Of a DNA stretch of 64,000 bases, positions 1 to 64,000 are shown piece by piece (the first letter of the stretch is position 1; each line of letters opens with the position of its first letter). The DNA is taken from assembly GCA_963422375.2 (NCBI GenBank), contig CAXXKD010000001.1, positions 352,001 through 416,000 on the forward strand. The letters are read 5' to 3'. Below the pieces are notes generated by a model that was given only the letters and a program-made list of their open reading frames with translations, ran no database searches and had not been told where the DNA came from. The DNA comes from Bryobacterales bacterium. Its GTDB lineage: Bacteria > Acidobacteriota > Terriglobia > Bryobacterales > UBA6623. The position numbers and the translations under genes were made by a program.

Positions 1-2711
1 GCGCCGCCTACCCGCCTGTCGAGCAGCCCCGCGGCAGCCAGGGCGTTGTCGCGCACTTGCTCGGCCGCCAGGCGGTGCCGCGGGCCGCGCCCCAGCAGCC
101 GGTTCTCCGGATCCTTGGCCCTCAGCGCGGGTGTGGCATGCGACCGTTGGCGGTAGGTCGCCGACATGACGATCTTCTTCTGCAGCGCCTTGACGTCCCA
201 GCCGCCGTCGGCGAACTCGCGCGCGAGCCAGTCCAGCAAGGCGGGATGCGTGGACAGTTCGCCCTGCAGCCCGAAGTCCTCCGCCGTCCGCACGAGGCCC
301 GTGCCGAAGTAGGACTGCCAGTAGTGGTTGACCGCCACGCGGGCCGTGAGCGGGTGGTCCGGGCTCGCGATCCAGCGGGCGAGTCCGAGGCGGTTCCGCG
401 GGGCGTCGGCGGGGAACGGCGGCAGCCATTCCGGCGTCGCCGGGGTGACCCTGTCGGTTCGGTTGCGGTAGTCCCCCCGCGCCAGCATGAACGTCTCGCG
501 GGGCTGCGGCAACTCCCGCATCACCATCACGTTCGGCACGTCAGACTCCACCTCGGCCCGCTCCCGCACGAGGTCCTGCAGGCGGGCGTGCAGCCGGCGG
601 ACGGTGTCGGGCGCGGCGTGCGCGAGATAGTAGGCCTTCAGGCGCCTCTGGCGGTTCCGGCAGCGCGTCACTTCGGTGTCGGACTTCGGGGCGTAGATGT
701 CGTCGGGCGGTGCGGGAGGGGCCCCGGCGAGCACGGAGGCGCAGTCGACGTAGGTCTCGCCCAGCACGGCGCGAATCGGCTCGTGGGCGTGGAGCACGCC
801 GATGTCGGAGGCCGCCAGGGCCCGCGAGTAGATCCGCAGGTCGTCCAGAGTGCCCGTGTAGCGGCCGCCGAAGCGGCCCGCGCCGATTTCGAAGGGCGCG
901 TCGGTCGCGGGGCTGCCCGCCAGGGTGTCGGAGAGAGTCACGGCATCCGCGGGCTGTCCGTTCACATGGAACCGCAGCCCCGCCGCCCGGCCCGACCCGT
1001 CGTAGGAGATGGCGATGTGGTACTCGCTGTCCTCGCCGCGGGCGTCGCGGAGGGGCGTTGCGGTCCTCGCGACGATCGCCCGCCCCGGGCCGGAGGAAAG
1101 CCTCGCCGTGAGGTGGTACTCGCGTCGCAGGGCGTCTGGAATCGGCACCGGGGCGCTCAGAGCCAGCGCCAGTCCGCGCTGCGACTCGGGACCGTCCATC
1201 TTGTGCAGCAAGCCCTTCTCGACCAAGCCCTCATGCCGCATCCAGAACGCGACGGTGAAGGGAGCGGAAAGGTCGATTTCGGCCGTGCCGGGGAACGCGA
1301 CGTGCGTGTCGACGTCGAATCGAGCGCCCCGGCCCGCCTTCGCAGTGCCGAACAGCGGCTCGCCGCGCATGACGCGGCCGTGGCGGTAGTTGCCCGAGGA
1401 GTCCGAAAAGCCCCCTTCCATCTGGTAGTGCGCCTCGAGCCGCTCGCGGTTCGCCGTCGGGACCGTCGCCAGCGCTGTCCGCTCCCAGTTCGCGAGATCG
1501 CGACGCACGCGCTCTTCCGGCAGGTCCGCGCGCACGGAGCGGACAGCCGCGTCCAAGCGCTCCAGGCGCTCCTCCTGCGAGGAGTCCGGCAGCTGCAGGA
1601 TGGGCACCGCGTTGCCGTTCTCGCCATCCAGCCCGAGCTCGTCCACCGAATTGAAGAAGGCGTAGAACTCGTAGAACTCCCGTTGCTTGATCGGATCGTA
1701 CTTGTGGTCGTGGCAGCGCGCGCAGCCCATCGTCATCGCCATCCACACCGTCGAGACAGTCTCGACCCGGTCCACGACGTACTCGGTGTGGTACTCGGCC
1801 GGAATTGCGCCGCCCTCGTGGTTGATCATGTGGTTGCGGTTGAAGCCGGTGGCGATCCGCTGGTCCAGCGTCGGGTTCGGCAGCAGGTCGCCGGCCAGCT
1901 GCTCGACGGTGAATTCGTCGTAGGGCTTGTTGTCGTTGAATGCCGCGACCACCCAGTCCCGCCACTGCCACATGTCGCGGCGCCCGTCGATATGGAAGCC
2001 ATGCGTGTCGGCGTAGCGAGCCAGGTCCAGCCACTGCGTCGCCATGCGCTCCCCGTAATGCGGGGAGTTGAGCAGCCGGTCGACCTGCCGCTCGTAGGCG
2101 CCGGGTCTCGTGTCGGCCAGGAACGCCTCCACGTCGCCCTGATCCGGCGGCAGGCCGGTTAGGTCCAGGCTCAGCCTCCGCAGCAGCGTGCGCCGGTCCG
2201 CCTCGGGCGACAGGGAGAGGCCCTCCCGCTCGAGCCGCGCCAGCACGAACGCGTCGATCTCGCTAGAGGTGGCCCGCGCGTCCCCAAGCTGCGGGATCTG
2301 CGGCCGCTCCGGGGGCGCGTAGGCCCAGTGGGAACTCCACTCCGCACCCTCCTCGATCCAGCGCCGGATCGTCTCGACTTGGTCCGACGTCGGGTGCCGC
2401 TCCGCGTCTGGCGGAGGCATCCTGACCACCGCCTCGGCGTGGCTCATCCGCTGGAAGAGCCGGCTCTCGTCCGGGCTGCCCCGGACGATGACTGCGTAGC
2501 CCCCGCGGTCCGCGAAGGCGCCGTCGCGGGTGTCGAGCCGGAGCCCGGCTTGGCGGGCGTTGCTGTCCGGGCCGTGGCAGGCGAAGCACGCGTCCGCGAG
2601 GATCGGGCGCACGTCCTTCTGGAAGTCCAACGGCTGTGCCGTGCCAATCGCGGCCTCGGAGCTCAGCGCGGATGCGAAGGCCCAAGCGGCCCATGCAAGC
2701 GAAAGGCGCAT
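1..2711 (-). CDS. Planctomycete cytochrome c / DUF1549 / LamG / DUF1553 (PSD1) protein, 3' end outside the window
   Basis: Translated by hand from ATG 2711 (RBS GAGGTGAG): signal-like N-terminus, DFQKDVRPILADACFACHGPD, YGERMATQWLDLARYADTHG, CARCHDHKYDP, a LamG-like segment (HIAISYDGSG...LDDLRIYSRAL) and HPLTARVAVN. Missing from the ORF track because it runs off the edge. Confidence 0.9.
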   Translation of the reverse strand, partial: MRLSLAWAAWAFASALSSEAAIGTAQPLDFQKDVRPILADACFACHGPDSNARQAGLRLDTRDGAFADRGGYAVIVRGSPDESRLFQRMSHAEAVVRMPPPDAERHPTSDQVETIRRWIEEGAEWSSHWAYAPPERPQIPQLGDARATSSEIDAFVLARLEREGLSLSPEADRRTLLRRLSLDLTGLPPDQGDVEAFLADTRPGAYERQVDRLLNSPHYGERMATQWLDLARYADTHGFHIDGRRDMWQWRDWVVAAFNDNKPYDEFTVEQLAGDLLPNPTLDQRIATGFNRNHMINHEGGAIPAEYHTEYVVDRVETVSTVWMAMTMGCARCHDHKYDPIKQREFYEFYAFFNSVDELGLDGENGNAVPILQLPDSSQEERLERLDAAVRSVRADLPEERVRRDLANWERTALATVPTANRERLEAHYQMEGGFSDSSGNYRHGRVMRGEPLFGTAKAGRGARFDVDTHVAFPGTAEIDLSAPFTVAFWMRHEGLVEKGLLHKMDGPESQRGLALALSAPVPIPDALRREYHLTARLSSGPGRAIVARTATPLRDARGEDSEYHIAISYDGSGRAAGLRFHVNGQPADAVTLSDTLAGSPATDAPFEIGAGRFGGRYTGTLDDLRIYSRALAASDIGVLHAHEPIRAVLGETYVDCASVLAGAPPAPPDDIYAPKSDTEVTRCRNRQRRLKAYYLAHAAPDTVRRLHARLQDLVRERAEVESDVPNVMVMRELPQPRETFMLARGDYRNRTDRVTPATPEWLPPFPADAPRNRLGLARWIASPDHPLTARVAVNHYWQSYFGTGLVRTAEDFGLQGELSTHPALLDWLAREFADGGWDVKALQKKIVMSATYRQRSHATPALRAKDPENRLLGRGPRHRLAAEQVRDNALAAAGLLDRRVGG

Positions 2712-2807
2712 CGTCTCACCTCTGCGTCCAGTCTACTTGCCTCGCGGCAACCTGGGGGCGCTCGACGATCAGGAAAAACGAGACTTTCCCGTGCCCGCGC
2801 GACCCGG

Positions 2808-4361
2808 ATGGCTCCGGTCGACGACGCCCTGCGGCCGCTCGTGGCGGGAGCCGAGCCTGTCGTCAGCGAGCCCCTCAACCGCCTCTTCGCCGTCGAGGAG
2901 CGGGGCGACGGATTCTACCAGCGCGAGACGGAAGCAGGGCCCACGGACACCCCTCCCTTCGACAGCTCCCACCGCCTCGCCTACGTCATCGGGTCCGGGG
3001 TGAACGGCTTCAGCTACCTGGTCCGGCGGGGCCGCCATCTGGTGCAGGCCCCGGTATCCTACTACAGTCGGCAAGGGACCTGGGGTTTGTCTCCGGGGTA
3101 CGAGATCGCCAAGCCGGGCGAGGACTACGGCTTCAACCGCACGGTTCATCCGGCCTGCCTGCAGTGCCACGCCGGGCGGCCGCTGCCGGAAGGCAGCAGC
3201 GCGGGCCGCTACGCCGAACCGCCGTTCGCGGAGGTCGCGATCGGCTGCGAGAACTGCCACGGGCCGGGGCGGGCCCACGTAGACGCGCGCCTGGCGGCTC
3301 CGCAGAGCGTCGACGGTGCCATCGTCGATCCGCTCGACCTGCCGCCGAGGCTGGCCGAGAACATCTGCATGAACTGCCATCAGGGCGGCGACGCGCGGGT
3401 GTTGCAGCCCGGACGCGACCATTTCGACTTCCGGCCCGGCGAGTGGTTCAACGACACGGTCGCCATCCTCAAGCTGCCGCTCGACAGGGCCAGGCCTCGA
3501 GAGTCGGACCTGCTCGAGCACAACGACTCCATGGCGTTCAGCAAGTGCTTCTTGGCGAGCCAAGGGGGCCTCACCTGCTTTTCCTGCCACGAGATCCACG
3601 ACCGGCCCGCGGCGGTAGACCGGCTTGGCTACTACCGACGGAAGTGCTTGCAGTGCCACGAGGATTCGTCGTGCGGCTTGGATCGGGCGGCCCGTCCGGG
3701 GAACGACTGCGCTGGCTGCCACATGCCCAAGCGCGACATCGCCGAGATTTCGCACTCCTCCCTCACCAACCACCGGATCGTGCGCTCGCCGGGCCAGCCC
3801 TTCCCGCCCGAGGCCTTCGAGCGGGCTCCGGCGGACCTGCCCGAGCTCGTCCACGTGAACAGGCCCCCCGGCGCAGGCGGCGAGTCCCTGCCGCTGATGG
3901 TGCGGTTCCAGACCTTCGGCGAGCTGCTCGCCAAGCGGCCGAGCCTTTCCGGCCGCTACCTCGAGCTGCTGGCCGAGGCGGCCGAGCAGCACGGGGACGA
4001 CCCGCTGGTACTCGCGGCCCTAGGCCGCAAGGCGAAGCTCGAAGGGCGCGTGCCCGAGGCGATCGACTACCTGGCCTACGCGATCGAGGCGGGCGACCAG
4101 CCCGCCTCGACCTACGACGACTTGGCGGAACTGCTGTTTCAGTCCGGCCGGGAGGACGAGTCCGCCCGGATTCTCCGCCTCGGCGTCGCGGCGTGGCCGT
4201 TCAACTCGCGCCTGCTCAAGATGTTGGCGCTGCGGTACGTCAAGCTGAAGCGCTACCGCGACGCATCCGATACGATCCACGAGTTCGTGGACCTGTTTCC
4301 CGAGGACGACTTCATGCGGGGCCTGTTGCGCCAGATCCAGGGCCTCCCCGCGATCCAGTGA
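2808..4361 (+). CDS. Multiheme cytochrome c (c554-like) with C-terminal TPRs; possibly N-terminally truncated
   Basis: Six CxxCH motifs (CLQCH, CENCH, CMNCH, CFSCH, CLQCH, CAGCH), SSLTNHRI and a TPR-like tail. The 2328 start overlaps the opposite gene; first usable ATG is 2808. Confidence 0.8.
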   Translation: MAPVDDALRPLVAGAEPVVSEPLNRLFAVEERGDGFYQRETEAGPTDTPPFDSSHRLAYVIGSGVNGFSYLVRRGRHLVQAPVSYYSRQGTWGLSPGYEIAKPGEDYGFNRTVHPACLQCHAGRPLPEGSSAGRYAEPPFAEVAIGCENCHGPGRAHVDARLAAPQSVDGAIVDPLDLPPRLAENICMNCHQGGDARVLQPGRDHFDFRPGEWFNDTVAILKLPLDRARPRESDLLEHNDSMAFSKCFLASQGGLTCFSCHEIHDRPAAVDRLGYYRRKCLQCHEDSSCGLDRAARPGNDCAGCHMPKRDIAEISHSSLTNHRIVRSPGQPFPPEAFERAPADLPELVHVNRPPGAGGESLPLMVRFQTFGELLAKRPSLSGRYLELLAEAAEQHGDDPLVLAALGRKAKLEGRVPEAIDYLAYAIEAGDQPASTYDDLAELLFQSGREDESARILRLGVAAWPFNSRLLKMLALRYVKLKRYRDASDTIHEFVDLFPEDDFMRGLLRQIQGLPAIQ

Positions 4362-4781
4362 CGGCCGAGGGCCGACCGCCACCGGGGCCTTCCGCTCGGC
4401 GCGAGACCGGTCATGTGGGCCGACGGAATCCGAGGGCGATCGTCCCGCTCCCAGCGTGAAGCTCGAAAGCCGCCGCGTTCTTCGATCCTCCGCAGGTCGA
4501 TGAGGACGCTACCGGCCGCCACTCGCCCGCATTGAGTACGCCACTACGCCCAATCAACAGGGCGAACCATCGCCAATGCCCCCTGTCGATTCCAGAATGT
4601 CGAATCTCTCTGACGCAAGATCACCGATTTCGAATCTGGACTGCTCGTAAAGTATTTCTATGCAACGAGTTACGCGCAATTTCGTCGTCACCCGGTCCCG
4701 GCCCTCGAGCTTGCAGCGGATCGGCATCGGGCCGGTTCCGCTCCCAAGGAGGTGCTCGGCACCGACTGGAACGGCTGGCCC

Positions 4782-6551
4782 CTAGTGTCGCAGGGGGACC
4801 GTCTTGACCAGTCCTGCGCCGGGTTTGAGCGTGACGCGGCTGTGAGCCTGCACGCCTTTCACCCTATCCTCCGATCCGTCCGGCCAAGTCACGCTGATGG
4901 TGGCGAGAGATGAGTCGCCCAAGCCGAAATGAACTCGGGTGTCGCTTTGGGAAATGTGATAGCCGCCGCTGCGGACTTCGTCCACCTGCGCCCGCCCGCC
5001 CGCCTCGACTCGAATGCGCGCTCCGAGGGCAGGGCGCCCAGATTCCAGCCTGGCGTCCACGATCAAAGCCTTGCTCGCCGGGCCGAACTGCTTGAGCAGC
5101 GACGGATCCTCGTGCATGTTCACCGTCACGATCTCGAGCGTGCCGTCGTCGTCGAAGTCGGCCACCGCGAGGCCGCGCGAGGAGTGCTTCTCCATCACGC
5201 CCGGTCCGGCCATGTCGCTCATGTCGTGAAACCTGCCCCCACCGAGGTTCCAGTAGACGAGTCGGCGCTGGCGGAACGTCTCGCCCACTCCGGCCTTGTC
5301 CACGCCGGGGTAGACGTGCCCGTTGACCACGAAAATGTCCTTGAGCCCGTCGTGGTCGATGTCGAGGAAGGCCGTCCCCCATCCGAGGTACTGCGTGTTG
5401 ACGGCGAGGCCGGTCGTCACGGTCTCGTCGATGAACATCTGCATGCCCTCGTTCAGGTAGAGCGTATGCGTGTCGTTGGAGAAGTTCGTCTTGAAGATGT
5501 CCAAGTCGCCGTCTAGGTCGAAGTCGCCCGCTGTCGCTCCCATCCCGGCCTGCTCCTGACCGTCCATGTTGTATGCCGTGCCCGAGATCACTCCTATCTC
5601 CTCGAACGTGCCATCGCCGTTGTTGTGGAAGAAGAGGCTCGCGGTGGAGTCGCACGAGACGTAAACGTCCGTCCAGCCGTCGTTGTCGAAGTCGCCCGTG
5701 AGAGGCGTGAAGCCGTAGTAGTTCTTGTCCGTCTCCACGCCTGCCTTGGCTGAAATGTCCGTGAATACTCCCCGGCCGTCGTTCTCGTACAAGGACATAG
5801 ACTCTCCGGGGAGCCCCCGCGGCCCGCACAGCACCGGCAGGCCTTTCCAGCGGCACTCCGCGCCCTCGCCGGGCTTCGGCGTCTTGGCCGGGTCGAATCG
5901 CAGGTAATTTGCGACGAACAGATCCAAGTCGCCGTCCCGGTCGAAGTCGAGGAAAGTGCAGCCCGTGCCCCAGCGCTTGGTCCCTTCGGTCAGGCCACGC
6001 TCGTAGGTCTCGTCCCGGAAGGTCGCGTCCCCTTCGTTCCGGTAGAGACGGTTCTGGCCCCAGTGCGGGATAACGATGTCTTCGTGACCGTCATTGTCGA
6101 TGTCGCCGACGCACGCTCCCTGTGCCCAGCCTGTGTGCCGGATGCCGGCCTTCTCCGTGGCGTCGGTGAACCGGAGACCGCCGAGGTTGCGATAGAGGTA
6201 GTGCCTCGGGTCGGGCCCGCCGGACTCGAATCGGTCGGCGCTGACCAGCAGGATGTCCAGCAGCCCGTCACCGTCGTAGTCGAGGACGGCCACGCCCGTG
6301 CCGGTCGATTCGACGATGTAGCTCTTGTCGGTGGACGAGCCCGAGACGGCCACGCCGCGCAGGCCGGCTTGCTCCGCGATATCGCGGTACTCGATCACAG
6401 GTGCCTCGACGCCGTCCGGAAGCGGTGTTTTTGGCTGGGCTACCGCTCCGGTTGAGAGCGAGCCCTGGCCGAGCAGCGCTACGCTCGTCAGGCCGAGGCA
6501 GGCAACGGCCATCAAGGGCCGGATTGCGACTGCGGGCAGGCTCCTCGTCAC
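4782..6551 (-). CDS. CRTAC1 family protein (FG-GAP repeats + ASPIC/UnbV domain)
   Basis: Repeated DxDxDGxxD motifs, SSRGLAVADFDDDG, C-terminal SGGYHISQSDTRVHFGLG and a signal peptide. Confidence 0.92.
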   Translation of the reverse strand: MTRSLPAVAIRPLMAVACLGLTSVALLGQGSLSTGAVAQPKTPLPDGVEAPVIEYRDIAEQAGLRGVAVSGSSTDKSYIVESTGTGVAVLDYDGDGLLDILLVSADRFESGGPDPRHYLYRNLGGLRFTDATEKAGIRHTGWAQGACVGDIDNDGHEDIVIPHWGQNRLYRNEGDATFRDETYERGLTEGTKRWGTGCTFLDFDRDGDLDLFVANYLRFDPAKTPKPGEGAECRWKGLPVLCGPRGLPGESMSLYENDGRGVFTDISAKAGVETDKNYYGFTPLTGDFDNDGWTDVYVSCDSTASLFFHNNGDGTFEEIGVISGTAYNMDGQEQAGMGATAGDFDLDGDLDIFKTNFSNDTHTLYLNEGMQMFIDETVTTGLAVNTQYLGWGTAFLDIDHDGLKDIFVVNGHVYPGVDKAGVGETFRQRRLVYWNLGGGRFHDMSDMAGPGVMEKHSSRGLAVADFDDDGTLEIVTVNMHEDPSLLKQFGPASKALIVDARLESGRPALGARIRVEAGGRAQVDEVRSGGYHISQSDTRVHFGLGDSSLATISVTWPDGSEDRVKGVQAHSRVTLKPGAGLVKTVPLRH

Positions 6552-7379
6552 CGCTCCTTCCAGAATATAAGCTCAGGCGCCTGCATGACCGAGGCGCAGA
6601 GCGCACTCGCCCGCGCGAATCCGTCAGGAGCATGCGTCCGTCGCGCTGCCGGAATCCCCGGAGCCCGGGGGAAGGTGCGCGGGCCGGCCAGCGCCACTCG
6701 ACCGCAGCAGGCACGGATCCGCTCTGCCCGTGTTGTGCCGAGAACCGCGGCCGTATCGCGAGGAGGGTGTCTGGACCGCGTCCTAGATGACCGACGCAGG
6801 AGCGGGAGTCGCGGCTGGCCCCTTGCCGGGGCCGCGCTCCCACACGACGGGCGCAACCCGTGCTGCTTCCCGCGGATACGTCCGGAATCCGCGCCCTGCC
6901 AGTGCCTTCTGCCAGGGTCCGCGCCCGAGATGGCTAGCGTCCGCAACGACTTCATCCGCTATGAGAACGGCCTGCTCCGCTTGGCCCGGACCCCTCGCGC
7001 ACGCCAGGCGGACCTTGGTCCCCTTCTCCGTTCCACCGGCCCGGGCCGGGTTCCGCTTGAACCTGACTGCGGGCCTCCGGGGAAGGGATGCCGCTTCCAG
7101 TCCCGCTCGCAGAGTCGCGGCCGGCACCCGCCCGCGGCCGTGGAACAACGGGGAGGGCGGCCGGTTGGAATCCGCAACCGAACGCCTTTCCCCGCGGGAG
7201 GGGGGCCGGGCCCGCGCATCGAGCAGTGCAGGGGGCCGTTTCGACAAGTCTCGACAGGCGAACGTCTGTATACTGCGTTCCACCGTCTGCGGGCGGGCTT
7301 CCGCTAGGACTCCTTCCCAGTCGCAGTGACGGGCCCAGGGGGTGCCTTGTGCCCTGCCAACTAGCAGGAGGATTGTTCA

Positions 7380-10300
7380 GTGCTCGCTCGATTGGTTCCG
7401 ATCGCCGCGCTGGGGGTTGCACTGGCTCTCGCGCTAGGGCTGGTCCCGTCCGCGGAGGCTCAGATCTCCACCGCAACCGTCAACGGGACGGTGCGCGACG
7501 CCACCGGGCCCGTCATACCGGGAGCGGAAGTGTCCATCTCCAACGTCGAGACCGGCTTGGAGCAGCAGGCCGCCACGAACAACGCCGGCGTCTACCGCTT
7601 CTTGAATCTCCAGCCAGGGCCGTACACGCTGGCCTGCGTCTCGAGCGGATTCCAGACGGCGGTTGTCAATCCGTTCTCGCTGGTGGTTAACCAGACGGCC
7701 ACGTTCGACTTCGCGCTGGAAGTGGGCGCGGTCACCGAAACGGTGACGGTCGAGGCGTAGGGGGCGCAGCTGCAGGCGTCATCGGCCGAGTTGGGCTCCG
7801 CGGTGCGGGAGAAGCAGGTCGTCGACCTGCCCCTGAACGGGCGGAACTTCACGAAGCTGCTCGAGCTCACGCCCGGCGTCGCACCGGTCAGCGTCTCCCA
7901 GAACGGAGGCGGCTTCACAGCCCGCCCCATCGGGCAGTTCCAGTTCCCGGCAGTAAACGGGCAGACGAACCGGTCCAACCTGTTCATGCTCGACGGTGTG
8001 TTCAACCAAGGCGCCTTCGTCAGCACCTACGCGGTGCCTCCGATTATCGACACCATCCAGGAGTTCAAGGTCAACGCCCACAACGACGACCCGGAATTCG
8101 GCGGTGCGCTCGGCGGCATAGTCAACGTGGTCACCAAGGGCGGCACGAACCAGTTCCGCGGCAACGCATGGTGGTTCCTCCGTAACGAGAAGCTGGATTC
8201 CCGCAACTTCTTCCGCCGCCAAGTTACGCCGCAGAAATGGAATCAGTTCGGCGGGACGCTGGGCGGGCCAGTGGTCCGCAACAAGACGTTCTTCATGCTG
8301 GGCTACCAAGGCCTCCGCCTGCGCAGGCCCAGCGACAGCCTGCTCAGGGTGCCGCCCCAGACGAACCTAGGGGGTGACCTGAGCGATGACCCCCGCAAGA
8401 TCTACAACCCCTTCAGGACTCGTGCGACGGCGGACGGCGGCTTCGAGCGCGACCCCTTCCAGAACAACAGGATTCCGCAGCGCCTGCTGAGCCCGACGGC
8501 GCTCGCCTTCGCCCAGGCTCTCCTGCCGAGCGCCGGCCCGGTTATCACGTCTGACCGCAACGCGCTCGACTCGACGCCCGTGCGGCAGAACCAGGAGGAG
8601 TACACAGCCCGGCTGGACCACGTCTTCAACGAGAGGGACAGCGTCTGGTTCCGCTGGTCCGGCACGCTGCAGGACAACGACGTCTCGGGCGGACTGCCCT
8701 CGCTCGGCGGATTCCAGGAGTATCGCGCCCGCAACACCGCGGCGAGCTGGGTCCACACGTTCAGCCCGACCACGATCTTCCAGCTGCAAGGCGGCTGGGT
8801 GAAATCCATCGACAACGCCGGCAACCGGTTCGGCGACCGCGGTGTGCTCGCGCAGCTGGCCTGCGCGAGCACGTTCTGCGGCAGCTTCAACAGCGGGGAG
8901 GACCTGATTCCCAGCTACAACGTGACTGGCTGGTTCAGCGGCGGCGAGTCCAACAGCCTGAACACTCCCCCAAGCTCGATCATCAATTTCCGCAGCAACG
9001 TGACGAAGGTCATGGGCAACCACACCATCAAGTTCGGCGGCGAGGGCAACACGACCGACTTCCAAGCGTACTACGAGAATCTCAACCAGGCCTTCCGCGT
9101 CCAGCAGACGGCCAACCCACTTGACAACGACGGCGGCATTTCGCTCGCGTCGTTTCTGATCGGCGCGCCGGACTCGGCCGGCCGTCGCAACGTCTGGGAG
9201 ACGCTCCGTCCCGGAGGCACGGTGGGGTTCTACCTGATGGATTCGTGGAAGGCCACGCCCAGGCTGGCGATCAATCTCGGGCTCCGCTACGACCGCCAGT
9301 TCCAGCCGCCCTACGGCGAGGAGAAGACGATCGGCAAGCAGGGCGGCATCGAGACCGGCGCGCTCGACCTGCTGCGCGGCATCTACGTCCTGCAGCGCGT
9401 CCCGCCCTCGTGCGCCGAGCGCGGCTTCGCTCCATGCATCCCGACTCCCGACGGCTCGCTGCCGGAGCATGTCGTGTCGGATCCGCGCGGCAAGGTCTAT
9501 CACGACACGACCAAGAATTTCCAGCCGCGTGTCGGCATTGCCTTCCGCGTGTCGGACAGAACCGTGCTCCGCACTTCGTACGGGATCTTCTTCGACGAGT
9601 GGGCAGCGGTGACGCAGACCGCCCAGAACTACGAGGGCGGATGGCCGGACGTGGGCCAGCAGCTGGGCAACAACCTCAACCAGCCTACGGAGGCTTCGGC
9701 GCTGCCGACGATCGACATTACCAGCCCGTTCCCGCAAGGGGCTGTTCCCGCTGCCGACGCCGTTCACCGGCGTGCTGTGGTACATGGACCCGCATTTCGA
9801 GAACCCCCACTCGCAGCAATGGAACTTCGGCCTGCAGCACCAGCTGGACGAGTCCACGGTGGTGACCGCGAACTACGTGGGTTCCGCCAGCAGCCGTCTC
9901 AACGTGGGCGGCTACTACAACACGGCCATCGAGCCCGGGCCCGGACCGATCAAGCCTCGCACGTCGCACCCGCACGCCCAGCAGAGCTTCTTCGACCGCA
10001 GTTGGGGCAAGCGCAACTATCACGCCTTCCAGTTCCTGCTGGACAGGACGCTGTCGTCGGGCCTGGCGTACAAGGTCGCCTACACGTGGTCCCGGTCCAT
10101 GGACCATGGATCGTCGGGCTGGTACGGGGTCGAGGGCTTCGCTGTCCAGAATCCCTACAATCTCCGGGCGGACTACTCACCCTCGGGATTCGACATCCCC
10201 CACGTGCTGACGGTGAACTGGATCTGGCAGCTTCCCTTGGGGAGTGGCCGAAGGATCGACCCGGGTAGCAAGGTTTTCAACGCGCTGCTGGGCGGCTGGT

Positions 10301-10752
10301 AGTTCAACGGCATCGCGCTGTTCCGGTCCGGTCAGCCGTACACGATGTGCATCAACGGGGATATCACCAACACGGGCAACACCGGATGCTACGCGCGGCC
10401 GGTCGTGACGGATGACGTGGAAATCGCCAACCCGACGCCGGCTCGCTGGATCAACACGAGTTCCTTGGACTGGCCGGATTTCGTGCCGGGCTCGACGATT
10501 CGGCGGTTCGGAAACTCGGGGCGGCACAACGTGCGCACCGACGGGGTGTCGAACTTCGACCTGTCGCTGTTCAAGCAGTTCCGATTCGCGGAATCTCGCT
10601 ACGTTGCATTCCGGGTGGAGCTGTTCAACGCGTTCAACACGCCCACGTTCGGGACGCCCCAGCGGGTCTTCAACAGCTCGAACTTCGGGGCCGTCACTGG
10701 AACTGCCCTGCCCGAGCGGAACATCCAGATGGGCCTGAAGATCGCGTTCTGA
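7380..10752 (+). pseudogene. Oar-like TonB-dependent receptor, disrupted
   Basis: Continuous homology (carboxypeptidase-regulatory N-domain, DLPLNGRNF, terminal ERNIQMGLKIAF) broken by TAG at 7758-7760, an extra G in GGGG at 9738-9741 and TAG at 10300-10302. Confidence 0.9.
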
Positions 10753-10758
10753 TGCTCC

Positions 10759-10781
10759 GGGCCCGCTTTCCGTGCGGGCCC
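10759..10781 (+). terminator. GC hairpin after the TonB receptor
   Basis: GGGCCCGC-7nt-GCGGGCCC just after the stop; no U-tract. Confidence 0.4.
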
Positions 10782-11451
10782 CGTCGGATGTCGAGACTCG
10801 GCTCGTAGTCGTCTTTGGCGGAGCCGCCCAGCGGTATCGTAGGCTTGGTGGTCCGGCAATTCGCGCCCTCATGCTTGGTTCGCTCCGTGCCAACGATGTC
10901 GGGAAGAGGACTAGCGCCTGCCGCCAGCTCGCATCGTCCAGCAAGCGAGAGCCTCGTGCCCCGTCGGAGCCCGTGAAGTGCAGCCTACCGGCGGCTGATC
11001 GACTTGGATCCAGGGCACCGGGTTCTCGATTCCGTAGACGTCAGGCACGGCTGCGCCTGTGCCTGACGCCGAGGCGGCAAGCAGGGTGTTGCCCGGAACA
11101 CCCCACGTGACGGTCAGGATGTGGCCCTCCAATCAGGGCCGTCAACACTGACAGGGTCGGAGCATCCGGTCGCTCCACGCTCTTTCCGGGGAAGGCACCC
11201 GGCGCGTTCTTGCGCATGATCGTCCGACGGTCGGCACGGTCCGGCTGCTTGAGAGCCGACCGGAATGCCTGGTCGTGACCGTTCCGATGGTGTCCGAGCC
11301 GCTGGGCGGCGGGCGGTAGGATTGCTCGAATGCCTCGGGCTCCTGCGCGAGATCTCGGTTGCACCCCGAGACTGCGTGTGAGCCTATCAGGTGTCCTTGG
11401 AATTCACCTAGGCACCCAACGAGCGACTCGGAATCGGCTGTCCCTTAAGGG

Positions 11452-11526
<75 letters not shown>

Positions 11527-11546
11527 GCAAGCCCTTCGACACTTAC

Positions 11547-11576
11547 AGTGTAACGCATGTCCCAGCGGTCTGTCCA
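11547..11576 (-). promoter_or_regulatory. Sigma70-like promoter for tRNA-Asn
   Basis: TGGACA-N18-TACACT about 20 bp upstream of the tRNA. Confidence 0.55.
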
Positions 11577-12009
11577 GCTTGCCGGACGGACGGGAGCCTG
11601 GAATCCGGATCGTTGGCGTGAGTCGATCGCGCGGCGGGCCCGCGGAGGCGATCAGCGAGGCGCGCCCGATCCCCGTGCGGTAAGGCATCATGGCGGCCTT
11701 CCCTTACTCGAGCCTCACCTTGCATTTCCAATGCGTCGCGGATCCCGCCAGTAGGCGCTTGCAGGGGACGCCGGGGGGCTGAGCGCGGAGCTCGCCTTTT
11801 CGCAACCGCGGCACTTCGTCCACAGCGGGCTGGCCGAGTCAAGGAACGATTCGACGGAGGGACACATAATGGGCCACGAATGCATCCCGGCGACGCCGGG
11901 CGCCGAGCTCCGACCGGCATCCACCGCGAGCACCTGTCGCGGGGCGCCGGGGCGGTCGCGCAGACGTCACCTCCTTGCGACGCTCCGACGGCTCGTCCAG
12001 CTGCTTCCC

Positions 12010-12245
12010 ACTGCTCTATTGTGATCCGCCGAAAGTTCCGGTTGAGGCGGTCGATGTCGATGACGTCGGTCAGCTTGGGCAGGTCGGACTCGCCGGAGGC
12101 GGATTCCATCGCGCTCAAGTGGCGCCGCTCCGCACGGGTCTCCCTGCAACGGCAAGACCGAGGTTGGATGAGTCCTTCGTAGTCCACGAAGCGCGGCTCT
12201 CGCAGACCCATTCCCTCACGCCCGGCCGGAAATGGGTTTGCAATG
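12010..12245 (-). pseudogene. Possible Fic-family remnant
   Basis: ANPFPAGREGMG...HLSAMESAS...LTDVID loosely resembles the Fic HPFxxGNGR motif and the YLSAME tail; lies next to the hsdM relic. Confidence 0.25.
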
Positions 12246-12659
12246 CGTCCCTGACGATGCGAGAGTGTTTGTCGCGAGTCCTAACCGGCCGCATCGAGAG
12301 ATTCGACTCTGGCGCCAAGTTGCTTCAGTCGGAATTAGGCCTCCGGGAGGAATTCGGGCACACTCGCGAAGACCGTCTGCGTCTTGTCTCCATCATATAT
12401 CTTGCCAGTCAACACACGAAGTTTCCTATATTGAATCCAGACTGAGAGATCGGGAAGTACGAGTCTATGCTGAACGACTTTCCGGATCAGACCATTGAAA
12501 AATGCAATGAGTTTGGGGCGGATTTGCGGCATCTTCTCTCAGATGAATGTGCAGATCATGATTCTGCGTCGCGAGAACGGAACGGTAGTAATTCAGCGCC
12601 TATTCCAGTTGATAAATCGCCCTCTCAAGCGGTGTTATGTCAAGGATGTTGCTCTGTTC

Positions 12660-13400
12660 TCCTTAGGAAGAAGCTTCTTGTAAGTGTCGCTTTCGCCTAC
12701 TCCACGCGATGATGCCGATCCGTTCGCTAGGACAGAATCGACTACGGAGCTAGGTTTCAAGGGGTGAATGATACGCTGGACCTAGGCGGAATTGGTGTTC
12801 CGCTTGGGTGGGGTGTTGTATTTCCAGAACTTGTCGTCAACGAGCCGCTTCCCGCCTCAATCCCACAAGCTAAATCGCGGATTAGCTAGGATGTAGTGGG
12901 CCTTTAGGCCGAGGTAACGGTCGTAGAGGATTCTGTCGACATAGGATATCTTCCTCTCGATTCCACGAATGGAAAGAATCATCTTTGCAAACCGGAAAGT
13001 CGCGTGGCTGCGTTATCGATCCTATGTGGAAAAATCGACTCTAGCCCACACGGGCGACCTGCCGTTCTTGCAGTGGCCGGTGGCATACGCGTTGATGAAC
13101 TTCAGTGATCGCACGAACATACTGGATGTACCACGGCAGGGACGACATCAACGGCCTCGGTAGTGGTTCGGCGCTTCAACCAGGAGCATCACTAGGCAGC
13201 GCGACGTGTACAAGTTGCCGCCTCTCTTGCCCTCGGCGCTGGCGACCTGTGAATCAAAGTAGTTGTAGCCCCGTCCCAGCACGTCCCTCGGGTGCGCATC
13301 CGCATCCCCCACGTCGATGTCGCTGGCTTCGTACCGGTCTAGGTCATGGGCTCCTACCTCCGGGGTCAAGGTGCTCCCTAGTCGTACTAGCGGACACCAG
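12660..13400 (-). pseudogene. hsdM: Heavily decayed type I restriction-modification methyltransferase
   Basis: [68 protein letters not shown] and VLANGSASS match HsdM motifs (AEGKKGGEFYTP, LAKMNLAIRGI, NPPF, VLANGSMSS); several stops. Confidence 0.85.
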
Positions 13401-13593
13401 CCAGACCGCGATCGACATCGTCGTGATGCTGGGCGACGCATGGCGAGTCGACGGCCGCGGACATTGATTCCATTCTCCTCGGCGTTGCCGATGCTTCGAC
13501 CTCCGTTGTCGCGCAGAGGTAGTTGACGTCTCGACCGAGCGTCGGTGCATCGGTGCTCGACAACGGGCTTGCACGCGGTGGACCTGCGTTGGA

Positions 13594-16155
13594 TCACTCG
13601 TCCCGCAGGATTTCCAGCGGCTTGCTTCCGAGAATCCGGAGGCTTGCCCCCCAGCCCGCGCCCGTGGCCAGCACTGCGGTGGCCGCCACCGTCAGCGCGA
13701 TCGCCGGCCATTCGACGACGACGTCCAAGTCCAGGATGTCCCAGGTGAGCAAGGCCGAGTACGAAACGGCCAGCAGGCTACCCGCCGCGCCCGCCACGCT
13801 GCCTAGAATCAGGAACTCGATCGAGAAGATTTCGGCCAGCCGACCCTTGGTGGCGCCGAGCGTCTTCAGGACGGCGACCTCCCGCAAGCGCCGGAATCGC
13901 GTGGCCGCGACGCTCGAGACGAGGATGATCACGCCGGCCGCGATGGCGAACGCCGAAACGAAGCGGACGACGAACGCGATCTGGTCGATGACTTCCTGCA
14001 CCGTCTCGAAGAAGTCGACCGCGCTGATGTACAGCACGGAAGGGAACGCGTCGAACGCCTTCCGGGACAGTTCGAGGTTGTGCTCCGGGAGCGCGCGGAA
14101 CCCGCCGATATAGGTTGCCGGAGACCCCCTCAGGGCACTCTCGTTCAGGACGAAGTCGTAGATCCAGTCGGGCATGCCCTCGAAGGAGTGGAGCGCCGCG
14201 ACCCGTGCGGTCACCTCCTTGCCGGCGACCCGCCAGGTCACGAGCGATCCGAGCTCGAGATCCAGGTAATCGGCGAGGCGGTCCCTCACGGACACGACGG
14301 GCTCGGCTTGGGACGCCCCCCACCAGCGGCCTTCCAGCACGGTTAGTCCGGTCGGCGGAGTGTCGGACCACGTGATGTCCCTAGTGCGCCGAAGCCGCCG
14401 TTCCCGTCGCTCGCCGCGCCCGCCCGTTCGTCCGGGGGTCCCCTCGCCGAACGATTCGAGACGGGCCGAGACTACAGGCAGGAGCATCACTTCGCCGTCG
14501 ACTCCGGGCTCCGCCCGCAGGAAGGCCTCGAGTCCCTCGCGCTGGTCGGAGGTGACGTTGCTCAGGTACACGTTCGGCATGTCCGGAGGGGCGTTGCGGA
14601 CCAGCTGGGCCAGCACGGTGGTCTGCAGCAGGTAGACCGTGAGCGTGAATGTCACGCCGACGCCGAGCGCGATCAGGATCACTTCCGAATGCATCCCGGG
14701 TCGGTGCAGGTTGGCGATGCCGTGCCGCAGCCCCACGGGCAGCCGCACTGGTAGGCGTTTCGGGGCAGCTTGGAGCAGTCGCAGCAGGCCGCCGGCCGTC
14801 GCGGCGAGCGCGGCCAAGCTGACGGACAGGCCGCCGACGAACCACGCACCGAGCTCGGCGGAGTCGCCGAGCCATGCGGCGACGAGCCCGACCCCTCCAA
14901 GAATGATTCCGGCTTGCACCGCCTGTCGGAGCCGCTCGTCGCGACGCTCCTTGGCCGTTCGTTCGAACCGGGAGGCCATCTCCCGCCGGAAGATCAGCGC
15001 CGGTGCGATCCTGCGGATTCCCAGCAGGGTCGGCAGCGAGAAGACCAGCACCGTCAGGACTCCCACCCCGGTGGACTGCAGCGCGGGCCACCACTGGAAG
15101 TCGAACGCGGGCGCCTGCGGGAAGTAGTCGGCGACGAAGGTCGGCGCCACGCCCTGCAGCAGGAATCCGATCCCGACCCCGATCGCGCTTCCCGCGATGC
15201 CCAGCGCGAGCGTCTGCAGCAGGAACACTCGGATGACCAGTCCCGAAGTCGCTCCGCAGCACTTCATGATGGCGATCGTGTCGAGTCGCTGCTGCAGGTG
15301 GGAGTACACCACCATCGCCACGCCCAGCCCGCCGATCGCCATCGCCAGCAGGCTCACGAGGCTCAGGAAGCTGGTCGTGCGGTCCAATCCCCTCCGGATG
15401 CGCGGGCTGGTCTCCCGGTAGTCGGTGATCCGGCTGCCGCCGATGCCCTCCTCGATGACGCCCCTGGCGTCGTCCACGCTCATGTCCCGTTCGGGCAGCT
15501 TCAGGAGGAACCGTCGCGACACCCGGCTTCCGAACTGCACGAGATCGGTTCGAGCCAGGCCCTCGTGCGAAACCATCGCGCGCGGCCCGAAATTGATCGC
15601 CCCGGTCATGCGGTCCGGCTCGATCTCGAGAATCGCGCCGATGCGGAAGTCCGCCTCGCCGAGCGTGACCCGCTCCCCGACTTGGGCTCCGAGCCGGACG
15701 AGGAGGTCCTGGGACGCCAGCACCGTGCCCTCGTCGAGCGCTTCTCGCAGCGATTCGCCGGTGGAGAGTACGGCGTCGCCGTAGTACGGGTAGCGCGCGG
15801 GATCCACGGCCTTGAGGTTGACCGCGAGAGGGCGGGCTAGGGAGCGCCCGCCCATCATGGTCATCATCTCGGTGACTTGAGTGACGGCCGCGCCGCGCTC
15901 GACTAGGCCGTCGAAAACGGCGCGCTCGGCTTCGTCGGGTTCGTGGCTGACCGACGCGCTGATGTCCGCCGCGAGAAGCATCCGGGCGTCCCGCAAGAGC
16001 ATTTCCTGGAATGCGGCGCAATAGCCGCGTACGCCGCTGAGCGCCGCGACGCCCGCGGCCACGGCCAGCACGGCAAAGAGAAACTTGATCCGGGCCGCGC
16101 CGAGATCGCGCCAGGCCATCGTGGCGCAGAGCCGCCATTCGCTTCGGTTGCGCAA
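13594..16155 (-). CDS. ABC transporter permease, FtsX/MacB superfamily (YbbP-like)
   Basis: AWRDL...[20 protein letters not shown], two FtsX-like membrane blocks ([21 protein letters not shown]) and terminal PLEILRDE. Confidence 0.9.
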
Positions 16156-16202
16156 GATCTAAGGGTAAGGGACGCCCGGCACGGTCGCCCGCCGTAGACG
16201 CG

Positions 16203-16233
16203 AAAGCCCCGCCCGCGGGATGCGGGCGGGGCT
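16203..16233 (-). terminator. Rho-independent terminator of groESL
   Basis: AGCCCCGCCCGC-5nt-GCGGGCGGGGCT followed by a short T run, 30 bp after the groEL stop. Confidence 0.8.
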
Positions 16234-16263
16234 GGACGGTGCGCGGGCCGGGGCCCGCCGCGG

Positions 16264-17919
<1,656 letters not shown>

Positions 17920-18210
17920 TCAGCTGATTATCGCGAGGGCCTCGTCCTCGCGCATGATCAGAAACTCGCTGTCGTCGACGGTGACCTCGTTGCCGGAGTA
18001 CTTGCCGAAGAGGATCTTGTCGCCGACTTTGACGTCGAGCGCCACGACGGTGCCGTCCTCCTTCTTCTTGCCGTTGCCGACGGCGACGACCTTGCCCTGC
18101 TGCGGCTTCTCCTTCGCCGAGTCGGGGATGATGATCCCGCCGCTCGACTGCTGCTCCGCCTCGTCGAGCCGCTCGACGAGGATGCGGTCGTGCAATGGTC
18201 GCAGACTCAT
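17920..18210 (-). CDS. groES: Co-chaperonin GroES
   Basis: [32 protein letters not shown]. Confidence 0.99.
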
Positions 18211-18277
18211 GTTAATGGGGTCCTCCTAGGTGTCGGAATGGTGCGAGCGCCTAAGTTGGCAGTCTCGCTGCTCATGA

Positions 18278-18302
18278 AACTTGATGCCGTTGCTATCAAG
18301 TT
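18278..18302. promoter_or_regulatory. Inverted-repeat operator in the groESL leader (HAIR-like)
   Basis: AACTTGAT-N9-ATCAAGTT between the promoter and groES. Confidence 0.65.
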
Positions 18303-18314
18303 CCGGTCTCTTCC

Positions 18315-18344
18315 AGTGTACAGGCGCTGTCAAGTCCGTGTCAA
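18315..18344 (-). promoter_or_regulatory. Sigma70-like groESL promoter
   Basis: TTGACA-N18-TACACT on the minus strand. Confidence 0.7.
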
Positions 18345-19183
18345 GCGGTTTCCGCGAGAGATTGCGAGCGGCTCGCGAGATTCCCTTGCGACAGCGGGAC
18401 ATGGGAAGTCGACGCGGCCGAGCAAGGCCGGGCGGGCCTCGAAGGAATGCTGGGGCAGGCCGCAGACGGCCCCTTCGCGCCGACCGTGACGCGCCGCCCG
18501 GCGCTCGCGGGCTCCCCTCCGCCCGCGGTTCCGGTGCCGAGCCGTCGCGCGGACCGGTATCGGGGAGAAGGGGGCCTCTGGATTCGACGGGGCACCCGGA
18601 CCGTGGTGATCGACGTGCCCGCGATCGAGACCGACCGGTGCGTGCCCAGGCTAGGCGGCAATGTCGAGGGATTGGTCCGAGCCGACTCACCGAAGCGGTC
18701 GAGGCGGGCGGCCGGGCGGGGAAAACCCGTTGTCGCGGTCTTAGGAGTCCGGACCTCAGCACCCGCCCGCGCGGGGCTGCTCCCTCATGCTCCCCGATTG
18801 ACCGGCGATCGAAGTTCCAGCGGGGGCCAAGGTCGCAAGCCGAGCGCCAAGAGGGGCCGTTGGCGGCTGGCGCTTCGCGGTCGGCACGCCGCGGACGTCG
18901 CCTTGACCGCCGGTTCCGAGGAAGTGCGCCGGACCCGCCGAGGAACCGGCGCGACCCGCTGTCTGCGCCTCGGGACCGGCGCGGGCGTCGCCTGCCGCCT
19001 GGCGTTGCGTCGTCTCTCCCGAGCACGCTCGTTCGCTGTCGGGGCGATGCCCGGCCAAGCCTCGGACCGAGACGCCCCGGTCCGGCCGCCTCCGCACCGC
19101 GGGATGTCCCATGCTGAGGCCAAGCGCTCGAGTCGCGGGCCGACGGCCCTCCGCAATGAGAGAATGGATCGAGCCGCCGAGCC

Positions 19184-20212
19184 ATGTTCCGGTTCGAGTC
19201 GCCTTGGATGTTCCTCCTGCTGGTGCCCTTGGCGGCATTGGTAGTTTGGCGGCGCAGCGACCGCGTGCGGTTGCGGTTTTCCTCGACAGCTGCCGCGAGC
19301 AGGCTGTCGGGATCTTGGCGATCCAAGCTGGCATGGGTGCCGCTTGCCCTGAGGGCGCTCGTTGTCGTCGCCGTGGTAGTCGCGCTGGCCAGGCCCCAGC
19401 ACGGCACCGAGCGGGTGCGCGACATCTCCCGGGGTGTCGCGATCGGGATGGTCGTCGACCGCTCGTCCAGCATGGGAGAGCTGATCCGCTTCGGCGGGCG
19501 CGAGGTGACCCGCCTCGACGCGGTCAAGCAGGTCTTCCGCGAGTTCGTCGATCCCACGGAGGGGGACATGAGCGGCCGCCCGAACGACCTGCTGAGCCTG
19601 ACCGCATTCGCCCAGTACGCGGACTCGGTCTGCCCGCTAACGCTCTCGCACCGCACGCTGATCCAGCTGCTCGATTCGGTGCGGCTCGTCGATGATCGCC
19701 GCGAGGACGGCACCGCGATCGGGGACGCCGTCGCCTTGGCGGCCGCGAGGCTCGGCAAGGCCGAGGAATCGCTCGGGCAGCGCGACTACGAGATCAAGAG
19801 CAAGATCCTCGTGTTGCTCACGGACGGCGAGAACAACGCCGGCGACCGCAGCGTGCGGGATGCGGCCGACCTGTGCGAGCAGTGGGGCATCCGGGTCTAC
19901 GCAATTGGCGTCGGGGGCGAGCGCGGAATCCGCACGCCGTTCGGGCGTCTCAGCGCGCCGATGCGCCAGGGATTCGACGACCGCGACCTGCGCGACATTG
20001 CCGAACGGACCGGCGGCCAGTACTGGCTGGCCGAGGATGCCGACACGCTGCGGTCGGTCCACGCGGAGATCGACCGGCTGGAAAAGAGCGAGTTCGAGGT
20101 CGTCCGCTACCTGGATTACCGCGAGGCGTTCGCTCCTTGGGCGCTCGCTGCGCTCGCTTTGCTATCGCTTGAGCTGCTGCTGCGTCAAACCCTGTTGAGG
20201 ACAGTGCCGTGA
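19184..20212 (+). CDS. batA: BatA-like VWA domain protein
   Basis: FRFESPW N-terminus, ALARPQ, MIDAS DRSSSM, GTAIGDAV and LLTDGENNAG. Confidence 0.88.
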   Translation: MFRFESPWMFLLLVPLAALVVWRRSDRVRLRFSSTAAASRLSGSWRSKLAWVPLALRALVVVAVVVALARPQHGTERVRDISRGVAIGMVVDRSSSMGELIRFGGREVTRLDAVKQVFREFVDPTEGDMSGRPNDLLSLTAFAQYADSVCPLTLSHRTLIQLLDSVRLVDDRREDGTAIGDAVALAAARLGKAEESLGQRDYEIKSKILVLLTDGENNAGDRSVRDAADLCEQWGIRVYAIGVGGERGIRTPFGRLSAPMRQGFDDRDLRDIAERTGGQYWLAEDADTLRSVHAEIDRLEKSEFEVVRYLDYREAFAPWALAALALLSLELLLRQTLLRTVP

Positions 20213-22350
20213 GCGACTTCCGATTCGTGGACGTGGCGATGCTGAACGCACTCTGGCTGCTGGCCGCGCTGGCCGCGCTCATGCTCTACGCTTCGCGCCG
20301 CCGCCGCCGGGACCTCCGGCGCTTCGTGGAGGCCGGCCTGCTCGAGAGGCTCGGTCCGTCGTCGTCCCCCGACCCGGCCCGCCGGGTGCTCAAGGCCGCG
20401 CTCGCGCTGGCTGCGGCCGGGGCACTGGTCGTCGCCCTGGCCCGTCCCGCTTGGGACGAGCAGCAGGACGAAGTGACGCAGAGGGGGCGCGACGTGGTGT
20501 TCCTGCTGGACGTCTCCCGCAGCATGCTGGCCGAGGATCTTCCGCCCAATCGCCTCCAGCGGGCGAAGCTGGCCATTCTCGACGCCGTGGACCGGCTGGA
20601 CGGCGACCGTGTGGCATTGGCCGTGTTCGCGGGCTCGGCGGTCGTCAAGTGCCCGCTGACGCTTGACTACGGCTTCTTCCGCATGGCTCTCGACGACGTC
20701 ACGACCTACAGCGTCGAGCGCGGCGGCACGCTGATCGGCGACGCCCTGCGAACCGTGATGCGGGACGTGTTCGACGGCAAGAGCAGCAACTACCGGGACA
20801 TCGTGCTGATCACCGACGGGGAGGACCACGAGAGCTTCCCCGAGGAGGCCGCGGCCGAAGCGGGGGCCCTAGGGGCGCGCCTGATCGCGATCGGCTTGGG
20901 TGACGAGCGCGTCGGCAGGCGCATCCCGGTGGTCGCCGAGGGCTCCGGCGGGCAGTCGGCCGGGGACAGTCGGCGGTTTCTTCAGCACGAGGGCAGGGAA
21001 GTCTGGTCCCGATTGGACGCGGCGACTCTGCGGCGGATGGCTGACGCCACGCCGGGCGGCATCTACCTGAACGTCGCGACCGGCGCGATCGACCTCGGCG
21101 ACGTGTACCGGCGACTGATCGCCTCGGCCGAGAGCGGCGAGGTGGGCTCCGTCCAGGTGGAACGGCTCGAGGAGAGGTTCCAGCTGTTCCTGGCGATCTG
21201 CGTCCTCCTGCTGGCGCTCGAGATCGGGTTGCGCGAGCGACGGGGCCTCGCCCGGACCGCCGCCTCGGTCTTGGCCCTCGCGGCTCTGGCGCCGTCCGGC
21301 GCGCAAGCCGCGACCGTGCGCGGGCTGGTGAACGAAGGCAACGACGCCGTGCGGGCCGAGGCCTATGACGAGGCGCTGCTCGCGTACGACCAAGCTCTGG
21401 CTAAGGAGCCCGAGTCCCCGTATGCCGTGCTGAACCGGGCGAACGCGCTCTACCGCAGCGGCAAGTACGCGGAGGCAGTCGAGGGGTTTTCCGAGGCCGT
21501 GCGCAGGAGCCTCGACCGGGATCTCCCCTTCTTGGAGGCCGTCGGCCTCCACAATCTCGGGAACGCCCTCTTTCGCCAAGCCGAGGAAGCCGCACCGAAT
21601 GATCCGAGGCAAGCGATCGAGCTCCTAGCGCCCGCTGCCCGCTCCTTTCTCGACGCGCTCCGAGCCGACTCCCGACGGACGGACTCGGCCCGCAACCTCG
21701 AGCTGGCCCGACGCTTGAGTGCGCAGCTGCGAGAGGATCTGCGCGAGCAAGCGGGCGGCCAGGACGGCAGCGATGGCGATCAGGACGCCGACCGCCCGGA
21801 GGACGGGGAGGAAAACCGGGGCGAGTCGTTGCAGCAGGCAGCCCGCGAGCAGCGCCAGCTCGCGGACGAGAGCGAGCAACTCGCCAAGGACCGCCAGCAG
21901 CAGCGCGGCTCCGATGCGAGGGAGGAGCAGCGCCAGCGTGCGCAGGACTTGGCGGACCGCCAGGAGGATCTCCGCGAGCGTACCCGCGAACTCGGCAAGG
22001 ACGCGGACCCGCAGGCCAGGCAGAGCGTCGAGCAGGCCGGCGGCGACCAAGACCGTGCGAGGGAAGACTTGGAGCGCAACCGTCCCGAGGATGCCTCCGA
22101 AGCGCAGCACCGGGCCGCGGAGGCCTTGGAAGAGGCGGCTCGTGCCCAGGGCGGCGGAGATGGGGAGCGGCAGGAGCAGGCGGCACGACCGGACCAGCTG
22201 CAAGGCGACGGGGACAGGCCGGGCGAGGATGCCCAGCAGCAGGACCGGGACATGGCGATGGACCAAATCCTGTCGAAGGAGAAGCAGGACCGCCGCCGGC
22301 GCCAACTGATGCAGCGCGTCGGGGCCGTCGCAGTGGACAGGGACTGGTAG
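20209..22350 (+). CDS. BatB/BatC-like fusion: VWA + TPR + Q/E-rich tail
   Basis: LDVSRSMLAEDLPPNRL, ITDGEDHE, TPRs (HNLGNALF, ARNLELA) and terminal VDRDW. Confidence 0.85.
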   Translation: MSDFRFVDVAMLNALWLLAALAALMLYASRRRRRDLRRFVEAGLLERLGPSSSPDPARRVLKAALALAAAGALVVALARPAWDEQQDEVTQRGRDVVFLLDVSRSMLAEDLPPNRLQRAKLAILDAVDRLDGDRVALAVFAGSAVVKCPLTLDYGFFRMALDDVTTYSVERGGTLIGDALRTVMRDVFDGKSSNYRDIVLITDGEDHESFPEEAAAEAGALGARLIAIGLGDERVGRRIPVVAEGSGGQSAGDSRRFLQHEGREVWSRLDAATLRRMADATPGGIYLNVATGAIDLGDVYRRLIASAESGEVGSVQVERLEERFQLFLAICVLLLALEIGLRERRGLARTAASVLALAALAPSGAQAATVRGLVNEGNDAVRAEAYDEALLAYDQALAKEPESPYAVLNRANALYRSGKYAEAVEGFSEAVRRSLDRDLPFLEAVGLHNLGNALFRQAEEAAPNDPRQAIELLAPAARSFLDALRADSRRTDSARNLELARRLSAQLREDLREQAGGQDGSDGDQDADRPEDGEENRGESLQQAAREQRQLADESEQLAKDRQQQRGSDAREEQRQRAQDLADRQEDLRERTRELGKDADPQARQSVEQAGGDQDRAREDLERNRPEDASEAQHRAAEALEEAARAQGGGDGERQEQAARPDQLQGDGDRPGEDAQQQDRDMAMDQILSKEKQDRRRRQLMQRVGAVAVDRDW

Positions 22351-24276
22351 ATGCTGGCTCGAGTTCCGCTCTTCGTCTGGGCCGCTTGGCTGGCGGCGGC
22401 GGCGCCCTGCGCTCGCGCCCAGGACGGCCCGCTGAATGCCGGGGTCGCCGTGCAGAGCCGCCAGGTCTACGTGGGCCAGCAGTTCCTGCTGCAGATTCAG
22501 ATCGAGGGCACGGACCGGCCCGACCCGCTCGACGTCCGACCGCTCGAGCGCGATTTCGACGTGACCGAGGCCGGCGGCGGGGCCAGCAATAGCACGTCCG
22601 TGAGCATCGTCAACGGTCGCATGACCCGGCAGGTGCGGCGGGGATACAACCTGAACTACCGCTTGGCAGCGAAGGCGGAGGGCGAGGCCGTAGTCCCGTC
22701 GCTCACGATCACGGCCTCCGGGCGCAGCGCCCGGACCCAGCCCCTCCAGATGCAAGTACTGCCTCCGCAGGAGAACGACGACTTCAAGTTGCGCCTCTCG
22801 CTCTCCGACACGAGAGCCTACGTCGGCCAGCCCCTGACCCTGACCGCGACTTGGTACATTGGCCGCGAGGTGCAGGAGTTTTCCTTCACCATGCCCCTGC
22901 TCGATGACCGGAGGCTCGATGTTCTCGATCCGCCCGCGAGCGGCCAGGCGCAGGACGATCTGATCAAGATTCCGCTGGGGAACCGGCAGGCCGCGGCCCG
23001 CCAGGAGGTCGGCGAGCTCGGAGGGCGTCGGTACCCCGTGCTGCAGTTCGAGAAGGTGCTGGTCCCGCGGGTAGCGGGCAGCATCGATCTGTCTCCGTCG
23101 ACGGTGACGTTCGTGACACCGAAGCCGGGTCCCTCTCGGCGGCGCGACCCGTTCGACGATCTCTTCAGCGACAGCTTCTTCTCGGGGGTGTTCGGCTCGC
23201 GCCGGGAACTGGAAACGCTCGCCATTCCCTCGAACCGGGTCCGGCTCGAGGTTCTCGACTTGCCCGTCGAGGGGCGCCCGGTGGGCTTCAACGGCTGGAT
23301 CGGCCAGTTCCAGCTTGGTGCCGAGGCGAAGCCGACCGCCGTAGCGGTCGGCGAGCCGATCACCCTAGACCTGACCGTGCGCGGCGACGGGATCCTCGAG
23401 TCGGCTGCCTTTCCGGCCCTGAATCGGCAGCCCGCGCTCGCCCGGGATTTCAACGTCCCTCGGGAGATCGGCGCGGGCGAGGGGGGCAGGAGTGTTCGGT
23501 CCTTCACGCAGACACTGCGGGCAAAGCACGATGGCGTGACCCGCGTTCCGGCGATCGAGCTGCCCTATTTCGACCCGAAGGAAGGGGCCTATCGAATCGC
23601 TCGCAGCGAGCCGATACCGCTCGAGGTCGAGCCCTCCCGCATCGTGACCGTCGAAGACGCGGAGGGCCGCGGCGCGACTGGCCCCCGCCAGCTGGAGGTC
23701 GAGTCGAGCAGCGAGGGCCTAGCGCACAACTTCGTAGACTCTTCGGCCTTGGTCTCCATGCCCGGGGGCTGGGGCGCGTGGCTGCGACCCCTGGGACCAC
23801 TGCCATTCGCCATCGCGCTGCTCGCGCTGCCCCCGCTGGTGTTCCTCGGCGCAGTGGCGGTGCGCCTCGGCGGATCGCTCCGAGCCCTCGGGAGGCTCCG
23901 AGCGCGTTCTCCCGGCTCCCGATGGCGCAGTGCCGCCTCGGCGATCGATCCCCGTCGGGACGACGGGCGCCGCGTGGCCGAAGCCGTTCTGTCGGGCCTG
24001 CGGGAGTACCTAGGAGCCCGCTTCGGCGGAGCGCCCTCCGAGTCGGCCGCCTGGACGTTCGGGGACGTGAAGGAGCGCCTCGGCGGCTTGGCCTCCGGCA
24101 GCGACGGGAAGACCGGTCTCGCTGCGGAGGAACTTCTCGTGCTGCTTCGAGGCGTCTTTGAGCGCTGCGAGGCGGGGACCTACGCCGGGGTCCAGCCGAT
24201 GGACGAGTCCGCTCGCCGGCAGCTGGTGGCGGATGCCTCGCAGGCCGTCGAGCGCATCGAGGAGGCGCTGCGGTGA
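22351..24276 (+). CDS. batD: BatD family protein
   Basis: STSVSIVNG, AYVGQP, DPFDDLF, FNGWIGQF, VGEPITL and PYFDP; signal peptide. Confidence 0.85.
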   Translation: MLARVPLFVWAAWLAAAAPCARAQDGPLNAGVAVQSRQVYVGQQFLLQIQIEGTDRPDPLDVRPLERDFDVTEAGGGASNSTSVSIVNGRMTRQVRRGYNLNYRLAAKAEGEAVVPSLTITASGRSARTQPLQMQVLPPQENDDFKLRLSLSDTRAYVGQPLTLTATWYIGREVQEFSFTMPLLDDRRLDVLDPPASGQAQDDLIKIPLGNRQAAARQEVGELGGRRYPVLQFEKVLVPRVAGSIDLSPSTVTFVTPKPGPSRRRDPFDDLFSDSFFSGVFGSRRELETLAIPSNRVRLEVLDLPVEGRPVGFNGWIGQFQLGAEAKPTAVAVGEPITLDLTVRGDGILESAAFPALNRQPALARDFNVPREIGAGEGGRSVRSFTQTLRAKHDGVTRVPAIELPYFDPKEGAYRIARSEPIPLEVEPSRIVTVEDAEGRGATGPRQLEVESSSEGLAHNFVDSSALVSMPGGWGAWLRPLGPLPFAIALLALPPLVFLGAVAVRLGGSLRALGRLRARSPGSRWRSAASAIDPRRDDGRRVAEAVLSGLREYLGARFGGAPSESAAWTFGDVKERLGGLASGSDGKTGLAAEELLVLLRGVFERCEAGTYAGVQPMDESARRQLVADASQAVERIEEALR

Positions 24277-25073
24277 GACTCGCGGCCTCCACTCTCGCGG
24301 CGGGGCTGGCGGCAGGCGGTGCCCTGCTCGCACAGCAGAGCGCGGAGAGCCTGTTCTCGGAGGCGAACGAGTACTTCCGGCAGGCGAACGAAGCGAGCGA
24401 GGCCGACCCGCAGCTGGCTGCCGATCTGTATCGCCGAGCCGCTCTGCGCTTCGAGAGCCTTGTCGGGGAGCGGGCGATTCGCAACAGCAAGCTCTACTAC
24501 AACCTCGGCAACGCCTACTTTCGCTTGGCCGACATCGGCCGTGCGATCCTCAGCTACCGGATCGCCCAGCGCCTCGACCCCGGCGATCCGGACGTCGAGC
24601 GGAACCTCGAGTACGCCCGCACGATACGGGCTGACAGATTCGACCCGCAAGAGCGCCGGCCGGTCCTCGAGACGCTCCTTTTCTGGCATTACGAATTCTC
24701 GCTCTCGATCCGGCTGCGGATCTTCGCGGCCGCGTGGCTGGCATTCTGGGGCCTGCTCCTGCTCAGGCGGGCGGGCAAGGATTGGGTGCCCCGCGAGATT
24801 GCCTTCGGCGCCGGGGCGGCGGCGGCGCTCTTGCTCGGATCGTACCTTTACGAAGCCGTTGCCGCCGAGCGCTCCCTCGCCGGTGTCGTCGTCGCTCTCG
24901 AAACGGTTGCGCGCCACGGCGACGGGCACAGCTACGACCCCGCTTTCGAGAATCCTCTGCACGCCGGTGTCGAGTTCCAAGTGCTGGAAGAGCGTCCGGG
25001 CTGGCACCGGGTGGAACTGCCGGACGGGCGTCGCTGCTGGCTGGCGGACGAGGACATCGAGCTGGTGCGGTAG
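24273..25073 (+). CDS. batE: BatE-like TPR + SH3 protein
   Basis: YYNLGNAYF...ERNLEYAR and C-terminal LHAGVEFQVLEERPGWHRVELPDGRRCWL. Confidence 0.85.
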   Translation: MRLAASTLAAGLAAGGALLAQQSAESLFSEANEYFRQANEASEADPQLAADLYRRAALRFESLVGERAIRNSKLYYNLGNAYFRLADIGRAILSYRIAQRLDPGDPDVERNLEYARTIRADRFDPQERRPVLETLLFWHYEFSLSIRLRIFAAAWLAFWGLLLLRRAGKDWVPREIAFGAGAAAALLLGSYLYEAVAAERSLAGVVVALETVARHGDGHSYDPAFENPLHAGVEFQVLEERPGWHRVELPDGRRCWLADEDIELVR

Positions 25074-25410
25074 GCCGAGGTTTGGTGCGCCGCTCGCAGA
25101 TTGCGACGCTGGTCACCTTCGGCACCGCTGCATGATAGGGAACGCCGGCCTCCGAGTGCTGTCGCCGCGCCTTGGCTTGTGGGGCACGACAGCTCGGGAG
25201 TTGAGCTCGGACGGCGAATGTCGCGGGGCTCGCGACGCAAGCGGGAAGACGAAGCGACTCGGCCGGAGGGTTGCAGCGGCTGCGACTGATTCCCACGCCT
25301 CCCGGCATGAGCGCAGGTCCAGGTGTTCCCATGCCAACGGGACGTCGGACAGCTCCGATTCAGGCCGGAACGGATTCAAACAGAGCTAGTGCCGCCCGCC
25401 AGATTCAATA

Positions 25411-26947
25411 GGGAATTATATATCTGAGTGCCGACAACGCCATGTCCGACTAGAACTGCTGTGAGCGGGGAGGTCGGCGTCGAGCTCGGGTCATTCGAGT
25501 GCGGCCGCGGTGGGCACGGAAGGGTGGGCACGGAAGGGTGGGCTCGTATTGGAATCGAACCTGCCAGCGGAATGGACGAGGCACGGATTGGAGAGGCCCC
25601 CTCGCATGCTCCGGTGGAACCCGGTTTGCGGTGGAGGGGCACCTCTTGCAAGCCGATTGCGTGCCCTCCGAGTGCCGAAGGCAGCGGATCCCCGGCGCTC
25701 GACGGTCTGCATCGACGGTCCGGGCCGGACTCGGGTCGAGCCGGGGGATTCCGGATCCGGTGCGCCCCTCGCACCGAGCGCGCACCGAGCGCGAAGAGAG
25801 CGCCCGGAGCGGGCCGCCGCGCTCGGCTCGGCGGGCGCCGCTCAGGCCGCGACCGCGGCCTGGCCGGTCAGCTGCCGGTAGGTCAGCGTCCGGCCGGCCA
25901 GGCCCCGCGCCATGCGCCGCATCCGTTCCGCCGTTGTTCCGCCGTGTCGCAGTCGCGGTCGTTGTAACGTCCCGCGAACTCCGTGAGGTAGCGGCCGAGA
26001 TGACGGACGCTCATCCGGTGATAGGTTCCGTACAGGCCGCGCTTGAACAGGGACCAAAACGATTCGATGCCGTTCGTATGCGCCGCCCCGCGCACGTACT
26101 CGCCGCCGGAGTGCCTGACGGCTTCGTGCGCGAACTCCGCCATGCCGGCGCAGGCCGCCGCCTCGTCGGAGCGGACCTGCGCCCCCGGCGCGACGCGGGC
26201 GCGCACGAAGCCCTGCAGGTCGCCCTTGGCGGTGCCCGGCAGCGGCCGCGCGGCCGCTGCGTTCGTGGCGCGGTCCCGCGCCCCCGCCACCGGGGTCTTG
26301 CCGACGGGCCCGCGCCCGGCGCGGGCCTTCTTCCTCTCGTGCTTATTGCGTTCCTTGCCGCCGACGTAGGTCTCGTCCACCTCCGCCGGGCCGGCGAACA
26401 GGCCCTGATCGCGCTCCCGGCACGCGCGGATGCGGTGCGCGAGGTGCCAGGCCGACTTCCGGCTGACGCCTAGGTCGCGGTGCAGCTTCATGCTCGAGAC
26501 GCCCTTGATGCCGGTAGTCAGCAGGAACAGGGCGACGGCCCGGGTGCGGTAGCCGAGCTCGGTGTCGGCCGTCACGCTGCCGGTGCGCACCGAAAAGCGC
26601 TTGCCGCAGCCGCGGCAACGGTACGGCATCGAAGGGTGGGCCGCGCCGGACTGCACGCTGGAGCGGCGGCAGTGGGGGCACGCGGGACCGTCCGGCCAGC
26701 GCATGGAGGCGAACCACTTTTCCGCGGATTCGTCATCGGGGAACATGGCGATCACTTCAATCAGAGTGATGCCTTTACGAAACCACTTCCCGGGGCCTTT
26801 CTGCTTCATAGACGACCTCATATATTGGAACTATTCTATCAAAATACTCCACCAAATGTCAACAGATTTCCGGAAGAAATATGAAATTAATTTATGGACT
26901 GATAATTTGCAAAATCGGTTGACTCAGCACTCAGATATATAATTCCC
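25411..26947 (-). mobile_element. IS1595 family, ISNwi1-like subgroup (copy A)
   Basis: Terminal inverted repeats GGGAATTATATATCTGAGTGC at both ends; flanks differ (ATTCAATA vs TATCAAAA), so no target duplication. Confidence 0.92.
25842..26821 (-). pseudogene. IS1595 transposase, C-terminal frameshift
   Basis: Zn ribbon CPHC/CRGC, EVDETY, HTNGIESFW; a short tandem duplication near 25924-25945 shifts the frame. Confidence 0.88.
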
Positions 26948-27226
26948 TATCAAAAAAATCAAGGTGTTCCCAAGAACGCCAAAGTTGCATTCATGTGGAT
27001 GCACAGGGCCGTACAGCAGGGGCTCGCCATAGCGCAGAATCATCTCGCGTTCATGTATTTCAGCGGTCAGGGAGTAGCCGAAGACTACACCTTCGCCTTG
27101 GCTTGGTGGAACTTCGCTTCCGCAAAGGGCAACGAGCAAGCAAGATTCGCCAAGGAGGCCCTTCGCAAGATCATGACTGCCGCGCAGATCGCGGAGGCTC
27201 AAGTACTGAGTCGTGAGCTAGAGTAG
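26948..27226 (+). pseudogene. Sel1-like repeat protein, 3' fragment truncated by the IS
   Basis: In frame from the IS end: YQKNQGVPKNAKVAFMWMHRAVQQGLAIAQNHLAFMYFSGQGVAEDYTFALAWWNFA...MTAAQIAEAQ. Confidence 0.85.
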
Positions 27227-27260
27227 CGGGGAGAGTTGGAATAGCCCGCATTCCCGTGGC

Positions 27261-28490
27261 TCACGGCTGCGACGTCCTTCCGGCCGGTGTGGGATTCGAG
27301 TCGGGCGTTCCGAGCAGGATTCGCTGGTCCTTCTCCCGCCGTTGCGACTGCAGCCGCCGATACTCGGTTAGCTGCTGCTTCTGAGCGGCCGAGTTGCCGG
27401 TCGCGCGGTGGGCGCGGGCCAGCTGGTAGCGCGAGCCGGGGTCCGTCGGATTCTGTTCGACAGCCTGCTCGAGATGGCCGGTCGCCTCGGCGGGGCGGTC
27501 CATGTCCAGCAGCAGCCTCCCCAGCGCCAGCCTGGCCTCGGTCAGACCGGGGCGCAGGCGCACGGCGCGCTGCAAGTAGCCGAGAGCTGTCTCGTATTCC
27601 GTCTTCGCGTAGTGGATCGCGCCGGCGCGGTGGGCGGCCGCAGCGTGCGTCGGGTTCGTCGACAGCTCCAGCTCGAATTGTTCCAAGGCGTCGTCCGCGC
27701 CGGCGGGGGCGTCGGCCAGCGCCAGCATCGCCTCGCCGAGCCGGAACCGCAGCCCGGGCCGCCTGGGATCCTTTGCCAGCGCCTTGCTGTATTCCATGAC
27801 GGCTAGGTCGTAGTACTGGCGGCTCTCGTACGATTCGCCCATCGCCTGATGCCCCCAAACGGACTCCGGGGCCACCCGTGCGAGGTCGAAAGCTGCCTTG
27901 ACGGCCACCTCGCGATAGGTGCGGTTCGCGTGAAAGAGGATCTCCGGATCGTCGGGATGTGCGATCTGCAGCTCGGCCGTCACCTTCGCGGCCTGCGCAT
28001 GCTTGTGCAGGCCGAGATAGCTCCGAATAAGCTCGAGACCCGCAAGCCGCTTCACGCCCTCGTGGTCCGGCGGGTCCGCGTAGCCTTCCTCGAGCTCCGG
28101 CAGCGCCTCGCGGAAACGGCCCAGCTCGGAAAGGCAGATGGCCAGCAGCACCCGCGCCGCCTTCAGGGCCGGGCGCAGCTCCAGCGCCCTCTGGAAGGAC
28201 GGGGCGGAGCGGTCGCACTGGCGGTCGAAGAAGTAACTCAGTCCGATCTTCGCATGCAGCTCCGCGCTGTCGGTGAGGGACCGGGCCAGCAGCGAGTATC
28301 GTTCCGCGGCCGCCTCGTAGCGCTGCTCGGCGAAGGCCTGCTCGGCGGCGCGGAACTGGCTCAGCTGCTCGTCGCTGAGGGTGGGCTGCGCTAGCGCCGC
28401 CCACGCGGATGCGGCAACGAAAAGGCCTCGGGCTCCCAGCGGGAGCCCGAGGCGTCGCCCGAGTGCTGCGAATTGCCTGCCGCCGGTCAA
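27261..28490 (-). CDS. Secreted TPR protein
   Basis: Signal-like N-terminus and multiple TPRs (ARLALGRLL, RYQLARAHRATGN); overlaps the TonB receptor stop by 4 bp. Confidence 0.85.
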   Translation of the reverse strand: MTGGRQFAALGRRLGLPLGARGLFVAASAWAALAQPTLSDEQLSQFRAAEQAFAEQRYEAAAERYSLLARSLTDSAELHAKIGLSYFFDRQCDRSAPSFQRALELRPALKAARVLLAICLSELGRFREALPELEEGYADPPDHEGVKRLAGLELIRSYLGLHKHAQAAKVTAELQIAHPDDPEILFHANRTYREVAVKAAFDLARVAPESVWGHQAMGESYESRQYYDLAVMEYSKALAKDPRRPGLRFRLGEAMLALADAPAGADDALEQFELELSTNPTHAAAAHRAGAIHYAKTEYETALGYLQRAVRLRPGLTEARLALGRLLLDMDRPAEATGHLEQAVEQNPTDPGSRYQLARAHRATGNSAAQKQQLTEYRRLQSQRREKDQRILLGTPDSNPTPAGRTSQP

Positions 28491-31400
28491 AACTCGAATC
28501 GCAGCGAGGCCTGCATCACACGCGGACCGCGCGCCGAAGTGACGCGACCGAAGTTGCCGTTGATTTGCGCTCCTGACGCGTCGAACCGCGCTGAGTTATC
28601 GACGCCGCTGTACTGCGTGTGATTGAACATGTTGTAGGCCTCCATCGCGATCCGGAAGCGCGTTCGCTCGGTGACCGGGAAGTGCTTGTAGACCGTGATG
28701 TCCCAGCTGTTCAGCCCGGGTCCCCTGAAGACGTCGCGCGGCGCGTTGCCGAAGTCCCCGAAGCCCGGGCCGGCCACGGACTCGGTGTTAAACCAGCGGT
28801 CGAACGACTTGTTGGAGATGATTGGGTTGGCCAACATGTTCGCCCTCGGGGAGTCGCCTCCGCCCCAGCGGTCCACCCCGTCGGTGTAGCTGAACCCTAC
28901 GCCGCTCGGGAAGCCGCTGGCCATGGTGATAATGCCTGCGATCTCCCAGTCGTGGAAGACGGCCCGCCCGGCAGCGCTATTCGCGAACGCGTTCGCGTTG
29001 GGTACGGTCCACAGGTAGTTCAGGACCAGCATGTGGGTCTGGTCGAAGTCCAGCTTGCCGTAGAGGTACTCCCGTGCTCCTCGGAACTGGGGCAGCGAGT
29101 CCCTGTCGTGGTCGCCGAGGCCCATGGACTTCGACCAGGTGTAGGCCACGCCGTACTGGAAGTTGGACGTGTAGCGGCGATTCAGGCTAACCTGCAACGC
29201 GTTGTAGTTCGAATAGCTGGAATTCTCTTGGTAGTTGATCCCTTGGTAGCCGCGGAAAGGCCGCAGGAACGCAATCGGCAGCACGCCGCCCGTCGTTGGA
29301 TCCTTGCTGGTGTCGAGGAAGCGAGTCCCGGGCGCCAGCGAGTTGATCTCGCGCGCCGCGTACAGCCGCCTGCCGCTGTTGCCGACGTAGCTCACGTCGA
29401 GCACGGTCCCGCCTCCTATGTCCTGCTGCACGCCGAAGCTCCACTGGTAGACCAGCGGCGGCTTGAATTCTGGCTGGAAGGCCTTGACGCTCGGAGGGAA
29501 CAGCGCCTGCCCCGCGTTGAGAAACGTATCCATGTTCCCGAAGTAGATGTTCGGCGACTCGAGGATCGGCGGGGAGGTGGTGACGGTCCACATCGAGCCC
29601 TGCGCTCCCATGATTGCCTGGGACTGCACTGCGAGGGACGCGCGGACAGCCGTCTTGCCCTTTCCGAACGGGTCGTAGGCGAAGCCGAGGCGCGGCTGGG
29701 GCTGGATGGCAGGGCGCTCGCGGTACCCGTGGAGGTAGTCGTCCTCGCCGTCGCCGATGATCAGTCCGTTCAGGCGCTCGCCCTGGCCGGGAATCGTCGC
29801 TCCGATGTACGGCGTCGGGAACAGCTTGCGGGTGAACGGGTCGATCGCCACGCGGTTGCCGCCGGTGTCTCGGTACGGGAAGTACATGAAGGGCGCCGTG
29901 CCGGGCTGGTAGCGGCTGACGGCGAACGCCGAGCCTTCGTTCTCGCGCAGCCTCCATGGCGTGAACGAGGAGAACCGGATGCCGACATCGAGCGTGAGCT
30001 TGGGAGTCACTTTCCATGTGTCTTGGGCGAACCATTCGATGGAGTACGACCTCGCCAGCCCCTCGGTCTGCCCGCTCGACTCCGCGTACGAGTAGAAGTC
30101 ACCCATCAGGGCGGTCGCGAACGGGTGATTCGAATCGTACGGATTCAAGTTGCTGCGCCGGAAGTCGTAGGTGCCCATGTGACCCGGGTCGCTGGACCTC
30201 GGCCCCTCGCTGGCGTCGTTCAGCTCGTAGTAGAAGCCGAACTTGATGGTGTGGTCTCCCTTGAACCAGCTGATGTTGTTCGACAGCACCACGCGCTCGT
30301 CGTGCGCCGCGATCGGCGTGCGACGGTCGTAGTCGACCTGCGGCCCGTTCGGAATGCCGCCGAAGGACATGCGCGGCACTAGGTTCAGCGGGTTCGCAGA
30401 CGGGAAGAGCTGGCCGAGTTCGGACAGGCCGGGATAGTTGTCCTTGCGCAGGTCTTCGAGCTGGAAGTCGTCGTTCAGCGCGCCGGACTCGCGGCTCAGG
30501 CCGAGGCCGAGGCGGAATTCGTTCACCAGCGTCGGCGACAGCGTCTTGTTGTAGATGCCCTGCAGGTTCTTGTTGATGTACTCGTAGTGGTGGGCCTGCT
30601 TGAAGATGCTGTCGTTGAAGGCGTTGAACGCGACGGACTCGCGCTGGGCCTGGATGTCGGCGTTCCAGAATCGCGGGCGGAAGGTGATGCGGTCGTTCGG
30701 CGTCGGCACGTAGTCGACCTTGAACTGCCACTGGCCCTTCGGGTGCGCCGACGGAGATAGCTCGGTGTAGTTGATGCCTTGCGAGGAGTAGAGACCCTGG
30801 TCCGTGGGATTCGGCATGAAGTTCAGGATCCCCTGTCCGGCGGCATGGATCCGCTGGGGCGGGATCTTGTTGTTCGGGAAGGGGTTGCCGGTCATGTGGT
30901 CGACGACCGCGATCAAGGCGCCGTCTTGCTCGACCGATTGGGAGAAGTCGCCCTGCCGCTCCAGCGAGGTGGGCACCGTGGCCTTGTGGCGGCGGCTGGG
31001 CTTCTGGATTCTCCAGTCCTCCCGGCTGACGAAGAAGAACGCCTTGTCCTTCTTGATGGGGCCGCCGAGCACTCCTCCGAAGGTGTCGAAGCGGTACGGG
31101 GGCTTGTCGGCGCCGTAGCGGTTGTTGTCGAACGAGTTCGCGTTGAGCGCCTCGTTGCGCTTGAACCAGTAGCCGGACCCGTGAAATTCGTTCGTCCCCG
31201 ACTTGGAGATGATGTTGACCTGCGCGCCCGGGACGCGGCCGTACTCGGCTTGGTACGCGGTTGACTTGACGCTCACCTCTTGGATGGCGTCCATGCTGAC
31301 CGACACGTGGAACGTGGTGGTGTCGTCGATGTCGTTGCCCGGCATGCCGTCCAGCATGAAGTTGTTCCAGCCGTTGCGCGCTCCCGAGAAGTTGGGCGTG

Positions 31401-31933
31401 CGAGAGCCCCAGTTCCCGCCCAGGGCGTCGCTGTTGGCGACTTGGGCAACGCCGGGAAGCACGGTCAGCAGGGCCACGATGTCGCGCCCGCGCTGCATCA
31501 GCCCGTCCATCTGGTTGCTCGTCAGCAGGGCGTTGACGCCTGCGGTGTCGGTTTCCACCGCGGCGCCCTCGGCCTCGACCGTGACCGTCTCGGTGACCGC
31601 GCCGATGGAGAGCTGGATGGTGCCGAGCGCGAGCGCCTGGTCCGCGCTGATGATGATGCCCGTCTGCTCGTAGGACTGGAATCCCTCGGACTGCACGCTG
31701 ATCGAGTAGGTGGCCGGCGGAAGCGCCGGCACCACGAAGTTGCCTGCCTCGTTCGATTGGACAGATCTCTGCTCGGATGTGCCGGTATTGGTGACAGTGA
31801 CGTCGGCGGCGACGATCACCTGTCCGGTCGGGTCCGCGACAGTGCCCGACAAGCGGCCCGACACCTGGGCCCAGCCGTTGCCCGCGACGAGCAGTAGGCC
31901 TAGCACGGTGAGGGCCGAGAATCGCAAGTTCAT
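28487..31933 (-). CDS. Oar-like TonB-dependent receptor (intact)
   Basis: Signal peptide, carboxypeptidase-regulatory domain, KSGTNEFHGS, terminal PRVMQASLRFEF; RBS GGAGG. Confidence 0.95.
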   Translation of the reverse strand: MNLRFSALTVLGLLLVAGNGWAQVSGRLSGTVADPTGQVIVAADVTVTNTGTSEQRSVQSNEAGNFVVPALPPATYSISVQSEGFQSYEQTGIIISADQALALGTIQLSIGAVTETVTVEAEGAAVETDTAGVNALLTSNQMDGLMQRGRDIVALLTVLPGVAQVANSDALGGNWGSRTPNFSGARNGWNNFMLDGMPGNDIDDTTTFHVSVSMDAIQEVSVKSTAYQAEYGRVPGAQVNIISKSGTNEFHGSGYWFKRNEALNANSFDNNRYGADKPPYRFDTFGGVLGGPIKKDKAFFFVSREDWRIQKPSRRHKATVPTSLERQGDFSQSVEQDGALIAVVDHMTGNPFPNNKIPPQRIHAAGQGILNFMPNPTDQGLYSSQGINYTELSPSAHPKGQWQFKVDYVPTPNDRITFRPRFWNADIQAQRESVAFNAFNDSIFKQAHHYEYINKNLQGIYNKTLSPTLVNEFRLGLGLSRESGALNDDFQLEDLRKDNYPGLSELGQLFPSANPLNLVPRMSFGGIPNGPQVDYDRRTPIAAHDERVVLSNNISWFKGDHTIKFGFYYELNDASEGPRSSDPGHMGTYDFRRSNLNPYDSNHPFATALMGDFYSYAESSGQTEGLARSYSIEWFAQDTWKVTPKLTLDVGIRFSSFTPWRLRENEGSAFAVSRYQPGTAPFMYFPYRDTGGNRVAIDPFTRKLFPTPYIGATIPGQGERLNGLIIGDGEDDYLHGYRERPAIQPQPRLGFAYDPFGKGKTAVRASLAVQSQAIMGAQGSMWTVTTSPPILESPNIYFGNMDTFLNAGQALFPPSVKAFQPEFKPPLVYQWSFGVQQDIGGGTVLDVSYVGNSGRRLYAAREINSLAPGTRFLDTSKDPTTGGVLPIAFLRPFRGYQGINYQENSSYSNYNALQVSLNRRYTSNFQYGVAYTWSKSMGLGDHDRDSLPQFRGAREYLYGKLDFDQTHMLVLNYLWTVPNANAFANSAAGRAVFHDWEIAGIITMASGFPSGVGFSYTDGVDRWGGGDSPRANMLANPIISNKSFDRWFNTESVAGPGFGDFGNAPRDVFRGPGLNSWDITVYKHFPVTERTRFRIAMEAYNMFNHTQYSGVDNSARFDASGAQINGNFGRVTSARGPRVMQASLRFEF

Positions 31934-32145
31934 GATTTCCTCCCAGCAGGGATCCCTGCTGACGGTTCCGTGGAATGGCTCGTTCGTGCCCCCGGAGAAC
32001 TGATGGGGAACGGAACCCGATGAACTTGCCCTACTGCTCTACCGCAGCCCCCGGTACCCGCCATCCGAGATGCCGAGAGCAGCGGTGCATCAATGCGTCC
32101 CTCCGGCAGTGGCTGTCGGCCACCTACGCCATGCTGAGCGCCTAT

Positions 32146-32174
32146 ACCCTACACACTGCCTCGAGCCCTGTCAA
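32146..32174 (-). promoter_or_regulatory. Sigma70-like promoter for the TonB receptor, implying a ~200-nt leader
   Basis: TTGACA-N17-TAGGGT. Confidence 0.5.
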
Positions 32175-32523
32175 GCGTCCGGCCCGCGCGGCCATGCGCG
32201 AGTGCAACCTCATGCGGAGGCTTCGGCCCGGAGCGCCGGGCAGGCCGCCGGGAGCAGGTACGCGCCTCGTTCCCGCGACCCCACGCTCCTCGAAGCGCTG
32301 GTGGTCGGAGGCACGATACCGGCCTGCGGATCCGAAGACGGCCGCGGGGGCGTCTCGGTGCCGAGCATGGTTCGCTTCCAGCCGGCGGCTCGGTCTTGCG
32401 ACGGCTGCTGCGGCAGGAATTGCCGGAGTTGTCGCTCGGGAGCCGATGATTCTAGTTTGGCTGCCGCATCATTGCCGCAGGATTGCGCGGGGCGAGGGGC
32501 CTCGCCATAATGGGGCGACTCAT

Positions 32524-34113
32524 ATGCAGGTTCTTAGCACGCTCTTCGTGGCCTTGCTCGCGGCGGCCGCGCCCTGTGCCGCCGGGGACTGGCCGACATT
32601 CGGATACGACGCTCGGAGGAGCGGCTGGGCACGGTCCGAGGTGACCCTCAACCGGGAGAACGCCGGGGACTTGGTTCTGAAGTGGAAGACGAAGGTCAAG
32701 AACGAGCCCAAGTCCCTCGCGTCGCTGACGGCGCCGATCGTCGTCACGGACGTCCGTACCGGGGAAGGGCGCGGGGCCAAGCAGGACTTGGTCTACGTCG
32801 CGGGCACCGGCGACGTCTTCTATGCGATCGACGCTTCCAGCGGCGAGATCGTTTGGGAGAAGCAGTTCAGGACCGACGTGCAGAACAAGGTTCCGGGCAT
32901 GTGGCTCTGCCCAAAGGGGCTCAACGCGACGCCCACGGTCGATCTGGCGAAGAACACGATCTACGTGATCTCGACGGACGGCCGCCTCTACGCTCTCGAT
33001 CTCGGCACCGGCAAGGAGAAGTACCGCTCCCAGCAGTGGGTTCCGGCCTTCGCCAAGGCTTGGAGCCTGAATCGCATCGGCGACGTGCTGTATACGACCA
33101 TCTCCCAGCAGTGCGGGGACGCAGTCTCGGGTGTCACGTCGATTGACGTGTCGAACCCCGAGAACATCGTGATCCGCGTGTGGCGGGCGACGCCGGAGTA
33201 CGGGGCGGGAGTGTGGGGCCGCGCCGGCGTGGCCATCGGGCGGGACGGAGGCATCTACGCGGGAACCGGGGACGCGCCGTACAACCCCGGCCGGCGGATC
33301 TTCGGCAACACCATGTTCCGGCTGGACCCCGACACCTTGGAACTCGTCGACTACTACACCCCGGCGAACTGGGAGTACGTCTGGAAGCGCGATTTCGACA
33401 TTACGGCTTCGGCCTTGGTCGTGGATTACAAGGGCAGGGAGCTGGTCGTCATCGGCGGCAAGGAAGGCGTGCTCTACCTGATGGACGCCGAGAACATGGG
33501 CGGCCTGACCCATCACGACAACCTCTACACCACGCCCCTGCTGTCGAACGACGACGAATGGTTCGAGGCCAAGGGCCTCTGGGGAGGCTTCTCGAGCTAC
33601 GTGGACGACCGCGACCGGGTCTGGATCTACGTGCCGACGTGGGGCCCGGTGTCGACGCGGGCCCCCGAATTCCCGATCGATAACGGGCCGAACCCGAACG
33701 GCTCGGTCATGGCCTTCACGCTGGCGGACCGACCCGGAACCGGCGAGCCGTACCTCAAGGCCGAGTGGGTCAGCGGCGATTTCGCCGTGCCCGAACCGGT
33801 GGCTATCGCCAACGACGTGGTCTTCGCGCTCTCGAACGGGGAGAACGCGAGGCAGACGGTGAATGCCGGAATATTCCCGTTCGGGGATTTCGATTCCGAG
33901 GAGCTGCTGGAGGACACCCAGCGGACCGAGTACGACGACTCGGCCAGGCTGCGGGCGCTGGACGCCCAGACCGGAGAGCTACTGTTCGACTCGGGTCCCG
34001 ACGCCATCGAAACATGGAGCCATTTCACGGGGATCGCAGTCGCCGACGGCCAGGTGTACGCGGTCGACTTCTCGGCGACCGTCTACTGCTTCGGTCTCCC
34101 CGAAGCCGAATGA
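32524..34113 (+). CDS. PQQ-binding-like beta-propeller protein
   Basis: Signal peptide from ATG 32524, DWPTFGYDARRSGW, YAIDASSGEIVW, DGRLYALD and LRALDAQTGELL. Confidence 0.85.
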   Translation: MQVLSTLFVALLAAAAPCAAGDWPTFGYDARRSGWARSEVTLNRENAGDLVLKWKTKVKNEPKSLASLTAPIVVTDVRTGEGRGAKQDLVYVAGTGDVFYAIDASSGEIVWEKQFRTDVQNKVPGMWLCPKGLNATPTVDLAKNTIYVISTDGRLYALDLGTGKEKYRSQQWVPAFAKAWSLNRIGDVLYTTISQQCGDAVSGVTSIDVSNPENIVIRVWRATPEYGAGVWGRAGVAIGRDGGIYAGTGDAPYNPGRRIFGNTMFRLDPDTLELVDYYTPANWEYVWKRDFDITASALVVDYKGRELVVIGGKEGVLYLMDAENMGGLTHHDNLYTTPLLSNDDEWFEAKGLWGGFSSYVDDRDRVWIYVPTWGPVSTRAPEFPIDNGPNPNGSVMAFTLADRPGTGEPYLKAEWVSGDFAVPEPVAIANDVVFALSNGENARQTVNAGIFPFGDFDSEELLEDTQRTEYDDSARLRALDAQTGELLFDSGPDAIETWSHFTGIAVADGQVYAVDFSATVYCFGLPEAE

Positions 34114-35126
34114 GGCGTGAGGTCGCCGCCGCTGAAGGTCTCCGTCTGCGAGCGCGAGCGTAGTTCCCGGAACCTTCGCAGCGCGCTGGCGGCGTCGCGA
34201 TGCTTGCCGGAGCGACGGTAGACGCGGGCCAGCGCGTAGTGCGGCCGGTGGTCGCTCGGCGCCGCGGCGGCGGCCCTGCCGAGGGATCGGATCGCGTCGT
34301 CGAAGGCGGACTTTCTCTCCAGCAGCAGGCCGAGCCAGTAGTGAGCCTGGCCTCGCTCGTCATACCTCAGGGACTCGCGCAGGAGTGCCTCGGCCCGCTC
34401 CAGCCGGGATTGGCGGTATAGCATGGACCCGAGCAGCAGAGGCGGTACGCCCGACGGTGCCTCGCCCGCCCGGTTGAGTTCCACGGCTTTCTCGTAGTGC
34501 GCGGCGGCCCGCCAGGCGTTCCCCAGCGCCTCGTGGCTGCGGCCGAGAAAGCTCCGGCTGTCCGCCGACCCGGAGTCCAGCTCGCACGCCCTCGCGAATG
34601 ACGCCGCGGCCCGCTCGAAGCGCTTTGTCGTGTAGGCGTTCAGGCCGAGGTAGTAGTGGGCCATCGCGTCCTCGGGAGCGAGCTTGGCCGCGATCTCGAA
34701 GAACGTCTCGGCCAGATCCTCCCTTCCGAGCCGGACCAAGCACAGTCCGAGCGCCTTGCTGGTGTCCGGATCCCCTTGGTCGCGGCTGAAGCTGCGGTTC
34801 AGGTCGGCCAGGGCGCTTTCGTAGCGGCCTTGGCCGTACAAGATCATTCCGCGCAGCAGGAGATCGCGAGCTGTCTCCCCTTGGGACTCGATGCGCTCTT
34901 GCAGGGCGGCCGCGGCCTCCGCGAGCAGGCCTCGGTCGATCATGCGCTCGACATTCCGGTCCGGTTCGGCGGCGGCCTGGCTGCCCGCGACCGCCGCGGG
35001 CGGTGCCGCCCAAGCCGCCAGCAGCCCCAGCGCGGCGAGAGCGGCCCAGCTGCGTGGCACGGCCTTGGGGAAGCGGGCGCGAGACCGCCGCGGCCGAACG
35101 CTTCCCTCGGGTGCGGTCCGGCCCAT
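34083..35126 (-). CDS. TPR protein
   Basis: TPRs ([24 protein letters not shown]); start uncertain. Confidence 0.8.
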
Positions 35127-35239
35127 GAGTCGCCGCGCCGGCCTACGCCGGCTCCCGCGCCGATCGCTCGGGCAGCCGAGTGCCGCCGCGCCCTCCGGTC
35201 ATTGCAGCCTCCGCGGCGCGGCTCGCTCCGGATCCCGGG

Positions 35240-35929
35240 TCATCCCGGAGGCGGCTCCCTCTTGCCGAATATTGCGGTGCCGACCCGGACATGGGTGGCG
35301 CCTTCCTCGATCGCGACCTCCAGGTCGTGGCTCATGCCCATCGAGAGCCCCGAGATGCCGTGCGGCGCGGCGAGCTCGCGCAGGTGTCGGAAGTACGGCC
35401 GCGAATCTTCCGGGTCCGCGCTCCAGGGGGGCATCGTCATCAGCCCGGCGAGCCGCAGGCCCGGTGCCGCCGCGGCGGCCTCCAGGACGGCCGGTAGCGA
35501 CGGCGGGTCCATTCCCGCCTTGGACTGCTCGCGGCTCAGCTTGACCTCGAGGAAGACTTCCAGATCCGCGGCGAAGCGGTCCAGCCGCTCCGCCAGCCTC
35601 ACGCTGTCGAGTGTGTGAACCGTCGCGAACAGACCCGCCGCGCGCTTCACCTTGTTGCGCTGGAGCCTGCCGATCATGTGAAAGCGCGCCCCCGGCAGGT
35701 CGGGCAGCGCGGCGGCCTTGCGCTCGAATTCCTGGACGTAGTTCTCGCCGAAGTCCCTCTGGCCCGCCTCGTAGGCGGCGACGATGTCCTCCGGCGGCTT
35801 GCGCTTCGACACCGCGACCAAGGTGATCGCGCCGGGGAAGCGCCCCGCGCGCCCGGCCGCGGCTGCGATCCGCTGGCGGACCGCGTCGAGGCGGCTCGCG
35901 ATGCCAGATCGGGATCGGCCCGGGTCCAT
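35240..35929 (-). CDS. yggS: YggS family PLP-binding protein
   Basis: [31 protein letters not shown] and LSMGMSHD...[13 protein letters not shown]. Confidence 0.95.
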
Positions 35930-35998
35930 ATCCCTTCAGTTTGCGCGCCCGGCCGGGGAATCGCAAGTCGCGCCGCGGGGCCCGCGACGCAGGCCCGG

Positions 35999-37432
35999 TC
36001 AGGCCAGCGCGTCCCGGATCACGTGCCCGTGGACGTCCGTCAGCCGCCGGTCGATGCCGTTGTGCCGGAAGGTCAGCTTGGTGTGGTCGATGCCCAGCAG
36101 GTGCAACACGGTGGCGTGCAGGTCGTAGCAGTAGATGGGATTCTCGAGCGCCTTGTACGACCACTCGTCGCTCGCGCCGTAGACGGTGCCGCCGCGAACG
36201 CCGCCGCCGGCCAGCCAGGATGTGAACGTGAATGGGTTGTGGTCGCGGCCGATCGATCCTTGGCTGCACGGCATCCGGCCGAACTCTGTGGTCCAGTACA
36301 CAATCGTGTCTTCCAGCAGGCCCCGCGACTGCAGGTCACGGACCAGCGCCGCAGCCGGCCTGTCCATGGACTTGCCCATCGCTCCGTGGTCCTTGACCAG
36401 ATCCTCGTGGCTGTCCCAGTTCCGCCGCGGGAACCCGTTGTCCGCTCCGCTCCATACCTGCACGAACCGGACCCCGCGCTCCACCAGGCGGCGGGCGATC
36501 AGGCAGCGCAGCCCGAAGTCCTCGGTGACGGGGTCGTCGAGGCCGTATAGCCTCTTGGTGGCCTCCGACTCGCCCGACAGGTCCATCACCTGCGGGGCCG
36601 TCACCTGCAGCCTCGCGGCCATCTCGTAGGCTTTGATGCGCGCCTCGAGCCTCGAGTCGCCCGCGCGGCGCGCCATGTGCCCGCGGTTCAGCTCTTCCAG
36701 CAGGTCGAGTCCGGCCGCCTCGCTCGCGGGCGTGACGAAGTCCGCCGACGCGGGCGGGAACAGGTCGTGGATCGGATTCTCGCGCCCCGCCCGGATCATC
36801 GTGCCTTGATGCTGTGCCGGCAGGAACGCCGCCGTGTGGTTGCCGGGGCCGTTGGGCGCGAAGCCCCGCGCGTCCGGCAGCACCACGAACGACGGGAGGT
36901 CGTCGGACAGGCTTCCGAGCCCGTACGAAATCCAAGCGCCCATGCTGGGAAAGCCCGGCAGCACGAAGCCGCTGTTCTGCATGAACGTGGCCGGGCCGTG
37001 CACGTTCGACTTCGAGATCATCGACGGGAAGAAGGCCATCTCGTCCACGCACGCGGCAAGGCGCGGCACGAGGCTGCTCATCCATTTGCCGGACTCGCCG
37101 TGCTGCCGCCAGGACCACGGGCTCTGCATGACCGGGCCGGGGTCGCTCTGGAACAGCTCCACCTTGCCGCCCGGGTCGAACTTCTCCCCGCTGCGCTGGA
37201 TCAGCAGGGGCTTGTAGTCGAACGTGTCGCACTGGCTGGCGGCGCCGGACATGAAGAGCTGCACGACTCGCTTCGCCTTGGCGCGATGATGCAGTCCCCC
37301 GTCAAGGCCCGACCCGGCGGCGCTCGAATCGCGGCCCATCAGGTGGGCCAAGGCCACCCAGCCTAGGCCGCCGCCCCAAGTCTCCAGGAAGCGGCGGCGG
37401 TCGATCGTGCGGCGGGCCCGGGCCTGCGTCAT
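35999..37432 (-). CDS. DUF1501 domain protein (Tat-like signal)
   Basis: DRRRFL, AKRVVQLFMSG, DTFDYKP, EFGRMP, GRDHNP and RRLTDVHG. Confidence 0.92.
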   Translation of the reverse strand: MTQARARRTIDRRRFLETWGGGLGWVALAHLMGRDSSAAGSGLDGGLHHRAKAKRVVQLFMSGAASQCDTFDYKPLLIQRSGEKFDPGGKVELFQSDPGPVMQSPWSWRQHGESGKWMSSLVPRLAACVDEMAFFPSMISKSNVHGPATFMQNSGFVLPGFPSMGAWISYGLGSLSDDLPSFVVLPDARGFAPNGPGNHTAAFLPAQHQGTMIRAGRENPIHDLFPPASADFVTPASEAAGLDLLEELNRGHMARRAGDSRLEARIKAYEMAARLQVTAPQVMDLSGESEATKRLYGLDDPVTEDFGLRCLIARRLVERGVRFVQVWSGADNGFPRRNWDSHEDLVKDHGAMGKSMDRPAAALVRDLQSRGLLEDTIVYWTTEFGRMPCSQGSIGRDHNPFTFTSWLAGGGVRGGTVYGASDEWSYKALENPIYCYDLHATVLHLLGIDHTKLTFRHNGIDRRLTDVHGHVIRDALA

Positions 37433-37436
37433 GGCT

Positions 37437-39977
37437 CTAGTCCACGAAAATGAATTCGTTGCTGTTGACGAGCAGCCGGACGGCGTTCGTGAGGCCGTGC
37501 TCGCGGGCGTGGGCCGCGAGCGCCTGCGTCTCGCGGGCGGAAGCGCCGCGCCCGTACGCCAGCCGAATGCCGTAGTCGATCTGCGCCCGGAGGGTGTCCT
37601 CGCGCTCGCGGAGGCGCTGCGCGAAATGCCGCGACTGGGTGACCACGAGCGGGTCGTTGAGCAGGGCCAGCGCCTGGATGGCGGTTAGCGTGCTGCTGCG
37701 CTTGGGGACGAGCAGCGACGGGTCGGCGCAGTCGAGGCTTTCCATGAAAGGGTCCTGGACGCTGCGCACGAGGAAGCGGTAGACGCCTCGGCGCCGGGCC
37801 GCCGGGCTCGAGACGTCGAAGCTCGTGTAGTCGTACACCGGCGAGTGGTCGTCCTTGAAGAGAAAGTGCTCGGCTGACGGCCCTCCCATCGCGAGATCCA
37901 GCTGGCCCCCGACCCAGAGGACCGAGTCGCGGACCGCCTCCGCGTCCAGGCGCGTGCGGTTCATGCGCCACAGGAAGCGGTTGCCGGCATCCTTCGTAGC
38001 TTGCTCGGGGTCGTGCGCGGACGACTGGCGGTAGGTTGCGCTGAGCAGGATCTTGCGGTGCAGCGCCTTCAGGGAGCCGCCTGCGTCCCGGAAATCCGCG
38101 GCGAGCCAGTCCAGCAGCTCCGGATGCGTCGGCTCCCCGCCCATCCGGCCGAAGTCGCTGGGCGACTCCGCCAGCCCGCGCCCAAAGTGGTAGTGCCACG
38201 CACGGTTCACGATGGACCGCCAGGTCAAGGGGTTGCGCGGGTCGGCGAGCCAGCCCGCCAGCGCGGCGCGGGCCGCGCCCTCGCGTCCGGGAGGATCCGG
38301 CTCGAACCGTCCGGCGGGGCCGGGCACGGCCGTCACGGCTCCCGGCACGGCTCGTGTGCCGGGCGCCTCGACGCTGCCCTTGGCGAGAACGTGGACGGGC
38401 CGCGGCTCCCAGGCTGGCGTGAACTTGCCGTGCGTCTCGAAGTAGCTCGCGGCGCTGTAGACGTAGCGGGGCTCCCCCAGCGCGTCGAACTCCGCCGCCA
38501 GCGCGGCCGACGCCTCCGCGCGGCGGTCGTACTCGGCCTTGGCGGCGGGTTCCATTAGAGCGATGGCCAGATCCTTGCGCTCGGCGCGGAGCATTACGAT
38601 GCGCTTCGCGATCTCCGCCCGGCGGGCAATCGTTTCGGGAGTGTCGACCTCGCCCACCTTCGGCAGCAGGATCGTGCTCTCCTCCGAGAGGTCGAAGATC
38701 TCCCCGTCGATGCGGTCGATCTGGGGGCTGCTGGTCTCGTCCAGCTGCCGTAGGAAGGGTCGCAGCGCGTCCTCCGCCTTGCCCCTCCGGCGCCACAGAT
38801 CGCGAGCTCTCGCATGCAAGCCGGGCTCCTCGAAGTACGGCTGGTCGGCCCGGTCCACCCCGGCGAAGACCGCCTGCAGTGCGTAGTAGTCGGCCTGCAG
38901 GATGGGGTCGAACTTGTGGTCGTGGCAGCGGGCGCAGTGGACGGTGAGACTGGCGAAGGCCGTCATTGTCGCGGCCAGCATGTCGTCGCGGTCGAGCAGC
39001 CGCGCGAGCTTCTTGTCCTTCGTGTCCTCGCGCAGTTCGGCGTGCCCCACGTAGTCCCACGGCCCGGCTGCGATGAATCCCGTCGCCACGAGGCCTTCTG
39101 GATCGCTTGGCCACAGCACGTCGCCCGCGATCTGCTCCCGGACGAAGCGCCCGTACGGCTTGTCGCCGTTGAGGCTCCGGATGACGTAGTCGCGGTAGGG
39201 CCACGCGTTGCGGCGCGCCTTGTCCTTGTCGTAGCCGTGGGACTCCCCGTAGTGGACGACATCCAGCCAGTGCCGGCCCCAGCGCTCGCCGTAGCGCGGC
39301 GAGGCGAGCAGGCGGTCCACGAGACGTTCGTACGCGTCCGGCGACGGATCGTTGACAAATGCGTCCACCTCGGCCGGATCCGGGGGGATCCCGTGCAGGT
39401 TGAAGGTCATTCTGCGGATCACGACGGCCCTGTCGGCCACGGCGGAAGGGCGGAGGCCCATTTCGGACAGCTTCGCGAAGACGAATCGGTCGATCGCGTT
39501 ACGAGCCCACTCGCCGCCGATGTCCGGCACTGCGGCCGGGTCCAGCGGCCGGAAGGACCACCACGTGCTCGCGCCCGGGCCGGTGTCTCCTGCCCGCGCA
39601 CCTCCTGCGATCCAGCTGCGCAACAGGCCGACCTCGGCGTCTGAGAGCGGCTCTCCGGCGGGCGGCATGGCGGGCCGGTCGCCGGACACCTTGCTCAGCA
39701 GCAAGCTGGCACTGGGGTCCCCCGGCACGACGGCGGGGCCGCTCTGTCCGCCGCGCAGGACGGTCTCCCGTGTCGACAGGTCCAGGCCCGCTTGGCCTCC
39801 CCCCGCCGGATGACAGGCGAAGCAGCGGGCCTGCACCAATGCGAAGACGTCGCCGCGAAAGGTCGGAGCCTCCGTAGCGGGTGCTACAGCTGCCAAGCAA
39901 AGGCAGGCTGCGGAAGTGACCGCTCGCAGCGCCCGTCGCGAGTCCGATCCGTTGGTGCTGAGCCGGGCGGGCGGCAA
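37437..39977 (-). CDS. Planctomycete cytochrome c / DUF1549 / DUF1553 protein
   Basis: CFACH, YGERWGRHWLDV, CARCHDHKFDP, PTHPELLDWLA and terminal NSNEFIFVD. Confidence 0.92.
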   Translation of the reverse strand: MPPARLSTNGSDSRRALRAVTSAACLCLAAVAPATEAPTFRGDVFALVQARCFACHPAGGGQAGLDLSTRETVLRGGQSGPAVVPGDPSASLLLSKVSGDRPAMPPAGEPLSDAEVGLLRSWIAGGARAGDTGPGASTWWSFRPLDPAAVPDIGGEWARNAIDRFVFAKLSEMGLRPSAVADRAVVIRRMTFNLHGIPPDPAEVDAFVNDPSPDAYERLVDRLLASPRYGERWGRHWLDVVHYGESHGYDKDKARRNAWPYRDYVIRSLNGDKPYGRFVREQIAGDVLWPSDPEGLVATGFIAAGPWDYVGHAELREDTKDKKLARLLDRDDMLAATMTAFASLTVHCARCHDHKFDPILQADYYALQAVFAGVDRADQPYFEEPGLHARARDLWRRRGKAEDALRPFLRQLDETSSPQIDRIDGEIFDLSEESTILLPKVGEVDTPETIARRAEIAKRIVMLRAERKDLAIALMEPAAKAEYDRRAEASAALAAEFDALGEPRYVYSAASYFETHGKFTPAWEPRPVHVLAKGSVEAPGTRAVPGAVTAVPGPAGRFEPDPPGREGAARAALAGWLADPRNPLTWRSIVNRAWHYHFGRGLAESPSDFGRMGGEPTHPELLDWLAADFRDAGGSLKALHRKILLSATYRQSSAHDPEQATKDAGNRFLWRMNRTRLDAEAVRDSVLWVGGQLDLAMGGPSAEHFLFKDDHSPVYDYTSFDVSSPAARRRGVYRFLVRSVQDPFMESLDCADPSLLVPKRSSTLTAIQALALLNDPLVVTQSRHFAQRLREREDTLRAQIDYGIRLAYGRGASARETQALAAHAREHGLTNAVRLLVNSNEFIFVD

Positions 39978-40259
39978 GGCGAGGTCATTCTACCCTAGGG
40001 TCCTACTTGGTGCATGTCCATTGGCAGGCCGGCGGCGCGCAGGCTTCGAGTAGGTCCAGGGCGCTGCGACGGTCGCTGACCGCCGCGGGCAAGCGATGTT
40101 TCCGATGGCAGAATCCGAACGCAGGACCTACCGGTTCGACGCCTGCGAGAGGGCCGCTGCCGTGCCGGTTGCGAGCGAGCACGGTACGTCCGCCTCTGTG
40201 CCGTGCGAGAGCTTGGCTACGGGACGGGCGAATTGGGGTGGGGGGCAACGTGAGCGCGA

Positions 40260-41527
40260 CGGGCAGGGCGCGCTCCAATGTCATCGATGCCGAGACCGCC
40301 GACGCCGACCGGGCCAGCAGCTGGTAGGTCGGCATAGTCCACCTGCGCGACGGCCGAGTCGCGGACGGCTGGAGCTCGATGGTCGATCCCTATGAGTGGC
40401 TCGATCCGGTGAACGTGCTGTGTAGGATCTCACATTATATTCTTATTTTATTCTCAAATAATTCCATAGGATGGAGCGACTGTCTTCTCAGCTGGATCCA
40501 CTACTGTACGAAGAGGGAGGGGTGACGTCTCGCTGAAGGGCTCGCGGCCGCGGGTGTGTTTCGCAATAGGATGGCAGCAGCCCCGGGGCGCTCGGGCCGG
40601 TCGACGTGGTGGCTGGGGAGCGGGGCCGGGCTAGGCGGACAGCCAGCGGGGCGAGACCGACCGAGGAGGCGACGCGGGCCTGCGGGGGCAGGCCCGGGAG
40701 CGCCAGCTGCGCGGTCTGGAGGGCGTAGACGGCGCCTGTCACGAGCAGCATCGCCAGGGGCTCGTCGCGGCCGGTGGCCAGCCGGAACCCGCACCGGCCA
40801 TTGCGCGAGCCCGGGGCAATGCCCTTGAAGATACCCCCGCCGGGCAGGGGCCGGGTGCCCGCGAGCTCGGTCCCGCGGAGCGCACCGCGGCGACCGCGGG
40901 AGACAAAGACGGCATTGCGGCGGCGTTCGGCGTGGAGGCTTTCGGACCGCCGAGAGGCCTCCAGCAGGGCACCCGCTGGTGCGGCCGTTCCCGACTCATT
41001 CCATCTGAAAGCGCTACGCCCCGCGAAGCAATCCGGCGAAGAATGGCCGTATCCTCACGAACCAACTTGGGAACCTACACACACAAGAACACACGCAAGG
41101 GCATCGGCGTGAGTCAGGTCATGAGGATTCTCACAGCCGACGCTGCGACCGAGAAGTAGTTTCTCCGTGTCCGCCGATCGCGCGGGAAAGCCCCAACCGC
41201 GTCCGCTCGGGCGCGAAGCAAGAGATCCACGGACTTCGCCAGGGCTCATGGGGCCGAGCCGGTCAAGCACTCCGGGCACGCCTTGTCCCTGATGGGCTCG
41301 CTCCATGCGTTGACTTCCATTCCAAGCACGCTCCGGTCCCTTCACGGGTCCTCTCTGTCCGCAAACTTGCAGGTCCACCCCGACGGGCTGGTGCCGAGAT
41401 ACCGCCTCGCCAGCTGCTCGGCGCATCATGCCTGAAAGCCCCAGGATGCTTCCCGGCCGTCCACTCGACCCAAGGTGACAGCCACGTCGGTCGCAAGCGC
41501 CTGGTCGGCCCGGGCGGTGCGTGGCAT
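40260..41527 (-). pseudogene. Decayed Rpn-like fragments (two or three relic pieces)
   Basis: 41270-41527 reads ALATDVAVTLGRVDGREASWGFQA*...AWSEPIRDKA, matching the adjacent Rpn (ALATDVATSLRRV...EWGEHIRDKA). Weaker: LRVFLCV (~41080-41100) and RRWTMPTYQLLA (~40310-40350). Confidence 0.6.
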
Positions 41528-41539
41528 CGCGACACGAGT

Positions 41540-42429
41540 TCACCTCCCGTTGAGCCGGGCCAGCAGGGCGTCCGCGGATTCGCCGGACACGATCGCCACG
41601 CAGGCGTCGTCCAGTGCGCTCGGATCCGAGATCGACGCCGGCGCCCTCCTAATCGCTTCGGCTACCGAGTGCCCGAAGCGCGTCTCAACGATTCGCACTA
41701 GCAGGCTCCGCTTGTCCTCCACCGCCTCCTGCCGGGCCTCCCGCCGTCCCTTGTCGACGCCCTCCGCGAGCGCCTTGTCCCTGATGTGCTCTCCCCATTC
41801 CTTGAATCCCCTGAACTCCTCCCGGGCTCAACGCGCCTCAGGCTCGTGGCCACATCCGTCGCGAGCGCCCAGGCCCGCTGCGGATCCCGGTTCCAGCTGA
41901 ACCGCAGCAGCGCTGCCGCGCTGTTGACCGCCAGTTCCGGGCGGTTCACATCCACCTCCCCGCTGGCCACAAGCTCGTACGTCATCGAAGGCAGCCGCCG
42001 CGCCCCTTCCGCGGGCGGGCAAACCAGCCCGCCCAAGTCCCGGGCAGGGCCCCACGCCCCGTCGCCACTGTAGATCATGCACGAATGCACCAAGGGCAGG
42101 GCCGAGCCGTTGATGCGCTTCTCCGCCAGCAGGCCGTTGTACAGCCCCACCTGGCAGGTGACCATGCGCAGCGCCATCAGCGAGTCGGCCTCGGACTGGA
42201 ACTCAACGTGCAGGAAGACGCGGGGCCTGCCCTTGCGGCGGGACTCGACGCTCCACAGCCGGTCGCTCTCGCGCTGCCGCAGTTCCGCCGTGACGCGCCG
42301 GGTCTCCTCGAGCTGCAGCGTGGTGAGGTCGAGTCCCTCCACCCACGGCTCCGGCACGAAGCCCCGCAGGAAGTCGGCCACGATCCCCCGGTGCGAGAAG
42401 CAGAGCTTGAAGAAGGAGTCGTTGACCAT
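41540..42429 (-). pseudogene. Rpn family (YhgA-like PD-(D/E)XK) nuclease, frameshifted
   Basis: NDSFFKLCFSH, LDLTTL, RESDRLWSV, FLHVEFQS and MALRM. A 1-bp deletion near 41827 separates the typical C-terminus (EGVDKGRREARQE...LLVRIVETRFG). Confidence 0.85.
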
Positions 42430-42727
42430 GTGCGCCGTGCTACGACTCACTTCTCGGCGGCTCGACGGCCCGCCACCGCCTGGACCGAGGCCGGCCTCCG
42501 TAGTCGGGGGGCGCTCTGTCCGTCCCGTCGGCCCTAACGCGGTGTGCGGGGGAGAGACTGCAGCCATCGCAAGAGGAATAATGTTGTGTTCTTTCAGGAT
42601 GAAACGACTCCATCATTTAGAATAAATTTGGTACATACTGAGCCTTTTGCAAAATTCAGAAAAGAGGGCTGACCGCCCCATGAACGACTAGTTTCCGGGC
42701 TGTTATTCTCGCCGAAAAAGACTCCCT

Positions 42728-43998
42728 TCAGCTGGGCTTGCTCGGCTGCGGGGCGCTCCTGCGGGGATCGGCCCCGTGCAGGCGCAGCTGTCCCGGCCCG
42801 GCCCTGCGGGCGGGCGCTCTTCGCGGCTGTCCCGGCGGCCCGGGCTCTCGGAGCGCCAGGCGCAGGAGCTGCGCGACCGTCAGCGCGAGCACGCCGAACA
42901 GGAGGTGGCACAGCACCTTGCCGTGGCCACCTTGCCGTGGCCGCGGACGCGCACGTGGCGCCCGCCGCAATCGTCCTTCAGGCGGCCGTTGACACGCTCC
43001 ACCGTCGAGCGCTCGCGGTAGCGCAGCTTGGCGGGATCCGCCCGCCCGGCGCTGCGCAGCGCCTTGGCCTCCCGTGCCAGATCCGCCTGCAGCTCCGTCC
43101 GGCCGCGCGGGTTGACAGCGATGAGCGGCACGTGCCCGAGCCGCTTGCTGAAGGCCCGGATCCCGGCCGCGTCGTACGCGCTGTCCATCCGGTCGTACAG
43201 GTTGTCGACGCGGCCCGCGGTCCGTGTCGCCAGCGGGATCGCGGCCTGGCTGTCGTGCAGCGAAGCCGCGGTGAGCAGGCAGCTGACCGGGATCCCGCCG
43301 TCGATCGCGTCGATAGGCAGCTTGTAGCCGCGCCAGCTGACGGTACGGCCCTTGGCGTTGCGCTTGGTGCCGGTATCGCAGTCCTGCGGCAGGTCGTGCA
43401 GCATTGCTTCGAGATTCATGTCCGGCTGCCGCGCCAGTCGGCGCGGAGCGGGCGGCCGCTGCTCGCCCTTGCGAGGGCGCCCGCGCTTGCGTTTCGGCTG
43501 GGGTTCCGGCGCGGGCTTCGCGGCGGGCCGCTCGCGGCCCTCGATGGCGGTCGAATCGCGGGAGACGCGCCCTGCCAAGCGGCCGTCGAGCGTCCGCGCG
43601 AGCAGCGCCTCGTGCAAGCGTCCGGGCAGTTCGCCGACGGCGAACTCGGCGCAGGAGCGCGAGAAGGTTGCCTCGCCGGGCACGGCCCCGGCCAGGTCCC
43701 AGCCGCACAGTCGGCGCAGGGTGCGATCGGTCTGCAGGCGCTCGACCGGCGAGCGCGTAGTGGGCTGGTCGAAGACGGCCTTGGCGATGCAGGCGCGCGC
43801 CATGGCGGCGCGGCTTGCGCGGGGGCGGCCGCGGCCGCCCTGCCCGACGGGCAGGCAGTCCTCGACCTGCGCCAGTTCCACCGCTTGAACGAAGCTGCGG
43901 CAGCGCTCGCCGAGGGGGCCGAGTTCCTGCTCGAGCCAGGGGAACAGCCCCTGCTGGAACGTGAACCAGTACGCGGATACGGTTTCTATCAAGGACAT
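42728..43998 (-). pseudogene. IS5/IS1182-like DDE transposase, degenerate
   Basis: LRRLCGW, SRDSTAI, WRGYKL, SLHDSQ, MDSAYD and RSTVERVN; a 14-bp tandem duplication ACCTTGCCGTGGCC (42915-42942) frameshifts the tail. Confidence 0.85.
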
Positions 43999-44171
43999 AT
44001 TCGTTGAATCCTGCCAGCTGTTTACTAGGCTTGCATTACAATAATAGCACGGATGGCAAGGGATTGCCAGGAAACTCAAAACGCATGACAAGCCATTAAA
44101 ACTACATTTACTACAGTTCTATTCCATTGATTATATCGAATACTTAATAGACTAACTAAATGATAATTCTA

Positions 44172-45204
44172 CCTGATTACCAACGAATGTCAGCCGAGGA
44201 TATGCTATACTGGAGGAGGTCGGAAACCTCTGACAGGAAAGGGGATAGCTGATGAAACGCAATCGCGTGCAATTCCAGAAGGGACTCAGCCTGGGCAAGT
44301 TCCTGCAGCGCTACGGCAGCGAGGGGCCATGCGAGCAGGCCGTCTTCAAGGCCCGCTGGCCGGACGGCTTCCGCTGCCCGGAGTGCGGCTCCCGGCGGCA
44401 CTGCCGCATCCGCTCCCGCAAGCTCCGGCAGTGCCATGCCTGCCACCGCCGGACCTCCCTCGTCGCCGGCACGATCTTCGCCGCCACCAAGCTGCCGCTG
44501 ACCGTTTGGTTCCTGGCGCTCCACCTGCTGACGCAGGGCAAGCACGGCGTTTCGTCGCTGGAACTGGCGCGGCAGCCGGGGGTCAGCCGGAATACCGCCT
44601 GGAAGATGAAGCACAAGCTCTTGCAAATGATGAAGGAGCGCGACGAGCGCCTGCCGCTGGCCGGCATCGTGCAGGTGGACGACGCCTGCTGGGGCGGGGA
44701 GCGGAGCGGCGGCAAGCGCGGTCGCGGCGCGGCGGGCAAGACGCCGTTCGTGGCCGCCGTGCAGGTCACCGCCGCCGGCCAGCCGGCAAGGATGCGTATG
44801 AGCAGCGTGGCGGGCTTGCGCAAGAAGACGCTGGCAGCGTGGGCCGGGCGGCACTTGCAGCCCGGCACGAAGGTGCATTCCGACGGCCCGGCCTGCTTCC
44901 GGGGCGTGGCCGACGCCGGCTGCGAGCACGTGCCGACCGTCACCGGAGGCGGGAAGCGGAGCTGCGGGGATTCCCGCTTCGTCCGGGTCAACACGATGCT
45001 GGGGAACGTCAAGCAGTCCCTGGCGGGAACCTGCCATGCGCTCGACGGCAAGCACCTGCCGCGGTACCTCGCCGAGTTCCGCTACCGCTTCAACCGCCGC
45101 TACGATCCGGAGGCGCTGGTCCCCCGCCTGCTCCACGCCTCCGTGCGCACCCCGCCCAGGCCTTACCGCCTCCTAACCTTGGCTGCGTCTTGTGGGTAAT
45201 CAGG
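44172..45204 (+). mobile_element. IS1595 family, IS1595 subgroup (copy C); transposase ORF 44252-45199
   Basis: Ends CCTGATTACC ... GGTAATCAGG with a perfect 8-bp target duplication TAATTCTA; RWPDGFRCPEC, VQVDDA, KHLPRYLAEF. Confidence 0.95.
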
Positions 45205-45269
45205 TAATTCTATGAGCTCGGGATTTTTGCAAAAGGCTCAACTGCAACTGTTTTCAGGCGGTAGGTGCT

Positions 45270-46939
45270 ATGGAATCCATGGTCGCAGCCGCAGGCTCCC
45301 AAGGCGTTCCGTGCCGCAATCCGCCCCGTCGCCGTCCGCTTCGATCACGAGCGCAGCAGCTCCGACGGCGGCGCTGTCCCGGTCGAGGCCGCCGACCGCG
45401 CTCCCGGCCTCACCGCGGCGTTCGCCGACTGCCTGCGCGACCGGCGCCAGCCCTCCGAGGGGCTCCACTCCCTGGCCGACAGGCTCCGCCAGCGCATCTA
45501 CGGCCTCGCCTGCGGCTAGGAGGACTGCAACGACGCCGGGCGCCTTGGCGGCGACCCCGTGTTCAAGCTGCCGCTCGGGGGCGACCCCTTGCAGGGCCGC
45601 GACCTGCCGTCCCGGCCCACCCTGTCGCGCTTCGAGAACGCCGTCACCGCGGACGCGCCGAGCGCGATGTCCGCGGTGCCGGCCCGCTGCGTCCTCCGGT
45701 GTCAGCGCGAGCAGCGCCCCGAGACGAGCATCGTCGAGCTGGACTTCGACCCGCCGCACGGGCACCGGCAGCTGGCGCTGTTCAACAGCTTCTGCGACAC
45801 GCATTGCTACTTGCCGCTGGTGGGCGCGGTGCGCCGCGACGCCGAGCGCCAGCGGCATCTCGTGGCGGCGCTGCCGCGCTCGGGCACGGCCGCGGACCGC
45901 TTGCTGCCGCTGCTGCGGGAATTCTTCCCGCGGGTGACGCTGCGCCTGCGCTTGGATGCGGGCTTCCAAGGGGACGAGCTGCTGGCCATGGCGAGCGCGA
46001 GGGCCTGGAGTACGTGGTGTGCCTGCAGAAGAACGCGGTGCCGGAGCGGCGCGCGGCCCCGTTGCGGGCGGCCGTCGAGGCCCGGCGCCCGCCCGGCGGC
46101 ACCCCGGGCGCGGACCCGGGTGGGGAAGCGGCGGCTGCGGGGGACCCGCCGTCCCGCCCGGAGCAGTTGCGAGCGAAGTACCCGCGGCTGGGAGCCCGCA
46201 CCTAAGGGGGCCGGCCGGACGCGGCGGCCCGGGCCCGCTGAACGGGCAGTTCGTCTACCGGGCGGGCCGCCGGTCGCGGTCGCGGCGCGTGATCGTCAAG
46301 GCGGACGTAAGCGAGTTTCCCGGGCGCGTCCCGAAGTGGTGACCAACGAGGGCGGCCGCCTGCAGCGCCTGTACGAGCGGACCTACCGTCTGCGGGGGGA
46401 CGTGAAGAACCGCGTCAAGGAGCTCAAGCAAGGGATGCGGATGGGCCGCGTCGCCTGCTCGAGCTTCGCGGCGAACCAGTTCCGCGCACCGCTCGCGGCG
46501 TCGGCCTACGCGATCATGCAGGAACTGCGCTGGCAGGCGCGGGAGACGCCACTACGGAAGCGCCAGGTGGACGGGTTGCGCCTCAGCCTGCCGAAGCCGG
46601 GGGGCGGGTCGCGGCCACGGCGGAGCGGATCGTGCTGCACGTGCCGCGGATGACACCGTTCCGGGACGCCTGGGTGGTGGCACGGGGCTTGGGGGCCGTG
46701 CCGATATGACGCCGGGCCGGGTCAATCGGGAGAGTGCGTCGGCAGGCGCTGGGCGCCGCCGGGGGAAACCGTGCCTGTCTCCCGGGCGGGCACCGCCGCC
46801 GAGGTGCCCGAGGCCCGCACGCCGCTCGCGAGACGCCCCACATTTCCCGCCCGCAGGTGATTCGGAAGCAGATTCGGCGGCCATCGAGAGCCCGGAAACC
46901 GGATCCATGAGCCTGCGCCGCATTCATGAATAATGCGGG
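45270..46939 (+). mobile_element. IS1380 family element, degenerate transposase (45270-46709)
   Basis: SSDGG, RQRIYGLACG*EDCND, PTLSRFEN, RLDAGF and YRLRGDVKNRVKELK; several frameshifts; candidate right end ATTCATGAATAATGCGGG. Confidence 0.85.
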
Positions 46940-47540
46940 CTAGGAGACCGAAGCCAGTGAATCGGCTCTGGATGCGCTGCGTCGCAATTGCGCGCCGGAC
47001 CCGCCAGTCATCCAATGCCAAGCTTGATGGGCGAAAACGGTACCCGAGGTGTCACCGAAAGAGGCTGCCCGCAGACTCATGAAACCGGTCGAACTTCGCT
47101 ACATCTGCGGGCCTTGGTGCGAGAGCCAGGCGGAATACTCGTAGGCATTGCCCCCGATAATCCCAGATCGATCTCCCTCGCGGTCTCCAGTGAGGACTAC
47201 CCGGGGTCGGGTTGTCGGCCCGAGCGCCCGGAACGCCGGACCTCGTGTACGAGCTGCCAGCGCGCCCCGGGTGATCGCAAAGGATCGACGCACTGACATG
47301 CGACAGGTCGACGCTGACAAAGGAGGCCGAGTCTCCCCGCTCTGAATCTTCCCGCCTTGGCCCGTCCGCACGTCCAACGGCCTGAAACCGGCGCTCTAGC
47401 ACCACGAGTTCCGGCTATCGGTGACCGCGAAGGGCAGCTGCCCTCGTCGCCCGAAACGATGCTGGCGGCCCTCGCAGTTTTGCGGTCACGATCCGCAGGC
47501 GGGACCGGACTCGTCTGTCAGCGGGCCGAGCGCGGCCCGG

Positions 47541-47894
47541 CTAACGCTTATCGGGGATGTGGATCACGATCTCGCCCGGTCTGGACCAGCCCAGCTGCTC
47601 CCTAGCCCGCTTCTCGATGCCGAATCGGCCCGGCATGAGCGCGTCGACCTCCGCCTCCAAGGCCTCGTTCTCGCTCTCGAGACGCTCGATTTGCTCCTTC
47701 AGATCTGCCTCCTTGCCAAGCGTCTCGACGAGCGATTGGAACGGGCCAATGCCGTTTACGTGAAGCACGCCGCCGAGCACGGCCACGGCCGGAATGCCGT
47801 ACAGCCAGACTGTCCACGGCGACATTCGCCGGGGACGGGCCCCGGCCTGCTCCCGGATCTTCTCGTGACGCTGGATGAAGCTGCGATCCGTCAC
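47541..47894 (-). CDS. ftsB: Septum formation initiator (FtsB/DivIC family)
   Basis: One TM helix, coiled coil and IEKRAREQLGWSRPGE. Confidence 0.8.
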   Translation of the reverse strand: MTDRSFIQRHEKIREQAGARPRRMSPWTVWLYGIPAVAVLGGVLHVNGIGPFQSLVETLGKEADLKEQIERLESENEALEAEVDALMPGRFGIEKRAREQLGWSRPGEIVIHIPDKR

Positions 47895-47935
47895 CAGTCC
47901 CCCCAGCTAGCAATGGTACCAGCATCCCGCCAATC

Positions 47936-47971
47936 TTAGATTCCCCTGTTTCGTTAGATTCCCCTGTTTCG
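47936..47971. repeat. 18-bp tandem direct repeat x2
   Basis: TTAGATTCCCCTGTTTCG repeated exactly in a divergent intergenic region. Confidence 0.95.
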
Positions 47972-48005
47972 GCGGCGGGAGGATTGCCTGCTATAGTTCG
48001 GTGGC

Positions 48006-48935
48006 ATGGCAGTTGTCCCGCCGTCGATTCCTCTGGGACGCAGGGCGTTCCTGGGCGCGTTGGCCGCCGTCGCGGGCGCGGCCGGCAAGCGTAAGTTCTA
48101 CACAGCTTTTGTGCCCGGCAGCCTCGGGGTCGAGGCTGACCAGGCGCACGCAATCGTCATGGCCGCTAGGTACGGCTTCGAGTCGGTACAACCCTTTCCG
48201 GCCGACCTGCTCAGGGACGGGGTCCGGCGTCATGTCGATGCCCTCGATATGCGCGGCCTGCGATGGGCGGCGGCCGGTCTACCGGTGAACTTCCGCGGGG
48301 GCGACGCAGAATTCGAGGACGGGATCGGCTCCCTTGCGCCGAAGGCGGACGCGCTGCAACGGGCCGGAGCGGCCCGTGTCGGGACTTGGCTGACGCCTTC
48401 GAGCGAGACGCTGACCTACGTGCGAAACTTCAAGCGGACGGCGGCGCGCCTGCGGCGCGTTGCCGAGGTTCTCGGCGACCACGGCCTGCGCCTAGGCCTA
48501 GAGTATGTCGGCACGAAGCGGAACTGGACGGCCTCCCGTCACTCGTTCGTGCATACGATGGCAGGTACCAAGGACCTGATCGCGGAAATCAACCGGCCCA
48601 ATGTCGGCTTCGTCCTGGACTCGTGGCACTGGTGGACTTCTCGCGAGACCGGCGACGACATCCGCGCCCTGTCCGCCAGCGAGGTCGTCTCGGCGGATCT
48701 CAACGACGCGCCTCGCGGGATTCCGCGGGACGAGCAGCACGACAACCGACGCGAGCTTCCGCTCGCCACGGGCGTGATCGACCTCCGGGAGTTCTTGGAA
48801 GCGCTGGTGGCGATCGGCTACGACGGGCCCATTCGCGCCGAGCCGTTCTCGCGCAAGCTCAGCGAAATGGACGACGGCGAGGCCAGCCGGCTCGCCGCCG
48901 AGGCCATGCGCAAGGCGTTCGACCTGGTGGCGTGA
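48006..48935 (+). CDS. Sugar phosphate isomerase/epimerase (xylose isomerase-like TIM barrel)
   Basis: Tat-like GRRAFL, RLGLEYVG, LDSWHW, LNDAP and GVIDL...GYDGPIRAEPF. Confidence 0.88.
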   Translation: MAVVPPSIPLGRRAFLGALAAVAGAAGKRKFYTAFVPGSLGVEADQAHAIVMAARYGFESVQPFPADLLRDGVRRHVDALDMRGLRWAAAGLPVNFRGGDAEFEDGIGSLAPKADALQRAGAARVGTWLTPSSETLTYVRNFKRTAARLRRVAEVLGDHGLRLGLEYVGTKRNWTASRHSFVHTMAGTKDLIAEINRPNVGFVLDSWHWWTSRETGDDIRALSASEVVSADLNDAPRGIPRDEQHDNRRELPLATGVIDLREFLEALVAIGYDGPIRAEPFSRKLSEMDDGEASRLAAEAMRKAFDLVA

Positions 48936-48980
48936 CCTCCCGGCCCGCTTTCGGGCCGGGCTCCCGTTCCCTGTGGCAAG

Positions 48981-50648
48981 ATGAGACTTGGGAGCGTGCG
49001 CGTGGTCCCGGTCCGCACATGGCTTGCCGCCGGGTTGGCGTGCGTCGGCCCCTGGGGGCTGGCTTCCGGCCAGCCCCGGCCGCTTCTCTCCTGCACGACC
49101 GCGGCATCTCCCGGGCCCGTCTACGCCGGCGGTATCGCCGAGTCTCTCGCTGACATCGTCCTGACGTGCGATGCCAATGGCGGCGCAGGCCCGTCGGCAG
49201 CCCCGGATGTGCGGGTTGACGTCTCGGTCACCTTGAACGTGAGCGTTTCCAACGCCGTCGGCGCGGGCGGCGACGGCGAGCTGAGCGATGCCGTCCTCTC
49301 GGTGAACGACAACGATTGCGACGCGCCGAGCACCAGCGGTTCTTCGTTCGGGGTTTGCGACGCTCCGCGCGCGGACGTGCAGGACCCGCAGTTCGGGCGC
49401 CTCGCGTCGCCCACGACGCTCGAATGGCTCGACGTGACCCTGCCGCCGTCCGCGGCCCGAGCGACGCTGCGGATCCGCGGAATCCGGGGCAACGCTTCGC
49501 AGCTGCGCCTAGTGGCCGGTACCGGGCAACCCAGTCCTCCCGTCACGGCGACGGTGAGCGTTCGCTCAGATACAGCCGTCGCCGTGAGAAACAGCGTGGT
49601 GAGGCTCGGCTTCCCGATTCCGGGAGTCGCCGTGGAAGTTGCCGAGGCGTCCTCCTCCGCCGCCTGTCTCGGCGACCTACGGGGCAGGGCTTCAATTCGG
49701 CTGAAGGAGGGCTTTACCCACGCCTTCACAGCCGTGCCAGCGAAACGCTCGGGGAGCGCTTCGACGCGCATTCTCCTCGACTTCCACGACGTGCCGGACG
49801 ACGTATCGGTGAGCCTGTCACCGGCGGTGGGATGCCACCAGCCCGACCACGACGGCAGCGACGCCGACGGCAGGGACAGGGCCACTCTCGGCTTGGTGAG
49901 CGGGCACGGACGAGACGGCACCGGCGGGGTCGCCGGCCACGGCCCGCTCGAGTCGCCGCCCACTGTCGCGGTCGCCTTGGACCACGGTTTCGGGAGGGCT
50001 GTCTACGAGGTGCAGTCGGACGATCCCACGCGGGTGGAGGACTGTCACGTGCCCGTCCGGCTCGAGTCAGAATCCGACCGGGTGTCAAGCGCTCGCGTCA
50101 GCGTGCGGGCAGGGCTAGGGCCTCTCGGTGCTGCTTACGTCTCGAGCGAGGACGCGCCGGTTCCTCGGTTCGCCGCTCCGCCTCTGTCCAGTGCCGTCGA
50201 CATTGACCTCGCCGCCTGCGGAACTACGCTGCTCTTTCCGTTCGTAACGAACCAAGCGGGCTTTTCCACGTCGCTCCTCATCACTCACGGATCGAGGCAG
50301 GCGCTGACGAGTTCGTCGCCGGGCCGGGCGGCCTCCTGCGACCTGCACTACTACGGCTCGACTTCCGAAGGCCGTGGAGTGCTGCTGGTGCAGCACTCCA
50401 CGGCTATCGATCCCGGGGAGCAGCTGTCATTCAACCTTGCGGCTGGCAACTTGGAACAGAACATCGTCGGAACGGAGCAGTTTCAAGGCTACATCATGGC
50501 GGTCTGCGGCTATCCGGACGCTCGCGGCTACGCCTTCATCTCGGACGGCTTCGGCGACATCCCCGACTTGGCGATGGGCTATCTAGCCCCTGTCGTTCCG
50601 CTGGGCCCGGGCGGCAGGCGCTTGCCGATGGGCGAGGGCCAGCCGTGA
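48981..50648 (+). CDS. Secreted Cys-containing beta-rich protein (Bryobacter/Solibacter-type, S-layer-like), paralog 1
   Basis: Signal peptide; ESLADIVLTC, LRIRGIRGNASQL, CGTTLLFPFVTNQAGF, FQGYIMAVC and MGYLA. Confidence 0.75.
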   Translation: MRLGSVRVVPVRTWLAAGLACVGPWGLASGQPRPLLSCTTAASPGPVYAGGIAESLADIVLTCDANGGAGPSAAPDVRVDVSVTLNVSVSNAVGAGGDGELSDAVLSVNDNDCDAPSTSGSSFGVCDAPRADVQDPQFGRLASPTTLEWLDVTLPPSAARATLRIRGIRGNASQLRLVAGTGQPSPPVTATVSVRSDTAVAVRNSVVRLGFPIPGVAVEVAEASSSAACLGDLRGRASIRLKEGFTHAFTAVPAKRSGSASTRILLDFHDVPDDVSVSLSPAVGCHQPDHDGSDADGRDRATLGLVSGHGRDGTGGVAGHGPLESPPTVAVALDHGFGRAVYEVQSDDPTRVEDCHVPVRLESESDRVSSARVSVRAGLGPLGAAYVSSEDAPVPRFAAPPLSSAVDIDLAACGTTLLFPFVTNQAGFSTSLLITHGSRQALTSSSPGRAASCDLHYYGSTSEGRGVLLVQHSTAIDPGEQLSFNLAAGNLEQNIVGTEQFQGYIMAVCGYPDARGYAFISDGFGDIPDLAMGYLAPVVPLGPGGRRLPMGEGQP

Positions 50649-52489
50649 GCGCTCGAGTCCGTCTGGCCAGGAGTGTCCTGATGGGACTAAACCGGCCCGG
50701 CCGGTGCGGGGCCCGCTGGGCGGTCCTGCTGCTCGCCTGCTGCGGGGCCCGAGCCCAAGAGACGCTCCCGGACCCGAGCGCGGATCTGGGTGACATCTAT
50801 TGCACGGCGACGGCAACCGTGCCCCTCGTGCGGCTCGAGGGCACGAGCGAGCTGGTGGGCGACATTCTGCTTACCTGCTACAACTCCGGCGCGGTTACCG
50901 CGGTTACTAGGCCTTTCTCGAGCGGGTTTCTGGAAGCGGATGTGAGGCTCTCGCTGAATGTGGCTGTCGGCAACCGCGTGGGCACCGGAGGGGCACTGGC
51001 AGACGCGGTCCTCGTCGTCAACGGCAAGGACTGCCCTGCGTCCGGCGCGGCGCGCACCTTCGCCTCGTGCGGCCATGCCGACAGGACAGTCCAGGATCCG
51101 ATGCTGGCGTACCGGGACTCCTCGCAGCGCGGCACCCTGACTTGGCGCGGAGTCGCGATTCCGATCCCCGGTGCGCCGACGGGTGCCGACGGAGGCCGTG
51201 CGGCGCCGGTGGCGGACTGCTCCGGACGGTACGGGCTTCCGGGCGGATGTCACCCCCGCGCGACCACCATCCGCCTGACCAACATTCGTGCCAACGCCTC
51301 CGAGCTGGGTGCTAGCGGCGAGCCGACCGCGGTGGCTATCCCGATCGAGGCTTCGCTGGATGTGGCCGCTCCGGGCGCGACGGTGCGGATCGAAGGCGGC
51401 CTCCTGCGGGTAGCGGAAGCCGCTGCGGGGCTGAAGGCTGGAGTGCGCTCCCCGGTGCCCGAGCGCCTCTGCTCCCATGGCGAGACAGTCTCCGAAGTCG
51501 CCGTTTCCGAGGGATTCGCCACCGCCTTCAAGACAAGGGGAGTTGCCTCGGACCGGCCAGGTGACCCGGGCTGGGACGAGGCCTTCTACCGCCTCGCCGC
51601 GGACGGCTTCGATCCCGACGCCGGGCTGGCTGGCACGCGGATCCGCGTCGCGCTGGCCGGCCTTCCGGCGGGGGTGTCAGTCTTCGCGCCGACCCGCGTC
51701 GCATGTGCGCCCGACGGACTGCCCGGTACGCTGGAGCTGCGGTTAGTCGAGGGCGCTTCCGCCAGCGGGCTCGGCGGGTCGCTTGCCGGCAGCGCCGGAG
51801 GCGAGCGGTCCATGCTCGCGAGCGAGGACTTCGGGGCGCGGGCCGTGTACGAGGTCACGCAGGCCGACCCGCTGGTCCGGGAGGAATGCAGCATTCCCAT
51901 CCGCTTCGAGCGAACAGACCTCAATGCAAGGGCGGCCTTCGGCAGCAGAGTAGTCCTGTCCGTCGGCCTCGCCCCGGCCGGGCCGCCATCGCCTGGAGGT
52001 CGCGGGGACTACGGGCAGCGTTTCGTCAACGTCAACCGGCGAGGCCGACCGCGGATTGACCTTGTCGACTGCGGCACGACTCTGTTTTTCCCCTTCGTTA
52101 CAAGCCGCACTAACTTCGACACCGGGGTCGTGATAGCGAACACTTCGGCCGACCCGCTTGGTACCAGGCACGAGTCCGGCCAGTGCATCCTGCGCTACCA
52201 CGGCTCGCGGCAGTCCGGCCAGCCGGTCGAGCCGTCCATCCAGAGGTCGGCTTCTGTGCAGCCCGGCAAGCAGCTGGCCTTCACTGTCTCAAGCGGCAGC
52301 CCGGCTAACGGTCTCGCGCCCTTGGCAGGCTTCCAGGGCTACTTGGTCGCCGAGTGCGAGTTCCGGCACGCGCACGGATTCGCGTTCGTGACCGAGCAGG
52401 TCAACGGCGCTGCCATCTTGGCCCAGGGCTATCTCGCCGAGATCGTGCACGGGGAGGCCAGCGCAGGGGCGTCCGCTGGGCCTCCCTAG
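50645..52489 (+). CDS. Secreted Cys-containing beta-rich protein, paralog 2
   Basis: VRLEGTSELVGDILLTC, IRLTNIRANASEL, CGTTLFFPFVT, FQGYLVAEC and QGYLA; GTGA overlap with paralog 1. Confidence 0.78.
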   Translation: MSARVRLARSVLMGLNRPGRCGARWAVLLLACCGARAQETLPDPSADLGDIYCTATATVPLVRLEGTSELVGDILLTCYNSGAVTAVTRPFSSGFLEADVRLSLNVAVGNRVGTGGALADAVLVVNGKDCPASGAARTFASCGHADRTVQDPMLAYRDSSQRGTLTWRGVAIPIPGAPTGADGGRAAPVADCSGRYGLPGGCHPRATTIRLTNIRANASELGASGEPTAVAIPIEASLDVAAPGATVRIEGGLLRVAEAAAGLKAGVRSPVPERLCSHGETVSEVAVSEGFATAFKTRGVASDRPGDPGWDEAFYRLAADGFDPDAGLAGTRIRVALAGLPAGVSVFAPTRVACAPDGLPGTLELRLVEGASASGLGGSLAGSAGGERSMLASEDFGARAVYEVTQADPLVREECSIPIRFERTDLNARAAFGSRVVLSVGLAPAGPPSPGGRGDYGQRFVNVNRRGRPRIDLVDCGTTLFFPFVTSRTNFDTGVVIANTSADPLGTRHESGQCILRYHGSRQSGQPVEPSIQRSASVQPGKQLAFTVSSGSPANGLAPLAGFQGYLVAECEFRHAHGFAFVTEQVNGAAILAQGYLAEIVHGEASAGASAGPP

Positions 52490-52539
52490 GTGTCGGTAGG
52501 GAATTGGCGCTTGCTAGATTGGTTAGGGGAGAGTTAGGA

Positions 52540-53562
52540 GTGCCTTCAGAATCGGGGCGGGACCAAGCATCGCAGGGGGCGGACGTCCGCGAAATCGGCC
52601 GGCGGGTCGAGTCCGAGGCGGCCGTGCTGGCCGCGGTGCGTCGCGAGATCGGACGGATCATCGTCGGACAGGAAGCGCTGGTCGACGGACTCATTCTCGC
52701 TCTGCTTTGCAACAATCACGTGCTCATCGAGGGCGTGCCGGGTCTTGCGAAGACGCTGTCCGTGACGACGCTCGCCGGGGCGATCCGAGCCTCGTTCCGG
52801 CGAATCCAGTTCACGCCCGACCTGCTACCGGCCGACCTGATCGGCACGATGATCTACTCCCCGCGGGACGGAGGCTTCAGCACCAAGAAGGGCCCGATCT
52901 TCGCCAATGTCGTGCTGGCCGACGAGATCAACCGCGCCCCGGCTAAGGTGCAGAGCGCCCTGCTCGAGGCCATGCAGGAGCGACAGGTGACGATCGGGGA
53001 AGAGACCTATGCGCTTGACGATCCATTCCTAGTGCTCGCCACGCAGAATCCGATCGAGCAGGAAGGCACCTATCCGCTGCCGGAAGCGCAGGTCGACAGA
53101 TTCATGTTCAAGCTGCGCGTGGGCTACCCGACGCGGGCACAGGAACTCGAGATCCTCCGACGCATGGCGCGAACTCGAGTGGAGCACGAAGTCGCCCCGG
53201 TTCTCGCCCCGGCCGACATCGTGCGGCTGCGGCAGCTGGCTGACTCGGTCTACATGGACGCGAAGATCGAGGAGTATATCGTTGACCTAATCGAGGCGAC
53301 CCGGCGGCCCGAGGAATACAAGCTGGATATCGGCGAGTGGATTCGGCACGGCGCATCGCCCCGAGCCACGATCTATCTCGCCATGGCAGCGCGCGCTCGC
53401 TCGATGCTGCAAGGCCGGGGATTCGTGATCCCGCAAGATGTCAAGTCGGTGGCCCCGGACGTTCTACGGCACCGCGTCATGGTGACATACGAGGCGGAAG
53501 CGGAAGAACTCTCGCCCGAGGACATCGTGCAGCGGGTGCTGGACGGCGTTGAAGTCCCCTAG
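52540..53562 (+). CDS. moxR: MoxR family AAA+ ATPase
   Basis: [38 protein letters not shown] and [25 protein letters not shown] start at 52540. Confidence 0.95.
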
Positions 53563-54250
53563 CTAGTGCCCGGGACCGGCCCCCCATTTGGGCCGGAGTG
53601 GCGCGAATCGAGCATGTTCTCGGCACATGCGACCTATATTTTCAATATCTTCGTATTATACGCCGTGTTCCTTGTCGATTGTTGCGATTTCGCAAGGATC
53701 CTCGGAAGTCGCACGATGATACTTCAGCGAAGATAATCACGAATCCCGGCATTTCGGGCCGAATGACACGGGAATCTGGAATTCTTCGACCCGTAGTCTT
53801 GCCGACACCCACGGACGCGCAGTGGATAGTGCGGTCCATTGAGGTCACTGCATTGAGGAATACTAGAACATTAACAGAATAGACAAAATACCAATCAAGA
53901 ATCCACCCCATCTCCTGTTGCCTGCCCCAAGGTGAGTGGGTGTTGTTACAACCACTCGCTAGAGTCGTGCATCTCGTTGTGCGGCCGGCACCAGCCGGTC
54001 GGCGGGGCGACTCTCTCATGGAGAACCTCTGCCGTCATTGGGATCATCTTCGAGACGCCGTGGCGTTTGTCATACGTTCCGGAACGCGCCGAGTCGCCGG
54101 TCCACTTGCAAGGTTTGCGGCATCAGGGCAGGTAGGCTCGACTTGCTTGACCCTGTTGTGCCCAGCGGCAGAGTCATAGCCTTTCGTAAGGGAATTATAT
54201 ATCTGAGTTCCGAGGGAATCGAGTCGGCAAATTATCAAGCCATAATAAGA

Positions 54251-55292
54251 CCTGATTACCCACAAGACTCAGCCAAGGTTAGGAGGCGGTAAGGCATGGG
54301 CGGGGTGCGCACGGAGGCGTGGAGCAGGCGGGGGACCAGCGCCTGCAGGTCGTAGCGGCGGTTGAAGCGGTAGCGGAACTCGGCGAGGTACCGCGGCAGG
54401 TGCTTGCCGTCGAGCGCATGGCAGGTTCCCGCCAGGGACTGCTTGACGTGCGCCAGCAGCGTGTTGCTCCAGACGCAGCGGGAATCCCCGCAGCTCCGCT
54501 TCCCGCCTCCGGTGCCGGTCGGCACGTGCTCGCAGCCGGCGTCGGCCCCGCCCCGGAAGCAGGCCAAGCCGTCGGAATGCACCTCCGTGCCGGGCTGCAA
54601 GTGCCGCCCGGCCCACGCTGCCAGCGTCTTCTTGCGCAAGCCCGCCACGCTGGCCACGCTGCTCAGGCGCATCCTTGCCGGCTGGCCGTCGGCGGTGACC
54701 TGCACGGCGGCGACGAACGGCGTCTTGCCCGCCGCGCCGCGCCCGTGCTTGCCGCCGGTCCGCTCCCCGCCCCAGTAGGCATCGTCCACCTGCACGATGC
54801 CGCCCGGCGGCACGCGCTCGTCGCGCTCCTTCATCGCTTGCAGGAGCTTGTGCTTCACCTTCCAGGCCATGTTCCGGCTCACGCCCAGCTGCCGCGCCAG
54901 TTCCAGCGGCGAAACGCCGTGCTTGCCCTGCGTCAGCAGGTGGATCGCCAGGAACCAGACGGTCAGCGGCAGCTGGGTGGCGGCGAAGATCGTGCCGGCG
55001 ACGAGGGAGGTCTGGCGGTGGCAGGCATGGCACTGCCAGAGCTTGCGGGAGCGGATACGGCAGTGCCGTCGGGAGCCGCACTCCGGGCAGCGGAAGCCGT
55101 CCGGCCAGCGGGCGTTGAAGACGGCGTGCTCGCATGGCCCCTCGCTGCCGTAGTGCTGCAGGAACTTGCCCAGGCTGAGTCCCTTCTGGAATTGCACGCG
55201 ATTGCGTTTCAGCTGCTATCCCCTTTCCTATTAGAGATTTCCGACCTCCTCCAGTATAGCATATCCTCGTCTGGTGTTCGTTGGTAATCAGG
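54251..55292 (-). mobile_element. IS1595 subgroup element (copy D) nested in the left end of copy B
   Basis: Ends CCTGATTACC ... GGTAATCAGG; near-identical to copy C; start ATG changed to CTG (55210-55212); 9-bp duplication (SSVASVAG). Confidence 0.92.
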
Positions 55293-55324
55293 TAAATCAA
55301 TTTGATATTTATTCTGGATATCTG

Positions 55325-55354
55325 TTGACATTTGGTGGAGTATTTTGATAGAAT
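55325..55354 (+). promoter_or_regulatory. IS transposase promoter
   Basis: TTGACA-N18-TAGAAT, identical in copy A. Confidence 0.7.
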
Positions 55355-56671
55355 AGTTCCAATATATGAGGTCGTCTATGAAGCAGGAATGTCCCGGGAA
55401 GTGGTTTCGTAAAGGCATCACTCTGATTGAAGTGATCGCCATGTTCCGCGATGACGAATCCGCGGAAAAGTGGTTCGCCTCCATGCGCTGGCCCGACGGT
55501 CCGGTATGCCCCCACTGCCGCGGCTCCAGCGTGCAGTCCGGCACGGCCCACCCTTCGATGCCGTACCGTTGCCGCGGCTGCGGCAGGCGCTTTTCCGTGC
55601 GCACCGGCAGCGTGATGGCCGACACCAAGCTCGGCTACCGCACCTGGGCTGTCGCCCTGTTCCTGCTGACTACCGGCATCAAGGGCGTCTCAAGCATGAA
55701 GCTGTACCGCGACCTGGGCATCAGCCAGAAGTCGGCCTGGCACCTGGCGCACCGCATCCGCGCGTGCTGGGAGCGGCATCAGGGCCTGTTCGCCGGCCCG
55801 GTGGAGGTGGACGAGACCTACGTCGGCGGCAAGGAGCGCAACAAGCACGAGAGGAAGAAGGCCCGCGCCGGGCGCGGGCCCGTTGGCAAGACACCCGTGG
55901 CGGGGGCGCGGGACCGCGCCACGAACGCAGTGGCCGCGCGGCCGCTGCCGGGCACCGCCAAGGGCGACCTGCAGGGCTTCGTGCGCGCCCGCGTCGTGCC
56001 GGGCGCGCAGCTCCGCTCCGACGAGGCGGCGGCCTGCGCCGGCATGGAGGAGTTCCCGCACGAAGCCGTCAGGCACTCCCGCGGCGAGTACGTGCGCGGG
56101 GCAGCGCATACGAACGGCATCGAGTCGTTTTGGTCCCTGTTCAAGCGCGGCCTGTACGGAACCTATCACCGGATGAGCGTCCGTCATCTCGGCCGCTACC
56201 TGACGGAGTTCGCGGGACGGTGCAACGACCGCGACTGCGACACGGCGGAACAGATGCGGCGCATGGCGCGGGGCCTGGTCGGCCGGACGCTGACCTACCG
56301 GCAACTGGTCGGCAAGGCCGCAGTCGCGGCCGGAGCACGGTCTAGCCGGTCAGCTGCAGCCTCTCTTCACGCTCGGTGCGAAGGGCGCTCCGGATCCGGA
56401 ATCCCGCGCCGCGACCGGTGTCCGGCCTGGACTATTCATAGATGCAGCCGTCTTGGAAGGGGAGCCTCTCCACGGCAATCCGGGTTCCACCGGGGCGCCC
56501 GAGGCGGCCTCACTAGTCCGTGCGCCGCCAAATCCGCTTGCAGAATCGATTCAGATACGAACCGACCCTTCGGTGCCCACCTCGGCCGCACACGAAAGAC
56601 CCGAGCTAGACGCCGACGTCCCCAATCAGAGCAGTTCTAGCCGGATATGGCGTTGTCGGCACTCAGATATA

Positions 56672-56930
56672 TAGTGCTTGTGACAAAACCCCTGAATTCT
56701 GGCCCGATCAGCATTTCATACTACATCCTGAGGTCGGATGGATCTCCAAACACAACATATAGGGCCCAAGGTCGGAAGTTGCTCAGACGCCAATCGCGAA
56801 GATTTCCGCGCTCTACCCAGAATCGCCAGGATTTCGGATTAGTCGTAGCATTCCAGCGAAATCTTCGCCTTGAGAGATTGGACCTAACGCCTTTGTTGTC
56901 AAGGGGATACGAGTTTTGTCACGGGCACTA
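56672..56930. mobile_element. Non-autonomous MITE (~260 bp) inserted in the right inverted repeat of copy B
   Basis: Ends TAGTGCTTGTGACAAAAC ... GTTTTGTCACGGGCACTA within the TATATA of the host repeat; no transposase. Confidence 0.85.
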
Positions 56931-57240
56931 TATAATTCCCTTTCGTAACTAGCACCACTTCACGACTCACCCATGGACACATGAATGCGGCGTGTTCACT
57001 CGGAGGGCATGAAATCGGGCACGGGCGCGGCAGCGCTGGGTTGAGATCATGGGTGACGGAAGCGGGGACAGCACGTCAATCATTCTGACAGGCGGAGCGC
57101 CAGCCCCGGATTGCGATCCCAACAGCCATGCGGGCACTCCGGCCGCCTCACCCCGCGCAATGAAAACAGACGATAGAGCACGGGGCGACGGAGCCTGCGC
57201 GACACCGTGGGTGGCTGTGTTCGTTGGATCGAGCGCGGCC

Positions 57241-57560
57241 CTAGGGCCGTAATCTGTTGCGGTCGGCCGCCCACGCAAGCCCGTCCGGAACTCGCCGACA
57301 TTGTCGAGTTCGCCAGCTTAGCCGCAGCCGTCCGGTGCTCTGGCTTGGGCAGGCGTGCTTGTACTCGGATCTCAGGTATGCGACATGGATGTCTCTTCGG
57401 AGGAACGGCTCGACGCCGTTAGCGTGCACTTGTTCGGAAACGGATTTGCTGACAGAGTGCTTGACGGACACATGCTTGAAGGGTAGGATTTCATAGTCCT
57501 TCGCGTCGTCCGTATATCCTGTAGTTCGCGCCCAACTGGAAACAATTGGGGCCGACGTAG
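57241..57560 (-). pseudogene. Ancient IS1595 transposase relic
   Basis: YTDDAKDYEILPFKHVSVKHSVSKSVSEQVHANGVEPF resembles YTDE..Y....H..VxHS..EYV...HTNGIESF. Confidence 0.7.
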
Positions 57561-57734
57561 CTACGAAGCAATCAAGCCAGCTGGATGGGGCGCTGTTGGG
57601 CGCTATCCCTTATCATTCCCTCCCAAGGCCATCCACTACGCGCATGCCTATGAACAGGGTTGCTCGGCTATGATGTTCTCGATATGGACTTGTCTAGGCC
57701 ACTCAGATCCATTGATAGATTCGAATTGGAGTCA

Positions 57735-60707
57735 TCACTCGCCTTTGAATAGATCGCCCTGCTCTTTAGAACCCTCTGGTTCAGTCTCCAAATCGTTCGC
57801 CAGTCGGGAAATCTCCGACCAGCTCTGCACCAAGGTGTTATACAATAGCGCCTCGGCCGCACGCTTCTTTCGGTCGCACAAGGTATAAAGGCGGTAGCAG
57901 AGTTCACGAGCTGTTTCGGCGTAGGTGCCGAGTGCAGCTACGATCTCTGCGACACCACGTTCGCCATGCTCATCAAGATCCCGGATCAGATGGTGGACCA
58001 TTTCCCAAGCGGTCGGCCTTGTGTCGGATCTTGGGTCCCAGTCGTCGGGCAGCTCGTTTGACCTAAGTAGACGCACCTTTCCACCCTTCGACATTACGAT
58101 TCCGGTCTCCACCATGCTGGCGACGTCGGTGTTCTTCGCCTTGGAGAGCGTCTCCGCCTCCCCGAATCCGCCTTCGGTGAAGCCGTGCTGCGCGAACCAC
58201 TCGAGCGCCCAGCGCGTGGCGGCGTCGAGATCGCCCTCCTGGTCCTCCAGTACCTTGTCGAGGGCTTCGTTGATCAGCGCGAGAGCCTCCCGCACCGAGA
58301 GCGGCCGGCCCTCGGCGTCCAGCACCCTCCCGTAGCGCGTGTACACGGCCATGCCGGGGCCGATGGCGGCCTGGGCGAGATCGACGGGGGCGACGTTGCC
58401 GGACTGCAGGAGGTGCAGGGCCCGGGGCAGCTCGGCGCGCAGCGCCGTGACGAACTCGCGGCGGGTCCCCGCGGGCGCGTCGGCCGGCCGGCGTCGGCAG
58501 GCGAGGACGATGCTGGAGGCGAGGGCGTTCGTGCCCATGCCGACCAACCGATTGCCAAGCTCCGTCCGCATCGGCCACGTGCCGGTGATCGCGAATCCGG
58601 AGCGGATCGCGGCGTCCAGGAACGTCTCCCAGCCCTTCGTTTCCGATTGCTTGAAGGCGTAGTAGACCGTCACGGGGAAGCCGGGATGAGACTGTTCCGC
58701 GAGCCGTTGAAGCGCCTGTGTCATTCCGTCGAGAAAAAAGTCCTCCGCAGCCTTCTTGCTCCCGTGCCGGTACGGCGTGGCGACCAGTTCCTCCGCCTTC
58801 GGGACCGCCAGCGTTGCGAACAGATTGGGGAACACCGGCTTCAGGGACCGTCGGAGCCAGACGTAGAAGAAGTCCGACAGGTCCGCGTAGCCGATGTTGT
58901 CGTAGTACGGTGGGTCCGTTGAGATCATCCGTGACGACGACTGCAGCTCTCTTGTCGTAGCGTCCGCTTGGTCAGTCACCCCAGGTACGTGCGGAGGCAG
59001 GGCGATAGTCAGAGGGTCGACCACACACGTGATGGCGGCGTCGACGCTGCCCGTGGCGGTTCCCAGAAAATTTGGTTCGGCGTAATCCCACACCATCGGA
59101 AGCGCTTGCCGCCCAAAGCAGTGTTGAGCTTTTTGTCCAACGGGGTTCCACCGAACAAGGCTGTTCCCACTCATCGCCAATCGATCCACCGCCAACGCCA
59201 GATACAGGGACACCGCCTCGGCGTACGCGGTCGCGCCCGTCCCGCCGTCGCGCAGCGGCTTGCCGTCGTCGGGCAGGCCGGCGGCCGCGGCGTCGCGACG
59301 GACGCGCTCGGCGGCCTCCCCGACGAGGTCGGAGAAGGTAGTGAGGGCGACGAGCTGGCGAGACGTGAATAGGTCGGCCCATGTAAAGAAACCGTAGCCA
59401 CGACCGCTAACCAAGTTGGTCGTGTCGCGGTTCATCGTTTCGTCAGGGATCCAGCGCGGCCGCGCTCGCGACGCCGCATCTTCGTCGCGATGAGTCGGCG
59501 AGAGATACACGCGCCTGCCGCCGCCTTCCGCAACGACGGCCATCAGGCCCGATCCCATCCGACCAGCCATGCTTTCTGCCTTGACGTAAGCCGGGGGTAC
59601 TGGCGACCCTGACATCAGGCACCGGAAGTTCGCCCCGCGCGCGAGCTTCGTACCCCGCTTGGCCGCTACCGCATCGGGCGGCGCGCCCACCCGCACCGTG
59701 AATCGGTACCGCCGGCCTTCGATCACGGGCTCGACCCACGCCTCCTTGCCCTTCTTCGTCGACAGCATGAACGTCGACGCGAGGGGCACGTCCACGTCGG
59801 CGAAGGCCGGGTTGGGGCTCTTCACCGTCCGCGCCCACAGCCACGCGATGACCGTCAGCTCCCGGCCCTCGTACGGCTTCAGGTCGGGACGCTCCCTGAC
59901 CATTTCCGGCGTGATCTCGGCCCGCGGATACAGATGCCCGATTCGATTCCCCGCCTCGTCCCGCATCCACCGCCCGTAGCGCCGCACGTCCTCGGCCAGC
60001 CCCCGCGCGCCGCGCCACGTCCTCTCGACCAGGTTCCGCTCGGCCCGCGCCTCCGGGTGCACCGGCGCCCGGCCCGCGAACCGCGGCGGGATCTCGATCA
60101 TCGCCTTGCTGATCAGCACCGCCACCGGGTTCAGGTCGCTGGCGTGCGCCTCGAGGCCGAGGCGCTGCGCCTCCAGCGGCAGCGAACCGCCGCCCGCGAA
60201 CGGATCGTGGAACGCCGGCAGGCGATCCGGGTCGAACAGTTCGGGCGCACGCGGATGGCCGGCGTGCTCGGCGCACGCCCGCCGCCAGCTCCGCCGGATC
60301 TCGGCCCGCGCGCGCTCGAGCACCGTCTCGTTGGTGGTGTTCTCCCACACGACGAGGTCCCGGAGGATGCCGAACAGCCGCTCGCGTTCCCGCTCGGCCG
60401 CGATCTCCCGCAGCACCTGACCGTCCGTCCCATTGGCACCCGCTGCTTCATCGCCGGCCGCACGCCGCTGCCGGAGCGCCCGCTGCGCCGCACGCTTCCT
60501 CTCCGGGTTCGACAGCAGCACGTCGACGTACTCCGACGGATCGTCCACCATCTGCGCGAAGAGGACCGCCCGCGCCACCGCCAGCGGCTTGCGTGACCAC
60601 CACAGATGCAGCGTCGAGGGGTGACCGTGCCGGACAGACTTCTCCCGTGCCCCCGCCACGTTGATCTCGTCGAGCGGCAGGGCGGTCTCGATCAGTTTCT
60701 TTCTCAT
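57735..60707 (-). CDS. DUF1156-domain DNA amino-methyltransferase
   Basis: KKLIETALPL, GHPSTLHLWWSRKPLA, SAM motif DPFAGGGSLPLEA, catalytic TDPPYYDN and NALASSI. Confidence 0.95.
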   Translation of the reverse strand: MRKKLIETALPLDEINVAGAREKSVRHGHPSTLHLWWSRKPLAVARAVLFAQMVDDPSEYVDVLLSNPERKRAAQRALRQRRAAGDEAAGANGTDGQVLREIAAERERERLFGILRDLVVWENTTNETVLERARAEIRRSWRRACAEHAGHPRAPELFDPDRLPAFHDPFAGGGSLPLEAQRLGLEAHASDLNPVAVLISKAMIEIPPRFAGRAPVHPEARAERNLVERTWRGARGLAEDVRRYGRWMRDEAGNRIGHLYPRAEITPEMVRERPDLKPYEGRELTVIAWLWARTVKSPNPAFADVDVPLASTFMLSTKKGKEAWVEPVIEGRRYRFTVRVGAPPDAVAAKRGTKLARGANFRCLMSGSPVPPAYVKAESMAGRMGSGLMAVVAEGGGRRVYLSPTHRDEDAASRARPRWIPDETMNRDTTNLVSGRGYGFFTWADLFTSRQLVALTTFSDLVGEAAERVRRDAAAAGLPDDGKPLRDGGTGATAYAEAVSLYLALAVDRLAMSGNSLVRWNPVGQKAQHCFGRQALPMVWDYAEPNFLGTATGSVDAAITCVVDPLTIALPPHVPGVTDQADATTRELQSSSRMISTDPPYYDNIGYADLSDFFYVWLRRSLKPVFPNLFATLAVPKAEELVATPYRHGSKKAAEDFFLDGMTQALQRLAEQSHPGFPVTVYYAFKQSETKGWETFLDAAIRSGFAITGTWPMRTELGNRLVGMGTNALASSIVLACRRRPADAPAGTRREFVTALRAELPRALHLLQSGNVAPVDLAQAAIGPGMAVYTRYGRVLDAEGRPLSVREALALINEALDKVLEDQEGDLDAATRWALEWFAQHGFTEGGFGEAETLSKAKNTDVASMVETGIVMSKGGKVRLLRSNELPDDWDPRSDTRPTAWEMVHHLIRDLDEHGERGVAEIVAALGTYAETARELCYRLYTLCDRKKRAAEALLYNTLVQSWSEISRLANDLETEPEGSKEQGDLFKGE

Positions 60708-61930
60708 TTCTCAACCGCAGAAACATGAAGTTCAGCGTCGCCGCGCCGTCTGACGTTCGGAAGACCGATGTCAAGTCCGGCCCGGTCGCCAAACCGAATC
60801 CCGGCACCGTCGCATGCGATTCTCAGATACCGCATCTTCCGGTCATTACTCAGATACGCAAGCAACCACCAGTTGCCCGGCAACGAGGCTCCGCCGCTCG
60901 CCATCGACTCGTTCGAGGACAGCTCTTGCCTGGTCCGCGCCACACCGCGATTCTTGCGGCCGCGCAGTTTCGGGTCGACCCGCGGCAGGAAACCCGGATC
61001 GCGTGCGGCCAGGGCTGCAAATATCGCCACGTACGCCTCCTTGGCGTTCCTTGCGCGCCGCTCCTCGCCGAGCAGCCGATAGCGCACTGCGCCCTTGCCG
61101 GGTGCGGGCGATTCCGGCCGGGTAGGAACGGCGATTCCAAGGCCAAGCACCCGCGCCTCCGGCCGCGCTGATGCCTTTCTCGATCCAGGCGTGGGAGTGT
61201 CGGACGTCCTGCGCTGTTGACGGCCATCATCCGGCTTCAGGCGGCGCAGAAAGTCAGCAACGTCCCGTCTCGCGGGGCTGCCTTCGGTAAGCAACGACGT
61301 CGCCTGTGTCAGCAGGACCGCCAAGCGCTCGTCGAGGTCGCCTGCGACAAGTTGCGCCCATGCACGCGGAATCGCCTCCCGCGCCTTGTGCCTATCGAGC
61401 CGCGCGTTGAGATCTTCCCGCGCGAAGTCGGCGGCCTTCCCCGACTTGGTGTTCGCGCAGGACAGATAACGCTCGAGTTTCGCGGCGACCTCGTCGAGCG
61501 AATCCGTCTCGATGTCGAAGGTGCTGACAAGGCGTTCTGCATACGTTCCGGCGCTCTGCGTCGAGTGGAAGCGCCAGTTGACGCCGTTCGTCAGCAAGGC
61601 CAACGGGGCGCCGGCGTGGAAGGAGTACTCGAACAATTGCCGGTCGCCATCGGATTGGCCGATCCGTTTCAGCACGCACTCGGTCGACTTCAGTTCGACG
61701 ATGCACCGCGGGTTGCGGTTCGACACGCACAGCGCCATGTCGATCCGCCGCGTCGAGGTCTTCAACCTCAGCGAGTATTCGGCGCAGACTTGGTCAGGAT
61801 CGTATACGTCCCATCCCAACGCGTGGAGGATGGGTTGAACGATCCGGGTGCGGACCGCCGTCTCGTTGGGGTATGCGCTCCGCGAGATCCCGTGCCGGAT
61901 TCTCTCGAGAGTCTTCGTCAGATCATGCAC
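60704..61930 (-). CDS. HsdR N-terminal-type PD-(D/E)XK nuclease with a SeqA-C-like C-terminal domain
   Basis: NETAVRTRIVQPILHALGWDV, RIDMAL, IVELK, QLFEY and LLTNGVNWRF; low-complexity linker; C-terminal GRKNRGVAR...LPGNWWLLAYLSNDRK. ATGA overlap with the methyltransferase. Confidence 0.82.
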   Translation of the reverse strand: MHDLTKTLERIRHGISRSAYPNETAVRTRIVQPILHALGWDVYDPDQVCAEYSLRLKTSTRRIDMALCVSNRNPRCIVELKSTECVLKRIGQSDGDRQLFEYSFHAGAPLALLTNGVNWRFHSTQSAGTYAERLVSTFDIETDSLDEVAAKLERYLSCANTKSGKAADFAREDLNARLDRHKAREAIPRAWAQLVAGDLDERLAVLLTQATSLLTEGSPARRDVADFLRRLKPDDGRQQRRTSDTPTPGSRKASARPEARVLGLGIAVPTRPESPAPGKGAVRYRLLGEERRARNAKEAYVAIFAALAARDPGFLPRVDPKLRGRKNRGVARTRQELSSNESMASGGASLPGNWWLLAYLSNDRKMRYLRIACDGAGIRFGDRAGLDIGLPNVRRRGDAELHVSAVEK

Positions 61931-62018
61931 TGCCCAACGGTCTCCAGCCGCGCCGGCGTCCCGACTTGCAACTCATCTCGCCGGCCGCGGGCATCACCAC
62001 TCTTCCCGCAGGCGCTGC

Positions 62019-62942
62019 ATGACCGAACCATCGCCGTCGAGAATCATCTTCATGGGAAATCCTAGCACTTCACGCACTACAGCCGGTCACGCTTCCTTCG
62101 AGGCCGTCGCCGAGGAGGTCTTCCGCCGCTACGGCCGCGCCTGGAAGCCGCGGACCACCACCGTCAACCGCGCGTACCTGCGCAATCAGATTCTGCCCTG
62201 GTTCCGCGGCCGCCCGATCGGCGACATCACGCACCATGACGTGCAACGCTGGTTCGCAACCCTGCACGCGACGCCGGCGGCGGCGAACCGCTCGCTCCCG
62301 ATCCTGTCGGTGATCCTGCGTCAGGCGGAGACCTACGGCCACCGGCCGGACGACAGCAACCCGTGCACGGGTCTGAGACGTTACCGGGAGCGCGGACGCG
62401 AGCGGTTTCTGACCGGCGACGAGATCCGACGGCTCGGGACAGCGCTGGCGGCGCACGAGACCGTCGTGCCACTGGCCGTTGCGGTAGTGCGCCTCCTGCT
62501 GCTGACCGGCTGCCGGCAGGGCGAGGTCCGGACGCTGCGGTGGCAGGACTATCGCGAGGGCCATCTGTTCCTGCGCGACAGCAAGACCGGCCCGCGGACC
62601 GTTTGGCTGGCGTCGGCCGCCCGCGCCGTGCTCGACCGGCTACCCCGCACGGTCGAGTGGACCTTCCCCGCGGCGACCGGCGGCGGTCCGATGCCGACAG
62701 AGACGCTGTATCGCTGCTGGCGCGTCGTCCGCACAGCGGCGGGCATGCCTGACGTGCGGCTGCACGACCTGCGCCACAGTTACGCGAGCTTCGCGCTGCG
62801 GCGGGGCGAGACCGTGCTGACCATCGGTCGTCTTCTGGGACACCGCGACCCGGCCACCACGCTGAAATACACGCACGTCGCCAACCCGCTGGTTCGCAGC
62901 GCGGTCGAAGCCGTCGGAGCGGTTCTGGATGCAGAGCGATGA
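62019..62942 (+). CDS. Tyrosine recombinase/integrase 1 (no arm-binding domain visible)
   Basis: LLTGCRQGE, DSKTG, LHDLRH, LLGH and TLKY: complete catalytic set. Confidence 0.92.
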   Translation: MTEPSPSRIIFMGNPSTSRTTAGHASFEAVAEEVFRRYGRAWKPRTTTVNRAYLRNQILPWFRGRPIGDITHHDVQRWFATLHATPAAANRSLPILSVILRQAETYGHRPDDSNPCTGLRRYRERGRERFLTGDEIRRLGTALAAHETVVPLAVAVVRLLLLTGCRQGEVRTLRWQDYREGHLFLRDSKTGPRTVWLASAARAVLDRLPRTVEWTFPAATGGGPMPTETLYRCWRVVRTAAGMPDVRLHDLRHSYASFALRRGETVLTIGRLLGHRDPATTLKYTHVANPLVRSAVEAVGAVLDAER

Positions 62943-64000
62943 CGCGCCGACGCTCCGTGCCTTCGTCGCGGGAGCGTGGAAGTCGGCGTGCTACGAGCGC
63001 TGCAAGCCATCGACTCGCAAGCGCATGGACAGCGCCTTGCGGGCCCAACTGCTGCCGACCTTCGGTGCGCGGCGGCTCGATCGAATCGGCCGGAAGGCGG
63101 TCCACCTGTGGTTCGATTGCTACAGCCGGACGGCACCGGCCGGAGCGAACCGCACGCTGGACGTGCTGCGGCAGATTTTCAATCACGCCGTCGCGTGCGG
63201 ACACGTCACGACCAATCCGACTCGCGACGTCCGACACAATCGGCGTCTCCAGCGGACACGCTTTCTGTCGCGCGTCGAAATCGACCGCCTGCATGAGGCT
63301 CTGGACGCGCATCGCGGACGCGGCTCGGGCGAGCAACAGGCGGAGATCATTCGTCTGCTGCTGTTGACCGGGTGCCGGAAGAGCGAGATCGTGCACTTGC
63401 GCTGGTCGGAGGTCAGCGAGGAGTCGCTGCATCTGACAGACAGCAAGACCGGCCCGCGGACGGTCTTGCTGAACGTGCGAGCGCGCGCCGTTCTCGAGCG
63501 GCAGCCCCGAGCGGGCAGCGCGTACGTGTTCCCTTGGCTGGCCGATGCGTCGCAGAGCCGTTCGGGCGAGCTGTCCCTGTGGCGGAAGGTGCGCCGACAG
63601 GCAGGGATCGCGGACGCGCGCCTGCACGATCTTCGGCATACCTTCGCGAGCCACGCCGTGATGCAGTCCGTTCCGCTGCCAGTGGTTTCGCGCCTGCTCG
63701 GCCATTCCCAGGTCCGGATGACGCTCCGCTACGCGCATGTCGGCGACCGCGAGACCGAGGCGGCGGCCGAGCGGATCGGAGACGCCCTCGCGGCGCTCTT
63801 GTCCGAGCCTGTCCCCGACGCGCGGGAACCCGAAACGGCCCGGAACCCGGCCCGCCGTTCCGCTGGCGGCGGAGAGTCCTCGGCGGCGGAAGAGACCGCG
63901 GTCACGTTCTTGACAGCGAGCCATGCAGGTGGGATACTGCCGCAAGATGTGGAGAGCGTGAACGCTGGGGAGCTTCGTCAATCCCTTGGCAAGGTTCTCG
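62929..64000 (+). CDS. Tyrosine recombinase/integrase 2, open at the window edge
   Basis: Translated by hand from ATG 62929: LLTGCRKSE, DSKTG, LHDLRH, LLGH and TLRY; no stop before 64000. Confidence 0.9.
   Translation, partial: MQSDDAPTLRAFVAGAWKSACYERCKPSTRKRMDSALRAQLLPTFGARRLDRIGRKAVHLWFDCYSRTAPAGANRTLDVLRQIFNHAVACGHVTTNPTRDVRHNRRLQRTRFLSRVEIDRLHEALDAHRGRGSGEQQAEIIRLLLLTGCRKSEIVHLRWSEVSEESLHLTDSKTGPRTVLLNVRARAVLERQPRAGSAYVFPWLADASQSRSGELSLWRKVRRQAGIADARLHDLRHTFASHAVMQSVPLPVVSRLLGHSQVRMTLRYAHVGDRETEAAAERIGDALAALLSEPVPDAREPETARNPARRSAGGGESSAAEETAVTFLTASHAGGILPQDVESVNAGELRQSLGKVL

Follow-up and report, generated by a model that had tools for sequence, protein, structure and literature searches.

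Insertion sequence families of a Bryobacterales genome decay toward G/C in a pattern that looks like GC-biased gene conversion

Our analysis showed that the insertion sequence (IS) families of a Bryobacterales genome decay directionally, that this GC-ward process is restricted to repeats, and that it follows no CCGG rule. The signal looks like GC-biased gene conversion (gBGC) visible inside one bacterial genome. The true contrast between IS elements and single-copy DNA lies in hot sites, which are missing from the latter.

The elements lie in a window of 64,000 nucleotides (contig CAXXKD010000001.1, positions 352,001 to 416,000; Table 1) of a genome with 67% GC and hundreds of insertion sequences. 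By blastn against the genome, the IS1595 elements fall into two families of ~90 copies each: family AB, to which copy A belongs, with 89 near-full copies genome-wide, and family CD, that of copy C, with 87 to 88. The zinc ribbon (PF12760) and DDE_Tnp_IS1595 (PF12762) domains scored above cut-off in copies B and C, the IS1595 representatives, while the IS5/IS1182-like family of copy E has 22 matches, 18 to 19 of them near-full. Pfam gave no match for the frames tried of the putative IS1380 and hsdM relics. Matches to the putative IS1380-like relic F were short and found in only 3 of 30 congeners, insufficient for polarising; C/T polymorphism at this relic was enriched before RG (28/309 vs 65/1376).

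Table 1. Features of the window and the evidence for them
Feature	Positions	Strand	Evidence or remark
TonB-dependent receptor pseudogene, single-copy	7381..10750	+	negative control; outside the range of the first-pass annotation
Strongly decayed single-copy relic (putative hsdM, label of the first-pass annotation)	12760..13330	-	second control
IS1595 copy A	25411..26950	-	blastn vs genome; inverted-repeat pairing with copy B
Transposase frame of IS1595 copy A	25883-26821
IS5/IS1182-like copy E	42640..44171	-	Pfam DDE_Tnp_1 and DUF772
IS1595 copy C	44163..45205	+	Pfam DDE_Tnp_IS1595 and Zn_ribbon_IS1595
Frameshifted IS relic F	45215..46935	+	27 matches in genome; IS1380 label putative, from the first-pass annotation
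IS1595 copy B (family AB)	54182..56960	+	two interruptions: copy D and a 259-bp repeat (56672-56930)
IS1595 copy D (family CD)	54241..55300	-	inserted into the left end of copy B
Transposase frame of IS1595 copy B	55378-56289

When IS1595 alleles were polarised against outgroup-conserved residues, 43 of 109 segregating A/T>G/C alleles were present in at least 10% of copies, versus 5 of 77 G/C>A/T alleles (p 1.6e-7). Singletons per opportunity were 34/503 for A/T>G/C and 58/770 for G/C>A/T, and the spectrum of private alleles is mildly led by C>T; G/C>A/T alleles remain private, while a part of the A/T>G/C alleles, and of the C>G ones, are common to 10-99% of family copies. The IS5-like family behaves likewise, with alleles in at least two copies at 23/372 opportunities for A/T>G/C versus 3/622 for G/C>A/T (p 7e-8), so that the directional decay claimed in the first-pass annotation is far beyond chance in both groups. 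The L>P, H>R, and F>C drift noted there for IS5-like elements was likewise recovered, common to up to 17 of 21 copies, and polarisation confirmed M>T, V>A, I>V, and Y>C in copy A. K>E holds as a K/E polymorphism of one family CD column. Each near-full copy carries 5-22 shared changes at conserved residues. Stop codons are avoided, only 4 of 98 stop opportunities segregating, each at 1-2 copies.

The drift had been described as TG/CA to CG, which is too narrow, as A>C/T>G and C>G transversions make up a large share of it. While the polarised changes of copy A comprise 10 T>C and 1 C>G, the 17 listed for copy C include 8 T>C, 3 T>G, and 1 C>G, and the 21 listed for copy D include 7 T>G, 4 C>G, and 3 T>C. 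The T>G drive differs between families of one genome (12/145 in CD vs 1/113 in AB, p 0.008). Among segregating C>G alleles, 11 of 37 are common, at 16-78%, one or two of them perhaps mis-polarised, and no A<>T allele is (0/5).

CCGG, proposed as a frequent product, is created by a minority of changes: 9 of the 56 polarised changes listed for the four IS1595 copies of the window (1 of 11 in copy A, 5 in copy C) and, across the genome, 13 of the 54 derived alleles that are common. The six CCGG motifs located by their starts in copy C are indeed present. Five contain outgroup-polarised derived T>C/A>G changes, at 44451 (Q>R), 44577 (L>P), 44889 (a Leu codon, Pro in copy C), 44984 (W>R), and 45108 (L>P); at the sixth, 44426 (family column 257), W and R stand at 60:34 and the outgroup has T in 11 of 14 rows. 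Many CTGG sites are intact, with 0-2% of ~95 copies changed. A CCGG-specific Vsr activity alone is insufficient, because T:G repair cannot produce the T>G or C>G transversions that occur, and CCGG in unique DNA shows no enrichment (O/E 1.04).

Common T>C alleles instead favour T[A/G]G (22/44 vs 8/201), with hot sites at TAGG in 5/5 cases, TGGG in 5/6, TGG[ACT] in 11/28, TCGG in 1/6, and TTGG in 0/1. Derived bases are missing altogether from 18 of these 44 T[A/G]G sites and stand in 10-99% of copies at 22, with no singletons, and the mean T>C change is 27% per IS copy; under a uniform rate over T[A/G]G sites, the probability of 0 of 90 is 3e-13. The context preference of shared alleles (odds ratio 3.0 for T[A/G]G and 4.3 for T>G after T) is absent from singletons for T[A/G]G (odds ratio 1.3, not significant).

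This pattern is not found in single-copy DNA, the contrast being drawn with three single-copy controls. Comparison of the window's TonB pseudogene with five congeners (80-83% nucleotide identity) showed a change to C at none of the 50 invariant CTGG sites and at one of the 131 T[A/G]G sites that are invariant (1/193 for two TonB pseudogenes together); in the second control, whose five congeners are at ~66%, the T[A/G]G count was 0 of 19 (C>T 14/141, T>C 11/124). Together the three relics changed at 1 of 212 T[A/G]G sites, versus 27% per IS copy; they have decayed at least as much, yet without the hot-site effect. The TonB pseudogene had been taken to be AT-biased from its stop codons, but these are an ascertainment effect: pooled TonB pseudogenes gave C>T at 16/1541 and T>C at 13/1386 opportunities.

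We propose that ectopic GC-biased gene conversion among dispersed IS copies, coupled to very short patch mismatch repair by Vsr- and MutY-like enzymes, is probably what drives this decay. Ordinary mutation seeds private alleles in single copies; copies would pair by homology to form heteroduplex, and mismatches would be resolved toward G:C in very short patches. A Vsr-type endonuclease would be a suitable agent for resolving T:G to C:G in T[A/G]G, and Vsr acts on phage-cross heteroduplex. MutY would fit the resolution of A:G to C:G or of A:C to G:C, and most other mismatches would be rejected or restored by MutS/MutL. Damage to transposases would then be a by-product, akin to a contagious, RIP-like erosion of high-copy elements. 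The genome encodes RecA and a Vsr homolog (TIGR00632, 154.1 bits vs a cut-off of 97.85), the latter found in all five congeners searched, and a MutY-like frame slightly below its family cut-off (279.4 vs 286.5); mutS and mutL are long open frames of 878 and 631 aa, mutL scoring above the TIGR00585 cut-off. No methyltransferase frame was recognised next to vsr, and nucS was not found in the 96%-complete genome. The repeat-directed, GC-biased process suggested in the first-pass annotation as damaging transposases, for example conversion with Vsr-like repair, is supported by repeat restriction, column-wise spread, and the presence of vsr, whereas the mismatch-repair defect offered as its alternative is not supported, given the open mutS and mutL frames and the unaffected single-copy pseudogenes.

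The alleles are column-specific and nearly unlinked. In family CD, r2 falls from 0.22 within 5 bp to 0.04-0.06 at 6-20 bp and 0.015-0.019 beyond 40 bp, a decay that recurrent change would mimic through homoplasy. Rare alleles co-shared within 15 bp numbered 4 vs 0.9 in family CD (p 0.005) and 4 vs 1.4 in AB (p 0.04), a modest excess (p 0.055 and 0.095 at a stricter cut-off), and the count of copy pairs with two rare alleles in common was inside the null range. Sister copies, which occupy different sites, show 55 differences over 88 common polymorphic columns vs 14 over 927 others in CD, and 93 over 93 vs 35 over 757 in AB. Several observations speak against GC-biased conversion: GC-neutral C>G alleles also spread, which its plain form does not predict; the T>G drive is family-limited, strong in CD and nearly nil in AB; the signal of co-converted tracts is modest; lopsided sister pairs lack a complete present-day donor; and congeners differ in T>C drive and in long-range linkage, as detailed below. 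The spread of C>G could reflect escape from repair or a further bias. More tentatively, a near single-base, mismatch-type-specific conversion drive among repeats may purge G/C>A/T alleles, spread A/T>G/C alleles and a part of the C>G ones across entire IS families, grow with copy number, and ruin the most expanding elements. Such a genus-wide prokaryotic counterpart of RIP, arising from recombination and short-patch repair, would be a direct readout of the bacterial GC-raising force.

Homology-triggered de novo mutagenesis, in which paired repeats become the substrate of an enzyme that introduces T>C, T>G, and C>G changes into each copy without a donor, would be a GC-ward prokaryotic counterpart of RIP, and we consider it unlikely. 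It would accommodate the repeat restriction, the context preference, and three lopsided sister pairs, whose gains (8:1, 1:7, and 2:7) are scattered over 1 kb and have no present-day single donor carrying all of them (6/8, 8/9, and 6/7). However, it predicts similar rates at like contexts, whereas the sites split into two classes and each column has its own derived base: among 136 site pairs with identical 7-mer contexts, 10 had both sites hot and 38 only one, and such sites sometimes carry different derived bases. A copy's load of shared changes does not follow its load of private ones (rho -0.04 and 0.03), changes of three distinct chemistries would call for more than one enzyme, and short synonymous haplotypes occur shuffled over backgrounds.

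Fungal RIP is a repeat-restricted, context-dependent process that introduces C>T changes de novo, toward A/T, and ruins transposons. The decay described here shares the repeat restriction, the context dependence, and the transposon-ruining point changes, but it is GC-ward, includes transversions, avoids stop codons, and looks copied. RIP itself was rejected, as its C:G to T:A direction is lacking (C>T alleles stay private) and change does not reach every preferred site, with 18 of the 44 T[A/G]G sites untouched and identical 7-mers disagreeing.

Improbable, too, is unbiased recombination acting on history, in which a past GC-ward mutator phase or GC-shifted damaged founders were multiplied by transposition in trans before being shuffled. 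Damaged copies have been recently duplicated at new sites, family AB is split into two left-end subfamilies and its linkage extends further, spectra are family-specific, and the samples from congeners G042 and G015 retain long-range linkage (r2 0.25-0.35) and are partly tree-like, all of which would fit. In a toy simulation, however, unbiased conversion yielded as many common G/C>A/T as A/T>G/C alleles, whereas only biased conversion gave many common A/T>G/C and rare G/C>A/T alleles; singletons were too few in both classes, and the common C>G alleles exceed the per-site yield of the unbiased version. Old single-copy relics bear no trace of a GC-ward phase in the IS context. The IS1595 families of three congeners share the GC-ward direction, and in the young family of G008 (27 copies, 0.6% divergence), which already has shared T>G and C>G alleles, the asymmetry is in place, C>T-class alleles inside the element reaching at most 3 of 27 copies and T>G-class alleles up to 12. 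All four gametes occur there in 31 of 66 column pairs, which recurrent change would also yield, and a T>C drive is not evident in G008 despite vsr.

Intrinsic mutation hot spots (wide motifs, methylation, or secondary structure), acting independently in each copy and visible as IS DNA is unconstrained, are quite improbable and largely refuted as the cause. Clear context preferences, nearly independent columns, and 18 C5 methyltransferase matches in the genome would suit them. Against them stand the at least equally decayed single-copy pseudogenes without the effect, the identical 7-mer contexts that mostly disagree, the context bias missing from singletons, and local direct or inverted templates without excess (5.85 vs 5.71 nt, p 0.33).

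Polishing does fail at repeat copies, but an assembly or polishing artefact, from base-calling errors at methylated motifs or from reads of other copies mixed in, is very improbable. Three short-read runs showed 0 differences from the assembly over ~10 kb of single-copy DNA, and a short-read contig of single-copy depth matched relic F at 46059-46270 (212 bp) with 0 differences, although the family majority differs there at several places. Motif-linked errors would also strike single-copy genes, polishing could not create the direction, and congeners show the same direction. Scarcely credible is a mutator driving the whole genome toward GC (through loss of mismatch repair or of mutT, or through an overactive Vsr) to which repeats are irrelevant: the 67% GC, the excess of T>G over C>A among singletons and in pseudogenes, and a MutT-like protein below its family cut-off (76.1 vs 97.9) are in its favour, but mutS and mutL are open, unique DNA shows neither CTGG depletion nor CCGG enrichment, synonymous T preceding GG shows no deficit after C relative to other bases, and the balanced single-copy spectra (A/T>G/C 19/2835 vs G/C>A/T 20/3639) rule it out as sole cause.

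GC-biased conversion among dispersed IS copies has relatives in several known systems. Bacterial gBGC was proposed by Lassalle et al. (2015; PMC4450053) from the correlation of GC with recombination across strains; in the sections available, that study infers allelic gBGC and points to MutS/MutL, and its main text does not contain the words paralog, MutY, or VSP. Like the gBGC described there, the signal reported here is a transmission bias for G/C that mimics selection, can fix harmful alleles, and skews the spectrum to common A/T>G/C alleles, but it occurs among paralogous IS copies in one genome and is near single-base, context-dependent, and inclusive of GC-neutral C>G spread. Conversion among Wolbachia IS copies (Cordaux 2009, cited in PMC3004938) is likewise ectopic and involves dispersed, nonfunctional bacterial copies; judging by its title, conversion maintains the elements there, whereas the conversion proposed here would propagate harmful G/C alleles, and the copies still differ by 4-6%. 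The available account of Vsr very short patch repair (PMC2715241) similarly has T:G resolved to C:G in a short context, but E. coli Vsr acts on CTWGG, whereas the enriched context here is the broader T[A/G]G, and T>G and C>G lie beyond its reach. In the present genome as a whole, CCWGG is depleted (O/E 0.66).

In Helicobacter pylori, a published model lets MutY excise A from the G:A and C:A mispairs of recombination heteroduplex (PMC2582958), and transformation yields MutY-linked short interspersions and UvrC-dependent microimports, with means of 82 bp and 28 bp (PMC2582958, PMC9426483). There, too, short-patch resolution of heteroduplex lowers linkage; the imports are allelic, however, in a species described as mismatch-repair deficient, whereas mutS and mutL are kept here, and the consulted portions of these papers do not claim a GC drive among repeats. 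Among the titles and abstract openings searched, most subscription journals lying outside this coverage, we found no description of GC-biased conversion among bacterial IS copies.

Whether gBGC operates in bacteria, and through which enzymes, is debated mostly from cross-strain correlations (PMC4450053). Here, one genome of closed quality offers populations of ~90 paralogues in which the bias is readable per allele and mismatch type with single-copy controls alongside, and concrete, testable substrates for Vsr and MutY follow from them. Biased conversion may also allow IS expansions to bring about their own extinction, with no need for stop codons or deletions. The majority consensus of such families is damaged rather than ancestral, and copy divergence within them overstates age.

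Derived alleles that have spread among the IS1595 copies of this genome run one way, toward G and C. At codons on which at least six outgroups agreed to 75% or more, we counted all nonsynonymous single-base opportunities in 92 copies of family CD (that of window copies C and D) and 93 of family AB (copies A and B), excluding the first 18 AB codons, where AB has two left-end subfamilies, bases 4 or fewer positions from a gap, and copies under 70% or 85% coverage, the cutoff depending on the analysis. Changes from A/T to G/C segregated at 109 of 503 opportunities, 43 at 10% or more and 34 as singletons, versus 77 of 770 for G/C to A/T, 5 at 10% or more and 58 as singletons (Fisher P = 1.6e-7 for the excess of common alleles). 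The five common G/C-to-A/T alleles were retained in these counts, and four of them, at 87 to 98%, resemble mispolarized family-specific ancestral residues. C>G segregated at 37 of 445 opportunities (11 at 10% or more, four of the common ones being F>L; 17 singletons) and T>A at 5 of 258 (none at 10% or more; 4 singletons), and the T>G drive was unequal between the families (12/145 in CD versus 1/113 in AB). In the IS5-like family of copy E, opportunities shared by at least two copies numbered 23 of 372 for A/T to G/C versus 3 of 622 for the reverse. Private changes supply the input, with C>T leading the singleton spectrum; stop codons segregated at 4 of 98 opportunities, each in one or two copies. 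No near-full copy is free of shared damage: each of 88 CD copies has 7 to 22 of 33 changes, and each of 89 AB copies has 5 to 15 of 21.

The first-pass annotation had proposed that IS copies decay from TG/CA to CG, often creating CCGG. Its six CCGG motifs in copy C are present and derived when polarized on congener transposases, but transversions, both A>C/T>G and C>G, also occur often, and CCGG creation accounts for a minority of changes (9 of 56 listed polarized changes in the four window copies, and 13 of 54 common derived alleles genome-wide). A uniform CTGG-to-CCGG rule is ruled out: many CTGG sites are intact in almost every copy, and at others the share of altered copies is 35 to 99%. 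In the polarized IS1595 data, T>C was common at 22 of 44 T[A/G]G sites versus 8 of 201 elsewhere (P = 4e-13); a wider TNGG motif was partly seen (11/18 versus 19/227), with TCGG and TTGG weak. Eight other families agreed less strongly (TGG[ACT] 61/248 and TNGG 39/223 versus 285/2825), so the preference is broad. C/T polymorphism was enriched at YRG significantly in 4 of 10 families tested singly, this enrichment being absent from families N5, M, and N3. T>G favors a 5' T, and a pyrimidine-run rule for C/G polymorphism was rejected (92/4053 versus 90/4217).

The distribution of alleles among copies suggests copying. Linkage in CD was 0.22 at distances up to 5 bp and had dropped to background at roughly 40 bp, and no tree structure was found among CD copies. 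Within 15 bp, unrelated copies had rare alleles in common modestly more often than expected (P = 0.005 in CD and 0.04 in AB with one cutoff, 0.055 and 0.095 with a stricter one), the shared load of a copy showed no relation to its private load, and shared-load variance was about twice the independent expectation. Fifteen sister pairs, picked for low distance, differed mostly at common columns, and the three pairs checked occupy different insertion sites; some pairs were lopsided in their gains, and no one present-day copy carries all the gains of such a pair. Nearby CD copies were no more alike than others, and in AB rho was -0.10, with equal means across distance classes. From these patterns we infer contagious, near single-base transfer among IS copies with biased resolution. 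Biased ectopic conversion is probably responsible: IS copies would pair by homology, the paired copies would form heteroduplex, and Vsr-like and MutY-like activities would resolve short patches in favor of G:C. This leaves unexplained the common C>G alleles, the T>G gap between CD and AB, and the lopsided sisters.

Repeat-triggered de novo mutagenesis, in which alleles are written anew in each copy, would equally be confined to repeats, but we regard it as unlikely. Of the 44 T[A/G]G sites, 22 stood at 10 to 99%, 18 lacked any derived copy, and none was a singleton; in 136 pairs of sites sharing the same 7-mer context, both members were hot in 10 and only one in 38, and the derived base may differ. 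History combined with unbiased shuffling is somewhat less probable. In its favor, AB retains more linkage than CD because of its subfamilies; in a toy simulation, however, no common alleles arose without conversion and unbiased conversion was symmetric, whereas biased conversion reproduced the observed asymmetry, albeit with too few singletons. Intrinsic mutation hot spots are a shade more doubtful still. Local templating of derived alleles by quasi-palindromes or direct repeats gave no signal, and across nine families the context preferences found in shared alleles (odds ratios of 3.0 for T[A/G]G and 4.3 for T>G after T) were not significant in singletons (odds ratio of 1.3), so that context acts on spread, not on input.

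With respect to the machinery, most of the genes named in the first-pass annotation have matches, namely, vsr, mutS, mutL, and C5-methyltransferase genes (18 matches in the genome). The exception is nucS, which, like uvdE, was not found in this 96% complete genome. MutS (878 aa), MutL, and RecA are encoded by open frames; Vsr, endonuclease III, and a family-4 uracil glycosylase score above the family cutoff, and MutY-like and MutT-like proteins score below it. The Vsr protein is encoded in the C2:2578614 region and the MutY-like one in the C2:826560 region. Three methyltransferase frames had no exact match in the collection searched. Mispairs between pyrimidines, C:C included, are known to escape MutS. 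Escherichia coli Vsr repairs T:G in CTWGG (PMC2715241), MutY in Helicobacter pylori heteroduplex was modeled on G:A and C:A mispairs (PMC2582958), and 28-bp microimports are known in H. pylori (PMC9426483).

The drive looks genus-wide with varying spectra, judging from the best-scoring copies sampled in three congeners (38 of at least 72 matches in G008, 30 of 127 in G042, and 10 of 20 in G015). Two G008 groups were left out, one of 2 copies and one of 9 mixing subfamilies. In a young G008 family (27 sampled copies, 0.6% divergence), M>R was shared by 9, Y>D by 5, V>L by 7, and synonymous A>C changes by 12 and 8 copies; its singletons comprised 11 C>T and 9 T>G changes, all four gametes occurred in 31 of 66 column pairs, and no T>C drive was seen among these best-scoring copies. 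G015 and one G042 family each carry K>Q and M>L or M>T in 2 to 8 of 10 copies, with long-range linkage, and that G042 family also has N>H within the same range; a second G042 family consists mainly of two subfamilies.

An assembly or polishing artefact is very improbable. Roughly 10 kb of single-copy DNA was identical between the assembly and short-read runs X2 to X4, and a short-read contig of single-copy depth agrees with the frameshifted IS relic F at all of 212 bases, including places at which most family members have another base; these are the stretches that the check covers. Because three samples of one study were identical to the assembly over the single-copy DNA (window 40000-54200), the population looks clonal.

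A genome-wide mutator is least credible of all. The earlier suggestion that single-copy pseudogenes are AT-biased did not hold: in the window TonB pseudogene (five congeners) pooled with a second one (eight congeners), nonsynonymous changes at invariant residues, some older than gene death, were C>T 16/1541, T>C 13/1386, T>G 6/1449, C>A 4/2098, C>G 11/2166, and T>A 4/1447, and a third relic, the last of the three controls, had C>T 14/141 and T>C 11/124. What distinguishes them is the absence of hot sites, the drive being restricted to repeats: T[A/G]G was changed at 1 of 193 sites in the TonB pseudogenes and 0 of 19 in the third relic versus an average of 27% in each IS copy. Private G/C-to-A/T changes in IS copies reach only about 0.1% per opportunity.

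By the criteria tested, the drive is neither RIP nor classical VSP repair; it behaves like gBGC in two of that process's criteria. Bacterial gBGC has been argued from correlations (PMC4450053), and conversion among bacterial IS copies is already known from Wolbachia, by a title cited in PMC3004938. Of GC-biased conversion among such copies, our literature search, with subscription journals and supplements outside its scope, found no description.

The genome (6.0 Mb, three contigs, 67% GC), in which the window occupies C3:352001-416000, is about 9% repeats of at least five copies. Family AB has 126 hits (89 near-full), CD 104 (87 near-full), the IS5-like relic family 22, and the relic F family 27. 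For relic F, the congeners yielded no usable outgroup. Mean divergence among copies is 4.4% in CD and 6.5% in AB, which is unusual, since E. coli IS families are over 99.7% similar, as cited in PMC3205602.

Coordinates of features in the window, elsewhere in this genome (G000, contigs C1 to C3), and in a congener
Location	Feature	Observation
Window 7381..10750	TonB pseudogene	Single-copy control
Window 11452-11526	tRNA-Asn	Ahead of a low-GC decayed stretch
Window 12760..13330	Third relic	Single-copy control
Window 41698-46935	IS relics E, C, F	Three different relics adjoining one another, next to a YhgA-like transposase gene
Window 54182-56960	Nested elements	Left end of copy B holds copy D
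Copy B, right end	259-bp repeat	At a TATA stretch; 74 hits genome-wide, 51% GC
Window 57735-61930 (right end)	DUF1156 methylase-like gene and HSDR_N gene	
C3:418-420 kb	87% paralogous stretch	Noted alongside the two right-end genes
G000:C1:1834233, C2:1339756, C3:16926	C5 methyltransferase matches	Equal scores, 408-aa open frames; two of the three adjoin a broken second methyltransferase
G000:C2:1972385-1974997	Second single-copy TonB-receptor pseudogene	Four stop codons
L001:1285-1722	vsr	Flanked by unrelated genes, no methyltransferase match nearby; 90% cluster of 34 members
L130-L139 (G042)	IS1595 family	Tyr codon to TAG via C>G in 6 of 10 sampled copies

In unique DNA, the observed/expected ratio was 1.04 for CCGG (not enriched), 1.06 for CTGG (not depleted), and 0.66 for CCWGG (depleted). 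Together with a genome-wide ratio of 1.3 for CTAGG, the CCWGG value suggests old restriction/methylation footprints which Vsr has not offset. GTGCAC is strongly depleted from unique DNA genome-wide, at a ratio of 0.19.

Follow-up and report, generated by a model that had tools for sequence, protein, structure and literature searches.

The window, that is the whole stretch of 64,000 nucleotides that was analysed, ends within a locus that contains two recombinase genes and runs on past position 64000 in the same contig (G000:C3) with HEC-01 cargo, a second hmaB gene, hmaC and hmaA. Inside the window lies hmaB1 (57735..60707, minus strand) for a full-length DUF1156 N6-adenine methyltransferase of 990 amino acids (PADLOC HmaB, E 0, 1439 bits; DUF1156, E 5.5e-25) with motif I (FAGGG) at residues 170-174 and motif IV (DPPY) at residues 598-601. 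It overlaps by ATGA with the gene for a 408-amino-acid nuclease (60704..61930, minus strand). On the other side of the nuclease gene follow two divergently oriented genes for tyrosine recombinases, both with their catalytic motifs kept: recombinase 1 (62019..62942, plus strand) and recombinase 2, which is fused to a Phd/YefM antitoxin domain (62929..64000, plus strand, ending 212 bases past the window at G000:C3:416212). The distance between nuclease and recombinase 1 is 88 bp if the first ATG is used, but the true start may be later because relatives align from about residue 26. A reading made earlier from the letters of the window (the sequence-only reading) had described the two overlapping open reading frames and tandem integrases about 90 bp away, and had regarded both genes as defence-related; in this it was right. 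Also present is the start of a VapB-like antitoxin gene, a remnant of 19 codons (61994..62053, minus strand); relatives have an intact vapB-PIN pair at the same position.

Beyond the window come the HEC-01 cargo (G000:C3 416399-418161, plus strand), whose DUF4276 gene has an in-frame stop, hmaB2, an inverted truncated DUF1156 copy (G000:C3 418158-420656, plus strand), hmaC for a HEPN-DUF499 ATPase (G000:C3 420736-424068, minus strand; PADLOC HmaC, E 0; HEPN_Swt1 and DUF499 domains) and hmaA for an SNF2 helicase (G000:C3 424152-427775, minus strand; PADLOC HmaA, E 0), which contains both GAGKT and DEAH and a C-terminal PD-(D/E)xK nuclease domain of the NOV_C type (E 1.9e-20). The methylase had been taken for an orphan flanked by neither an SNF2 nor a DUF499 gene; however, hmaC starts 4.7 kb and hmaA 8.2 kb beyond the window end, and PADLOC, proposed as a check, names the methylase HmaB. 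The complete Hma set lies within 18 kb at one locus, hmaA and hmaC each being single-copy in the genome. The locus is an Hma (Type-1 BREX-related) defence system, and all three genes are intact apart from a deletion of 8 amino acids in hmaB1. A second, degraded locus is found on contig C2 of the same genome.

Published descriptions of Hma, a Type-1 DUF499-centred BREX-related system, as far as they were available (PMC8565338, PMC12839542, PMC11232893), likewise group an SNF2 helicase-NOV_C, a DUF1156 N6-methyltransferase and a HEPN-DUF499 ATPase into a single locus, in which nucleases and toxin-antitoxin genes are embedded as cargo. They differ from the locus here, in which hmaA-hmaC is followed by two back-to-back hmaB genes enclosing two tyrosine recombinase genes. 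This order departs from the usual A-B-C, the full hmaB being 8 kb from hmaC, although the same cassette in A-B-C order is found at one other locus (L075). That the layout arose by an assembly error is ruled out by the long-contig genome, by its repetition in relatives and by independent contigs.

The two hmaB genes share six pairs of inverted repeat arms within the coding sequence (107-775 nt, 84-96% identity), and exact blocks of 623 and 191 bp. An integration scar as the source of the repeats can be discarded because they are inverted rather than direct. The 191-bp block (60205..60395, minus strand) encodes residues 105-168; the 623-bp block (58645..59267, minus strand; residues 481-688), present at about twice the contig depth, includes a variable region, V2 (58923..59195, minus strand; residues 505-595), which is predicted to be part of the target-recognition domain. 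A further variable region, V1 (59358..59675, minus strand; residues 345-450), has a DNA identity of 62% between hmaB1 and hmaB2. Motif I precedes and motif IV follows both variable regions. The end block (58329..58415, minus strand; residues 765-793) is homogenised in paired copies and is the candidate crossover region: relatives' truncated copies end there, 13 of the 14 shown at codon 793 or at most about 8 codons after it, and they lack the constant acidic C-terminal domain (57738..58328, minus strand; residues 794-990). The Rossmann core of HmaB ends near residue 743, upstream of the truncation point. No solved structure was matched by sequence, nor by Foldseek at E <= 0.001, and VIA-align found only generic Rossmann methyltransferases. 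The tail of HmaC is predicted, weakly, to pair with the HmaB C-terminus (contact agreement of at least 73%, partner pLDDT of at least 80): the score was 0.42 against 0.00 for the best control, where 116 of 157 solved pairs but also 2 of 215 mismatched pairs came up to the mark set for pairing, and where, among these, scores of 0.60 or below were those of only 18 solved pairs and of both mismatched ones.

A full and a truncated hmaB around two recombinases recur within the genus and across three phyla. Among 79 GTDB hmaB loci, 9 have an inverted second copy and two recombinases (Acidobacteriota, Gemmatimonadota, Binatia). In the 13 loci in which the copies can be distinguished, the recombinases point toward the truncated copy in 5 and toward the full copy in 8; for the loci sharing the hmaA-hmaC flank the numbers are 3 and 4. 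Paired hmaB copies are more alike than copies from different loci in the N block (90.5% within versus 75.5% between loci), in the middle block (88.4% versus 72.0%) and in the end block (95.6% versus 81.4%), the corresponding identities being 62% versus 57% for V1 and 56% versus 49% for V2. The 12 V1 and 14 V2 clusters occur in 32 combinations in 36 copies (greedy clustering placed one V1, that of L085, in a neighbouring cluster), and the same alleles are found in full and in truncated copies. The alignment used (A2) leaves out five loci with in-frame stops (L112, L124, L132, L134 and L140).

Taken together, these findings point to an invertible Hma methylase: we consider it likely, with a probability of about 0.7, that the recombinases invert the inner DNA and thereby join different target-recognition segments to the sole complete C-terminal end, the nuclease being probably independent cargo on one arm. 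The flip would be driven by the two recombinases. A crossover in the 5′ block would only change which cargo arm precedes the full hmaB, one in the middle block would exchange V1, and one in the end block would exchange the whole head. The truncated hmaB is proposed to be a silent store because it is without the C-terminal domain. V1 and V2 would determine the sequence that is methylated, and restriction by HmaA would follow, by analogy with MANTIS. In the locus analysed here V2 is identical in hmaB1 and hmaB2 and therefore only V1 could switch, between two alleles. It should be noted that in one published test, in the part of the source available, HmaB was without effect on phage T4 (PMC11232893).

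Alternatively, the inverted pair could be a donor cassette that the host reshuffles, through homologous recombination or gene conversion, the recombinases only mobilising the island without any allele switching. Long identical blocks between paired copies (up to 901 bp) at positions that vary among loci would fit this, as would the 623-bp block, which looks as if conversion had erased V2 diversity. Against a switch by inversion also speaks that the two copies of G016 do not have any exact block of 40 bp in common. A discrete short recombination site was sought with the end-block motif, which was not found at a second position. In addition, relatives of the recombinases (44-66% identity, mostly paired) are found at 8 loci without hmaB, so that the recombinases are not exclusive to hmaB, and 6 of the 7 such loci checked had no surrounding inverted repeat, recombinase paralogues aside. 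However, truncated copies stop at a constant point in all the phyla, 9 of the 10 inverted GTDB loci have the recombinases within the putative invertible segment, and 11 of the 12 matches to the pair in the genus lie between hmaB copies. Moreover, hmaB-linked recombinases cluster in the tree of recombinase 1 (input at E 1e-30, which left out L109): 20 of them fall inside one branch of 22 with 97/96 support, with one hmaB-free row nested among them. A single clade of hmaB-linked sequences was rejected in the pre-set test, in which two short-contig rows were included (p-AU 0.0015); when these two rows were dropped post hoc, the clade had a support of 90/90 and was not rejected, which does not establish it. 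We therefore regard reshuffling by the host alone as unlikely.

Both orientations are found in the assembly of one relative, G452, which has the locus at both ends of a single contig, 100% identical and with the inner segment reversed; the reversal lies inside a 1-kb identical block and does not move V1 or V2, and RecA or a fault in the assembly could have produced it. Logan contigs from four runs (at most four samples from two studies) confirm the inner segment, in three as a single contig of 5.7-5.8 kb and in the fourth in four pieces, the repeats being unphased. Among them there is a single opposite-strand joint; its positions in the two hmaB copies do not correspond, and it is read as coming from the C2 paralogues. 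A promoter scan gave nothing above chance.

Programmed inversions are known from related systems, namely for pglX of BREX type 1 and drmMI of class 1 DISARM (Milman et al. 2023, PMC9881135) and, as invertons, for hsdS of Type I systems (PMC4948785, PMC4190663, PMC7672463). As far as these sources were available, they have in common with the locus here that inverted repeats lie in the specificity methylase gene, that a recombinase lies inside the invertible segment and that variable parts are joined to a constant end. Here, in contrast, the methylase is a group alpha DUF1156 enzyme, there are two recombinases, each head has its own cargo arm, and inversion is proposed from assembled sequences. 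Our literature search found no Hma inversion in print, unlike for hsdS, pglX and drmMI: in the available portions, the three Hma papers cited above mention neither inversion nor duplication, and Milman et al. (2023) has no DUF1156, DUF499 or Hma in its text and no DUF1156 or DUF499 in one supplement. Another system to compare is MANTIS/Gao_RL, a Type-2 BREX-related system (10.64898/2026.09.23.753747), which according to the accessible part of that report has a DUF499-type ATPase and a group alpha methylase with an acidic C-terminal domain, the target-recognition domain (TRD) being placed between FAGGG and DPPY. Its TRD sets both methylation and restriction, and a TRD swap in MtsC changed the specificity. 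Unlike the locus here, it has only one methylase gene and contains DUF3780 and a PLD-helicase; the score for NF042963 at the present locus is only 119 bits (cut-off 1000).

A working switch would mean that phase-variable specificity, a feature of Type I, BREX and DISARM methylases, is also found in the Hma family, which is widespread and poorly understood. The freely combined V1 and V2 clusters point to the DNA-reading sites of HmaB and make its recognition code testable. The inverted pair also accounts for short-read assemblies breaking inside hmaB, with copies that look orphaned or broken.

The switch could be real in the lineage and the local copy nevertheless a decaying relic, with damage to the full-length methylase and no function left to switch. 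The methylase had been called intact, which is correct for its open frame but not for its length: after K691 there is an in-frame deletion of 24 bp, unique among 53 copies, which takes out a near-invariant Ser-Thr. Other signs of decay are the stop in the DUF4276 gene and the remnants of vapB and PIN. Homogenised V2, the degraded locus on C2 and the loss from the nuclease of a Thr that 35 of 41 close relatives retain point the same way. Against a relic speak hmaA, hmaC, both recombinases, the active site of the nuclease and both methylase motifs, all intact, and the presence of the inner segment in the four runs, so that we consider this very unlikely.

The nuclease, on the arm opposite to HEC-01, consists of an HsdR_N-type PD-(D/E)xK domain (residues 1-175), a helical region, a disordered linker and a domain predicted to have the SeqA-C fold (residues 282-390; window 60761-61087, minus strand). 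Its assignment as a PD-(D/E)XK nuclease stands (HSDR_N_2, E 9e-9; HSDR_N, E 1e-8), and E23, D64, E79, K81 and Q98-x3-Y102 are conserved in 86 relatives. The resemblance of its tail to SeqA, first seen by eye, is borne out by prediction: modelled residues 285-390 superimpose on SeqA 71-181 with Z 11.1 and an rmsd of 2.3 Å over 101 aligned residues (pLDDT 93-98 across the domain), the family profile retrieves SeqA chains (E 1.4e-4), and Pfam SeqA matches 17 of 86 family members at E <= 0.05. Foldseek gave SeqA at 7.4e-3 and no match at E <= 0.001; a SeqA-named cluster in the ESM Atlas (0.87) is a lead only. Gly324, Arg325 and Lys365 of the model align with the SeqA C-terminal domain (PDB 3fmt, 1lrr, 3sk7; PMC2691817, seen in part). 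This does not mean that the nuclease reads what SeqA reads. The GATC-reading loop of SeqA, T149-N150-T151-N152, corresponds to A358-Y359-L360-S361, so that Asn150 and Asn152 are replaced by Tyr359 and Ser361 (an Asn at the first position is found in 43 of 86 family members), and the N-terminus is an HsdR_N nuclease instead of the SeqA oligomerisation domain. The genome has no bias for or against GATC (observed/expected 1.04).

The sequence-only reading had joined nuclease and methylase to a helicase-free restriction-modification module, the SeqA-fold domain reading the HmaB mark. Apart from the fold, the ATGA coupling and a second adjacent instance (G023:C73) favour such a pair, and the related MANTIS methylase hemimethylates DNA, according to the part of the report available. 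However, hmaA and hmaC belong to the same locus, the G023:C73 copy, the only other case in a neighbourhood survey, is a pseudogene, and the nuclease adjoins hmaB in only 2 of 16 nuclease loci: its family is absent from all 79 other hmaB loci examined, and hmaA, hmaB and hmaC are absent from all 14 further nuclease loci. One more close copy from the genus (67%) stands behind vapB-PIN without hmaB, and four of the loci whose match is mainly to the N-terminal domain (L055-L061 and L064, outside the wide-flank survey) have no hmaB within 1.5 kb. A nuclease of fixed specificity could presumably not track a methylase with exchanged recognition loops either. The self-contained pair is thus highly improbable, and there is no two-gene system of the kind described; what is found is a gene that is, judging from these neighbourhoods, a likely passenger within an SNF2-DUF1156-DUF499 locus, an outcome that the sequence-only reading had itself named as a refutation. 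It is also quite unlikely that in Hma loci of several phyla a two-recombinase switch deals V1 and V2 loops in all combinations onto one docking tail, giving several self marks per clone, and also picks the cargo operon that is read along with the functional methylase, and that the nuclease with the SeqA fold is a new kind of backup that reads hemimethylated adenine and cuts phage DNA marked by a sibling's Hma allele.

Most likely the nuclease acts alone, as a restriction-type enzyme with an intact active site and a candidate reader domain that may direct it to some sequence or modification, though not to hemimethylated GATC; a scan of its neighbours (40 ORFs) showed no cognate methylase. Defence genes carried as cargo within Hma loci have been described as Hma-embedded candidates (HEC; 10.1101/2024.01.29.577857, in the part available), whose models the nuclease does not match at E <= 0.1. 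Type IV enzymes such as the winged-helix fusions also combine a nuclease with a reader domain (PMC11037411, likewise in part). The family, with 161 representatives at E <= 1e-30, the SeqA-fold tail being shown for only part of them, and two distant loci in a metagenome scan, would be a separate one that places a predicted SeqA fold on a restriction-type nuclease.

On the minus strand of the window, a 408-aa open reading frame (60704-61930) overlaps at ATGA with a 990-aa one (57735-60707), and two tyrosine recombinases on the plus strand start 88 bp from the former. The sequence-only reading was right in taking the pair for a nuclease, which has an HsdR_N-type domain with catalytic residues conserved in 86 relatives, and a DUF1156 methyltransferase, here hmaB1 (1439 bits against the PADLOC HmaB model). 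It was wrong in regarding the methyltransferase as an orphan without SNF2 helicase and DUF499 ATPase, since both sit in the same locus past the window end. The Hma locus overruns the window (G000:C3:352001-416000, contig C3 of the studied genome G000) and continues on C3 with the remaining part of recombinase 2, a fusion with a Phd antitoxin, with HEC-01, which has a stop in its second gene, with a second DUF1156 gene on the strand opposite to hmaB1 (hmaB2, 418158-420656), frameshifted after approximately codon 811, with the HEPN-DUF499 ATPase gene hmaC (420736-424068) and with the SNF2 helicase gene hmaA (424152-427775). The latter two are the sole copies in the genome. The inner segment is matched by independent contigs, and the shared hmaB blocks are found at about double depth. 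A second, degraded back-to-back hmaB pair is present on contig C2 (L004, 1172865-1180300) with only remnants of recombinases, two PIN toxin-antitoxin pairs and neither hmaA nor hmaC nearby.

This arrangement recurs. With the methylase as query against 41 genomes, 15 regions were mapped, and hmaB copies back to back around two recombinases were found in G000 (twice), G007, G011, G012, G016, G019, G023 (twice) and G009, the contig ends falling within hmaB copies in G009 and G011; G018 has an ordinary hmaA-hmaB-hmaC operon. In GTDB, the best 79 of 625 confirmed stretches were surveyed, a set which is thereby skewed to close relatives and in which many flanks are shorter than 10 kb. Of these 79 loci, 69 carry hmaA or hmaC and 10 an inverted second hmaB, 9 of the 10 with two recombinases (Acidobacteriota, Gemmatimonadota and Binatia); L079 was counted as the same locus as G042, and L082 as the same as G009. 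Other layouts were also seen: direct rather than inverted hmaB copies lacking the recombinase pair (L077:7032-12817 and L090:5573-12853), the recombinase pair with one full hmaB, no second copy and a shortened hmaC (L140), and two convergent hmaB 3′ halves on a short contig (L104).

The two copies of a locus are similar only in part. Two blocks, of 623 and 191 bp, are exactly the same in hmaB1 and hmaB2, and in general the constant stretches are more alike in paired copies than between loci: 90.5% vs 75.5% identity for the N block, 88.4% vs 72.0% for the middle block and 95.6% vs 81.4% for the end block, for which the partner is the nearest sequence in 23 of 28 cases. In the variable regions V1 (aa 345-450) and V2 (aa 505-595) the identity of paired copies is barely higher than that between loci (62% vs 57% and 56% vs 49%, respectively), the partner being nearest in only 6 of 34 and 4 of 32 cases. 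The alleles fall into 12 V1 and 14 V2 clusters, which occur in 32 combinations in the 36 copies (of 38) with both regions readable, and they are common to full and truncated copies and to different phyla. As V2 is identical in hmaB1 and hmaB2, V1 alone could switch in the C3 locus; the pair on C2 has two V2 alleles missing from C3 and could be a potential donor of them.

Truncated hmaB stops at or just past codon 793 in 13 of the 14 cases shown; hmaB2 extends further. The methylase core in the predicted structure comprises approximately residues 12-743, so truncation would take off the acidic C-terminal domain alone. In the non-coding DNA just 3′ of the truncation, 10 loci have by eye a GT whose position is fixed, together with a loose repeat of a 5-6 base word from 20 bases upstream, a possible candidate for a recombinase site. 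hmaB1 itself has an in-frame 24-bp deletion near window position 58635, which borders the 623-bp block shared with hmaB2, is unique among 53 hmaB and is perhaps a recombination scar.

Both orientations of the inner segment are found. In the 13 loci in which full and truncated hmaB can be distinguished, the recombinases aim at the truncated copy in 5 (G000:C3, G016, L079, G023:C8 and L136) and at the full copy in 8 (G000:C2, G007, G012, G019, L074, L075, L084 and L085). For example, G016 and G019 have matching cargo sets in opposite states, and so have G023:C8 and L074. One contig of G452 carries the locus at each end; the two are 100% identical, and the inner segment of one is inverted relative to the other. 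The crossover falls in a 1-kb identical 5′ block, and V1 and V2 stay put. It is possible that this reversal is an assembly artefact.

Both recombinases have kept their catalytic motifs. Twelve matches to the pair were found in the genus: 11 have hmaB copies on either side, and one is on a 3-kb contig without hmaB. This does not mean that such recombinases are exclusive to hmaB, which is ruled out by relatives with 44-66% identity at loci that lack hmaB, both in other genomes and at other sites of G000. In the tree, all 20 hmaB-linked sequences are within a 97/96 branch of 22. A single clade was rejected in the pre-set test, which included two short-contig rows, and was neither supported nor rejected post hoc with these rows removed. 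In view of these relatives and of the outcomes of the clade tests, a role of the recombinases in flipping is inferential; a defined recombination site was not found at the locus. The fusion of recombinase 2 (window 62929-64000 onward; L001:6929-8385) to a Phd/YefM antitoxin domain is seen also in several relatives, and 3′ of the gene in G000 there is a hybrid remnant from two different PIN genes.

In HmaB, motif I (170) precedes and motif IV (598) follows the two variable regions. V1 and V2 are thus placed like the target-recognition domain of the related MANTIS methylase, a likeness taken from the published description rather than from an alignment; this domain is reported to lie in the motif I-IV interval, and its partial exchange changed methylation and restriction (10.64898/2026.09.23.753747). 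We therefore propose a switch in which inversion, probably carried out by both recombinases, would couple alternative heads or loops to the sole complete hmaB tail; HmaC would load the resulting HmaB product, and sites left unmarked would be restricted by HmaA. When the HmaC tail and the HmaB C-terminus were folded together, the score was 0.42 (best control 0.00) with a contact agreement of at least 73% and a partner pLDDT of at least 80, a mark reached by 116 of 157 solved vs 2 of 215 mismatched pairs (at scores of 0.60 or below, by 18 solved and both mismatched pairs), which weakly suggests that the two are in contact. Against a working switch count the signs of decay at the locus, including the unique deletion in hmaB1, and a published test in which HmaB was without effect on phage T4 (PMC11232893). 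Gene-altering inversions have been published for hsdS, BREX pglX and DISARM drmMI (PMC9881135), a paper of which the text and one supplement mention neither DUF1156 nor DUF499. Neither an invertible Hma methylase nor a SeqA-nuclease fusion was found in a literature search mostly at title and abstract level, with thin coverage of subscription journals and with the supplements of PMC12839542 and of preprints outside its scope. Inversion is thus known for other methylases, and within this scope the Hma version is apparently unpublished.

The nuclease is likely cargo on one arm of the Hma locus. That it forms a two-gene module with the methyltransferase, as first proposed, is contradicted by the absence of its family from the other hmaB loci (79 of the 79 best among 625 GTDB stretches); conversely, hmaA, hmaB and hmaC were found near none of 14 other nuclease loci (stretches of 11-20 kb), where 40 ORFs revealed no consistently present partner gene. 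The only other copy adjoining hmaB, in G023:C73, is frameshifted and also contains a stop. In relatives this arm often holds a vapB-PIN pair, of which a 19-codon vapB remnant is left 5′ of the nuclease here, and a 67% identical nuclease sits after vapB-PIN in the absence of hmaB. Cargo is reported for 62.7% of 1,485 Hma systems (10.1101/2024.01.29.577857), and PD-(D/E)xK auxiliaries are known from Hma loci (PMC12839542); HEC models gave no match to the nuclease. The family has 3415 representatives at E ≤ 0.001 and 161 at 1e-30.

The likeness of the nuclease C-terminus to SeqA, noticed by eye, is genuine: the family profile matches SeqA chains (E 1.4e-4), and predicted residues 285-390 superimpose on SeqA with Z 11.1 and an rmsd of 2.3 Å over 101 residues. 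SeqA carries Asn150 and Asn152 on one loop (PMC2691817), which in the nuclease is Ala-Tyr-Leu-Ser, leaving the suggested reading of hemimethylated GATC unsupported. The likeliest role is that of a stand-alone restriction-type enzyme, which the SeqA fold would direct to some sequence or modification. A 620-aa relative in G012 (L168:8526-10385) has the SeqA-like tail duplicated, and G444 has two relatives in tandem (L172:6739-9073).

The edge of the locus at window 54256-56940 is formed by two IS1595-family transposase genes, whose ends are repeated dozens of times in the genome. At 48981-52489 there are two ORFs in tandem (555 and 614 aa) without Pfam match, alike by eye in layout and C-terminal motif. 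A DUF58/BatA-like cluster, named by eye, lies downstream of a MoxR ATPase gene (52516-53562) and begins approximately 36 kb from it at G000:C3:441588; their position on either side of the defence island suggests one operon split by island and transposons. The only tRNA gene of the window, for tRNA-Asn (11452-11526), is distant from the Hma locus.
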